A stretch of DNA of 64,000 nt from Okamejei kenojei (lineage: Eukaryota): assembly GCA_035221665.1 (NCBI GenBank), contig CM069153.1, positions 33,914,001-33,978,000 on the forward strand. The letters are read 5' to 3'. A program made the position numbers and the translations under genes. The notes under the pieces were generated by a model. It saw only the letters and a list, made by a program, of their open reading frames with translations. It was not told where the DNA came from and did not search any database. This document shows, in pieces, positions 1 through 64,000 of the stretch. Numbering within the stretch: the stretch's first letter is position 1; every line of letters begins with the position of its first letter.

Positions 1-2926
1 TCCCTTGAGAAATACAGATAAAGGTTTTACCACAGATGTAATAACTTAAGATACATTCCAAATATTTAAGTAGGATGAGAATTGTCACATTTCTGACAGA
101 TATATTTTGTTACTATTTTGTTGCAGGCAGGCAGTGCAAGACGTGTAAAGATAACTTTTTTCCAAAAATTAATATTCCATTTTTTTTAAATCCCTGTGAC
201 CTTACAGATGTTTTTACTCTATTGAACTGGGGTGTATAAGTTCATATCATTCACTATTCCAAAGAGCAAAGAGCTTCAGATGTGGTGTAATTTGATTTGC
301 CTGCAGGTTGTCACTTTGCTTTGCATGCTCCTCCTCCTATCGATCTTCAGCCGGTTCTTTCTGGTAATGTCAGCTCAGCTTCCCCACAGTCTGTGTCTCC
401 TTCCATCCTCTCACACTTTCTGCATCTTCCTCTCTTTCCGTCACCCTTTCACCTTAAAAATGAAATTAGCAGACTTTGAGCCCTTTTCTTTCATTTCTGA
501 AAAGATCTGTGACATAAATTTGATTTTTTTTTTTTAAAGTAATGGTTCATGATTGCACTTTTAAATTTGCAAAGATTAAAACATTTTCTGAAGTGATATG
601 AAAGAGCAAGTCTTCTTACAAGAAAAATTGTATTCACTATTCTAAATAATTTGATGCCCTATGTATCCCCAACAGTTTAACAAAGGGACTTTAGTGTTAC
701 ACAGATTGCTCCCTCTAGAGTTAAAGATGGAAAAGAATTAGATCAATCTAAATCCATAAATGTTAATGTGACAGCCTGTCTAGTGTCTGGCCACATTTCT
801 ATTTTTCCATTTTGATAATGTAAGACGTGACATTCAACTCTGTCCACTGCTAAACCATTCTGAAGTATTGTCTCTTCAATGCAAATGCAAATGAAAGAGA
901 CAACTACGTTAAATTGTTGAAGACAAAGCATTCCCAGATTGGTTGCTGCTGATGTTGTTCTAATATTGACACTTGCTTCAAAGAAGAAGAAAATCACATA
1001 CCACATATTGATTTATCATCTTATGATAACATTGCTTTTTTTTTTTAAGAGGAATAGCTATCAGTTGTTATCTCTCTCTTAGCGTTTCCTAAATATGTTT
1101 ATCATTCAATAGTTCATTCATTTTTGTCCTCCCATATAGACTGCGTGGAATATCGATTTGATTATCAATTGGCTGAGCAGGTGGAAACCACTCGGTCTAA
1201 TTTTTTTCGTCAAAAATATTTTTTAAACTTCAAACTTTGAAAACTCTAGTTAACCCTCTCTTCTTTTCTACCACTTTGTATGATTGCTGCCTGTAACTTT
1301 TCCAGAACCTGTCTTTTCCTGTTCCTTTCCTGTCACAATACTAAAATTTCCTATTGTAACACTTTCCAGAGAGAGCGTTTCTGTGTTCTATTATTGAATT
1401 GAGAGGACAAGCGATCTAATACAGAAAGCAAGTCAGACTTATGTTGGTCTTTGTTGTCAAGCCATTTTTCTGCTTCTGTTTTATACAAGGTACCATATCT
1501 GGTTTCAGACTGCGAACCAGCCGGAGCTGATAGGTTCACAGTCAGGAGCTGGAAAAGCTCTGATCTATCATATAGCACGCAAAATTAGTGATTCGGCTGT
1601 ATTGCCAAAGGCACACACCTCAGAATCTGGATCAAGCGGAACATAACAAGATTTTGGTGCTTTGGTCTTGCTGTCCATGAGACAGGCAGATTACAAAGCG
1701 CATCCCATGTAGGTGTTTCCAGCACAGATATTGGTTATATCACTGGAATTAATTTTGATACCAGTTCAAATTTCTTCCCTTTGTAGATAAATTAATGTGT
1801 ACAAAGGAGCAATTTCAATCTTTTCAATGGGAATCTCCAAAGCAATGTCCCACAATATATATATGAAGAAGGGTTTCAGCCCGAAATATTGCCTATTTCC
1901 TTCTATAGATGCTGCCTCACCTGCTGAGTTTCTCCAGCATTTTTGTCTACCTCCCATAAATATAATGTGGTCATGACCCAAAGACTCTGTTTAGTGACAT
2001 TTGTTGAGGAATAATATTGATCACTTTACCAAAGAGTACACTGTGCATTTTCTTTAGACTAGCACCATGGAATCGAGGGCAGACATTGCCCCTGTTTAAT
2101 AACTTTTCTGAAAAATAGCACCTTGGCCAGTGCAGCATTCCCTCACTGCTGAATTGGATTGTCAATCTAGATTTTGTATTTGTCTCCAGAATGGGGCTTG
2201 GAGACATAATCTTCCGATTTAAAGGTGAGAACCAAGTAGATTGCCTGTCAGAGGGATATTCCTTTCCAACATGTTTAACATCATTCTTAGTAGGTAAAAA
2301 CACTGAACTGTGAACATTATTGTGTGCCAGACCCTTACTCTTGAGAATATGTTCCGAGAGAGACAGAATGTTGAATTATGAGATGGACAACACAAAGGGG
2401 CTAAAATACTAGACAACTCAGACCATTAGAATTGTATTATGATCTGGCTTTGAACATAAATTGCAATAATATCCACATAAGTCTGACTTTATCATTTTTT
2501 AATAGAGATCCAGTTGTAAATTCCATTGATTCCATGGATCAGGATAATGTAGTTCAAAATTAGCCTTCCTTGCAGAAAAAAAATGATATTAAAAGATGGG
2601 GGATGTTATTAGCTAAATTGAATTCATGAGATCTGTTGAGCAGATCAAAGACAGCTGTCATATTAGATTGATAAATGTAAGAAAGTCAGAATTTTATTTT
2701 TCTTTAACTCCTCTTTCATCTGTGCGTCTCATGTTAAACGGACGGGCAGATTGTGAAAATGGTTATATTACTGAGTTATATAATGGTTGATTAGGTTTGT
2801 AGGGGGAAACCCATCATTCCTATCTGACATGGACTATATAAGATGCCAGAACTTAGTTGTAGCAAAACACCATCTGAAGGAGGTTTCCCACTATGAGAGC
2901 ATGGCTTATCATTACCTTCTCTAAGA

Positions 2927-3746
2927 TTTTTTTTTATTTTTTATTTCATTTAACCTTTATTTAACCAGCAGAAGTCTCATTGAGATTAAAAATCTCTTTT
3001 ACAAGAGAGTCCTGACCAAGACAGGCAGCAGCACAGTTTCCTAGTTACAGACAATAATTTAAAAACAACAGAGAACATATAACTAGAGTCACAGTCATAA
3101 CATCATCAAACAAAGCATGTACAGACAGAAGAGCCCGCTTCAACATCATTAAGAAGAGATTTAAATCTGTTTATAGAAACCAGCTCCTTAAGTTTCAGTT
3201 CATTCTGCAGCTGGTTCCATGCGAAGGGAGCAGCATAACTAAATGCCCTTTTCCCCAGTTCAGTACGGACATTAGGTACAGTTAGTAAGAACAAGTCCTC
3301 AGAGCGGAGCTGATAAGTTCCTGTGTTTTTTCGAATTACATACTTCTGCAGGTATGAAGGAAGAATACCGAGGATAGTCTTGTAAATAAGGATATGCCAA
3401 TGATGGAGTCTGCGGGTGGACAGGGCAAACCATCCAACTTGAGCATACAAAGAGCAGTGGTGCGTGAGGGTTTTAAAATTAGTAACAAATCTCAGTGCTC
3501 CGTGGTAGACCGTGTCCAAAGACTGTAGGCATTTTGAAGATGCATTCATATATAAAACATCACCATAGTCCAACACAGAGATAAACGTTGCAGCAACAAG
3601 CCTTTTTTTGGCTTCAAAAGAAAAACAAGATTTGTTTCTAAAGTAAAAACCTAATTTTATCTTTAGTGTTTTCACAAGTTGCTGGATATGAGATTTAAAA
3701 GAGAGAGAATCATCAATTATAATTCCCAGATAATTATATTGAGATA
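2927..3746 (-). mobile_element. 5'-truncated non-LTR retrotransposon (L2/CR1-group) with uninterrupted ORF2 C-terminus, 3' UTR and A-rich tail
   Basis: ORF 3106..3792 has YLGIIIDDSLSF, LDYGD and GKRAFSYAAP..WN.L (RT thumb and C-terminal motifs). The minus-strand end reads CTGGTTAAATAAAGGTTAAATGAAATAAAAAATAAAAAAAAA. Confidence 0.88.
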
Positions 3747-6700
3747 GTGAATAAGTGATAAAGACAGACCTTGATGACAATGCTTTCAGCAACTCGATTT
3801 AAAAATGCCGGTATCCCATTTCCAAAAATGCAATATGTCATATTTAGATTCACCAGGTGGTCAATAAAAAACTAGCATAGCTTGATCTCCACTTCGTTTC
3901 CTCTCCCTTTCCCATTGGAGTGTGTTCCATAAATTTGTCAGTATTAGAAATTGCCCCATGATGTGATTCCAGAAGTAAGAGGAAGTAAGATTCGAAGCTC
4001 GACTTCCAGCCTTTCAATCCATTTGGCCATGACGCAACCTCTATTTATATTTAAAAGTTATTAAGTATTTTTCCATCCTCTTGGTGTTGTGCAATTTGAA
4101 TTGTTCATTGAATGATCTTTACTTTAGCCAACTGAATGGAAGAATTTTCTGCACAAATGGATGGTAAATACACACGTCAAAATTAAAAGATTTATAAATG
4201 ATAAACTACAAAAGATAATTTATTTCCATCAGTTTACATAGTCATTGACTCCATCTAATTTATTAACCTTCTGATAATTACATTTGTTCCTAATTCCCCA
4301 AGGTAGTCAAATATAATCTACAGGATATTAATGTAATATTGCAGTCTTCATTATTCAACCTAAAGTCAGTAGTCGGTTGATTTGTCTCTGCACACTACAG
4401 AATGAGACTTGCAGTATTTCACAATGCAGGATGATGTTTACTATGGATATTCAAAGATTACCACCAGAACTCCAATAAATCCTCATTCCTATTGTGCCTT
4501 CTGATTGGGTTTTATAGGATTATACCAAAAAAACAACTCCCACTGAGTTCTTAATTTAATTTTAAGAGCATAAAACCATTTGACCCATCTAGACTTGCCT
4601 TCAAACTGTCTGTCTATCATCCACCCTGCCTTGCACTCCACATTTAATCTTCCGTGAAAATCTCAGCATAATTCCCTCCTTTACCCCCAAAGGTAATTGC
4701 AAAGAAGTCAACAATAATCAATAATTTCCCTGCCGATAGGATTTATCCCTGCCATGTCAATACTTTATTTACATTGACTGTGGTACAGTAAACTCCTTCA
4801 AAGATCTCAACCAACCTCCAGTCTTTGAAATTTAATGACAATGAATTGATTTATTCAGATGCTACTGAAACAAGGATTAGCTCAAAGCAGGAAGCTACTT
4901 ACACTTAATGGATACTGTATCTTCAAGATTAAGCATATAATAATGCCATGACACAGACATATTACATCTGAAGATTCTTTAGCAAATGCAAGACCAATCT
5001 TTCCACTTATGCACATTGGAGCTTTTAGTCATATGGCATTCAATCCCAAATGTAGCTAGCTCTGCCGTTCCTGTGATGTTAGGCCGTCCTCAAGGAGTAC
5101 TAACTCTTGAGAACATGGCCATATTTATAGATCTTCATCAATTAGCCACAGCACAAGGTGGGCAATATCATTTTAAGATTGCTGAAGGTTCAATGAATTG
5201 TCAATGTAAGTAGGCAGTAACAACTTATAAAGCCACTGTCAAAGTTTTCAAATTAACATTGTTGAGCCAGGAGCTCTCTTTCACAACAGGACTTAATAAG
5301 GCAGCATTTAAGTAGATACTAGTTTTTGAACAGTGAAGGAATCTAATATGGCAGCTGTATGGCTGTGTTTTTCTTTTGTTTTACACTATGGCTTGTATTA
5401 CAAATTATAATTTCATAGCAAAACTGAATACAATTTCCATTGATCTATCGTTTTCTGCTTTTTTTTACACCAAAACCAATGTAGCAGTTCCAGAATAGTC
5501 ATCTCAAATCAAGAAATCTCTCTCTGGAATATTTCTGAATTATTGTCTGTTTCAGCCTATTATTGTTGATTGGAAAAGTCTCAACCTGGAAAAAAGGTCC
5601 AGTAATGGTAGAATCAAATCCAAAAGTTGTTTTTATTTTAATGTTATTCTTGGGGTTTTCTTCAGTATATTAAGTATTGTGTAATTCTGCCAACAGCTAC
5701 CCATGCAACCAAAACACAATCAACAGGTAAGCCAGCCAGATTCTCAGTCAAGAGAACAGAGCTGTTGCCGTGGGTGATATTTATCAAGGTGACACCACAT
5801 CTTTGTGCTGTCCCCTCCTAAGCCACCAGACTGTGACTTCAGAGTGTAGAATCTTATACGGCCAAATTTCATTATAAGGGGTAAAAGGTACCCTTGGTCC
5901 ATCTTTTTCTCATTTGTAAGCAGGTAACTCAAATCTCATCCTATTCACCATTGCCCAAACCATAGGCGTCCCAGATCGTTAGTGTGGATTTTCCCCTGGA
6001 AATCCCCACATCCTATCTCCAAAAGTAATTGCACCATTTCTTCGAGAGTAAAAGTGGGAGGTTGTGATACCCGCTGATGACATTTCCAGGCAGATGTTAT
6101 CTCGTGACCAGCATTATGAGAAGAATTAATTATTAATATATATCTGCATTCGCTAACAACAGGCTAAACTAAGCACATGTTGAATAAACATTTATACAAT
6201 TGAGCCCTGTGTTACTGTGCATACATCCAGCATTCTGATGTTGCTATTAAATTACAAAGCACAGATGTTAAAGTAAACACAAGTAATCTCTGTCACCACG
6301 AATCATCGAGATTTATGTATCTAACTCAGCAAGGTAAAGATCAATTGTGACAAACTACTGTTTTCACAAAATTATTGTTATGAACTAATCCTCACCCATG
6401 TCTAATCTAATGCTGTATCTTTATACTCTCTGTCAGAGACAAATGGAGAGAGTGCCTATAATGTTGCTGATTTTTAAAACATGAATTTTAAGTTAAGCTG
6501 ACCTTGAGATACATTTTCTCAGTAATGTCCAAACTAATAGCTCAAAATTCCCCAGTCCAGGCAAAACACTGTTCTCTGGAATAGATGTCAAATAAATGTT
6601 TGCTGTCAACTTTAATCAGATTTGCAGTTGTTAAATCTGAGACAGTAAAACTGGGTGAAAATGTTCTCTGGGAGGCAGTAAAACAAGCTCGACTCCCATG

Positions 6701-9649
6701 TATGAAATTAATTAAAGTAGGTTCAATCCTCTCCCTCCTCACTCATCCCAACCCAAGCTTATCAGATTAATTATATGAGCAATATCCTGAACAACATAAA
6801 GAATACGTTTCCTATCATTTTACTTACATTTTTTTCATCCCAAAGGCAGACTCAGAAAGATCACTGTGGTTTGTCTTCATGTGTGTTTGTCATATTGTTT
6901 TATTATTTAATACTGTCTTTGTGAAGTAAGTGTTTGTATGTTTCTTCATAGTGTGTCCAACTGTCTACTGTGTTGCAATGTTTCAATGGCCTTTGCAAAT
7001 GTGTACTAATGATCTCTGAAACTAGGGAGTGCCAGGAACGACACTAACACAGTTTTTTATCGGTGCAAATGTCTCTTTCCCCAGACTGTCCAGAACATTA
7101 CATACTGGCAATTTAGGTTTACTACATATTGTATGTTAGGTTTACATGGAAATTGATGCATCTTCACATCAGGAACTTCGCACAATGAAGATACAAATTT
7201 ACGTTGTACAAGCAAGTGTTTAAAATACTGTGTTTGATTGCCATTGGCTCAGGCTAAAATTTTCTCCTGTGTAGTTGATGAAAAAATCCAGTCAAGTTTT
7301 TCACTTGCGAGTAACGATACCAAAGTGAAAATAAGAAACAATATCCAATATGTGCCATTACTGTTCCTTGACAATAAGTTAATGAACTGTATTTGAATTT
7401 ATCCCAAATCATTTTTCTAAATCGGACACCTCTAGTGTAAGGATCTACAATGAAATAACCAGCAATTCAAACGTGTAGTGAATAGGTCTCTCACTGCACC
7501 ATAACTTGCATTTAATGTAGAAACTCCCAAAGTGCTTACATGTTCATCGAAATTTTGTAAAACCTCGTATTGCTCAGAATTGAAATACAGTGGCTTGATA
7601 GATTTATTGTGACACCAGTCACTACCATGGCAGGTTACAGGATGGAATGATACTGAAGGATTTTCTGAGTGAAAAAGACATTTTGCTCATGCATTGCTGT
7701 TAAAAGCTGTAAAGTTAGCCATAAACTTGAAGGATACCATTCTTTTATTTTTTGCCTATCAGGAGCGTGGCTTACCATAGGCAAAGCAACTGAACAGTCA
7801 ATGCTCTGATGTAGTATTGTGAACACATTTGAAAGTTGAAATGTTGAAATCAGTATGTTGAGGAGATTTGAACTTTAATAAGGAAAAGAATGGTAGAGAG
7901 TTCATTCAACTCCTTTCTGCACCATCCTCCATTCAGGAAGCAAGCTCCTTTGAATTCTCCATGTGCCAACCAATGAAACTAGCCACCAAGGAATGGAAGT
8001 GTAATCAATTACAATGTAAGATACAATAATTAATCTTGAGGTAAAGCTTATTTCAAGCCTTAAGCTTTCTTCAGATTACATCATGAATTCATCAGTTCTT
8101 GCCAGTGGTTCTGCAGGGCGAGCAACAGACCTCTCTACCATTCCTTCTGAGCCAAATCTCTTGAAACCATGCTGAGAATATGTCCGGATTGTCCCATTAA
8201 TGTTGTTTGATGGCTGGGTTTACAGCTTAATTGTGTCCAACCTGTATGTTATAATGAACTGTGTGACTTTCATTTGCTGATTGTTTATCTGTTTCCCAGT
8301 TTATAGAGACCACATGCTCTAGCACTTGATTACCTGTTAGTTTTGTTTTCAGTCAGTCTAATCCTGTCCAGTTGAGTTGAGAATGTGGATATATTCTCAG
8401 AATCTAATCGCCACTCTTTGTTCTCTGTAATATCTTTTGTTCGCTGTTCAAGCGTGTGTATTCTGATGCATGTTGAAGGGCCTATGAATTGTCTGTATTT
8501 CCCAAGACTAAACGGTTTGTTGTTTGAATCACTGAATGAATTATAAGGAGTCATGGACAATACTGTGAAGAATTACTATTAAAACATAAAATGCATGAAA
8601 CGCTCAGCAAGTCAGGCAACATTTGATGAAAGAGAAAGAGAGTTTCAGGCTGAAGACATTTCCTTCCGAAAATAAAACTCTTGTTTCTCTTTCCACAGAT
8701 GCTGCCTGCCCTGCTGACTGTTACATCATTTTCTGTTTCATGTCAGATTTCTGCCATTTGCAGGTTTTTTGATTTTCACTTACTGTGAAAAGTGTTGTCG
8801 ATTTTGCAAGCAGAGAATGGTCTCATTAAACCCATTACCTTTTTCAAACAGTTGTTTTGTTATTTTGAACTGAAAAATACCTGTAATTGCTATATAAATA
8901 AATCAGAGGGTGGTGGAGCAGTGGCTGAGCACACTGACTATCCTGCAGTTGAAATCAGCATTGATTGATGAGTTGGAGGTGTCCTTTAACTTAGGGCCAT
9001 GGCAATCTGCCAAAGCCTCCTTCCCTGTCTCTTACCCCTTAGAGCCCAAAATATCACCCTCCCTGTGTATCTTTGAAGGGAGACTAAGATAAAAGTAATA
9101 GCAATTGGGCATTGGCTCCCATTAAGACAATAGGAGAAACTATTAATTCAGTCACCATTTTACAACCTGCAGATTTCTCAAAAACTGACTTGCACACCAG
9201 CACAAATTGGTTTCATGCCCAAGTTTATAGATTATAAAAACAGAAACAGATGAAGATCACTTGATTCTTAACCTTCTACTAACTCTTACTTTTAGACTCA
9301 CAACTCCACTCATTCTGATTGACCTGCCAAAATGCCTTTTCATTAGGGCTGTAAATTAATCAGCATAAAGGTCCACAAATTGCACTATTGTAAATTAGCA
9401 TGTTCGCTCCTTAATTCTTTAATTGTACATTCTAGTTGAAAAAAAGATGAAACAAAGTTTTTATTTGTAAAATGTAAACATTGGACCTGTCAGTCCCTTC
9501 ATGAGCTAAAGAAGATCCCAAAACTGCCTGAACACAACTGCAGCCCCACCTCCCAGTATCACGGATAAATGGAACCACCAATATCACTCACTCAGCGCCA
9601 GCACAAGGTCAGGCAACACCCTGAGCACCAGCACATTGACGAGGCCAAA

Positions 9650-10830
9650 AGAGAGCCAGGAGTAGGGTTGGAGGAAAAGGTAGGGAAGGAAGAAAAAGGG
9701 AAGCAGCAGGGATGAGGATGGAGTGAGCAGGCAAAAGTAAGGGGGTGGTGAAGGAGAGGGAATATAGTTGAGGAGAGAACACGGGGGAGGGATTAAGTTA
9801 GTGAATGCGGCCAAAGTGAGGAGAAGAGAGGACAGGAAGTTAAGAAAGAGGGAGGGAGGAAGGAGAGAAAGAGCAAGTGGGGAAAGGAGAGAAGAGGGAA
9901 AGACAGTAGGCAAAAGGGAGCAGGAACAGGTGAGTGGTATAGGGAATAAGGAGAGAGGCAAAGTCAGGTAGAGAGAGAAGAGTGAGTATGATGAAGAGGA
10001 ACAGAGGTGGGAGTGAAAGATAGTGGGCAGAGAAGCAGCAGGTGGGGACAGAATGTGGGAGTGAGATTGAAACGAGAGAGCAGGAGAAAGCAAGGAGACG
10101 AGGAGAGAAGGTTTGGGGTACAGAGTGGGGAAAATAAAAAGTGAGAAAGATCGGGGAGTTAGATAGAAAAGAAGGAGGGATAGAGAGACAGAACAGGGGA
10201 AAGAAAGAAGAAGGAGATAGTGTTGGAAGCGAGAGAGAGTATGGGAAGAGAAGGTGGAGGGAGCTGGGGGATGGGTTAAAGGAGAATGAACATAAGCATT
10301 AATGGCAATTTCTCTCCCGACAGTTCTTCCTACTTTGTCTAGCTCCTCCTTCCATATCTGTTTACCTCTTTCATGCTCTTACTTTCATGTTCCATCTCCT
10401 TTCACTTTTCAGCTTTTTTCTCTGTCTAACTTACCACTCTCTTTTTCCACTCCATTCCCCCCTATGCCATATTTCCACCCACTCTTCCTTTACTATCTTC
10501 CCGTTCTCTCTCTCTACCCCTCTCCGTTCTCATTCTTCTCCCTCTCTTTCTCCTTCCTCCCCATCTCTCTCCCCATAGCATCTCCTTCACTTCCCCACTC
10601 TCTCTTTCACTTTATTCCTCCCTATCTACCCTTTGTAATCCAATTTGTCCTTTTCTCTTTTACCTTTCCAGGTTCTCTCTTTCTCCCTTTTCATTTCTAT
10701 CCTCTCACATTTCATTTTCTCTCCTTCATCTCCATTCTCTTTCCCTTATCATCATTGTCTATCTCCCCCTTTATCTCCCTCTCCTCCCTAAACCTATTTT
10801 CACTATCTTTTCCATTAACTCCCCACAGAT
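9650..10830. repeat. Low-complexity purine tract followed by pyrimidine tract
   Basis: G/A-rich at about 9650-10290, then C/T-rich at about 10300-10830. Confidence 0.85.
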
Positions 10831-11161
10831 TCTATCACATCGATACACTTGTGGTAATGTACAGTGGCCCATTATACCACCAGCCCAAACATCATTGGGA
10901 CATGTAAGGAAACTAAAGCATACAGAGGAACGCACACAGTCTCAAATACACTCTTCATAACCATTCATTATCCTGATAACATGCATTATCAATACCTTCC
11001 TGAGATTGATAACCAGAATTTTCTGCATATCTCCCCCAATCTAACACGCAAACAACAATTTATATACTCCTACCATGGGATTTTATTTGTTTAATAAATT
11101 TCCAAATAATATTTGGGGAGAGTTTAAAGAGACCATTATAATTCTGAGTTTAGTCTTTTAT

Positions 11162-11450
11162 AGTGGCACAGCAGTAGAGCTGCTGCCTTACAGTGCCGGT
11201 GATCCTGGCTAGTCGATCCTGACTACGGGTGCTGTCTGTATGGAGTTTGTACATTTTCCCCGTAACAACGTGGGTTTTCTCTGGATACACTGGTTTCCTC
11301 CCACATTCCAAAGACATGCAGGTTTGTATGTTAATTGGCTTCTGTAAATTGTCCCCAGTGCGTAGGATAGAACTAGTGTATGGATATTACTGGTCAGCGC
11401 GGACTCAGTGGGCTGAAGGGCCTGTTTCCACGCTGTATCTCTAAAACGAA
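11162..11450 (+). mobile_element. V-SINE (HE1-like) copy
   Basis: Same head, V-domain and tail as the 12218 copy. Confidence 0.85.
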
Positions 11451-12217
11451 ATATTTCAAAGTTATTGCTTTCTTTTCATACAGCATTCGGAAAAGTGATC
11501 AGAATATTAGTCGGAAATGGATTAAGGCCCATGATTCCTTATCAAAGATTGTTTCATAATAATCTAAACTTTACCAACTGCATGGAGATTAATTTTGCCA
11601 TTGAAGACTAAAGAAAAAGTTACTACTAATGGTGTTCAGCTGCATAATTAGCATGTTAGATCATCAAAACATCATATTGGATTACTTAAATTTCAAAGCT
11701 GTGTCTGGTTCAGCAGGCAATTTGGGTTTAAATTATAAAGAAAAAACTTTAATGTACTAATTTGAATCTGCGTGTGGGTTAGGGGCTGCTCATTAGATCT
11801 GTAAACACATTGTGCAGAAAGGTTTAAGGTATCAAATTAATCATTTTTAATATTAACCATGATTTAGTGCAAATTTGACTGCTTTTGTTCTCCTTAATTC
11901 GCCTACTTTCCCTCAATTATTGCAATTTGCATTTCCTTAGTCCCAATCATTCTGCATCACCTTGAAATATTAGAGTCTTAAAAGGCATGCAAAAAGTGCG
12001 GAATAGCAAATTTCGCAATCTAATTTAAGGTAGTGATTTTTTTTTCTCTGATTGGAGCAATAGGATAGTAAAAGTATAAAATTATGAAGGACCCACAGCC
12101 CTAGTGCTAAACAAAATGTATTAGTGTAAACATGCAATAATTGCCAATGAAAATACCTTATCCTCGCAGGATAATTGGAATTACAGTAACCCCTTGCTAT
12201 AATTGACCACACGGGGA

Positions 12218-12558
12218 GGGCGGCACGGTGGCGCAGCGGTAGAGTTGCTGCCTTACAGTGCTTGCAGCGCTGAAGACCTGGGTTCAATCCCGACTATGGG
12301 TGTTGGCTGTACAGAGTTTGTACGTTCTCCCCGTGACTGTATGGGTTTTCCCTGAGATCTTTGGTTTCCTCCCACACTCCAAAGATGTACAGGTTTGTAG
12401 GTTAATTGGCTTGGTTTGTATACTTGGTATTAGTGTAAATTGTGCCTAGCGTGTGTAGGGTAGCGTTAATGTGCGGGGATCGCTAATCGGTGTGGACTCG
12501 GTGGGCCGAAGGGCCTGTTTCAGCGCTGTATCTCTAAATTAAACTAAACTAAAACTAA
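12218..12558 (+). mobile_element. tRNA-derived V-SINE (HE1-like), full length
   Basis: Head GGGCGGCACGGTGGCGCAGCGGTAGAG with A box and B box GGTTCAATCC; central GGTTTCCTCCCACACTCCAAAGA; CR1-like tail followed by (AAACT)n. Confidence 0.88.
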
Positions 12559-14023
12559 GATGGTGTCCATAATTATCGATTATCCACTACAACTAAATAA
12601 GGGGGTTAATATGTACAGTATTCATGGAAAACAGACAATAAACATACACTACACAGTAAACAGTAAAGGACACAAAATACACAATACATTGGAACGGCAC
12701 AGAGGCGCCACAGTAGAGTTGCTACCTTAGTGACCCGGGTTCAGTCCTGACCTTGGGTGCTCCCTGTGGCTGCGTGGATTTTCTCCAGGTGCTCCAGTGC
12801 ACTGGTTTGATGATACACACTGTAATGTGTGGGGTGGAGCTGGTGTGCCATTTTGATAGGAATAATATCAGGTTAATTAAATGTTGCCTTAATTGTGTCC
12901 CTCAATTCTTCACTTCCTACATTTAGAATTTTGTAACTATTTTTTTTTAAATAACTATAAGAAATTGATTTCTGTATATGTTCAAAACTAAAAGCAGTTA
13001 AAATAAATTTAACCGTTGCATTCCCTCAGTACTGCACTGGAGCTCCAGCTGAGGTTATAGAAAAGGAGAAGACTAATTGGTGACAATGGATTTTACAGAG
13101 TTGCTCTTTCTGCATATGTTGCCCATGACTACAGTATATTGAGCAGTCCGGTGTAAATTGCAGCTAACTTAATTGCAACACTGCGGCTTGAGATTGTTAA
13201 AAAAACAAAATCACAAAACTAATGGGTTGCATTCAGATCTCTATGGCGACTAATTCTATCTGCACATTACTCATGCTGATTACTTAAGACATTCAGTGTC
13301 AAAAGAACAATTCAATCAACCTTAATCCTTGGGTGAATGTGAGATTCACAAGATTTTTTTAGGAGTGCAACTTTATTTAAAGACTAGCGCTATTCAAATA
13401 AATTTAGACACAAATGGAAGGAAACTTTCTTATTTGGTAATATTCATATTTTGTGCTTGTAACAGAAAAAATCTCAAAAGCAGAGTTTCCAACCCTATAT
13501 TAATTGTGTTGGATTCTCTAACTCTTTATTCTATTGCAAGCTTTGTTGATGACAGCAGACCCTGTGACTGGCATCATATTCTCAAGACTATTATTAAGTA
13601 GAAAATGTACCGACTGTTCAAGTGACTTGAGTTTTAATAGTCTGAATTAGAAGTTCTCGAGTAAATCTGAGGAAGGCTGGATTATACGTTTATGAATTAA
13701 TCCTAAGCCTTTGAAGTGTGAAGTGGGGGGACTAGATGATAATTCCTGGCAATGTATGGCAGTTAAGAAACATGTGGAGCTAAGCACCACAGAACTCAAG
13801 TCACAGGATGATCAACAGACATTAATGGATTTATGTGATGCCAAGATGGTGTTCTGCCCATCTGATTTTCCAATAAACAGGTACCATTCTGTTTTTTGCA
13901 GGTTGCTTTTGACACTGAATAACCAATATTCTGGCATTATATCAGCTCAACTATGTAAAATAAAGTGAAAAAAATTTAATTTTGATCTAAATATATTTTC
14001 TTTAATATCTTGCCTCCATTTAG

Positions 14024-14175
14024 AAGCACAGTGTAAACCTTATTATTCTGATTATTCTCCTGCTCGCCTTTTCATCCACAAAATGTGCACAAGTCATTAC
14101 TTGGATTTGTTCATCACTGTTGTGATTGGGCTGAACGTAATCACCATGGCAATGGAACATTATCAGCAGCCAAAG
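14024..14175 (+). CDS. CACNA1G: Cav3.1 exon (human exon 27 equivalent): end of III-IV linker and IVS1
   Basis: Acceptor tttag| and donor AAG|gtaagt. Phase 1 start. Translates (E)[50 protein letters not shown]; [11 protein letters not shown] is Cav3.1-type. Confidence 0.95.
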
Positions 14176-14646
14176 GTAAGTGAGAAAGTTTTCTTATCAA
14201 ACCAGAAGCAGAAAAATTACATTTATCACAGTTCTGAAACTGATCACACCAACTACTTTTAAATTAGGAACTGGCAGGAGATGTACCGGCAACCAGAATG
14301 AACAAATTGAAACTTATCAAGACTTTTTCAGATCTAAAAAGTCTGAAATGTCATGTAGTGGTTACTTGCTTCAAGAAGTCTGTGGATAATCCACCCAAAT
14401 GTTATGGAATGTAATGGTACAATTGTATAGGACTATGCCAATAACTTCTGGCAAGATGACCACTGACATGAGTATGATAGTGTCTATAGCAAAAGTGAGA
14501 CTTCCACATCCACAGGAAGGTGCTAAAAGGTTAAGAGTAAATTAATGAGGAGATGAAGAAGAGGATTACTGTTTTTTGTTGAATATCTACATTGCATCTG
14601 TTTTGTTAACTGAGGCTCTCCCGTAGAAAACGAATACACTTCTTGT

Positions 14647-14741
14647 GTACACAAAAGGCTGGAGAAACTCAGCGGGTGCAGCAGCATCAAAGGAGCGAAG
14701 GAGATAGGCGACGTTTCGGGTCGAGACCCTTCTTCAGACTG
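14647..14741 (-). mobile_element. Short Penelope-type terminal repeat with hammerhead-like core
   Basis: Minus strand reads CTGAAGA-A-GGGTC-TC-GACCC-GAAA-CGTC. Nearly identical to the copies at 19786 and 48305. Confidence 0.7.
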
Positions 14742-14857
14742 AGAATTCAGGAGATGGAGGAGGTTAATAATCAGTATCCAGAAGACACGAATTAAAAGTG
14801 ATTACTTAAAAAATAAATAAAGGCAGCTGGAGTAATGTATTTTTGGGTCAGTGTAAG

Positions 14858-14995
14858 TTGTTATAAGGTCATAAGTAATAGGAACAGAATTAGGCCATTT
14901 GACCCATCAATTCTTCTCTGCCATTCAATCATGACTGATCTATCTGTCCCTCCTAACCCCATTCTCCTGCCTTCTCCCCATAACCCCTGACATCC
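14858..14995 (-). mobile_element. CR1 3' tail fragment
   Basis: The reverse complement resembles the 3' UTR of the 55612 CR1 copy (gttatggggagaaggcagg...gatcagtcatgattgaatggc...aatggcctaattctgttcctat). Confidence 0.7.
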
Positions 14996-15290
14996 TTTCA
15001 GATTGTGATGCACTACCTGAAAGGCCGTCCGGGTAGATTCAATAATAATTTTCAAATGAGGTATAGATTAAAATATTCCCTTTATTGAATAGGACCATTG
15101 CATATCTCTACCAAAGAGTCAGAGTTATCACAAGCATACCGGGTCAAATGATTGCTTTTATCCTGCATCATTCATTCATTTTAAATCAAGTGTCAATTTA
15201 CATATATATAAAATATATACACACAGATGGACAAATCTATAATAGTTGTAATATAATCATTTTTGTTTAATCTTGATCTCTAATTTTTAG

Positions 15291-15400
15291 ATCCTTGATG
15301 AGGCGCTTAAGATCTGTAACTACATCTTCACGATTATCTTTGTCCTGGAGTCTGTATCCAAATTAGTGGCCTTTGGTTTCCGCCGGTTCTTCAAGGATAG
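15291..15400 (+). CDS. CACNA1G: Cav3.1 exon (exon 28 equivalent): IVS2
   Basis: ttttag| ... AG|gtaaag. [36 protein letters not shown](R); 110 nt, in frame with neighbours. Confidence 0.96.
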
Positions 15401-16007
15401 GTAAAGCACCGATAAAACGTGGGGAGTAATGATATTGTATCCATGGTTTGGGACACTCTGCACCAGTTTACAAGAAAATGTGAAGCATGTTGTGTGTTGT
15501 CTATAACTAACACATGATTTTCACATCACCATGGGGCCAAATCATAGAATGTCTCAAACCAACATTAATGGTGTGACTACAGCCTCAAAATAGGATGCCC
15601 ATTAACACCTTGCTTTGTTCTCTGCCACAGTATCAGAGGCCCATTTTTGGGCAACAGATAGACCTGCGTCAGTCAAGTAATCTTTTTTTTTTCCAGAGGC
15701 AGTCCTTGGGTATTAAGGGTGACTGGGGTAGCTAGTAAAACCAACGTGGAAACTGCAGACTCTACCACAGATGGGGCAGATATTACCTAATGGGGTGGGT
15801 GGATAGGTGTATTGAAACATAAACAGGTTTTGAAGGATTCTCATTAATGACTGAAGAAAGAACATTTTGAAGAGTACAAACAACTATATTTATCAAAGCA
15901 AAAAACAGGAAACATTAATCAAGTAACAATTCTCACATCCCTCTACACATGCGAGACTCCTGTCTGCAATGGCTGGCCTGGAGACCTTGAGAGCCCGTGG
16001 TGCGTGC

Positions 16008-16012
<5 letters not shown>

Positions 16013-16062
<50 letters not shown>

Positions 16063-16122
16063 CTCTCCCCCTCTCCACCCCCTTCCCCCCCCCCCCTCTC
16101 TCTCTCCCTCTCTCTCCCCCTC
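16013..16122. repeat. (CT)n microsatellite plus C/T tract
   Basis: About 23 CT units followed by poly-C and CT runs. Confidence 0.95.
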
Positions 16123-17118
16123 TCGGAGTGAAGTTCCTAACAGTTCGGTTAAAGCATACACTTACAGTATATAATACAATAGTTACCCTAATCTAAGAAC
16201 AACGGATGGCTATGTTTTTAAACTAGCAATCCTCCTTAGTGCCAAAAACGTGAGTTATTTGTTGTAACAGATGCTGAGCTAGGATGTCTCTGAGAGGCAA
16301 ACAATTATCTCAATTATCTAGCAGGTGGCCTCATGATTTTACTGGTCCTTCTAAGATAGCCTAAGCCACCTCCCAAGACATCTAATTGTTTTCCTAGCTC
16401 AGGCAAGGCATGTGGTGCTGTTAAATTAGCTGACAACTACATTTTAGGTGAAACTGTCTATTTAACCCTTTTGTTACATTCCACCCCTTGGAGTTGTCAG
16501 TCCATCTAACTTCGTTACTGAGTATATGTCGAATCAAAATAGTCGAAGGTTCAGTACAAATCCTTCAAAATTCCCGTCAGTCACAGAAAAATATAATTAT
16601 ATTCCAGAAGATTGATATTTTTTCTGTGCTGATCTTCACTCTGCACGATTTTGTCTTGGATTAGTCATCTGGTACAGTTGCCAGAACAGTCACAAACATG
16701 TCCCACGGTTTAACATCCATGGTTTATACCATCCTAGTATACACAAATGCAAGCGTTTTTGCTTATTGCAGATCAATGACTATGATTGAGTGGCCTTGGC
16801 TCTGATTGCCGTAGGATGAACAATTTCCCATTAGTTCTGAACACTAATTCCACTCCATAGGTGTTTTGCTGGAGGTGAAGCACAGCACTGCAGCGAAAAA
16901 TGTTGATGAATTGCAGCAATGACACTGATGCAGCCTTATTTCACTCTCATGCTATTTCATACTATTGTGAAGCAAACAGCAGATAAAGGCAAATTCTGTG
17001 AGTAGCCAAATTTGAAGAGAACACCCCAAAGTCCCTCCCAGTTAATGATCAAAGGCCTTCATGAGATTGACTAAGGCCATGTAGCTGACTGCCCATTGGG
17101 AGGGGTAATTCCGAAGGA

Positions 17119-17249
17119 ATGTGTAAGAAGGAACTGCAGATGCTGGTTTAAACCGAAGATAGACACAAAAATCTGGAGTAACTCAGCGGGACAGGCAGCA
17201 TCTCTGGAGAGAAGGAATGGGTAACGTTTTGGGTCGAGACCCTTCTTCA
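17119..17249 (-). mobile_element. Short Penelope-type terminal repeat with probable TSD
   Basis: AAGGAACTGCAGATGCTGG...GGGTCGAGACCCTTCTTCA, flanked by taattccgaagga and taactcagaagga (11/13 match). Confidence 0.68.
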
Positions 17250-17336
17250 TAACTCAGAAGGACACTGGTGAATTGGTGGATTAATGAACATTTCCTATAA
17301 TTTAGAATTCAATTCATTCAGAATTCAACCAGGCAC

Positions 17337-17469
17337 TTCTTCTTCTTGCATATGGCGTGCACAGCCGAAAGTTGTAGGACAACTTGTTCTATTTGATCTT
17401 ACTTGATTGTGCATGCCAGGTTGATTGCATTAGTCGAAACAGGGTGGACCACGTGAAGGTTGCAATCTC
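17337..17469 (-). mobile_element. 133-bp retroposed insert with (AAG)n tail and 8-bp TSD
   Basis: CCAGGCAC at 17329-17336 and 17470-17477; the minus strand ends GCAAGAAGAAGAA. Confidence 0.6.
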
Positions 17470-18134
17470 CCAGGCACCATTCACCATGAATTGGCTTTTA
17501 CACAAGTTACTTACTATATTTAAATATTGCTATATTAAATAGCATCCTCCAAACCTATAACCTCTCCCCAAGAAGGACGAGTAGTAAGCACATTGTATTA
17601 TCACCGTGTTTAAGTTCTCTTCAAAGTTACATACCACCCTGATCTACAAACATATGGCCATTCCTTTATCATCTGTCTAAATACTAGAACCCAATGCCAG
17701 CACTAGAATTCATCACCATCTTTTCAAGGACAAGTAAGAATGGATTACTGGAATTAAGAAATTATCACTTCAATCACCAAGGTACAAACAGCTATGCACC
17801 AAATGCAAGTAAATGGGATTACTATAGAGAGGAACAATAGGTGGCATAGTCACAAACATGTCTATGTTTGAGGATCAAAGGGTTGATTTTGTTCTCTACG
17901 ACTCCAATGGACAATAAATGCTGGCTCTCCCAGTAACATCTGCACTCAGTAAAAGATTATAAAAAAGTCACAAGGTGCAACAAAACCATAAAGCTTTTAC
18001 ATAAGAATTGAATAAATGAAATTAAAACAGAATGTATCCTTTCTTTTAAGTGTATTTCTCTACATTTATAGCATATGTTAACTTTGACTCTGCTGCTGTG
18101 GTTTGCATTTAATTTCTCCTTTTGATTTAATCAG

Positions 18135-18268
18135 ATGGAACCAGCTGGACTTAGCTATTGTATTGTTATCCATTATGGGAATTACCCTTGAAGAGATTGA
18201 GGTGAATGCTTCTCTGCCAATCAATCCCACTATTATTAGAATCATGAGAGTACTCCGGATTGCTAGAG
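18135..18268 (+). CDS. CACNA1G: Cav3.1 exon (exon 29 equivalent): IVS3 and IVS4 voltage sensor
   Basis: tcag| ... G|gtcagt. [44 protein letters not shown], with R at every third position in S4. Confidence 0.97.
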
Positions 18269-18559
18269 GTCAGTGAATGTAAAATATTATTCACAAAGGT
18301 ATATTTAAAATTGGAAAAGTGGAATGCATGCCCCCTTTTGTAGAGTTACCCCCAACTACCTCTATAACATTGATTGATAGTACATGTGTTTTTAATGCCG
18401 GGTGAGATAAGAACCAGAGGGCCAGGTTTTCTGCAGCAATGACTGTTGACCGAGAATGCTATGCATGAACGTTTGGTGAAGTCAGATTCAACAATATCTT
18501 CTGAAAGAAAATTAGATGTACTTTCAAAAAGAGTAAGTTAACAGAATAACAGATAAAAG

Positions 18560-18800
18560 AATGAACTTGATTGAGCTTTTTGAGGTAAAGTTGAAGGAGA
18601 TTAATGAGAATAGGGCAGTGGATGTTGTCTACATGGATTTTAGTAAGGTATTTGAGAGTCTCTCATGGGGTAGGCTGATTCAGAAAATTAAGATACACGG
18701 GATACACAGTGATTTGGTAGTTTAGATTCAGAACTGGCTTACCCATAGAAGAAAGAGGATTGTAGTGGAAGAGTGCTATTCTGACAGGAAGCTTGAAAGC
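18560..18800 (+). mobile_element. CR1 LINE internal RT fragment
   Basis: gcagtggatgttgtctacatggattttagtaaggtatttga encodes AVDVVYMDFSKVF, the CR1 RT 'DFSKAFD' motif. Confidence 0.75.
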
Positions 18801-19224
18801 ATGTGCCTCACATCAGGAACAGCTTCTTCTCCTCTGTTATCAGACTACTGAACAGTTCACTAATAAGCTGGGGTGTAGTCCCGATTCTTTCACACATTGA
18901 TCAAATTTCAAGGGAGAAAAGCATAAACTATGCAATCTTTCACTGTGATAAACCTTCTCAGGTGAACTTGTGGTCCACCCCTACTAAGATCAATGTAACC
19001 CTCCTGAGGTGTGAAGCCCAGATATGAATGAGGAATCCAGACGGTGGAAAGCTCTGTACATGTACCTATTATTTCCTTATTCTGTTCAAGAACCATTGGG
19101 AGAAGTAAATGAGCTAGGATTTTCCCTGAACATTATTAGACAATCCAAGGTCTAGTAGTCAAAAAACATCTGAAATCTGATTGTTTCTCTGGCATTTATA
19201 ATCTTTGCTTATGTCCTCAAAAAG

Positions 19225-19295
19225 TCCTCAAGCTCCTGAAGATGGCAGTCGGAATGAGAGCCTTGCTGAACACAGTAATCCAGGCTCTACCACAG
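19225..19295 (+). CDS. CACNA1G: Cav3.1 exon (exon 30 equivalent): end of IVS4 and S4-S5 linker
   Basis: aaaag| ... CAG|gtgagc. (V)LKLLKMAVGMRALLNTVIQALPQ; 71 nt; MAVG is Cav3.1-type. Confidence 0.95.
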
Positions 19296-19785
19296 GTGAG
19301 CACCTTTGCTAATTTTTTATATTAATAGCAATGGCATCAGCGGGTCTTCTGCGCTGAATCAGGTGTTATCTATACTGCCCTACTTTGACAAAAGGAAGCA
19401 ACTGACAGAAAGGCGTTTTCTTGTAATTGAGGAAAATGTGTTTTTCTTTCAGCTCTCTGTGATGGAATTTCTTACTTCTCTGCTATAAATATTTTCAAAT
19501 TGTACTCGGAGAAGACTTATTTTGTTCACCATTGTGTAGAGCATATCTCAAGTACCTTAAAACAAGCAATAACTCAATTTTGACAAAATTGTCAGTTGCT
19601 TCCTTGGGTCAAATTAGGGGCAGTATAGGTCTACGCTTTGCTAGGCTGACACCAGGTAATGTTTTCTTATTTTATAGTCTATGTGTAAGAACCTTTTCAG
19701 GTCAAAAACTCAATGTTGTTACAATGCCACAGGAAAAGTTTCCTAATGCAATGCTACCATCCCTACCTGCTCTCCCATCACATGA

Positions 19786-19874
19786 GGGTACACAAAAAGC
19801 TGGAGAAACTCAGCGGGTGCAGCAGCATCTAAGGAGCGAAGGAGATAGGCGACGTTTCGGGTCGAGACCCTTCT
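19786..19874 (-). mobile_element. Short Penelope-type terminal repeat, truncated within the core
   Basis: Near-identical to the 14647 and 48305 copies but stops before CTGA. Confidence 0.7.
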
Positions 19875-22800
19875 CCCATCACATGATCCAGCTCCACTGA
19901 CAGACCCTGCTTCTCAGTCAGAAAGCCTGCCATTCCAGCAACACACTGCAGTCTGGAACATGCATCTGTTGGTCCTTCAATGCAATGCTTTTGAAAGTGC
20001 AACAATGTCAGTAATGATAATCTTTCTGGAAGATGTTAGACCATGTTTTGCCTATTATGGTAGTTAAGTAGGAACAAGAAAAATAACAAATTTAGCAATA
20101 TTCACCTCCACTCAGCTATCTTGGGCATTAACATTAATTATCAGCTTGAAATATCAGCATGGAGCTTGAGGGCTGTATTGAGGTGAATATTCCTTTCTTG
20201 GTCTTTTTTTCCAGATACTCAAGGTATGCACAGGGTCCTAATCCTTCATGCTGACTTTTCACATAAGCACTCTGGTTAATATCCAGAGTTAACACTTAAG
20301 GGTAGAAATTGAGCTAAGTTTCAATAAGAAAACCAGTCTGGGAGCCACTACTAATGATTCAATGATACTTTATTGTCACATGTACCAAGGTACAGTGAAA
20401 TGCTTTGTTCTGCATACAACCCGGCAAAATTGTACAGCAGACCTCACCTAAGCAGTGCACAAGTGTTGCCTTATGTCTGGCACTGACAAAGTTACAAATG
20501 TTCACCAAACAGACCTACTGTATCTACTGCCTGCCGCTGCACTTTCATGTCCCCACATAAATCTGCTCCCTCACCACTCTGCTAGAGGGATGCTAGCAAT
20601 ATTGTGCTTGCTTCAGGCTCAATTTAAAGTCTCGCCTCTCTTGCCTTCAAAGACATAAACATTTAAACCATTCTCAATATGCCAGTTACTCGGAGGACAT
20701 CTGCCGGAGGCTTGTAAAGTAGATCTGAATTTTCTCTGGACTATTTGTAACAATGGATCTTAATCCTCTTGTTTCAGAAGAGAAACTTTATGATGATTGT
20801 ATGATATGTGTCATTGCTCAACCAGTCATCTGAAGTGCTGTTGAACATGAGATTGATATATCCATACAGATGACAAGTTCACTGAATGATAGTTTGAGAT
20901 CCGAATTAATTTTACTAAGAGCCCACCACAGTCATTGGAAAGATAAAGCTTTAATAAAATTTGAACTGAGATTAAAGCTTGTCTTGACAGTGTTCTGATG
21001 CAATTTGATTCTGGTATCTTTACAAGAGAAGTACCTTCATTCTCTTCTGAGCCCCATTGCCAGAATTGAAATGACAGCAGGACAGAAATTGAACTAAATG
21101 GCATTTTCTGACGCTACATGACTCAATTTTTTTCTCCCCAGGTTAATTTCCGAGAGATTTCATGGTCAAATCAAGTCACACTTGAAATTTGACGGGGGAC
21201 TTTATTTTTGCACGGAAGATGGATTTCCACTTTGGGCATGCACATTGTCTGTTATCTCCTTCTTTAGTAATTATTCCAAGAAATTCTAAAGCACCTCTGC
21301 AGTTGGTCAATCTTGGCCTTAAAGCTCTATTCCCTGAGCAGGCCACTGCCAAATGCTGTGAATGCGTCTTGGGCAGGTTGATGGGTTCTTCTTTGTTATC
21401 TCCTTACACTTGACTCACCGATCACTGCTTAACTTGGAGCCTTTTCTCCAGCTAACCAATTTCCCCAATTCCACACCCACTTATTATTTACTGATTGCAA
21501 ACTATTGATTAGCCTCTGACTCACCAAATAACAGGGTCAGATTCTATCCCTCAAAAGGTGATCTACATCAGCTGCCCATTCACCCCAGTCTCCCCTCCAA
21601 TCCCTCGCCCTCCCAACCATCCCTGGGCACCCACTCCATTGCCACTTCCTGGATCTGGACTTGGTCTCAATCATATCTGCTTTCCTAAATTTTGAAACAT
21701 GCATCAGCATGCAGAGAGAGATTACTGCAAGTGGTGAATGCTATTCAGCAATTATTATCTTTAGTTTTGGAAGTATATATAGTTCATAAATTGGAAATTT
21801 GCAGCATATTCGGAATAATTGTTTTGTAATTAGAAAGTTATACAAATGTTCTCCAATTAAAAAATAATAAGCTCCTGTAAGCAATGCAAAGCCCGAGATT
21901 TGCATTTCAGTTTACTGGGGAGAATTGTAGCAATCAAACAATCTTGTCAAAAGCAGAATCATAATTTTAAATGATTCTCCTTATTCCTTTCCTCCAAAAT
22001 GTAGAATCCATTATATCTTTGGAAATGGCTCTCTTATCACTGGGAATATTCAGATATGAACATTCTAACTGACTAAGAACTGGCATTGTATTTTTATAGT
22101 AGGAATAACATTTTGCATGATACTCTTTTAGAGAGCTTGCCTTATGAATCATTCTCTAGGACTAAAGTATACAAACCTGGGAATTTTAGGACCCCTAATG
22201 AAGCCCATCAAGGTTTCAGTCATTGGCTTTCTGCTTGAAAGGTACAACAATTTAAGAATTAAAAATGTGCTTGTAGGTTCTCTTTTCCTGGGGCTGCACA
22301 TAAGAGATTGGTGGTCACTGGCACAATTGAGCTGTGTCCTAGGAAGGGATTAGGAGAAAATTGGCACTTGGTGTTAGTAGGAACTGTATTTGGGATTAGA
22401 ATTGGTAGTACATCGGAGAGGGGTGAGTATATAAACTGATCTTGTCTTTTTGATGGAGAGGTTGGGAGTCAGAGATGCAAAAGGTTAACGAGCCAACAGT
22501 GTTTTATTGTCATATGTCCCGAAATGGAATACTGAAATTCTTAGTTGCAGCAGCACAACTGGTATGTAAACACAAAGATAAATGATTTAATGACCTGAAG
22601 ATATCCCAATTAGTCAGTGTGCAGGTAAGCCCTTGGGAGTGTGTAGAACAGGTACTGCTAGGGCAGTATGGTACCAATTCCCCTTCAATGATTCTTAAGA
22701 AGCATTGAACGTGGAATGACTTTGCCCTGTATGCCCACGGCATGGACATTTCCTCAAGGTTACACGGGTAACACATGCTGGAACATGCCCTGCGTGACAC

Positions 22801-23025
22801 AAAATAACCAATGGTTATTATTGCCTTTCAATTTTCAATTTGTTCAAATTTCAGCATTTTTCAATTTAATATCTAACTAACAGACTTTTAATATCCATGA
22901 TTGATCGACCAAAGTAACAAGTTGTTGATTAATGATAGTCTCTATATTTCTATATGTCTGTGACATTCTGATCAAAGATGTCTATTTTCTGCATCTTCTG
23001 TTTTAAGCAAAAATAAAATGAAATC

Positions 23026-23079
23026 TTGCATTTTGATAAAATATCTCACATGTTGCATTTTGATAAAATATCTCACATG
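23026..23079. repeat. Perfect 27-bp tandem duplication
   Basis: TTGCATTTTGATAAAATATCTCACATG occurs twice in tandem. Confidence 0.9.
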
Positions 23080-23621
23080 CTCAGGGTGCTGCAAAGTGTA
23101 GTCCCTGAAATACATTTGTTTAGTAGTCACTCTTCTATTTAAAGAAACATAGCATCATTTATACACACCAAGCTCCCAAAACGATGATACAAAAAACTGC
23201 AGATGCTCATTCATAAAAAAGGACAGAAAGTGCTGGAGTATCTCAATGGGTACAAAAAATCAAGACATAAAGAGTTGAGTAAAAAAAGACACAGTCCAGG
23301 ACTAAAAAAGACGTTCTATGCCATTCTCCAGAGATGCAGCCTGACCTGCTGAGTTATCCAGCACTTTGTGTCTTTTTTCCCAAAAATTACCATTTGATGG
23401 TGACTATGTAATCTGTTTCAATGATGATGACTGATGGATAAATATTGACCACTGCAACAAGGAAATATATCACTGCTCTTCTTTGAATAATGTTTGTGAT
23501 CTTTTACATCCACTGGTAAGGGGAGGTAGGAATCTCAAAATAATTTCTCAGAGAAAAGGGGAATTGATCGCCTTTTGCCCTGAAAAAAGCCAATCCTTCA
23601 TGGACTTTCTCTCTCTTACAG

Positions 23622-23700
23622 GTCGGAAATCTTGGCCTCTTGTTCATGCTGCTGTTTTTCATATTTGCAGCTCTTGGAGTTGAACTTTTCGGGGACCTAG
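23622..23700 (+). CDS. CACNA1G: Cav3.1 exon (exon 31 equivalent): IVS5
   Basis: ctcttacag| ... G|gtaaga. [26 protein letters not shown]; 79 nt. Confidence 0.97.
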
Positions 23701-24089
23701 GTAAGACACTGCATGCAGAAATACATCTATCTTGAGCTAATATTACATGTCACAGTTTGATATCCATCCCTACTGCCTGCCATTTTGTTTTTCATTTTAA
23801 TATCTCTCCTGCAACATGGTTAGAAAGGATGGCAACTATCACAGGGTGCAGATTTCTAAACATAAGTGCTAGAAAATCTGCAGATACATGTGTTCCCCTG
23901 GTCCCCACACACGCCACTCCACCTTGAGGTGGCTATCAACCCACTCAAAAGTTTTAGACTTCTAACCCTTGGGAGGGAGTGCTGAACTTCTACACTGTTC
24001 AAAGTTGTCATCAGAATATCTCAGCCATCATTTCCCCCTATTCTTTGATAATTATATAAATGTAATAATTTTTAATATCCTCATTTTAG

Positions 24090-24211
24090 AATGTGATATC
24101 GATCATCCCTGTGAGGGTTTGGGACGACATGCCACTTTCCGAAATTTTGGGATGGCGTTCCTCACCTTGTTCCGAGTATCAACTGGTGACAACTGGAATG
24201 GAATAATGAAG
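24090..24211 (+). CDS. CACNA1G: Cav3.1 exon (exon 32 equivalent): domain IV pore loop
   Basis: ttttag| ... AAG|gtgagg. (E)[40 protein letters not shown]; the Asp in TGDNW is the domain IV residue of the T-type EEDD filter. Confidence 0.97.
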
Positions 24212-25340
24212 GTGAGGTTTCTCCAACTCAGTAACACGACCTTGGGAAATGGTCAAAAGGGCAATTATATATTTCTACACACAACTTTAAGATTCCGTCT
24301 CAGCTGCAGACGTTTCAAATAAGCAGCACATTTCTAATCCAACAAAACAAATAAAGAAAAATCGCTCATAATTAAACAAATGTTCAAAATCCTCAGAATG
24401 TCTAATAATTTGTCTTCATTACTTTTGATTGAAGTCACGATTATATTTTAAGCAAAACCAGCAAATAACTTGCATGTATCTTAAAAATATTCAATGACAC
24501 AAACATCCAGGTAATCTATTTTGGTGAAAATACTGAGGTCACTCTGTAGATTTGGCAGAACCTACAATAAAAGTCAACATTTCAGGTCACTGTCTACTTA
24601 TCAGAACCGGAAGATATTAGAGAAGAACAAATTTAAGATCCTGACATTAACTTTCTTCCCATGTTAACTGATGTTAATTTCCTCATTTTTACCAATTATC
24701 TTTCAAGCACCTATCTTAATATTTGATTTGTCTAATGGTTCTGACATATGAAGCACGGCAACATATTTTCTACATATTCCATTCTCTTTCAAGTGTCATA
24801 ATTAATTAGAAATGAAAGATTTTGTTTCATGCATTGTTACCAGACAATCTTCTCTTGCCGGATATGGAATTTCTACAAAAGGGAAGAAATTAATTTTAGT
24901 TATTCGTCTTTGTATTTACGTCCAATCAATCAACTCTTTTCATAATCTTAATAGTTATTATTTTGTCTCCTCTAAAGCCATATCATTTCTTGTGGAAATA
25001 ATAATACTTTGTCATGAACTGGTTTCCCATTTTAAATGTCATTTTGGTGAAATTCTTGCTTAATGTTCCAATTGGTTATAATATCCTTATTATACTTGAG
25101 CACTATGTAACTTTTACCTTGCAAGGCGTTTTAGTTCTGCACTAAACTGGAAGTTAGCATTTTAATTGAGAAAATTGCGGAGTTGTGCTAAGGTACAGGG
25201 AGGAAAAGAAAAACATTAACATTCATCTTTACGCTTGGAGAAATTGTTTATTTACCTTGGTCTTATAATCATGCATTCACTGCCTTGATTCTCTCTATAG
25301 TAGCTTTGGTCTAAACTGCTGCTTTTCTCTTGCTTGGCAG

Positions 25341-25682
25341 GATACATTACGAGATTGTAACCAAGAGGGCACATGTTACAACACAGTCGTGTCTCCAATC
25401 TACTTTGTCTCATTCGTACTGACAGCTCAGTTTGTGTTGGTAAACGTCGTCATCGCGGTGCTGATGAAACATCTGGAGGAGAGCAATAAAGAGGCGAAAG
25501 AGGAAGCAGAACTTGACGCAGAGCTGGAACTAGAATTAAAAATGTTAAATACCAATCAAGGGAATATGGACAGTATTACTTGGGGAGGCAGTGAAGGGAG
25601 AGATGCAGGTGACAGTCCGGGAAGTCCGTCTGAGTCGCTCCAAATCAAAATGGATTCACCATTTTCTTTAGAACCACCACTG
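25341..25682 (+). CDS. CACNA1G: Cav3.1 exon (exon 33 equivalent): IVS6 and proximal C-terminus
   Basis: ttggcag| ... CTG|gtaaga. [65 protein letters not shown]...FSLEPPL; 342 nt. Confidence 0.96.
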
Positions 25683-26001
25683 GTAAGAAACAATATTTCA
25701 GTTTGACTGTTTATCATCAATATGCTTCTGATGGAAAATACATTGCGCTGTATTTTGTTTCTATGCAGAACAATAGACCTACATTTCTAAAATGTCTCTG
25801 GTCATCCAAAAAGGTTTCACAATTAGCACACTAATTTTGATATGATACGATGCAAAACAATAGAACTTTATTTATCCCAGGAGGGAAATTAATCTGCCAA
25901 CAGTCTTAAAATAAAAATGTATCTAGTGTCAAAAATGCAGCAGACAATTTCACCACAGCAATCTCCCACAACCTTCAACCATTAAAGTGGGTTATTTCAC
26001 C

Positions 26002-26880
26002 TAGGGAAGGCGGTTGTCAAAAGTTGCAGCAGGATCTTGATCGGCTGGGCAGGGGGGCTGAAGAATGGTTGAGTTTAATATGGATAAGTGCTAGGTGTTG
26101 TATTTTGAGAAATCTAACCAGGGCATGACCTACACCACGAATGACAGGGCTCTGGAGAGTATTGTAGAGCAGAGGGATCTAGGAGTGCAGGTACATAGTT
26201 TATTGAAAGTGGCAGCACAGGTAGATAGGTGGTCATTAAGGCTTTCGGCACATTAGCCTTCATCAGTCAGAGTATTGAATATAGAAGTTGGGAGGTCATG
26301 TTACCGTTGTAGAAGACATTGGTGAGGCCACATTTGAGTATTGTGTTCAGTTTTGGTCACCGTCTTACAGGAAAGATGTTGTTAAGCCAGAAAGGTGGCA
26401 GAGAACATTTACAAGAGTGTTGCCAGGACTCAAGGGCCTGAGCTATAGGGAGAGGTTGAGCAGGCTAGGACTTTATTCCTTGGAGCGGAGCACAGGATGA
26501 TGAGGAGTGACCTTCTAAAGGTATATAAGACTGTGAGAGTAATAGATAAGGTAAATACACAGAGTCTTTCGCCCAGAGTAGGGAAATCAAGAACCAGAGG
26601 ATTTAGGTTTAATTTGATGGAGGATGGATTTAATAGGATTTAACCTGAGGGGCAACCTTTTTACACAAAGGGTGGTAAGTATATGCAATGAGCTGCCAGA
26701 GGAGGTAGTTGAGGCAGGTATGATCAAAACATTTTAAAAACATTTGAACAGGTACATGGATAGCATAGGTTTAGAAGGATATGGGCCAAATACAGGCAGG
26801 TGGAACTATTGTGGATGGAGCATGTTTGTCGGCATGGGCAAGTTGGGCTGAAGGGCCTGTTTCCATGCTATATGACTCTA
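26002..26880 (+). mobile_element. CR1 (HER1-like) LINE 3' fragment, degenerate
   Basis: Remnant frame EYCVQFWSPSYRKDV...RTFTRVLPGLKGLSYRERLSRLGLYSLE, and tail GGGCTGAAGGGCCTGTTTCCATGCTATATGACTCTA. Confidence 0.9.
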
Positions 26881-27674
26881 ATGAGCAGATTTTCATTTTC
26901 TCTGATGTTAATTGGTAGTGCAAGAATAAAAAAGGAATGACTCTCAAACATGGAAGGCATTTAATTCTTTTATTTTCAGTTAAACAGCCAATTTTACCAC
27001 ATAATAAAGATGTTTAAAGAAATTGAAAAACAATCATGCAATAATAATGCCATATGATTTTCTTTTCTTCAAGAGTTGCTGAGATTACCTTAGATATTAA
27101 TCTTTAATTCTTGGGGACTCCAAGACAGTTCTCGGTTTTTGGTGATGCTAGGGTTTAGGTTCAGATTATATTTTTCAAAGCCATAACAAGTGTGTGCATG
27201 AATAAAACTGTGCTTTGTCGCTTTCCTTCCATTCTGCTATTCATTCTGAATAGCTGTAGGGATATGAAAGATTATAACTTATTTATGAATGTAGGAAAAT
27301 AAATGAGTAGATCAGACTGAGAAATTTTGAATTGAAATGAGAATGTTTAATGCCTTTTGTTCCTATTCTATCAGACAGGTTGCTGTAAAAACAGGTAATT
27401 TTGCCCTGCAAAAGATATATGCAAAATGAATCCATGTCTAATAATTTCAAATCTGCATTTCAAATTAGAAATTATAATTTGATATGATGTATAACATCAA
27501 TATATAATTTATTTATTTGTCTTTCAATGTTTCAACCCAGTGCTTTTATTATTAACTTTTTCTTTTTTCCATCTTCTACCCACTGATATAATCCTTCTTT
27601 ATCCATTATCCCAGCTCCCCTTTTAACCCCTCCTCCCGTCCCATCATTTCTGCCTGCCTGCTTTCCGCACACAG

Positions 27675-27815
27675 GACAAGCAATTTTTTGACAACGTCTC
27701 CCTGCTGATCCAAGGTTCGTTGGAAGGAGAGCTAACCCTCATGGACAATCTCTCGGGTTCAGTTTGCCACAACTATGCCATCCCACAGCAAAACAAATGC
27801 TGCGCTGAGAAACAG
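27675..27815 (+). CDS. CACNA1G: Cav3.1 exon 34 equivalent (alternative cassette in mammals)
   Basis: cacacag| ... CAG|gttaat. 141 nt, phase 0/0. [47 protein letters not shown] matches human [17 protein letters not shown]. Not in the ORF track. Confidence 0.9.
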
Positions 27816-28383
27816 GTTAATAATTCTAACTTATTTGTCAAGGGCCTGTGTTAAGATTTGGAACCTAAGAATTAACTCAAAAGATCTAGACTAAATGAGG
27901 CAAAGGAATGCGAGGAAGAAAGTACTCTTTCCATGCTTTTTAGCCAGTGTAGCATGAGGGCTATTCTGCACTCTCTGCAAGACTGAACATTGGTGGATGG
28001 CACTACACTTATATTAATGAAATGTGGTTTTTATTTCTATATTTATATCACTGCATTTTCTAAACGAAATGAGAAAACAGACACCTTCATCAAAGTCAAA
28101 GTCTTGTACTCAACACGTTTCATACCAGATTAGGAAAGCAAAATAATTCAGAATGTAGTGTTCAGATCATCAGGATACAAAAGACATTTTATATCCGCAG
28201 CAAGATCGGTCACACAGCAAAGCAAAAATGACCAAACAATTGCCTTTAAATTGGAATGCTTTAGCACCACCTTTTTGTACTCTTGTGTGTTTCAATTTCA
28301 ATGAAGACTCAAACATTAAGGAAAATTGGGTAGTTAGTGTGAATTAATCAATGTATACCATATTTTTCTTTTCGGGTCATCTA

Positions 28384-29991
28384 CAGTGGCTTGCAAAAGT
28401 TTTCATACCCCTTGAACTTTCCCACATTTTGTCACATTACAACCACAAACGTAAATGTATTTTATTGATATTTTACGTGATAGACCAAAGTGGTGCATAA
28501 TTGTGAAGTGGAAGGAAAATGATACATGGTTTCCAAATTTTATTACAAATAAAAAACTGAAAAGTGTGGCGTGCAAAAGTATTCAACCCCCCTGGGTCAA
28601 TGCTTTGTAGAACCACCGTTCGCTGCAATTACAGCTGCAAGTCTTTTGGGGTATGTCTCTACCAGCTTTGCACATCTAGAGACTGAAATTTTTGCCCATT
28701 CTTCTTTGCAAAATAGCTCAAGCTCAGTCAGATTGGATGGAGAGCATCTGTGAACAGCAATTTTCAAGTCTTGCCAGAGATTCTCAATTGGATTTAGGTC
28801 TGTACTTTGACTGGGCCATTCTAACACATGAATATGCTTTGATCTAAACCATTCCATTGTAGCTCTGGCTGTATGTGTAGGGTCGTTGTCCTGCTGGAAG
28901 GTGAACCTCCGCCCCAATCTCAAGTATTTTGCAGACTCTAACAGGCTTTCTTCCAAGATTGCCCTGTATTTGGCTCCATCCATCTTCCCATCAACTCTGA
29001 CCAGCTTCCCTGTCCCTACTGAAGAAAAGCATCCCCACAGCATGATGCTGCCACCACCATGTTTCACAGTAGGGATGGTGTGTTCAGGGTGATGTGCAGT
29101 GTTAGTTTTCCGCCACACATAGCGTTTTGCATTTAGGCCAAAAACTTCAATTTTGGTCTCATCAGACCAGAGCACCTTCCTCCACATGTTTGCTGTCCCC
29201 CCCACATGGCTTGTGCCAAACTGCAAATGGGATTTCTTATGGCTTTGTTTCAACAATGGCTTTCTTCTTGCCACTCTTCCATAAAGGCCCGATTTGTGGA
29301 GTGCACGACTAATAGTTGTTCTGTGGACAGATTCTCCCACCTGAGCTATGGATCTCTGCAGCTCCTCCAGAGTTACCATGGGCCTCTTTGCTGCTTCTCT
29401 GATCAATGCTCTCCTTGCCCGGCCTGCCAGTTTAGGTGGACGGCCATGTCTTGGTAGGTTTGCAGTTGTGCCATACTCTTTCCATTTTCGGATTATGGAT
29501 TGAACAGTGCTCCGTGAGATGTTCAAACCTTGGGATATTTTTTTAATAACCTAACGCTGCTTTAAACTTCTCCACAACTTTATCCCTGACCTCTGGTGTG
29601 TTCCTTGGGCTTCATGATGCTGTTTGTTCACTAATGTTCTCTAACAAACCTCTGAGGCCTTCACAGAACAGCTGTGTTTATACTGAAATTAGATTATACA
29701 CAAGTGGACTCTATTTACTAATTAGGTGACTTCTGAATTGGTTGCACTGGATTTTATTTAGGGGTATCAGAGTAAAGGGGGCTGAATACTTTTGCATGCC
29801 ACACTTTTCAGTTTTTTATTTGTTAAAAAAAATTGAAAACCATGTATCATTTTCCTTCCACTTCACAATTATGCGCCACTTTGTGTTGGTCAATCACATA
29901 AAATCCCAATAAAATACATTTACGTTTGTGGTTGTAACGTGACAAAATGTGGAAAAGTTTCAAGGGGAATGAAAACTTTTGCAAGCCACTG
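28384..29991 (-). mobile_element. Tc1/mariner DNA transposon (DD34E), full length, 1608 bp, long TIRs of about 210 bp
   Basis: TA|CAGTGGCTTGCAAAAGTTTTCAT ... ATGAAAACTTTTGCAAGCCACTG|TA, with TA target duplication. Each TIR repeats the CAAAAGT.TTCA..CCC motif near its inner end (IR/DR layout). Transposase is on the minus strand. Confidence 0.96.
28597..29615 (-). pseudogene. Tc1 transposase, frameshifted near the N-terminus
   Basis: Open 309-aa frame with GRPPK, WSDETK, QQDND-(34)-NPIEN and HGGGSIMLWGCF. The upstream ATG at 29615 (MKPKEHTR) is out of frame because of an apparent 2-nt deletion and 1-nt insertion in the first ~25 codons. Confidence 0.88.
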
Positions 29992-32302
29992 TATATGTCT
30001 GTCCACTCCTACATTGCCCCTGGACAACCATAGCATAGAAGAGGCCATACATGCACTGTGGACAACCATAGCATAGAAGAGGCCATACATGCACTGTGGT
30101 GTCAGGCACATATCAGAGTATCACCAACAGAAATGTCTGTCCACTCCTACATTGCCCCTGGACAATGCAAGTTATTTGTGTACAAAACCTGCAAGGCCTC
30201 CTTCAGAATTATTGAATTTGCTAAGCGGGTCCTGGCCTGTGGGAGTTGAGTCTTCAGACAGGAAATTTGTTTCAAATAGATCGCCTTTAATTAGTGTTGC
30301 TAACTTTCTCCCTCATGATTCCCCACTCTCATCTCACTTTTGTTGTCTCCTTCATTACCCGACCGACAATCTTCTGCAACTGTCTCTATCACCAACTATT
30401 GTTGACCAATCTATCAACCGCTGTTCCAAATCGTCTTTACACACCACTTCACTACTGAACTCCAGTCTTCCTTTGTAGCCTATCCTCATTAAATTTCCTG
30501 CAGATCCCTTCCCACTATCGGTTTTCAGGGTCATAAGGCCCCTAAAATTCATGACACTCTCTTCCCACCTCTCTGTCTCTCCCATATGTAAACATCACTG
30601 TGATCCAGACTCGATCTCGCCTGATTACCTCAAAAATACACTTCTTAGGTCTGCAGGCCATTTCCATAGCTTGTGCTTGTATAGATCTCTCTCTTTAATT
30701 CGCATTCCAGCCCCCAACCTAAGACCAGATCAGTTTGAGATTCAGGAAAGCAGTGTCTCCCAAAATCAGAGATTCCAATACAACCCATATCCCTTTTTGC
30801 CTCTTATCCTTACTGGCGATTGGAAGAGGCAATCTAAAAGGATCGGCCTGTTTCTTGTAATTCCTTTCTAGCAGCACGTGACATACTGAACCTTGTATGG
30901 TGCTACATTTTGCAGAAGCAAGCCCTTGAGAAAGATATTTGTTGGTCCATTACATGCTGCAACATGTTAGACTGCAACATGTTGCAATGTTCAATTGTAA
31001 TGGATCAACCCTGCCTCCTCAACCCACCAACTCAGACAAAGGTGCAATTGCTAAGCCATGGCTAACATCTTTAGAGATGCACGGACTTGACAGATAAACT
31101 TTGGAGGTTTCATCTATAATTGGTGTTAACTTTACTTTTTTCTATAAAATTATGCAAAATTATTATTATACAATTGTTTGTCGATATTTCTACAGTATTT
31201 AAGACTTGGGCACAAGAGCTTGCCAGATGCATAAGTAACATGCTTGGACAGATTAGGTCTCCTGAGATTTAATATCTCTTGTATTTTCAGATATGAGAGC
31301 ATAAATCAAGTTTTGGACAACTTTGGGCTTATGGACAATTACACAGTTTAATTGTAACACTTAATTTAAAAGTTTTGAAGAATTGGTATAGAAGAAGATA
31401 GTTAATATCTTGAAATGTTATTATTTGTAATGATATTCATAGCTAATGGCAAAGAAACCTGGTCATATTCTACCCATAAGAAAATTATCAGGCCTGTTTT
31501 CTGTATTCATGCTGGTAGGAAAGACTCATGAACCAGTAATATATATTGGATCTTACTGTATATGGATAGTTGGTAAGAATCCTTGTTGGTATTGTCAATG
31601 TACTAGATCAGCCCTAACCCATTAAACATTGGAGATATGAGATATGAGATTTGAAGAATATTCTGAAGTGTCTGAGAGTTCAGACAATGTTAATGCGGAG
31701 CATTCCCGCCGGAAATAAAGGAGATTGATAGGGTCCAGGATAAGGCAGATTGCAAGATACAGGGCTGATGGGCCAAATGTCTGCCACAGACTTCATTGCA
31801 AATGTGCTTTAACAAAACTTAGTTCATAGCTACTTGAAATGAAAGTAAAAATCACATTTATAAAATGCATTTCATAATCGCAGGGCTTCGCAAATATTTT
31901 ATTACTAATTAAATAGTCACATGTTACAAAGGGAAAAAGTGAAAAATTGAGTGAGACGTCCTTTGATCGGAAAATGACATTTTCAGATTTTTGAGATGTA
32001 AACTTCAATCCGCATTCTTAAATAATCTCTCTGGACAGCAAAAAAAAGTTTCATTTCATGAAAGCTTTGGAAACTCGCCTAGAATTCCTGAATTAATTGT
32101 TGTTTGGTAATCCTGTAATGCAATAAGTGTTGAGGATAGGTTTGCATTTCACTGAACTGCTCCTGCCTCATGATAAAATAGCCGACCTGTATTCATTGTT
32201 AGACTCAATTGATGATGTCAATTGAACAATCGTAGCAACTTCACGAGAGAGGGAGATATGTGCAGATAATTGCAAAATATTATTAATAGTATCTTTACAC
32301 AA

Positions 32303-32452
32303 AGAAGTACAGGTTTGTAGGTTAATTGGCTTTGGTAAAATTGTAAATTGTCCTTAGTGTGTAGGATAGTGCTAGTTTACAGAGTGATCGCTGGTTGCTA
32401 CGGACAAGGTGGGGCCAACGTGGCCTTTTCCATGCTGTATCTCCGAAGTCTA
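32303..32452 (+). mobile_element. V-SINE 3' half
   Basis: gtacaggtttgtaggttaattggc...gctgtatctc matches the 3' half of the 12218 copy. Confidence 0.7.
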
Positions 32453-35400
32453 AAGGTTTTCTGCTTCCATCTTCAACCTGTACAATAGCTAATCTTTTCT
32501 TTGGAGGCTGTCCAATCAGTCTCTGCAATGGTAAATTAGAGGGTGAAAAGTCTGTTTGGCTTTTTCCAACGAATCACTGACCTCTCTGGACAGAAACTGT
32601 GATCGCCAATCAAAAATGCAATTGACAATGCTCTCCATAGTCAAATTGCCCACTGAAGAGCACACGTAGGGTCAGATGCGAAGAATGGTCTCTCAAGTCA
32701 GGTAATGGAACTCTAACTTTTCAGACCTGTGTCCCAGCATAGCTGGTGAAACAGGGAGAAAATTAGTCAACAAGGCCAAGCCATTTGAACTGTTATGCAG
32801 TATCAGACCTTTTAATACATAATGTACAAAATAGACAATTAGTTTCAATTGACAGAATCACAGTTTGTTATGTGAAACGAGCCTGTGTATAGTTTATGAT
32901 ATATGTAATCTTCAGCAATTTTGATCTCTCTTAATTTATTGACTTGCTTTTCTCTCTGCATGACGAATGTGTGGTATTGTTTGCTAGCAGCACATTTGGT
33001 AAGAAGCACTGCTTTCAATGTAATATTTCACTAACATGTTACTATGTAAGTGAGGTGTTTAAACAGTCAAGTACCAAGAAACACCAGCCTCTCTCAAACA
33101 CGTGATAACAGAACAAATGGGTGCAAATTAATCTGTTTCCAACCTTTAAGGCCAATGAGTTATAATCCTGAAATAAGCCATTTAACATTCACTTAAGTAC
33201 AAACAACTATTTACAGACTGGGGAATTGCTCGTGGATTTATAGAAAGGTGCTAGATTCGTATTCATTATCTGAGGATATTGTTTTCTGTGTATTCTCGTG
33301 TGAGAATGGTGTTGGGGATGAAAGTATGATTCTAACTGCACTGATAGGATCAAATGTGATCCAGACCTCTTTCGTCCTGATGTTGCTAGAGCTTCAAAGA
33401 CATCTTCTTCCTGGCCGATTACAGTTTATTGATAAAAACACATAGTGTATTTGCTTTATTTTCTGTCTTGAATTACAGGTGATAATAAATAGAAATTTAT
33501 AGTGTTTCGGAATGCAATTGTTTAGGGGCAAAATCAATGGAGTAGAAGTTTGTTTATCAGTCACATTAAACTCACCAGAACTGAAATACTGGAGAACAAT
33601 GCACCAACACTGCCTTATTGTATGTTTATCTCATGCAACCAGGAACCAATTTCTGCTTCTGTTATTTCCTGTAATTGTACACCATACCTGATTCCATTTG
33701 GCTTTTGGACATACTCAGAATTAAACAGTATAATTACATACAATGATAAGGTTAAAAGCAAACAGAAATTCACACTGAAAACCTGTTAAAAAAATAGCAG
33801 TAAGAACAACGCATTTAGTCTTTATTCTGCACCTAAAGTATTTAATTCTAAATTAAATACGGCAGTAATTGTACTCTTAGTACACGATCAATGGGATTGT
33901 AAGATTTGACTCAGAAAAAGTTATTTTATTTCCTTTAGTGTTCATTCACAATTTCTGTTTGTTTATTTCATCTGAATGCTATTTAAATGTCTGATTTATC
34001 AATGACATAAAAAAAACCTGTTAAAAACCAATCTTTGTTTTTACATCTACGAAAGCCTGACCTCAGCTTGCCAGCAAAAAAATCTATTAGATTTGTCAGA
34101 CACTATTTTCCCTGATTCAAACCATGTTGATACAACCTTATCCCATTATAATTTTGAATTCTCCATTCGTCCATACTTCATGATGCATTATGCTAAAAAC
34201 TGATGAATTGTTTTATCTCCCTCCTTTCTTAACTAGTGATTTTAAGTTCCTGTGAATGTTGCAAAATCGTGGTGCTTTTAAACATCACCTCTTGTGTGTC
34301 CTTTGGCTCTGTGGCATTTCCTCAGATATTACAGGTTGTAGATTCCATGGGTTCTAACAAGGTGAGCAAAAGTGGAGTTGATAGGACTATAAAAAAATCA
34401 ATTGAAGGATTTCAAGGAAATAAGGAGAATGGAAATGGCATTACTTTATTGGGAACCAGCAAGAACCCAATGAACTGAATGGCCTCACAAGTTGTAATAA
34501 GTAGGGCCATCCTACCAGTGGATTTGTTGCTTTTTTACTGTCCTCAATTTCTTCTGTATTTTCTCTAAAGTGAAGTGACACTCGAATAGTTATCGTCATT
34601 ACATTTATTGTTTCTTTTGCACTGAAGACTAATGCTCTATCTTCAACATTTTCTTTATCTTTGCTACCTTACAAAACATTCCCAATTCTCTTACCAACTA
34701 TTGTGGCAATATTATGAGTCTCTTTAAACTAATATTATCCTTACTCTCTGAGTTAGTCACAAACAAATCACATTTCTCATGGTTTTTATTTTTCAGTGGC
34801 ATGTACCTTCAATGAGAATGTTTAAATATTTCTGCGACTGTTTGCAATAGTTTATCGACTGGCAAACTTTATAATCTAATGAAATTATATTTTGATCAGC
34901 TACCCATCATATCCACATAATTGACTAACTTCCGTACAATAGTCTCTCTTGAACTATATACAAAATTATTTTGCACTTGGTCCATTTCCCCTAGAGGATT
35001 TCTTACTATAAAATTACGAATTAACATTGCTGCATGACACAAAATGAGTTTTGTCTGCCTCTTTCCTAGTTGATTCCATAACATATTGTTCTAAAGAAGC
35101 TAGTGAAAATAAATTTTACATAACCTTCTCCAAATTACTGTTCCCAATTTAATTTTCCCCAATCTGAATGAAGATTAAAATCCATCATGATTATTGCATT
35201 ACTCTTCCAAAAAGGTTTTCTTTTTTCTTGATTAATTGCCTGTCCAATTTTCTTTCCGGTTGTATTGCTGCCTCAAGGTTTATAACTGTTCCAGCCAACG
35301 TTTTTGCCTTAAAAGTATCTCTTATTTCCATACATATTGATTCCACTTCCTGTACTTCTGGACTCACTGCATTAAAGAACGCTGTTCAAACTGACCTAGA

Positions 35401-37155
35401 AATTAGAATGCTTGGCAAAGTTTGCCTCAGCACTGTGTGATTGAAAATGTAATTACCATAGAGTGAAATGGAATTGTAACTATTTCTGCTTCACTCTGCA
35501 AATGTGACCAGGTGCTTCCCACCTTTAGTCTCACTTGTACATCTCACAAGATGTAATTTGGATGTAAATCAAATGACGCCATTCCCTGCACTACACTACA
35601 CTGCAATTTTGCAAGAAAAGTTAGACCCCACTTTACAGTAATGCCATTATTTCACACTTTGTTTTTGTAGTACTCTGCCAGACTGGGACACTGCTAGGGA
35701 AATTCCTGCTCTTTTAATCTTTCCAGCCAGCACTATCCCAGTTAGCACACTGCCAACGATACTCCTACAAATCTCAGCCGTCCCCAGATTCGTCCCAAAG
35801 CCACATTACTCCAACAGCCTTGTCCTAGATCCTCCAAATCCCTGGGTCCCTAATCTCTTCCCGCACCATGTCCAATGCTCAAAAGCCCTTGAGCCTCACA
35901 CATCCCCGAAACACCACCAATCCATTGATCACTGACCAAATTTCCCCCAGCACCCCCACCTATACCCTGGCTGCTCGCTTGATTCTAATTGCTGACCTCT
36001 CCCCCTTCACTTATCCCATTTACCTGATTGTTGGCTAGAATCCAGTCCATAATCCTAACTGACCCCATCCCACCCCTCAACAACTTTTAACCAACTGCTT
36101 TCTGATTGCCAACCCAATCTGTGACTCTTGTCAGGGCTATGATTACCTTAACTCATTCTCAACACCGTGTGCCTTGTGGCCCTGATCCCAGGTGAAGTAT
36201 GTGGGTCCATAAAGGCCTTGGGCGCTTCTGCCAATTGCCGTAGCAAGCTGATGAGTGAAGCATTAGTCCCTGAACAGTGATGGTGGGGCACAACCATTGG
36301 TTGCATCAGAGGCTCTTACTGTCTTTATCAAAATGAATTTTAAAAAGAGGCGAGATGTTTAATTGCCAAGCTGACTAAAATTACATTGTTCTATTGTCAC
36401 TGGGGCAATGTACTCCTCTGAAATTGTAAGTCTGGGCCCTGTATTGTAAAAAGTAGGGGTGGTTTTGCAAGGAGACTGGAAATTGGGGACAGGAGTTGAA
36501 GTGTGGAATGGCCTGGATCCATCTGGATAACAGAGGAGGTTCAAGAGGTTAAATCTCCTTATTCTTTGTTTAATAACCAATTAACTTGCAGCAATGAACA
36601 TTTCATTTTTTAATATATGTATTTAGTTCTGTCTGAGAGATGCATGAAGATGCCAGCAATATATAACCCCCCAAATGTGCTTTGAAAGAAACCGCGTAAA
36701 AAGGATTACTTCACTCAATTAAATTAAAGCTAGAAATTGGCAACATGAGTTGCATACGGCTAAACTATAACAGTCCCATTGGTTGTACTCATGAACACAT
36801 GTGTGATGAAGTGCTCCTTGAGACTGCTAACACTTACAGGGCTTAGTAAATAAACAAAGGTGAGGTATCAGGAGCTGCTGTCATAAGTGTGACTGTGCCC
36901 CATGTGAATCAATAGGTCCAAGAGAGCAAGTGGAGAAGTAGGAAATTGGGAGAGGGTAAAATGATAATGAATGCTTTGTAGCTTTAGCAAACTGTTCACA
37001 AAAGGAAGAGAAAATCATTTTAGTTCGCAAGCGCTCAATGCACATGAACTGGTTATACACACCACTGGTAAGTGAGTGTGCAGTCTATTGAGGTGTAAAG
37101 TCCATTGTGAATTGTTGTCATAGATTCTCACAACTGGTCATCTTTCCCTGTTTAG

Positions 37156-37290
37156 ATCCCTCTAGCTGAGATGGAGGCTGTTTCTCTGACGTCTGATATT
37201 CAGTCTGAGAAATCGTGGTCGTTAGCACTGACAGATGACTCTTTGCCCGATGATGCAAACGTATTCTTACTAAATACGCTAGAAAGCAAT
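37156..37290 (+). CDS. CACNA1G: Cav3.1 exon 35 equivalent (alternative cassette in mammals)
   Basis: ccctgtttag| ... AAT|gtactt. 135 nt. [45 protein letters not shown] matches human [14 protein letters not shown]...[12 protein letters not shown]...LESN. Confidence 0.92.
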
Positions 37291-38111
37291 GTACTTATTC
37301 CAAACCAGTATTCTGCTTATACCAGGGCTCGAAATACTCTACCACGTAATTTATGTTATCTAGTTATAATAATGTGCACAATAACTGGACAATGTCAAAC
37401 CTAGCCTGACCTCCATCTCTTTGTGTTTCTCGAGATTAGTTACCACCTCAGGATGTCCGAAATCATCCGCTGAAACACGATTTGTGATTAAGTTCCATCA
37501 TCATTTTCATAAAGTTCTACATAAAATCAACAAATTCCAATTGTGCTGCAATTATGATTTGTAAATTCCAAATTCTGCTATCGCTGTTAGTGGTGTTTGG
37601 AAAGAGGACTCAAAAGAAGCCTAGTATATAGAATGTCAGATCTCTTTATCAAGTATGGAAAACAAACATTTTATTATTTTATATCTTATTTCTGATGGCA
37701 CAATTGTCGGTCAGTCTTTCCCTATCACAGTGCCTTTCAGATTACCACCACAAGGTATTAAAGGCAGGTATCCAATTAATATGGAATTGTTAACATATTC
37801 TTTGGAATCATGTTAATAGAATTGCCTATTTTCAAACTTATTCAAATCCTAACTAAATGATGATGTTATTGATCTTCCATCTCTGCAGCTTACGAGCTTA
37901 GTGATTCATGTACAAAACACTCTGCAAGGAAAACAAAAAATGAGTTCCCACATTTGGCACATTCATTGTACCATAAATCTATGGGGAATTCAGCAACACC
38001 CTGGATCTTTAACATAGTGTAACATCCCACAAAAGTGTTAACAAATTAAATTTAACACCAAACCACAAACGATGATTGTATAACAGATGATCAAAAGCTT
38101 GATCAAAGATC

Positions 38112-38270
38112 AAGACCGAGATGAGAAAGACTTTCTTCACACAGAGAGTGGTGAGTCTCTGGAAACAGTTCATTGGCTGGATGATACAAGCCATGTCATT
38201 GAATGGCGGTGCAGGCTCGAAGGGCTGAATGGCCTACTCCTGCACCTAATTTCTATGTTTCTATGTTTCT
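38112..38270 (+). mobile_element. CR1 3' tail fragment
   Basis: Shares GGCTCGAAGGGC.GAATGGCCT.CTCCTGCACCTA.TTTCTATGTTTCTATGTTTCTA with the 55612 copy. Confidence 0.75.
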
Positions 38271-38848
38271 AAGATGTAGTTCAAAGGTGGTCAATCATAG
38301 ATATTTAGGATAGGATTTTTAGAGCTTATGGGATTTACTGTGGAATATTGGTTGCTGTTCATGTGTTTTGTTTTTAATTTGGCTGTTCAAGAAAGCAAAT
38401 TAGACAGGCTGGATACATCTGAGTGTTGTAGGGCTAAAGGAGATTGCAAATGGAAAAGGCTGTGCCAACAAAATAATTTTAAACCAAAGGAAAAGATGTT
38501 AAAACTGGCTTTGCATAAGAGTCAAGAGTTATGAGTGTTTTATTGTCATATGTCCCAGATAGAACAATGAAATTCTTACTTGGGGCAGCACAACAGAATA
38601 TGTAAACGTAGTACACTGTAAACAATATAATAAATGAGAAAAAACAACAGGAATCGTTGAGCACAGGGATGAATGGTAAACAAGGCTGTGTAAGTTAGGG
38701 CACAGGCAGCAGAAACATGAAGGACTTTCATGTTTATAGAGAATGAAACAAGTAATGCTACAAGGAAGGTATAGGGATAGCCATGTCCAAGGTATAAAAG
38801 TCATGGATGACAGATTCAGCATTAGATAAGATAAGGTAGAAGTGGTGT

Positions 38849-39012
38849 GTAGAAAGGAACTGCAGATGCTGGTTTAAACCAAAGATAGACACAAAAAGCT
38901 GGAGGAACAGGCAGCATCTCTGAAGAAGGGTCTCAACCCAAAACATCACCCATTCCTTCTCTCCAGAGTTGCTGCCTGCCCTGCTGAGTTACTCCAGCTT
39001 TTTGTGCCTATC
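38849..39012. mobile_element. Penelope-type inverted-pair insert with 17-bp TSD
   Basis: A minus copy followed by a plus copy; TAAGGTAGAAGTGGTGT at 38832-38848 and 39013-39029. Confidence 0.78.
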
Positions 39013-42000
39013 TAAGGTAGAAGTGGTGTTGAGAGATGTTATGAAAAGTCAAGAGTAAAGTTAAGAGTGTTAAATTGTCATCTGAAGCAGCAACAAAACA
39101 ATAAAATTATTTGCTGCGGCCTAACAAGTCCATTAATGCAATAATACACAGGTAAATACATAACAATCAATAATACAATAAATTGATAACAGTTATACTA
39201 GCTAACCATAATAGTGCTAAAAAAATCTGTGGTGCAACCAAAGCCACTGTCCATAGAATCTCATAGTTGCTGAGGTAGTGATTAGTGTTGTGCAGTGTTC
39301 AAGAGCTTGATGGTTGCTGGGAAGAAGCTGTTTTTGAACCTGGGATTGGAAATAGATGGCCTTAATATTGGGCATAGTCTGCGGTTCATCACAAAGTCAT
39401 ACTCAACATCAAATTTGAAGATACACCGTTTCAGGTAATTGCTAGAGAGAACAATGGAGTAAGGAGTGGATATTTTGGTGCCTATTCCTGCTCTTGCAAA
39501 ACTGGATATTGAACAAGCAGCCTAACCATTTAAAGATGGTGTCGACTTCAAAAGAGATCATGGTGAAGTAGAGCTGGGAATCATCGATGTACATGTGGAA
39601 ACTGATCCTGTGTTTTAAATGGTGTCACCAAGCATGTAAATGAGAAACGGGAGGGGCCATGGATAAATGCCAGTCACTGGTGCAGAATCAGTAGTGAAGC
39701 AATTTCTAATTCTGGGTAAATAATAAAATCAGGCAGGTGTAGAATCAAGGAAAGTCTTTGGAGAAGGATTGGATGGAGTTAAAAAGCAGAGCCTGGTTGA
39801 GAAGGCTGTGGAGCAGGAATTTCATTTGTCACAATCACTTTGGATGTCATTTGCAAGACAAGAAACCTGACTAAAGGGTTTCAGTGTAGAACTCCACGAA
39901 AGATGAGTGCAAACTTGGGAGGGTGAGATTGGCTGGTACTTTGCAATGAAGTAGGAGTCAACTTTGTTGAGGACAGGGCTATTATGACAATTTTGAATAA
40001 AAGGGAAAAGTGATTAGGGGAAGTAACATTAACACTACCAGCTCAAATAGGATAGAAGAATGGAAGCACGGTAGATAGTAGTTTGGAGGACTTATGTGTG
40101 AGATACGTTTTGTGTTGACAGTGAGCTAATTACAGAAGGGAGGAGAGAAAAGTAAAAGGCAATAAACCTAACCACAACCCATCATTTAATGGCCACTCAA
40201 ATCTCCAGGTGAGACACATTGAGCACCAGATAGATTGAACAGCCAGGGCATGGATGTAATAGACCGACCTGTCCTTGCTAAGATTCGTTGATCTCACTCC
40301 GTAAATCAAACATGATAAATAAAGGACATTCCAAAAAAGTACGTAATTACAGAAAATAATTATTTTCTAAGGTTAAAGCTCCAAAGTGTTCAGCTGATAC
40401 TAATAAGAGTCATAAAAGCAACGTTTAAGTAAATAGTGGCAATACCAAAGCTCCGAATGAGTGTCAGACCAGGAAGCTCCTACACTTGAAGATACAATTG
40501 TGTCAATATTCTAACATTGCAAAAACAGTGGAGGGTACAGGTTGAATGTTATAAACCCCATTGACATTTAACTTGACTTTGGACGATTGAAACTAGAGAC
40601 AAAACATGACAGTAAATGATCTGTGGATATCCAACTCTAATAATGTGATATTGTGCATTCCCTTTCTTGGAAAATGCACAAAGGAAGAGTATTTCTGGCC
40701 CTGATTTATATATACACCCATCTGCTCCTCTCGCTGCCAAAGCACTTGACATTTTCAGGCTAATGTGTAGACTAATGCTTTCATCTGTTGCGCAACAAAT
40801 TATTTTTATCAAGCCAACATTTCTGGATCCTGTATTTGTCTTCTGTTGAATGTGCTTCTTGTTCGTGTCATTTCATCATTGAATATGTCTCCTGTGGCAG
40901 AGCGATACAGAAATTCTGTTGTGCTATGTTCTAGCTGGTACCAATGACAATGAATACTATTCCTATCATGCCTCATGCAAAAGCATGTATTTAATGGACA
41001 AAATTGATGCCCGAAGCTGATTTATTCTGAATGAACAATTTGCTTTAAATGATGCAAATCTTCCTGATAATTTTGTGGTACAGATGTGTTACAATGAGTG
41101 CGAGTCAACAAAAACAGATTCTGATATTGTTGCAAGTATTTAGAATTGATGCATTGTTCCCCCCAATCTAGTGTTGCCATCTCAGAGATTGCATTCTTGT
41201 AATTCCAGTATATTTCCTGTTTTATTTTAATTGAGGTTTATGCATCTCAGTCTAGACTTTAAGGAGGGAGGAGCATTTTTGTTGTAAAAAGACAGCAGAG
41301 GTTAATGCCCCCCTGGCACTCTACTCTTAGATGTTCTCATCCATCCTCCCAGGCGTTTCTGCAGCTTCAGTTCATCTCGGAGTTATATATTGTTGTAACA
41401 AGAGTTTACCGAACTGCAGAGAAGGAGTACCCAGGATGATCTGTAGATTAGGCAAGAGGGAGATGATCCTGATGTCTGGTAGGCAGATACAGCCCTCTTA
41501 GGAATGGACATTTAGGTGGATCTGATGCTGAAAAATAACTGGTGTGAGTGAAACTATTTCCCAAAACATTGCTCTACATTAAGGACTGGAGTGACTTGAC
41601 TGAGAAAGAATGACAATATTGTTCATTTGGACAATGAGATGCAGAATATATCCTGATTAGATTCTTGTTAATAGAAAGTGATGGAAACTGTGCACAGCTT
41701 TTAAAATGTATATTCAAGGGGATATATGATATTGGTATCTTTAATGGGTGCAATGTTTTACATATAGAGGGCACGTGGCTTACCTTTGAAATGATTTCCA
41801 ATGTAAGCAGTAACATAAAGTACACCTTCCGATAAAGAAAGAGTAGAGATGATATCTAAAATATAGTAATAATATGTAAAATCTACATTGAGACAACAGA
41901 GTCTAATAATTGTGATGTATATAAAGGGAAGCGCTGCTGTCTTACAGACAGAAAGGTAGCAATGTCCACTGTGTAAAGTGTTGAAGTACATTATATCTAA

Positions 42001-43161
42001 TAGGCTAAGTTGGCAGCATCAAACATTTAGGGCAAGTGAGAAAGTATGATCTAAAGTGTAGGGTGACGTAACACCAAATAATGAAAGTCTAGATAAATAT
42101 CATATTCTGATAATCTTGAGATAAATAGTTTCATAACTATCTCCAACTGGTCATTCTATGGACAGCTAGAATCAGTCGTCCTGGTGATGGTGTGCTTGAA
42201 CATCATTAAAATGAGCATTTGTGTTAGGATTCTGAGCCTCCAGGTTATTCAATCTCCTAATGTTCTCCTTCCTCAGCCTTTTCTAAAGGGAATTCATATG
42301 TGCAGGATTGATGAATCAGGGAATGAAATTACTTCCAAGCCATTTGACCCAATTTTAACCTGCATTTGGCCTTGATCTCCTCTTAGCTAATTGCTAATTT
42401 CAGTTTTTATTTAAAATGAAAAAAATAAGAAATGGCAGTAGTGGTGATGGAAATTGAGTGGCAGCATTGAACAATAATATATCCACATATTTGGCTTCAA
42501 TAAAACCGAACAACAGGTGGGGTGGATCAAGGACAGGATAGATTTAGTTTTGTTTAGTTTAGAGATAAAGCACAGAAACAGGCCCTTCGGCGCACCAGGT
42601 TGGCGCCGACCAGCGATTCACGCACATTTCTACATTTTTACCCCATAATTTTTATCTTTTGGATTTTTACTGACACGTTATTCTTAATCATTATCTTTAG
42701 TTATCAAGCATAGGCTTCTCAATTTGTAGAACAGTTGCCGCGTTTGCATTAATAACTTAATGGGTTACTAGGAAATATGGCTCGTAGCTTCTGACGATGC
42801 ATTTGAAGATGTCGTATTGAGGAATATGACATGTATGCAGAGAAGTTGTGAAATTGCATGAAGCAGTTGACTGATGGAATTGGCATTGTCATGGTTTGTG
42901 TGTCATGCGGATTGCTGAGTATCGTAATACACTACTGTGTCTATATTGTGATTCATTCGCCTTACAGCAAAATGATTCACCATTTCCTGCTCAAATGTTT
43001 TGTACTTCCTTTTTCATTGTGTCTCTTGCTGTACTGTAGGTCATTTTGTCGCATTGATGACCTTCTGCATGATTGTGTTCTACATTATCTGCAGCTCCGC
43101 GTCTTTCAGATGTCATTGTTGCCTTCCCCCGCGAATTTGACAACAACTTTCTCCCCTGCAG

Positions 43162-43345
43162 GCTGAGCACACTCAAGAACAAGAGGTGAAGAAGGAGATC
43201 CAAGAGAAGAACCTTCTCACTGTGAGGAAACCTTTTGTTGGCCGCACACACTCTCTGCCCAACGATAGCTACATGTTTCAGCCTGTCAACCCAGCTCCAT
43301 TAGAAGGTCTGCAGGGGTCAGAAAATGATCACAAGTCACAGTCTG
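43162..43345 (+). CDS. CACNA1G: Cav3.1 exon 36 equivalent, C-terminal tail
   Basis: cccctgcag| ... G|gtatgt. AEHTQEQEVKKEIQEKNLLTVRKPFVGRTHSLPNDSYMFQPV...HKSQS contains the conserved LLTVRK...RTHSLPNDSYM motif. Confidence 0.92.
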
Positions 43346-44589
43346 GTATGTCTAATCTATGAGTGTAAAACAAAAGTCTCTCGGTCAATGATCAAGCAGT
43401 AATGTGATCAACTTGCTCAGTAACTTCACAGAAAGATACAAGTTCACGTTCTAATCCAACTAATATGCTCAAAAACTTTAAAAAATCCAATTCGTTATGA
43501 TAACAATTGTTGTTAAAAGCTGAGGAAATTGTCTTTCTGTTAAGTTCAACATTGTTTCCTGCCCTAAATGACACATTGTCTCTTGGGCATCTTCACTGTT
43601 GTAATTACAATGTTGTCAATGAATCATTCGTATCCTACATTTTGATGTACATTGTGACACCTCTTACAGGCAAAATAATGAACTGAACATTATATTGTTG
43701 CTTCCATGCGTTTCCCAACATTTGTCAGTAAAAAAATGAATGCAGGGCAGTTATTGCCAATTTAGTTCTTATCGCTGTTATAAGATCCTGCTGAAAAATG
43801 TGCTCACTGTTTACGATTTGATTGGACTGACCTATTTGCTTCGATTCCACTCTATCCTGGTTCTTTATAAAAACGTTAAACAGTCTACACAGTGAAAACC
43901 ACTAACTAATCCTATGTAGAAGGTGTTTGCTACTTTTAACTATTTTGATGTTGTAGCTCACCTTCAAGTTTAGTCTTATTCTATTTGCAAAAACGTTAAC
44001 TGCCTTAATTTAACCCGATCAGTATTTCTTTCCCTCTATATCAGTAGATTTGGAATCCAAGATCCACTCCTGGATATGAACATGCATGCTGCTCTGACAC
44101 ACAGTACAGTAGAGGGAGTGCTATTGTGTTGTAGGCACTGTTTCTGGAATGAGTTATTAAACCGCGTTTAAACTCTTGCAGGTGGATATCCCACAATATT
44201 TTGCATAGAAAAGAATGGAGATTCTTCTGGTTCATTCAACAATATTTATCCTCCACCAATGCCACTAAAAACAGGTTAACTGGTTATTCAGTGGATTGCT
44301 AATTGTGGAATCCTTCTTTTCGTAAACTGGCTGCCATATTTCTCTGGACAAGTGGTCCAGATCTATACGACATCCTGAGAAATATACCACTCAATTTCTA
44401 TTGTAATAATTAGAGGGGAAGGCCTGTAAATTGTCTTTTATTGTTGCAATATTCTTTTTAAAAGATCATTGGTTGCAAATAGGTGTCCAGATTAAAAACT
44501 GGCAAATAACACTGGATTAGAAATCTCCTGAAGAATTGTTTGTTGGTTAGAAACATGGTCAATAATCACTGTTGCAAATTGTTCCCTAG

Positions 44590-44756
44590 GTTCAACCACA
44601 TCGGTTCGTTCTCAGCCCACAGGCACCAGTGGTCACCTCCAAGTTCCTATGGAGTTCCTCCCTGTCAGCCATCAGAATAGTTCTGATTCTGAAAATATCC
44701 CGAAGATTCCTCCCCCTCGGAAACCTCTGAGCGCCCACAGAATGCTGCGTAGACAG
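44590..44756 (+). CDS. CACNA1G: Cav3.1 exon 37 equivalent, C-terminal tail
   Basis: ccctag| ... CAG|gttggt. (G)STTSVRSQPTGTSGHLQVP...IPKIPPPRKPLSAHRMLRRQ matches human GSVLSVHSQP...IPKLPPP...LRRQ; phases fit both neighbours. Confidence 0.9.
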
Positions 44757-45040
44757 GTTGGTATCAGTGTTGAAAAGCCTAAGTTCAGCACACTTTTCAA
44801 GTGACAACTTCCACGCGAGACAATTTTCTGTCTGCAGATCTTGCTTCATCTCTCAACCCCATAATTCCCTTATCCCACCTTTCCCCCCTCACCTGGTACC
44901 ACTCCCTCCAGCCTTACATAATTTATCCTCTCATTTCCTCATCTGATACCCTTTTGTTTCCTTTCTATCTCTAGTCTTTGCCACCTACTCCACCCATCTG
45001 ATAATCACACCTCTTCCCCACCTATATCCACCTACCACTT

Positions 45041-45245
45041 GTGTAGAAAGGAACTGCAGATGCTGGTTTAAACTGAAGATAGGCACAAAAAACTGAAGCA
45101 ATTCTGCGGGTCAGATAGCATCTCTGGAGAAAAGGAATAGGTGACTTTTCGGGTCAAGACCCTTCTTCAGGGAAATGTTACCTATTCCTTTTCTCCAGAG
45201 ATGCTGTCTGACCCGCTGAGTTGATCCAGCTTTTTGTGTCTATCT
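45041..45245. mobile_element. Penelope-type inverted-pair insert with 14-bp TSD, inside an older related copy
   Basis: Two inverted arms; flanks tccacctaccactt (45027-45040) and tccatctatcactt (45246-45259). Confidence 0.72.
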
Positions 45246-45579
45246 TCCATCTATCACTTACCAGGCTTTGCCCTACTCCAATGCCTCACTTTTCCATCGC
45301 TTTCTCCCAGCTTTTGTGTACCCTCGATTCTCCAATCTGCAGTTCCTTCTTTAAAACAGTGTTCTCCAGCACTTGTTTTTGCACCCAAATTCCAGTATTT
45401 GCAGTTTCTTGTGTCTCAAACTTGCTTCCTTCTTTTCTCAAACAACTGTAAACATGGGGATGCTTTTATCCAGAATTTATTTCATTTATTTTTCAATGCT
45501 TTTATTTTCAAGCCTAGGATTAAAAGAAAAGGAATCACACTTGGTAATCATATTTGACTCCCATCATTCTGTCTCTACA

Positions 45580-45845
45580 GGTGGTGGAGTTGCTGCTGCG
45601 CAGCACCAGAGACCTGGGTTCAATCCCGACCTTGGGTGCAGTCTGAGTGGAGTTTGCATGTGCTCCCAGTGACTGCCATGGGTTTCCTCCAGGTGTGCCT
45701 GTTTCCTCCCACATCACAAAGGCATGCCAGTTTGTAGGTCAATTGGCTTCTGTAAAATTGCCCCTGGTATGTAGGGAGTGGATGAGAAAGTGGGAATGCA
45801 GGATAACATAGAGTGAGTGTAAATGTGTGGTCGACGGTCAGTGTG
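45580..45845 (+). mobile_element. V-SINE (HE1-like) copy, diverged
   Basis: gagttgctgc...gggttcaatcccgac...gtttcctcccacatcacaaag, similar to the 12218 copy. Confidence 0.75.
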
Positions 45846-46023
45846 ATGAATGTTAATCACACAAATCTACAGCAGACCTTTTTGAGTAGTTGTTACCATG
45901 CCCCCTATTTCTCGTCACCAATATTCCATCTTGTTGCTTGTTCCCATCCTGGGTAGATTTATGCAGTCATCTGACCATATGTATTTCAGTCTGATCTCCC
46001 CTTTCTGAGTAAAATAATAAGGT

Positions 46024-46324
46024 CTAGTTTAGTTTAGAGATACAACGTGGAAAAAGGCCCTTCAGCCCATCGAGTCCGTGCCGACCTTCAATCCCCACAC
46101 ACTACCACTATCCTATAAACACTAGGACCAATTCTTGCCAAAGCCATTTAATCTACCAACCTGTATGTCTTTGGAGTGTGGGAGGAAATCGAAACATGCG
46201 GAGAAAACTCATGCAGATCACGGGGAGAACGTACAAACTCCATATAGACAGCAACGGTGGTCATGATCCAACCAAAGTTTCTGGCACTAAGGCAACAATT
46301 CTACCGCTGCGCCAGCGTCTCACC
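46024..46324 (-). mobile_element. V-SINE (HE1-like) copy
   Basis: Reverse complement of the 12218-type SINE, including the (AAACT)n tail and tRNA-like head. Confidence 0.82.
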
Positions 46325-47749
46325 TCGGTGTCTATTATTTGCTGAGTATTGTGACCATGTTACATCCTCTGCATTGTTACAATGTACTCCTCCTGTTATA
46401 TAATTTATTGATTATCATTCGTGCCCCATTGGATTGGAACTTACAGAATTGCTGTCATTTCTCTACATAATTATTGAAAGTTTGGAAAATGTACATGGAT
46501 CTGTAGGTTGAGAACTTGCTGGCCACTTCATTCACAATCTCCTGAAGTATTACATCTATAAACTACCTGGTCTATAGTTTCAAACCTTTTGTCTTCATTC
46601 TTGAAGAAGGGAGTCGCATTTCGGGTTCATCAATCCACTGGTGTCATCGCAGAATTCATATATTTTGAAAACCTTCCATATCTTTGCTGCTAATTCCTTT
46701 AAAGCACTTGGGTGCAGGCCATTTGATCCTGGTGATTAATTTCTAATACCTTATGCGTTGTGATTGGCATTTTTTCAAATTTGTTCATACAACCTCAAAC
46801 TAAACTGTTTCCATCAGGATCTAGAATCTGTTACCATCAGGATATTTGCAGTGTTCTTCATGGTGATTATTTTTCTTTTTATATGTGCACATAAACCGTT
46901 ACTGCACACTTTGATATTACTTACAAATTTTCTCTCAACAGTAATTTTCTTTTTTATGAATATTTTAGTCTTGCTGCTGGTTCCTGAAATTTCCAATCCA
47001 TGAGTCCTTGCTACGTTGTATGCCCTACTTTTCAATTTAACTTTATTCTTAACCCCTTTTGTTAATAACGGATAGTTCCTCTTTCTCATGTAATCTCTCT
47101 TTCTAATTGAGATAGAAGTCTGCTGAGCATTATGAACAAACTGTTTAAATATCTGCCACTACTATCCACTGACCTAAGTCATAGGTTCTTTATCCAGTCC
47201 ATTCTCAACAAGTCCACCTCAGGGACATTCAAGGAATTTGACTGCAAGATAAGTCAGAGATCATGGTTTAGTTGGATCTCAATTTTTTTATTTTCACTGC
47301 TCAGCACACCAGATTTGTTCAACCACCAATGCCATCCAATACCCCCACTACAAATTTGATTCGTTAAGAACAAAGAGTAAGGAAAACAGAAATGCTGGAA
47401 AAAAAACAGCCAACCAAGCAGCATCTGTAGAAAGATCTGTTCATGTTTTGGGTCAATGACCCTTCTTCGGAACTGGGGGAAGAGTGGAAGGGTTACAGTT
47501 TTCAGTATAGAGCTGGAGGGAGAAGTGAGATGAAAGACAAATGACAATATGAACACAGGTTTAGACAGATGAATTGATACAGAACAAGAGCACTGTCAGT
47601 TTAATACGTGGGAATTTAAACAAAGAGCTATTGGCTGCAGCTTTATGGGTTCTAAATATAGCACTACCAGCTGCAGCGCTATGGGCTTTACACATAGTGC
47701 TATGGCCACAGCGCTATGGGTCACAGACTGTTCGGAAAAATTCTCGTAT

Positions 47750-48703
47750 AACTTGGAACTTGGAAAACTTTATTGTCATTCAGACCTAGGGGCCTAAACG
47801 AAATTTCGTTGCCTGCAATCATACATATAGTAAATAACAAAAACACACAATAAACACATATTTAACATCCACCACAGTGGGTTCACCAGACACCTCCTCA
47901 CTGTAGGGGAAGGCAAAAATCTTGTCTTTGTCTCTTCCCTTCTTCCTCTTCCTCTGCGCTGAGGCGACCCAGGCCTCCGATGTTGTGACTGCACCGAGTG
48001 ATGTAAATAAGTCCCGCGGGTGAACCACGCTCCGCGAGCGGGCCGGTTCAACTCCTCGGCCCGGGGCGGTCGAAGCTGCAGAAGCTGCCGCCCTCCAGTC
48101 CAGCGGACGCAGCTGTTGCCACGGGAGCTCCGGAAAAACAGGTCACCAACCTGTGACCTGCGAGCTCCCGACGATGTCGTCCACTGGGCCCGCGGCCGGG
48201 CCTCCGAAGTCGCTGCCGCCGCCACCGCCGCCGGAAAGCCGCCACAGCTCTGAGTCGGGCCGCCAGAACGCCTGAACCCGCCACAGCCCCGATGTCGGCC
48301 AGCCCAGTCTGAAGAAGGGTCTCGACCCGAAACGTTGCCTATCTCCTTCGCTCCTTAGATGCTGCTGCACCCGCTGAGTTTCTCCAGCTTTTTGTGTACC
48401 CGCGCTGGTAAGTCCTGGCTGGCTCTGCCTCCAGAGCCTCGAGGTCAGTCGCAGTTAAAGTTGGAGGCCGCTAGCTCCGAGATAGGCCTCAGCGCAGATG
48501 GAGATGGAGACGGGGGATACGACAAGAAAAGTCGCGTCCTCCCAAAAGGAAGAGACTAAGAACGTTTCTCCCATCCCTCCCACACACATACACTACATAA
48601 TAACTCAAACTAACGCTAAAAACAAGACAAGAAAACAAGAAATAAAAAGAAAAACAGACGGACTGCAGGCGAGCCGCTGCTGCCAGGGCAGAGCCGCCAC
48701 TCC
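47750..48703 (-). repeat. GC/CpG-rich interspersed repeat with a TGACAATAAA 3' end and short tandem tail; family unassigned
   Basis: Sharp GC-rich block in an AT-rich intron. The minus strand ends GAATGACAATAAAGTTTTCCAAGTTCCAAGTT. No convincing protein is encoded. Confidence 0.55.
48305..48401 (+). mobile_element. Short Penelope-type terminal repeat with hammerhead-like core, nested in a GC-rich repeat
   Basis: CTGAAGA-A-GGGTCTCGACCC-GAAA-CGTT at 48309-48336, followed by the family body ...GATGCTGC...CCCGCTGAGTTTCTCCAGC. Confidence 0.7.
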
Positions 48704-48879
48704 CACAATGAGTCTTTGGAATTCTCTTTCTCAGTGGAAGTTGAGCCTTTGATTATTTTTCAAGAAGTGGTAGAATTCTGGATAAGCCTGGTGATGAAAA
48801 GTTACCAGTGGGCAGTGGGATTGCAGTTACATTGGGATTGGCCATGTTTTTACAGAACGGTGGGTGGGCTCAAGGGGCC

Positions 48880-49030
48880 GAGAGGGAGAGAGGGAGGGTG
48901 GAGAGAGGGAGGGGTGGAATGAGGGAGAGGAAGGGAGAGAAGGAGGGAGGGAGGGAGGAAGGGAGGGAGGGACGATGAGAGGGAGAGAGGGAAAGGGGAG
49001 GGAAGGAGGGAGAGAGAGCAGAGATTGAGA
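48880..49030. repeat. GA/GGGA low-complexity tract
   Basis: (GGGA/GAGA)n-like run. Confidence 0.85.
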
Positions 49031-49129
49031 CACATGAGAGCAGGTTGAAAATACGAAGACAAAGAAAGCTGTTGGAGGGGAATTTTAAGTGCCATGACAC
49101 AGAAAGCTCAGTGGATTAAGCGTAGGTTC

Positions 49130-50290
49130 CCCACAAAGTGATCACCTGGTTTCTGAATACAGAAGAGGTGAATGGACAGGTGTCTATTTTCTCCAGTTGC
49201 ACGGGAAGGTGCTGTTGGATGGGGAATGGTGAACGGGGACAGAGTGGATAAGACGGAGTTACAAAGTGAGCGGACCCTGTGAAATGCAGAAATAGGAGGA
49301 AGGGCAAGATGTGACTGTTGATGGGATCATGTTGGACTTGGCAGAAATTGTGAAGGATATTAATTTGAATGAGAAGAATGGTGGGGTGTTTTCCAACAAT
49401 GAGTAGGCGTTGAATAGCAGATGTATAAATGATGAATTCAGATTTATGAGGCAAGTAGACGTGGTAGTGGTGGGTCACTGTTGACAGCAACTTCTAACCT
49501 ATAATGTTGTGGTCAGGTCCCCACCTTGTAATATGTATTGTGTCATGAACTCACCTTTCCTGTGTTTATTATGTACCAATACCACCTTATGTATGGTAAT
49601 CAAATATCTATCTCCAGTGAAAGACACAAAATGCTGGAGTAACTCAGCTGGTCAGGCAGCATCTCTGGAGAACTATTGGTACGTAATAAAATACACATAA
49701 AATTACACGGTGGTGATCTGACCACAGCATTATTGGTTAAGAAGGAACTGCAGATGCTGAAAAAATCGAAGATAAATATAAATGCTGGAGAAACCTAGTA
49801 GATGAGGCAGCATCTATGGAGTGAATGTTGTCTGAAGAAGGGTCTCAACCCAAAACTTCACCTATTCCTTCGCTCCATAGATGCTGCCTCACCCACTGAG
49901 TTTCTCCAGCATTTTTATCTACCCACAGCATTATTGGTGACGATTTGAGTTGGGTCCCTTCTTCAGACTGATTGTAGTGTGGGGGAGAAGAAAGAGAGGT
50001 GGTGCAGGGACAAAGCTTGGCAGGTAATAGGTTGATGCAGGTGATGGGTGTTTTGATAGGCACACGGTGGATATAGGCCAGAGATCATGTTGGAGATGAC
50101 AGAAATGTTGGAGGATGATGTGTTCAATGCAGAGACTGGTGGGGTAATGGTGAGGACCTGTGGAACTCTATTCCTGTACTGTCTGGTAAGAGGGGGAGCG
50201 AGAACATAACCATGGGACACAGAGGAGATGCAGGTAAGGGATCCATCTTTGACAGTAGATGGGAAACAATGTTTCATCTCTGACAGCAGG
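49130..50290 (-). mobile_element. Penelope-like element ORF remnants (RT thumb / linker region), fragmented and interrupted by nested inserts
   Basis: Minus-strand pieces PSTVKDGSLTCISSVS...PPLTRQYRNRVPQVLT, HPTILLIQINILHNFCQVQHDP and DTCPFTSS resemble the Penelope linker before the GIY-YIG domain (from recall). Confidence 0.6.
49738..49922. mobile_element. Penelope-type inverted-pair insert with 16-bp TSD
   Basis: CCACAGCATTATTGGT at 49722-49737 and 49923-49938; internal CTGAAGAAGGGTCTCAACCCAAAAC. Confidence 0.75.
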
Positions 50291-51032
50291 ATGGAAACCA
50301 TTAACTGCCAGGCTTTGTCTTGCCCCTCTTATCTTCCAGCTTTCTTTCCTTCCTCCCTACAATCTGTGCAAAGAAGGATTGCAACCCGAAAAATCACCTA
50401 CCCTTGCTCTCCAGAGATGCTGCCTGACCCACTGAGTTACTCCAGCATGTTGGGTTTTTTTGTAAACCAGCATCTGCGGTTCCTTTTATCCACTATCTCC
50501 AGCGTTTTTTTTAACCAAAAGATACTGGTATGCCTATCAATTAAAAATGAAGTTACATATATCAACAATGTTTTCCATCATTATATCCTCCTGTTTTGAT
50601 TTTGTGATCAATTAGCTTCCATTTTACTAAACTAATAACTAAAAACTATAAATTTAACACATTAAATATTAACAATATTATTAAAATAATAGACACTAAA
50701 GAATTTACTAAACATACATACATGTCACTTTGTTGGAGAACAAAATAATGGCGTTGATACAGCCTTCAATACAGTAGTTCACAACACCATTGGCAGCTGA
50801 ACATCATATAATTACAGCCCAGCTACGGCTATGATGACCTACAAGCTGCTTAAGCTTTTTGAGAGAGCCTGATGACAATTCAATGCATTTTATTTTTGAA
50901 ACTTTAGTAATCTCTTTGTAATAAAACTAATAATTTAAAATTGAAGAGCTTAAAAATTAGAATACAAAAAAATTAGTTTTTAGCTTTTCAGAGCCATACA
51001 AGTACATATCATAAGAAGCACCTATCTTATTC

Positions 51033-51158
51033 TGTAATGTTATCATAATCCCACCCTGTCCTGTTTTTTGTTATCCTGTGTGTCTGCAATCTTGTAACTG
51101 ATTGAATATACACATGATAAAACTAGACAGGACAGGGTGGGATTATGATAACAATACA
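51033..51158. repeat. Long inverted repeat / MITE-like hairpin
   Basis: Perfect 27-bp arms TGTTATCATAATCCCACCCTGTCCTGT (51038-51064) and its reverse complement (51127-51153). Confidence 0.85.
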
Positions 51159-51864
51159 CAGGATTGTGAGGGTATTTGAGATCAATTGTATTGTGTGCAA
51201 TTATCATATCTCACTGCGTTCTATGTCTTGTTCTCAAAAATCTTTCTCTTCATTTGTGCTGATATGATGTACCCATCCCATTCTTTGAGCAGCAACATGT
51301 AGTTAACCTGTGAGCTAAATCACCATGAAGCAACACTCTTTTGGTGTGACAACCAATGATTTATTGGTGAAGCTATTTGCTATCTTGTTTACAATGGTGA
51401 ATTCACTGATTATAAATCATCCATTCGTCTATAAAAGATGAAAAGTAAAATAGATCGACTACTTGGGTCCAGAAATTCTAGTACTCCTGGTGAATTTGCT
51501 GGTTTGGTGTCGCAGCTGGGTGCTTGTGACTGCTTTAGTTGGGGGATCTTTACTGAAAACCTGCCACTGAAAGGGCACTGAGCTTTTCTGCAGTGAAAAA
51601 GATGGATGAGGATTGGGCTATTGGATCAGGTTGCAGAAAAAATTAAGCAGCCTGGTTGCAGTGATAAGAGGGGAAATTTCCAAGAAAGATCAGTGTCTTT
51701 ATAAAGATATGGGGCGTGTGGAACCAACCATCAGGGACTGGAGGCCTTGCTGTCAGAGAGTGGAGCCTTTAACAGGGGGCCTGTTGGATTCCTAGGTCTG
51801 GAGCAATCAGGAACAGGGCCAGAGAGGGCCTGTTTTCCGTGCTGTAATTGTTATATGGTTATAT

Positions 51865-52129
51865 GGAAGCAGGCCCTTCAGCCCACACCGACCAGCAATC
51901 TACCATACACCAGTTGTATCCTACATGCCAGGGACAATTTACAAAGCCAATTAACCTACAAACCTGCACTTCTTTCAGATGTGGGAGAAACTGGAATATC
52001 CAGAGAAAACACATGTGGTCCTAGGGAGAATGTACAAATACTGTACAGACAGCACCCGGAGTCAGGATCAAATCTGGGTGTGTGGTGCTGTAAGGCAGCA
52101 ACTCTACCGCTGCGCCACCGTGCCACCCC
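51865..52129 (-). mobile_element. V-SINE (HE1-like) copy
   Basis: ctctaccgctgcgccaccgtgccaccc is the reverse complement of the SINE head; the body matches. Confidence 0.8.
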
Positions 52130-53399
52130 ATTAAATTATTTTTTCTGTAATATATTTATTATGGTGTCACATCAATACAGATGAACACACGATTCTGATT
52201 TCTGCCCTTAGTTGGATAACACACATCTCCAGTCATTGTGTTTTATGGCTGGCTCTCAGCTACATAAAACACAAACTCAGAATAGGTGATGTTTCGACCC
52301 GAAACATCACCTTTTCTTTCTCTCCAGAGATGCTGCCTGTCCTGCTGAGTTATTCCAGATTTTTGTGTCTATCTTCAGTTTAAACCACCATCTGTAGTTC
52401 CTTCCTATACTCTTTGTTAAGCGAAACAGGTCCTATTCTCATAATATTATTCACCTCAACTAAGTATTTTCTTCACCTCCGTTGCTATAGAGAATACAAT
52501 CCCAGTTATCAAATCTTTCTTCAAAGTGAAAAAAATAATTCCAGCCCTGCCAACATGTTCATAAATTGCCCCTGGATCCTCTCCAGAGCAATTGCACCCT
52601 TTCTACAATGCGTCATAGACTTACAGCATGGAAACAGGCCCTTCATCCCAACTTGTTCATGCAGATCGAGATGCCCCATCTAAACTAGTGCCATTTATCC
52701 GCATTTGGCCGATATCCCTTTAAACCTTGTGTGTGTCAGTGTGTGTTCGAGAGTGTAAGTGTCAGTAAAGCGGCGTCTACATCCGGAGTGAGCGGAGACT
52801 TGGCGATGTCCGGTGAGCATTTCCCTCTCTCCCGCCCCGGGAATGTGGGCCGGCTCAGGTGCTCTGTGTCCAGCTGGGGTCCGGGGTAGGTGAGGGACAG
52901 TGACCCGGGGGTCTGGGGGAGGTGAGGTTGACCCGGGGGTCCGGGGGACGTGAGGGTCAGTGGCCCGGGGGTCGGTCATCGGAGCGGAGCCTTGGCCCGA
53001 GATTCATCCCCACAGCTCCAGAGTCCAGTCCGCTCCTGGCTACGGGCCAGGGTTAAAACTCCATGGGTTGAGGACAGAGCGGCCACTGGACACAGAGCCG
53101 CCGGAGGTGAGGGTGGGAGGTGTGAGCAGTGCCTCGGGGGGTAGGGGGGGGGGGGGGGGGCGTCCGTGCTGGGACCACTTCCGTGTCTCACCTATCACAC
53201 CATTGCACGGGAATGTGAATGCGGGTGAGGCAGCATCTATGGAGCTGTAGACAAAAATGCTGGAGAAATGCTTGAGTCTGAAGAAGGGTCAAACTCAGCA
53301 TAGATGCTGCAGCATTTTCTCCAGCATTTTTGTCTACATTGCCCTTTTAAACAGTGTGCGATGGGCTTAAGCCAGTCAAATTGTTCTTTCTTTACCCAC

Positions 53400-53561
53400 C
53401 GACAGAAAACTATTCTCATTGGTGAGCGTGGAAGAGTGTGACTTTATTTTTATTTTTATTTTTTTTCGTGTTTTTTTAAACGTGAGAACTTCTGTCATCA
53501 GTGTGAGAATTTCATGAAATGCGTGACTCTCACGCTCAATGCGTGAGAGTTGGCAGCCCTG
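53400..53561. mobile_element. One terminus of a probable hAT-type DNA transposon
   Basis: Minus strand starts CAGGGCTGCCAACTCTCACGCATTGAGCGTGAGAG, a CAGGG(C/T)TGCCA-type TIR with a subterminal palindrome. The partner end was not found. Confidence 0.5.
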
Positions 53562-55611
53562 CAAAATGTCAGTGCCTAACCCTTGCTGGGTGTGAGCAGT
53601 TTCAGGGGTCGGTTGTGGGTGTCGGGGAAGAGTGGGAGATTGTTTAGTGACAAGTGGGCAATGATTAGAAGTTTCAAAAGTAAGTAAGAGATTTGCAGTA
53701 GAAATCACAGCAATCAAGTTGGTGTTCGCCTGGAATTGCCCAGTTAAGTTTCTGAAGTGACATGAAACAATTGGAATGTTTCACTTCAGATAAAGTTAAT
53801 TTTCAATTGCTTGATGCTGAAAAATTCAACATGATACAATCTGTTCAAAGAATGCTCAAAATAAAATTTATGACTTTTTTTTCATTTGGAAATGCTGCAT
53901 TCCATCCTACCCCATCTCATGAACAGATCACAATTGCTAAATATACTCTGTTGTTTCTTCGATCAACACACACGTCACCTGGGAGAACTCAAACATAGCA
54001 AGGCTATGCCCTTTGACCTCTTTCAAAACCTTTAGGCCAATGTCAAACTAATCTAAGCCATTCTAACCTTGACACTAAACCAAGCTTCTTATAGACTCCC
54101 AATGAACACAGCCTGACATAAAATGCTCACCTCAAATGATCCTGCTATTTTCTATTTCCCAGCAGATGCATGTTTAGCAATATCATTGCCATGTGCTGTT
54201 CCAGCAATAAATCATTGGTTTTAATATCTTTATTTTGACACATCATGCATTTCTGTTACCCATCAGCTCACACCCCCAATCTTGCCAGGCCTTGTTTACC
54301 AACTAGTTGGCCAGAAGATCAATTTAATACAGATTCCAATCCATGTTCATACTGTTCCTATACTTTTTTCTATGACCAACTACTTTGCTTTGGAAGTTAA
54401 CACAGCTCATTTCTTTGTTTCAGGCTTTTTCTTTTACTCGTTCTACTTTACTATTACATGAGATTATTTTAGTCCTTGTTCAACTGCATTTAATATACTT
54501 TAACTCAAATTCAATTAATAACAGTTGAAGAGTTACCACTGATTTTGAATAATCGATGAAAAATAAACATGAAAAATGACTCTTATTCCAACTGTAGGCA
54601 CATGCGCATGGAACTTATTACAAAATTGCATCCTGTATTTTTCTTTCCATTGTGTCATAACTAGAAACTCATAAGCTAGGAGTTGCACAATGTGCATATC
54701 TGGTGAAGGTACACTACAATCACCATTCCACGGTTCCTTGAATCTCATATGTACTTCTGTTCAAGCATTGTCAACTTTAATATTATTCATATTCTATTTC
54801 ATGTCTCTCTCAACTTCTCATGCCCATAATAAGATGAAAACAGAGCTATTAAGAGCTCTCGGTCTATGCTGAATCAACTGTAGGGTGGCAGTTACTTAAT
54901 TGAGATAGATTAATTAGTGTCCTTTGGCTGAGGAGGAATATTTCTCAGGGTTCCCATTATGATCCATATCCAAAGTGTTAAGCTATAAAACGCTTATGTA
55001 TATGGTGGATTTCACTCACAAATGAGATCAGGCCATCTACTGATCAAATAGTTAGGTGGTCGAGAATATAATGTCTGCATGAGCGACTTTAGGGTCCAAA
55101 TAACATTTTCTCTTCAAGATTGCTATTAGTTTTTGCATTGTTGAATTAGTTCATGGCAGAACCTGAAATTATGAGATAGAAGTCAAGATTTGCCAAGATT
55201 TAAGATTTGCAGGGTGAATTGAATTAAACAGCTGAGTGATAAAGCGTTTCCCGTTATTTAGCTCATATGGGAAACTTGCCTGATGCGGGAAAGCCAAATT
55301 ATAATACAGAATGCTAAATGTGAAAATTGTTTCATTTTGCTGAACTAAATTGATATTCCTCATCTTGGCAAACATGAACATTTCTAAGGAAATGGAGGGA
55401 AAAGAAGATAATCTCGATAATCATTGTTTGGATTAGTCTAATGGAACCTAATGGAATAAATGCACATTTCCTTTTGCATTTCTAACCTAAGTATGCAACG
55501 TTAATTTTATTGTGAAAGCCAAAGTTTTCCTTTGTCTAAAACAAAAGCATTTCGCAAAACCAAAATACCTCAGATTTTGGAAACAAAATGCTGGAATTAC
55601 ACTGCGGATCA

Positions 55612-56138
55612 AGCACATTAATTTGCGGAAGGACATCCTTGTGATTGAGGCAGTGCAGCGTATGTTCACGAGATTGATCCCTGGCATGGCGGGACTGTCA
55701 TATGAGGAATGATTGAAAAGACTAGGCTTGTATTCACGGGAGTTTAGAAGGATGAGGGGGGATCTTATGGAAACATATAAAATTATAAAAGGACTGGACA
55801 AGCTAGATGCAGGAAAAATGTTCCCAATGTTGGGTGAGTCCAGAACCAGGGGCCACAGTCTTAGAATAAAGGGCAGGTCATTTAAGACTGAGCTGAGAAA
55901 AAACTTCTTTACCCAGAGAATTCCCTGCCACAGAGGGCAGTCGAGGCCAAATCACTGAATGGATTTAAGAGAGAGTTGGATAGAGCTCTAGGGGCTAGTG
56001 GAGTCAAGGGATGTGGGGAGAAGGCTGGCACGGGTTATTGATAGCGGATGATCAGCCATGATCACAATGAATGACAGTGCTGGCTCGAAGGGCCGAATGG
56101 CCTCCTCCTGCACCTATTTTCTATGTTTCTATGTTTCT
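55612..56138 (+). mobile_element. CR1 LINE 3' fragment
   Basis: LRKDILVIEAVQRMFTRLIPGMAGLSYEE*LKRLGLYS...RTRGHSLRIKG; ends in (TTTCTATG)n tail. Confidence 0.9.
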
Positions 56139-56151
56139 AAACAGCACCTAA

Positions 56152-56690
56152 TTCAACGATTCAATGATGCTTTATGGTCACATGTACCTAGGTACAGTTA
56201 GATGCTTTGTTTTGCATACAACCCAGTAAAATCATATAGCACACCTCACCTAGGCAGTACACAAGTGTTGCCATGTGCCTGGTGCCGGCAAAGTTACAAA
56301 GTTCACTGAACAGTCCTATCTACTGCCTGCGGCACACGTGGCATTAGCTCCCCTTCCCGGCCCTCCTCGTTCTCCAGCCGCTATCCCTCAGCTCTCCGAC
56401 GGCCCTCCGACGGCCCTCCTCCCTCTCCGACAGCTCTCCTCCATCTCCAGTAGCCCTCTTCACTCTCGAACAGCCCTCCTCACTCTCCGACGGCTTACCT
56501 CACTATCCGACAGTCCCCTCGCTCTCGGCGGTTGCTCGAGGGTCCCTCCTCGCTCTCGCAGAGCGGATCCCATTGATGTTCACGGTGGGCGAGCCGAGCC
56601 GACTGGAGGGCTTCGCCCCACTTGCCGGGGACATTCCCTGTGTGCTGCTCAGCGGGAAAGGAGAGAATGGCCTTTTGATTCTGTCAAAGG
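56152..56690 (-). repeat. Interspersed repeat, homologous to 20355-20540
   Basis: Both share gattcaatgat.ctttat.gtcacatgtacc.aggtacagt...gcatacaaccc...cacct a.gcagt.cacaagtgttgcc...caaagttacaaa...ctactgcctgc. Confidence 0.65.
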
Positions 56691-59434
56691 TCATTGACCT
56701 GAAATATTAATGTATTTTTCTCCACAGATGTTGCCTGACCTGCTGAGAAGTTACATTAATTTTTTCATTTTAATTATTCATTTTGTACTTGTGATGCTCA
56801 GTCATAAGAAATTACACTGGGGCCATCCAGACATGATGCCAACAGACAGGAACTTGTTTTATGATATACGAATTAATTTTATCCAGAAAAAAAGATCAGT
56901 TACTGTATTGAAAATATAATAACATTTTTATTCTTTAGTGCTTTGAAGAAATGCGTTACAATTTGATTTACTTGCTTTATTATTTTTTTACACTCCTGTG
57001 ATATTCTTCCCTTTTCTTTTGTGTGTGTCCAACAGTCTTTAATTTCTTTTCACCAGAGGTCTTTCGTTAATATACTTGTCCACCACCGAAACTCATGTTG
57101 TTAACCCATTGCACACCCTCTCCCACTCACAATATGGCAACCTCACCATCATCATCACCATTGCACCTCTGCTGACTTGCCTCCCTTATATTTTGATGCT
57201 GTTTTACTTGAAGTTCGCATTAACACTGGGTCTTTCCACTTCCTTAGGATTAATGGATGTATGCATGAGAGTTGACACGCTTTTCACCAAACTTTATTAG
57301 ATTTTGAATCTATTATGCTTCGATTTACATGCAAAAAATTCTAATCAGCATTTTAAATAATTATTCATAAAATGTATGATCATTGTCAAAAAAAAACTAC
57401 GCTGGCAGGTTTGTCCACTAATTCAGTTGAATAAAGGAAACACACCTGGCAAAAATCAATGAACAGGAGAGCCATTAAAATGTGTGAAGAATGAGGATAA
57501 TTTTGAGTTTGTGTAGTCATGCACAAAAGGTGGCACTGGTTCACATGCCTGCAATACATTCTTTCTCAATTTTCATTTCCATTTCAGTTGCACAGATCCA
57601 TAATAGGCTGTCGAATGCATCAGCACACTTATGTTCAAAGTGACAATTATCCCTCAATGGACCTCACATCTAAGGTTCTGCGAGAAAATGACTCACATCC
57701 CTGGCAAGCATGCTCTTACATAAATAAGAATATGGCATTGCGTTATCTCATTAATTCAGTATGTTATGCACTGCCCATTGGCGCTAAGTCACACAGAACA
57801 AGATCTCTGTCTCAGCAAAGTTAAATTGTGATGATGATAAACTAGGCATCGGTGCACCAGAGAGAAGAAAGAAATTTAGTCAAGCTTAGCATTGATTTCT
57901 ACAGAGTGACCTGGACTAAGAACTGTGTGTGAGCACCATGTGAAGAACAAGGACACATTTAACTACAGCTTCAACTCTCCTGAACAGTACTTTGCCGAAG
58001 GTACTCGGTGTTCTTTTATAAGATGAATAGCATCTAGAGTAGCTTGCTGAAGGTTTTGAATCCTAGCCATAAAAAAACATATAAGGGAGATACTTAAAGA
58101 AAAAAATGATAGAGGTTTAAAACAGACAAGCTGGCAATTTGGTGATATGCTCATAGAATTGTGGCCTCCTTGGAGGCCTCTGAATTTAAAAGCAAGAATC
58201 TAGTCAGACAGTTTAAGGCTTCCTCTTTATCTTTCTGTCACCACCCCCAAAGAGCATGTCCTTGATTGCACCTGATTCCACCTGTGTCCAGAATTGTGCA
58301 TCGATTGGCAGTTTTGGGGCAGTCAGCCCCATTCCAGATATGGTAAACAGGAATGGCTGTCCAGAGGAGCAACTAGAATTTCCGCCACATTCACACTACT
58401 CATTTTACAACCCTTTGTTTTTTTGGTTTTCAAATTTAACCATAAAGGGTACAGAAATGCTCTTGGGTGACAACCTCTGCTTGACCGCATCTACTGGAGG
58501 TTAAGCACTTTGCCATATCCTGGGTCTAGTTGGTGTAAAGGAACGAACATTTAGTGCAATAGCCCTAGGCTCTTTCTCCTCACTTTGGAACTTCATGCCT
58601 TCATTAGAGAGAAAAACTATTTTTCCCCTTCCCTTCATGATACTTGATGGCAGGTCAGCAAGTGCAGGAGTGCTGGATGAATGGTAAATTGCAGGATATG
58701 CTGAAAAAACGTAGGTGCTGCATTTACTTTGTAACCAGTTAAAGTTTTTTAGAGACGGGAGTTGGTCAGGAAACTACTCTGGACAAAAGGGGATGAAGGT
58801 TACAGTCATTATTGCGTTGAATCAAAGGTAAAGGTTGCCAATTTCATGGAGGTAAAAGTAGGTGGTTTTCAGATGATGAGAATGCATCTCAGGAAGTCAG
58901 CTTGAGACCAAATGCGATTATTGTGATATTCATTGTTCCTGTGCCTCGCCATACTTGTGCATATGGCAATAAACTTGGCCAGATTTTATGAACAGTCTGC
59001 TTTGGTGGAAATGGCAGCTCAGAAAGGGAAGAGTATTGGCAGAAAGGGTGCAGAATTACTTTTTTACGAAAAGCAGTGAAGCAAAAGTCTTTTATTACCA
59101 AAAGCAGAGAAGCTTGTCTAGACTTGATATTGAATAATGAGCATTGGAGAGGTCATGATGAGCTGTAACATAAATATAAATTTAGAATCAGACCTTCTGC
59201 ATTCTGTTGTAGCTGAGCATCAGTGTATAGTCCAAGAAGTGATGTATGACAAGGAAAGTGATGTAAAGAGACGCCAGTTTGGGGAATGTTATGACGATGA
59301 TTGCACAGTTAAAAATAGAATGAACCAAGAATAGATCTACTAAGTTGTACAGTAGAAGAAAGACTTTGGAGGAAGATAATTTCTAGGTTGTCAAAAGTTG
59401 CAACTGTGTCAAAGAAAATTATAAGGAAAAAAGA

Positions 59435-59655
59435 TGCAAAATGTTGGGAGTAACTCAGAGGTCAGGCAGCATTTCTGAAGAACATGGGTAGGTGACGTAT
59501 CAGGTCGGGATCGTTCTTCAGATGAGTCTGCAGGAGGATCCCAACCTGGAACATCACCTCTCCATGCTCTCCAGAAATGTTGCCTGACCCGCTGAGTTAC
59601 TCCAGCACTTTGTGTGTTTTTTTTTTAGTAAACCAGCATCTGCAGTTCCTTGTAT
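59435..59655. mobile_element. Penelope-type inverted-pair repeat, diverged
   Basis: gagtaactcag..ggtcaggcagcat ... tgcctgacccgctgagttactccagc inverted arms. Further copies lie near 1864, 8590, 23195, 47385, 49621, 50375, 52275, 53222 and 56695. Confidence 0.65.
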
Positions 59656-60863
59656 CTGGAAAATCATAAGGAACATTATTTGACAGAGAACATGTTTAAG
59701 AACTGCAGTGGTTGTAGAAATTAGAAATGAGATAGAAGTCTGCAAGTTTAATTTTAAGAGATGGTGATTTTTTTTAATAAGGACAGATTTATAATGTGTG
59801 CTGAAATAAGGACCAGCAAGCAAATTTGTTAGTTTGCAATTTAGTGGGGGTGGATTCAAGAATTTAATGCCTCACGACAAGCTGTCCACAGAGAGGACGT
59901 GAGACCAAAGGGAATAGAAAATGAAACGGTTTAGGGCCAGAACTTGCACAGAGGGGTGCCTGGGTGAAATGTTTGGTATTGTGGATAAAGGGATGTAGCA
60001 GGGGCTCCTTAATGCCAGAGGATTGTGATATTGTCATGGAGTGGAATTATCTGGCATTATCTTGGTAGGTGGAATATTCTGGGTGCCTCTGGTTCAAATT
60101 CAATTGCTGTGGCTCAGCCAGAAATAATGATGGATTTATAAACTAGTTATGGAAAAAGGTTTCAGGAGGCCATTCATGTGAAATGCAAGGCCATAACTTT
60201 GCTCAATCTTGCAACATTGGTTAAGTGGGTGAATAGGTTTCACTTTCACCAGTTGGACACCGTAGCAGAAAAGCAGATTGTTCTCCCAACACTCTGACAA
60301 CCCCCAGCCAGTCACACAGGGAATCATGCAGCTAAACACCCAGGGGAACTGCTCCACTCTCTGACAAGGAAGGTGGAAATTACCACCAATCTCCAAAGTA
60401 GCTCCAAAGTGACTCTCGTACTTTTCCCACAGCCTACGTCATTTATCACCCTCCTGCGTTCTCATTCATTCTCTTACAGGCAAAGTTTTACATCAAGCTT
60501 CCCAATATTTGGGAATATTTTGTTTCATCGTGAACACAAAATTATGATCACTCTACCTTGCAAACTTTTGAATGGTCAAAATCCCTAATTTCTAGTCAGT
60601 TATGCCCAGTAAAATCACACAGTGCCTATATTGTTATTGTTCATTTATTGTTCATTTAGTACATTAATCAATACTGATAAACATGTTAAATTAAACACAG
60701 GTGTGTAACTCACTGAACTTTTAAGATTTGTGCAAAATTATTTAGGTGCCATTTTTCAGATTATCTAGCAGGGCACCAACACAGATTTAACGTGTTTAAT
60801 TATACTAACTTACGTTATCCTGTTCTGTTCCTCCCTCACCCCACAATTTAACATCCAACTTAG

Positions 60864-61712
60864 GTCGCTGTAACAAATGACTCTCTGGATCCACTGTATA
60901 TGGAGTCTAAGGAAAATTTGCAGATACAGCCTAATAATGAACCTTCGTCCTTGAATGTGTCTGTGCCCTGTGTGTCTGCTGTACAACCGTCTATGGTGTT
61001 AGTGCCTGCCTCACCCAACTCACCAACCAAACACAGTGTCCACATCCAACAACACAGCCATAACCAGAGAAACATTACTAATTATGTGACTTCCCCACGT
61101 CACTTTCGGAACCCGTTCAGGGAACTCCCTGACTCAGCAGACCAGGAAGTCTCACAAATCAACAGCAACAAGAGAGCTGCCAAACCTCCCGTATGCCCCC
61201 CACTACCCACAAAAATCTGCAGCAGCACAGGAAATCTCACGATGAAGGACATCAAAAAGTTCTACAGTGTGGATGCGCAAGGATTCTTGGCCAAGCCCAC
61301 ATCGTGGTTAAATGATCTTCGGAGACATTCAATTGAGATCTGCTCATCTGTTGAAGCAAGTCCTCAGCACCGTTTGTCCTCATCATCATGTTATGCCGTT
61401 GGCCAGGCAGAGTCTGAACAGGAGAGTAGCGTGCAAGTAGTGCGACAAAAGCAGAAAATGAGTCCTCCCTGCATTTCTATAGACCCGCCAGAGGGCCTGC
61501 GCACTACACTGCAAGGAACTCACGGACAATTGTCTTCTAGTGACATGTGCTTGAGAAGGCGTGCTCCATCTTGTGACTCAGCGCTTCACAGGGACTCTGT
61601 TGACCTTGGAGACCCACCGCCTCCAGAAACCACGCCAGCCTCAACATCCCCGACGAGGGATTTGCTGACTCTTCCCAGTTTTTCCCTGGATCAGACTGAG
61701 ACTGACCATTGA
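60864..61712 (+). CDS. CACNA1G: Cav3.1 terminal coding exon (exon 38 equivalent) to stop
   Basis: caacttag|GTC. VAVTNDSLD... continues into ORF 60900..61712 with DIKKFYSVD, SWLNDLRRHSI, MSPPCISIDPP and CLRRRAPS motifs; stop TGA at 61710-61712. Confidence 0.92.
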   Translation, partial: VAVTNDSLDPLYMESKENLQIQPNNEPSSLNVSVPCVSAVQPSMVLVPASPNSPTKHSVHIQQHSHNQRNITNYVTSPRHFRNPFRELPDSADQEVSQINSNKRAAKPPVCPPLPTKICSSTGNLTMKDIKKFYSVDAQGFLAKPTSWLNDLRRHSIEICSSVEASPQHRLSSSSCYAVGQAESEQESSVQVVRQKQKMSPPCISIDPPEGLRTTLQGTHGQLSSSDMCLRRRAPSCDSALHRDSVDLGDPPPPETTPASTSPTRDLLTLPSFSLDQTETDH

Positions 61713-62218
61713 ACGAGAGTGTTCGTTTGTTTTTGTTGCCAAAAAAAAAAACAATTTATTTTCCATTCCTAACATCAACAAAAATATCTGCATTTTGACA
61801 GGCACTGGAGGTCAAGCCCCCATCAACACCCTTTACCCCATCCAGACAGTCACCAAGGGTATGGAGCCCTCACAATGCTGCTCTGCCTTGCAGTCAAGCA
61901 GATGGTTTTGACTGACCACTTAGTCCAGTGCAGTGGAGCGTCACTTTTTTAAACGTACAAGGGTATTTTCATTTGAAATTGGATGTAATACATCAAGTGG
62001 CAATATTTTCTCAAAAACTTCCAGAACATTCCAAAGTTTACTTTGGATCTCAGATTGGGACGTTAACGATGGGCCTGCTATCAGCATTCCCAGAATGTTT
62101 TAAGGTGTTAATTGAAGCTAATTTAAAGTCCAATGAATTGATCTGGACATTTTCTTTATTCCCTTTAAGGCATAAAGCAAAGATCCAGTCATTAATATAT
62201 TTAGAAAATATATATATA

Positions 62219-62257
62219 AATAAAGTAACATGCAATATTTACTCAGTCTGTGTGCTT
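62219..62257 (+). terminator. Candidate polyadenylation signal in the CACNA1G 3' UTR
   Basis: First AATAAA seen after the stop (62219-62224), followed by a GT-rich element (gtctgtgtgctt). Further AATAAA occur at 62971, 63539 and 63649. The site actually used is unknown. Confidence 0.4.
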
Positions 62258-64000
62258 AAGTGAAATTATTGGTGCCTGGTATCAAAAAATGGCACTCCAC
62301 TGTAACCATGACTCTTATGGTCATCTCAGCTTGTAAAAGATGGCATAAGCATGAGACAATATTAAAATGTGGTTGCTGTTATCGGTTTTAGTTATGTTGC
62401 AGGGTCCTATTGTTTCCAGAGTTTATTCCCCAATCTCATTTTTACCTATTTATTTATTAATTGGTTTGCTCCTTGGAACATTGGTTGAATTTTAGCTACT
62501 CGTATTAGTTTGGTAAATTGACGGCATTTACATTTTAAAAGATTCAAATGAACCTGACGCTTCTTAAACCATACTGACTGTAGGCACTCTCACGGTTCTA
62601 AGGAATTATTCTGCAATTTTTTTCCCCAAATTTAATGGTTCTCCAGTCGTTAACATGAACTCAGCACATTTCAGTTCATATGGATGTTATTGTGCAGAGA
62701 GATATGTTTGCAAAAGTGTGTGGAGATAGTGCCATCAAATGGCCATCGCTAAATCATGACGGGAGCCTGTATTAGATATATTGAAAAATTCCACTCACGG
62801 TTAACACTGGAAAATATAATAACCCTAGTCATTTGAATTTATTTTAAAGTTTTAAATAGTTGCCCAAATCAGTAAATTATCTAACTCAGCATCTTCTGCA
62901 CATTGGAAAATATATCTTCATTTACCAAGCATCATTCACTACTTTCCATGTCCAGGGTTTTGTAGGAATTAATAAAGGAGGGGAGAGGGTGGAATTCTAA
63001 AAGTTAATAATTATGGCTGGTAGCCCTTTAAAATACCCACTGCTTTAAAAATTATTTCTCGAATTCAATCTCACAGCCAGCTTGTAAGGCATGGTGAAGG
63101 TTTCTGATATTCCAGGTAATGGCATCTCTTTCAGCAATGCTGTCCACACATACCCAGTCAGGATGGAACCTCATGCATCACTATTTCTATTACCAAATAA
63201 ATATTTATCGTCAAAACATGGAATTGTGCAGAATAGGAGTGCAATTAATTGCAGAAAGAGTATCAAATTTCCAAGTGAGGATTTTTATTGTCAATATTTA
63301 AGAAGCATTAATTATTCTTATTTTTGTGAGTGCTGCTGCACACATCCAATTAAAGACCTCTGAATGTTTCAAAGAAATACATTACTGGGTAAATTCCCAC
63401 AACGGTTTCAGCCATATTGTTCATGCCATCTAGCGAGTCTATGATTAAATGCAATGTCTCCAGTGGAAATCAGCCAAAACTTCCAAATAATGGAACAACT
63501 TGAATTGAAACACAAAGGCCTTTAACATTGACTGCTTAAATAAAAGATCTAAGTTTTCGGTCATCTCATCTGAGGCAATCAGGCCATATTGAAATTACAC
63601 CAAGCATCTTATAGGAGTTGATAAATTGTGGTACTACAGATGACAAATAATAAATTGTTCTGTTGTTGTCCAATATATGGAGCAGTATATAAGTCCCTCA
63701 GTTTCTTAGGGCACATACCCAGCCAATGACTGTCCAGTGCTATTTGTGTGCGCGCTCTTTGAGAACATTTTACATTGTACCTTCATAGCTCAATCACATT
63801 GATTAAGTTAGTTCAAAGCACACCAGCACTTTAACGTTGCAGATCACTGTATGCATTCTGAGTGATACAGTGATCTTTACCATTGCTAGTTTGTGTGTGC
63901 ATGGGTGGGTGAGTGTATGTGAGTAAATGTATAATCATTTGTCAGTATACTGTAGGTTATCCATCTACAGCTATTGCACATATATTATAGGACCATTTTT

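Follow-up and report, generated by a model that had tools for sequence, protein, structure and literature searches.

The question raised by this locus is what kind of element its short dispersed repeats, which carry a minimal hammerhead-ribozyme-like motif, belong to. The window analyzed here is a 64,000-nucleotide stretch of the Okamejei kenojei genome (contig CM069153.1). A sequence-only reading had described about 15 such repeats within 14647-59655 and interpreted them as a separate non-autonomous, ribozyme-processed family. From the results given below, we consider it likely that the repeats are instead dead, truncated ends of an autonomous, recently active Penelope-like element (PLE), probably derived from uncut RNA that starts at the front of the ribozyme.

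By BLAST, nhmmer and per-copy alignment, we found 20 clear arms at 14 loci in the window, from 1864 to 59651, and four weak arms (Table 1). The repeats described earlier are real, but the family reaches further to the left, its first copy being located at 1864. The hammerhead motif was confirmed in both copies for which it had been given. These two copies, starting at 14647 and 48305, are the only ones among 26 candidate window segments that hold an intact core, and the GUU triplet of the latter is likely the result of CpG decay of GUC. In the whole genome, the exact 29-nt core gave 32,581 matches and the downstream 32-mer gave 58,254 exact matches, both far above chance; the reversed control of each gave 0. 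The claim that three copies are almost identical holds for the copy at 19786 as far as its identity to the young type (99-100%) is concerned, but this copy starts at -24 and does not possess the CUGA box. The recent activity that had been suggested is borne out by the 98-99% identity of young copies and by intact ORFs.

Table 1. Family members and related features in the window. Positions such as -32 are counted from the predicted cut; pLTR, pseudo-LTR; TSD, target-site duplication.
Feature	Positions	Strand	Remarks
Older solo copy, -27 to +64, decayed core	1864-1951	+	
Young (subfamily A) solo pLTR end, -32 to +63	14647-14741	-	98% identity with the pLTR of the intact element L142; TSD not detected
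Intact minimal hammerhead core inside young solo end	14737-14710	-	
Older solo copy with tail, -27 to +95, G12 changed	17125-17249	-	
Young solo pLTR end from -24, CUGA box missing	19786-19874	-	15-bp TSD, 19771-19785 / 19872-19886
Decayed head-to-head pair (minus arm 23195-23254, plus arm 23326-23371)	23186-23381	.	candidate 8-bp TSD
Head-to-head insertion, tailed minus arm and short plus arm	38849-39012	.	17-bp TSD
Head-to-head insertion, tailed minus arm (45048-45170) and short plus arm (45172-45239)	45040-45247	.	TSD not detected
Old diverged solo copy	47381-47476	-	75% identity
Young solo pLTR end, -32 to +65	48305-48401	+	99% identity with each pLTR of L141/L142; TSD not detected
Intact core with GUU triplet in young solo end	48309-48336	+	
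Frameshifted remnant of an old PLE ORF (thumb/linker region), with pLTR stubs inserted later	49164-50325	-	
Older minus copy, split (49933-49970 and 49624-49670) by later insertion	49624-49970	-	
Head-to-head insertion, tailed minus arm and short plus arm (49830-49924)	49738-49922	.	16-bp TSD
Old tailed arm, inverted against 5' side of ORF remnant	50371-50485	+	
Older tailed solo copy starting at -18	52291-52417	+	
Old head-to-head insertion, short minus arm and tailed plus arm	59429-59658	.	15-bp TSD, 1 mismatch

The young 97-bp end on the plus strand corresponds to both direct pLTRs of two intact elements elsewhere in the genome, L141 and L142. These elements are partial tandems with a unit of 3,955 bp and a frame of 1,197 codons (RT and GIY-YIG). 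The Pfam matches of the frame, RVT_1 (E 5e-6) and GIY-YIG (E 0.004), are both under Pfam's cut-offs; the translation shows the YIDD and YIGET motifs together with a C-X4-C-X2-C linker, which fits the CX2-5CxxC criterion of the Neptune/Nematis clades. The repeat is present as direct pLTRs also in L144 and L155, and inverted ORF-linked copies occur in L152 and L158. ORF-linked members were found in five of the six named subfamilies (A, B, C, D and UUCG, but 0 of 8 in E). The proposed linkage to Penelope is thus supported, the same sequence being located at both pLTRs of intact full elements. That is, the insertions carry the pLTR end of a PLE, with or without a tail of about 33 nt.

The ORF remnants that had been placed at 49130-50290 are also real, on the minus strand, and were recognized by tblastn (E 4e-6 for 50325-50084 and 0.039 for 49403-49164), with no Pfam match for five window fragments. 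They show 69-72% nucleotide identity to the active family (blastn) and are not the driver of the young copies. The remnant is of an older subfamily than the young copies. The tailed arm beside it would represent the usual inverted-pLTR layout.

The motif itself appears to be a minimal type-I hammerhead of the PLE kind, with its core boxes, an extra base after A9, the G10.1-C11.1 pair, a palindromic 15.2-16.2 and a UH triplet. For helix II, earlier drawn as 5 bp with a 2-nt loop, 4 bp and a CUCG tetraloop would be the better model. The extra A, which had been given as a caveat, is a conserved trait listed for PLE minimal hammerheads (PMC4209133). As had been noted, helix I is short: there are only two pairs (U-G/U-A and G-C), and the next two positions are unpaired. 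An Rfam scan of the window, which is uninformative for minimal variants, gave no hammerhead model at E<=10, and its 12 other matches were all below gathering scores; the sub-threshold match to MIR1507 arose from the hairpin of the pair at 45040-45247. The hammerhead fold was not the predicted minimum-energy fold of the monomer or the dimer under a model that ignores core contacts.

No core position (0 of 11) varies across the six subfamily consensuses, and the four variable positions of the motif are tolerated ones. At the subfamily level, 1 of 21 structured positions is variable versus 15 of 55 downstream (P 0.055). In 298 bystander copies, with base composition and detection bias uncontrolled, the mismatch rate was 5.7% in the core versus 8.1% downstream (P 5e-6), 9.1% in helix II and 10.4% in the loop; we read this pattern as near-neutral decay and not as selection on copies. 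Helix covariation, which the sequence-only reading had put forward as a check, gave no compensatory change, only one-sided U-A/U-G changes. In 14 window-based rows the covariation score was 0.121 versus 0.126 for shuffled data, and the test has no power because the family is too uniform. A search for a second hammerhead family with swapped pairs gave 244 matches, and none of the 100 listed among them pointed to such a family; these 100 resemble double mutants of the one described here. The downstream pLTR is predicted to pair with the tail (z -1.96; P 0.87-0.99 in four of six subfamily consensuses). In subfamily A, the fold prediction pairs a purine run at -27 to -19 with the end of the tail (P 0.99); autoinhibition of the ribozyme by the tail, predicted for this subfamily only and not conserved, was rejected as a general feature.

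We then consider the ends of the copies, using 101 young arms sampled in the initial 4.4 Mb of a single contig. Two 3' ends are used, a short one at +62-67 (67 arms) and one at +95-104 that includes the tail (34 arms). Among 31 head-to-head pairs, 25 consist of a short and a tailed arm and 23 possess an 8-16-bp TSD, compared with a control rate of 1.8%; about half of the solo copies have no detectable TSD. An inverted 5'-truncated copy, a one-sided 30-40-bp tail and a TSD, the hallmarks of EN+ PLEs, are all present. The short copies are 5'-truncated or head-to-head PLE insertions with 8-16-bp target duplications, and their two kinds of 3' end are already known for such elements.

The 5' starts are more informative about the copied RNA. 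More than half of the young arms (53 of 101) start at -35 to -21, the 5' edge of the motif, and only two start at the predicted cut. Another 11 start at -20 to -3, four downstream of the cut and one at -59, six carry the UTR of another subfamily, and 24 run more than 100 nt into the PLE 3'UTR/ORF. Genome-wide searches for start patterns (two mismatches allowed) gave 19 for -38, 891 for -32, 3,271 for -30, 160 for the cut site and 92 for +7, ratios that are approximate since the patterns differ in degeneracy and subfamily reach. The 5' boundary is therefore sharp, at -35 to -26, and of 23 solo copies starting at -30, 12 have a target duplication within 0-3 nt of their first base. Since the starts are mostly upstream of the ribozyme and not at the cut, the integrated RNA seems to be mostly uncut, and the copied RNA probably began at an initiator-like site abutting the ribozyme front. 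A small cleaved fraction may exist, as cut-site starts exceed the +7 control 1.7-fold.

A cap is expected to leave an untemplated G at such starts. Among the 100 starts at -32 that were listed, 72 have G versus 44% expected, and three TSD-resolved unbiased starts at -31/-32 carry one extra G. However, the base at -31 is G in 2,332 cases, fewer than A and T together (3,989), and the extra bases resolved by TSDs in the per-copy alignment are AG, TTG and TTTAG, several of the G's being target microhomology. The signal is mixed and suggestive only, and we do not claim a cap-derived G.

Could the boundary be a 3' splice site, with a pyrimidine tract and YAG ending at -30, so that the copies come from RNA processed there? 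The ORF-linked A, B, C and UUCG copies do have a pyrimidine-rich UTR with a terminal CAG directly ahead of helix I, and in D. virilis Penelope the 3' end of an intron lies at the 5' end of helix I (PMC4209133), this 75-bp intron beginning 46 bp past the start site (PMC2377424). We nevertheless regard splicing as very improbable. The sequences upstream of the junctions show no common exon, many starts take in the A, C or CC that precedes the AG, the TSDs close to the -30 starts argue against it, and no GT..AG joint into the site was present among the joints listed for contigs of four runs, which are possibly DNA.

The retrozyme/SINE-like reading, in which the hammerhead cuts the RNA out of a dimer and Penelope moves it in trans, is very unlikely and, we think, already largely refuted. 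Three quarters of the young arms have no ORF, a solo -32 to +98 copy holds the putative start site and the tail and could in principle be copied again, and one small tandem of units starting at the cut site exists (L241-L244). Non-LTR retrozymes derived from PLE pLTRs are moreover described in vertebrates, including one chondrichthyan (10.64898/2026.07.22.740005). But a retrozyme unit is bounded by the cleavage site, and the start counts at the cut, both in the sample and genome-wide, contradict this. None of the 15 tandem arrays in the window consists of the unit; young arms are mostly solo, inverted or ORF-linked with few short direct duplications, junctions vary between copies, and five subfamilies have ORF-linked members. 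As for a SINE, no tRNA gene was called in the window, no Pol III-type tRNA-like head precedes the copies, and the ORF-linked members speak against a lineage independent of the autonomous partner. The same 97 bp is simply the pLTR of an intact PLE.

A stop or template-switch hotspot of the RT on a longer RNA, brought about at the domain base by RNA structure or a bound protein, is highly improbable: the purine-run/tail pairing in subfamily A would make the copied unit one closed domain and a quarter of the arms pass the site, but this pairing is weak or absent in three of six consensuses (P <= 0.10), an RT beginning in the tail would first open it, and priming on the 3' pLTR would in any case yield arms running past the site.

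We therefore return to truncated PLE ends copied from uncut RNA, for which the following course may be proposed. A promoter in the upstream pLTR of the partial tandem would start RNA at about -32/-31. The RT-GIY-YIG protein would bind the pLTR/tail hairpin, nick the two strands of the target with an offset of about 13 bp, and prime at one or both of two internal start sites. When priming occurs on the 5' pLTR, the template would end after about 95 or 130 nt, giving solo stubs; priming at both nicks would give head-to-head pairs, and priming on the 3' pLTR would give ORF-containing copies of variable length. Some short copies may come from secondary amplification. The hammerhead likely has only weak activity in the master RNA, in a dimer or aided by protein, and is likely dispensable for making these insertions.

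It is conceivable, though doubtful, that the hammerhead motif doubles as the core promoter and the 5' end of the element, the 5' strand of helix I serving as an initiator (YYAGTCT, A at -31). The GUC cleavage triplet would then lie at +29 to +32, the spacing of a downstream promoter element. If this dual role is true, the tens of thousands of insertions are an in vivo record of transposition from uncut RNA capped at the start site, the conserved PLE hammerhead cores are explained despite poor cleavage, and the function of these hammerheads becomes directly testable. That function is stated to be unclear in PMC8557442.

In a literature search outside Repbase, Dfam and most subscription papers, we found no description of this family or its fixed 5' boundary. 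Since elements of this class, the motif and the layout of the insertions have all been described before, what is gained is mechanistic detail rather than a further kind of element. The intact 1,197-codon copies offer a Neptune-type test system.

Cervera and De la Pena (2014, PMC4209133) have described minimal type-I hammerheads of this kind, extra A included, in the pLTRs of metazoan PLEs. Ours resemble them in the CUGANGA and GAAA boxes, the extra nucleotide between 9 and 10.1, the G10.1-C11.1 pair, the palindromic 15.2-16.2 without helix III, the location in both pLTRs of full elements and some close opposite-strand pairs. There as here, most are dispersed single motifs, described as "probably related to truncated PLEs". 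From what that paper gives in its accessible part, our helix II is shorter (4 bp versus 7-8 bp in Schistosoma), helix I has 2 bp as in D. virilis versus the usual 4-5 bp, exact cores are more numerous (>32,000 versus 4,000-9,000 in coelacanth and Xenopus), and the core is almost invariant across subfamilies. That part names no chondrichthyan, and its supplements and those of PMC11167929 and 10.64898/2026.07.22.740005 may hold examples.

From its features, the element would be classed with the Neptune/Nematis type. It shares with these EN+ PLEs, as far as Craig et al. (2021, PMC8557442) and Arkhipova et al. (2013, PMC3846280) could be consulted, the single ORF with RT and C-terminal GIY-YIG, the CX2-5CxxC linker, the partial-tandem pLTRs, and the inverted 5'-truncated copy with one-sided tail and TSDs. 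It differs from those descriptions in that very short stubs dominate and the 5' boundary at the hammerhead front is sharp.

Non-LTR retrozymes (PMC7229834, 10.64898/2026.07.22.740005, in their accessible parts) likewise have a type-I hammerhead, a relationship to PLEs and a short non-coding unit. Their tandem 150-450-bp repeats, usually with canonical hammerheads, yield monomer and circular RNAs; our copies, in contrast, occur singly or head to head between TSDs, have the sequence of a PLE end, and do not have the cut site as their limit.

A mechanistic parallel is drawn with Poseidon PAc of Anolis, a different clade (Frangieh et al. 2024, PMC11167929, accessible part). The PAc protein nicks both strands, reverse transcription begins at two internal positions, which set the bounds of the tail, uncut RNA is the substrate, and the hammerhead cleaves only with protein and is dispensable for insertion in vitro. 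Both systems have two RT start sites bounding the tail and a hammerhead near the pLTR-ORF junction, although the PAc ORF starts inside helix II whereas here the frame opens after the tail. The genomic read-out in our case agrees with this dispensability: the integrated RNA almost always seems to hold the uncut ribozyme and to begin at its front edge, and head-to-head pairs mostly appear to join both RT start sites inside one 13-bp staggered cut. The support for PAc is biochemical, and the support obtained here is genomic, from tens of thousands of insertions.

In the window, 14 loci together carry 20 clear arms, and a further 4 arms are weak, each arm being one copy of the pseudo-LTR (pLTR) end of a Penelope-like element (PLE), either solo, in a head-to-head pair or linked to an ORF. 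The two hammerhead-like cores claimed in the sequence-only reading are present at 14710-14737 (minus) and 48309-48336 (plus); the core was intact in 2 of the 26 segments examined in the window, and an Rfam scan of the window gave no hammerhead match. In the numbering used here, position 0 is the base after the predicted cut (G1.1, L142:3481, in an intact element from the same genome) and core C3 is at -28. That reading also named three near-identical young copies, of which those at 14647 and 48305 stood, whereas the third, at 19786, begins at -24 and lacks CUGA. The 48305 copy sits within roughly 900 bp of GC-rich sequence (47797-48700). In the 2.76-Gb genome, the 29-nt core had 32,581 exact matches and the 32-mer at +20..+51 had 58,254, and the reversed control of each had 0.

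A pyrimidine-rich UTR, together with the terminal part of an RT and GIY-YIG frame, precedes many of the core matches. In the protein search, 150 of 47,937 candidates were scored, and 20 of these were taken for long open frames. In the intact elements L141 and L142, a 1,197-codon open frame is flanked on both sides by the repeat in direct orientation, with 99% identity of either copy to window 48305-48401; this supports the suggested linkage of the repeats to a Penelope element. Their unit is 3,955 bp and has a partial copy in front, that is, the usual partial tandem. Pfam matched RVT_1 (E 5e-6) and GIY-YIG (E 0.004) in the intact element, both under the curated cut-offs. Its C-X4-C-X2-C linker agrees with the Neptune/Nematis type, to which the element may belong. 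The ORF remnant at 49130-50290 had been proposed as the driver of the family. It is on the minus strand, is 69-72% identical to the young family and is broken by later stubs; it is an old relative, and the young copies do not derive from it.

The motif agrees with the minimal type-I hammerhead as described in the available part of PMC4209133. That description includes a base between 9 and 10.1, so the extra A once listed as a caveat belongs to the motif. A loop of CUCG, CCCG or UUCG caps the 4-bp helix II, helix I is 2 bp long, and the self-complementary ACGU could form an intermolecular helix III (predicted -3.1 kcal/mol). Among six subfamily consensuses, which drew on 298 bystander copies, none of the 11 core positions varied, and the four variable motif positions were two loop bases, one U-A/U-G wobble and N17 (C/U). 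Downstream, 15 of 55 positions varied (P 0.055), and the UTR upstream of -32 diverged strongly between subfamilies A and B. Two-sided covariation in the hammerhead helices was not found among copies or subfamilies, no second family with swapped pairs stood among the matches listed in a genome-wide search, and the hammerhead was not the lowest-energy fold in structure prediction. The core decays in inserted copies, being intact in 65/74 copies of subfamily A, 27/69 of C and 8/28 of D. By analogy, hammerhead activity of the master RNA is plausible. A predicted 8-9-bp helix between +19..+27 and the 3' tail (L142:3500-3566) is invariant across the consensuses and is a candidate protein-binding or RT-start element.

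We extended 101 arms against L142, namely 100 listed places of the 32-mer at +20..+51, which cover the first 4.4 Mb of contig C1, and one from fetched DNA. The 5' end was at -35..-21 in 53 arms, beyond -100 in the UTR/ORF in 24 (2 of which run to the locus edge), at -20..-3 in 11, downstream of the cut in 4, at the predicted cut (-2..+1) in 2 and at -59 in 1; the remaining 6 carried another subfamily's UTR and were not counted as true ends. The 3' ends were at +52..+67 without a tail in 67 arms and at +88..+104, with the tail of about 33 nt, in 34. Genome-wide start patterns, in which two non-element bases were required ahead of the start, recover about 36-56% of true starts by a hand estimate from base composition. 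They gave 19 starts at -38, 891 at -32 and 3,271 at -30. The -32/-30 patterns also take in subfamily B, which makes the ratios approximate, but from -38 to -32/-30 the counts rise more than 40-fold. Element starts at the cut site are rare in this genome (160, compared with 92 at the +7 control position), and 30 such loci comprised 17 inverted arms, 7 duplications or mutants and 6 solos (3 with a target-site duplication, TSD).

Among 31 head-to-head pairs from all fetched loci, a biased set in which a few rows share a locus, 25 joined a short to a tailed arm, 4 two short arms and 2 two tailed arms; independent drawing of arms would give about half mixed pairs. TSDs of 8-16 bp flanked 23 of the 31 (control rate 1.8%), and in the window 15-17-bp TSDs were seen at three pairs and the 19786 solo.

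Retrozymes are defined, in the portions available of PMC7229834 and preprint 10.64898/2026.07.22.740005, as tandem units processed at the ribozyme. A separate ribozyme-processed retrozyme- or SINE-like family, as first suggested, is not upheld, because the window has no tandem arrays of the unit, no Pol III head was found on copies or in the window, the boundaries lie off the cut, the junctions are heterogeneous and some members are ORF-linked (A 81/245, B 9/49, C 10/91, D 3/19, UUCG 4/17, E 0/8; the A count is inflated by loci from the protein search, and part of the matches in B, D and 'other' are neighbouring fragments and not genuine links). The sole retrozyme-like tandem seen, L241-L244 (G000:C2, about 137,651,880-137,652,110), lies at an inverted-insertion junction. 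Its four direct units are spaced at about 64 bp and all start at the predicted cut site; RT slippage may have produced the tandem. Junction and flanks are shared within three locus groups (L191, L192, L197; L195, L211, L212, L218; L322, L325, L340, L346); therefore, other repeats or duplications carried some stubs along as passengers and re-amplified them. Six loci (L091, L113, L124, L128, L132, L136) join A-type downstream sequence to a B-type UTR, with the switch at the hammerhead 5' edge, and template switching or recombination between subfamilies is possible.

Other features of the window are listed in the table. pLTR copies at 14647-23381, at least, are intronic in the calcium channel gene, and the three solos there are antisense. 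We take the second dispersed family to be probably of the chondrichthyan HE1/V-SINE type.

Other features of the window
Feature	Position	Strand	Evidence
T-type voltage-gated calcium channel alpha-1 exons	13969-14259, 23966-24319, 25269-25703	+	best match CACNA1G, E 7e-32
Tc1/mariner-type transposon	28395-29979		inverted repeats; 317-codon open frame, HTH_Tnp_Tc3_2 and DDE_3 matches
Second dispersed family	11193-11445, 12264-12549, 45600-45764, 46022-46284, others		tRNA-like head

The sharp 5' boundary would mark the end of the RNA template. Its sequence agrees with an initiator in the subfamilies seen, the cleavage triplet stands at the spacing of a consensus downstream promoter element, and a cap-G test at the starts was mixed. 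We think that the boundary is likeliest a transcription start; this cause takes somewhat over half of the weight left over, and a 3' splice site and an RT stop rank below it. PLE promoters sit in the upstream pLTR, according to the accessible parts of PMC2377424 and PMC6765202.

The element class, the hammerhead motif and the insertion layout are already known; our search of the accessible literature returned no description of this skate PLE family or its fixed 5' boundary, on which supplements may bear. Head-to-head junctions were ascribed to self-priming on an antisense template in the available text of Arkhipova et al. 2013, which predates the internal-priming result. In the Anolis PLE, as far as the accessible text of PMC11167929 goes, both target strands are nicked, RT begins at two internal sites that flank the tail, and the main substrate is uncut RNA, hammerhead cleavage occurring only with protein. 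Two RT start sites would account for the two 3' ends, and priming at both nicks, which may be likened to L1 twin priming as outlined in the text available, would give a short and a tailed arm inside one TSD. The skate genomic insertion pattern agrees with the Anolis scheme as set out there.
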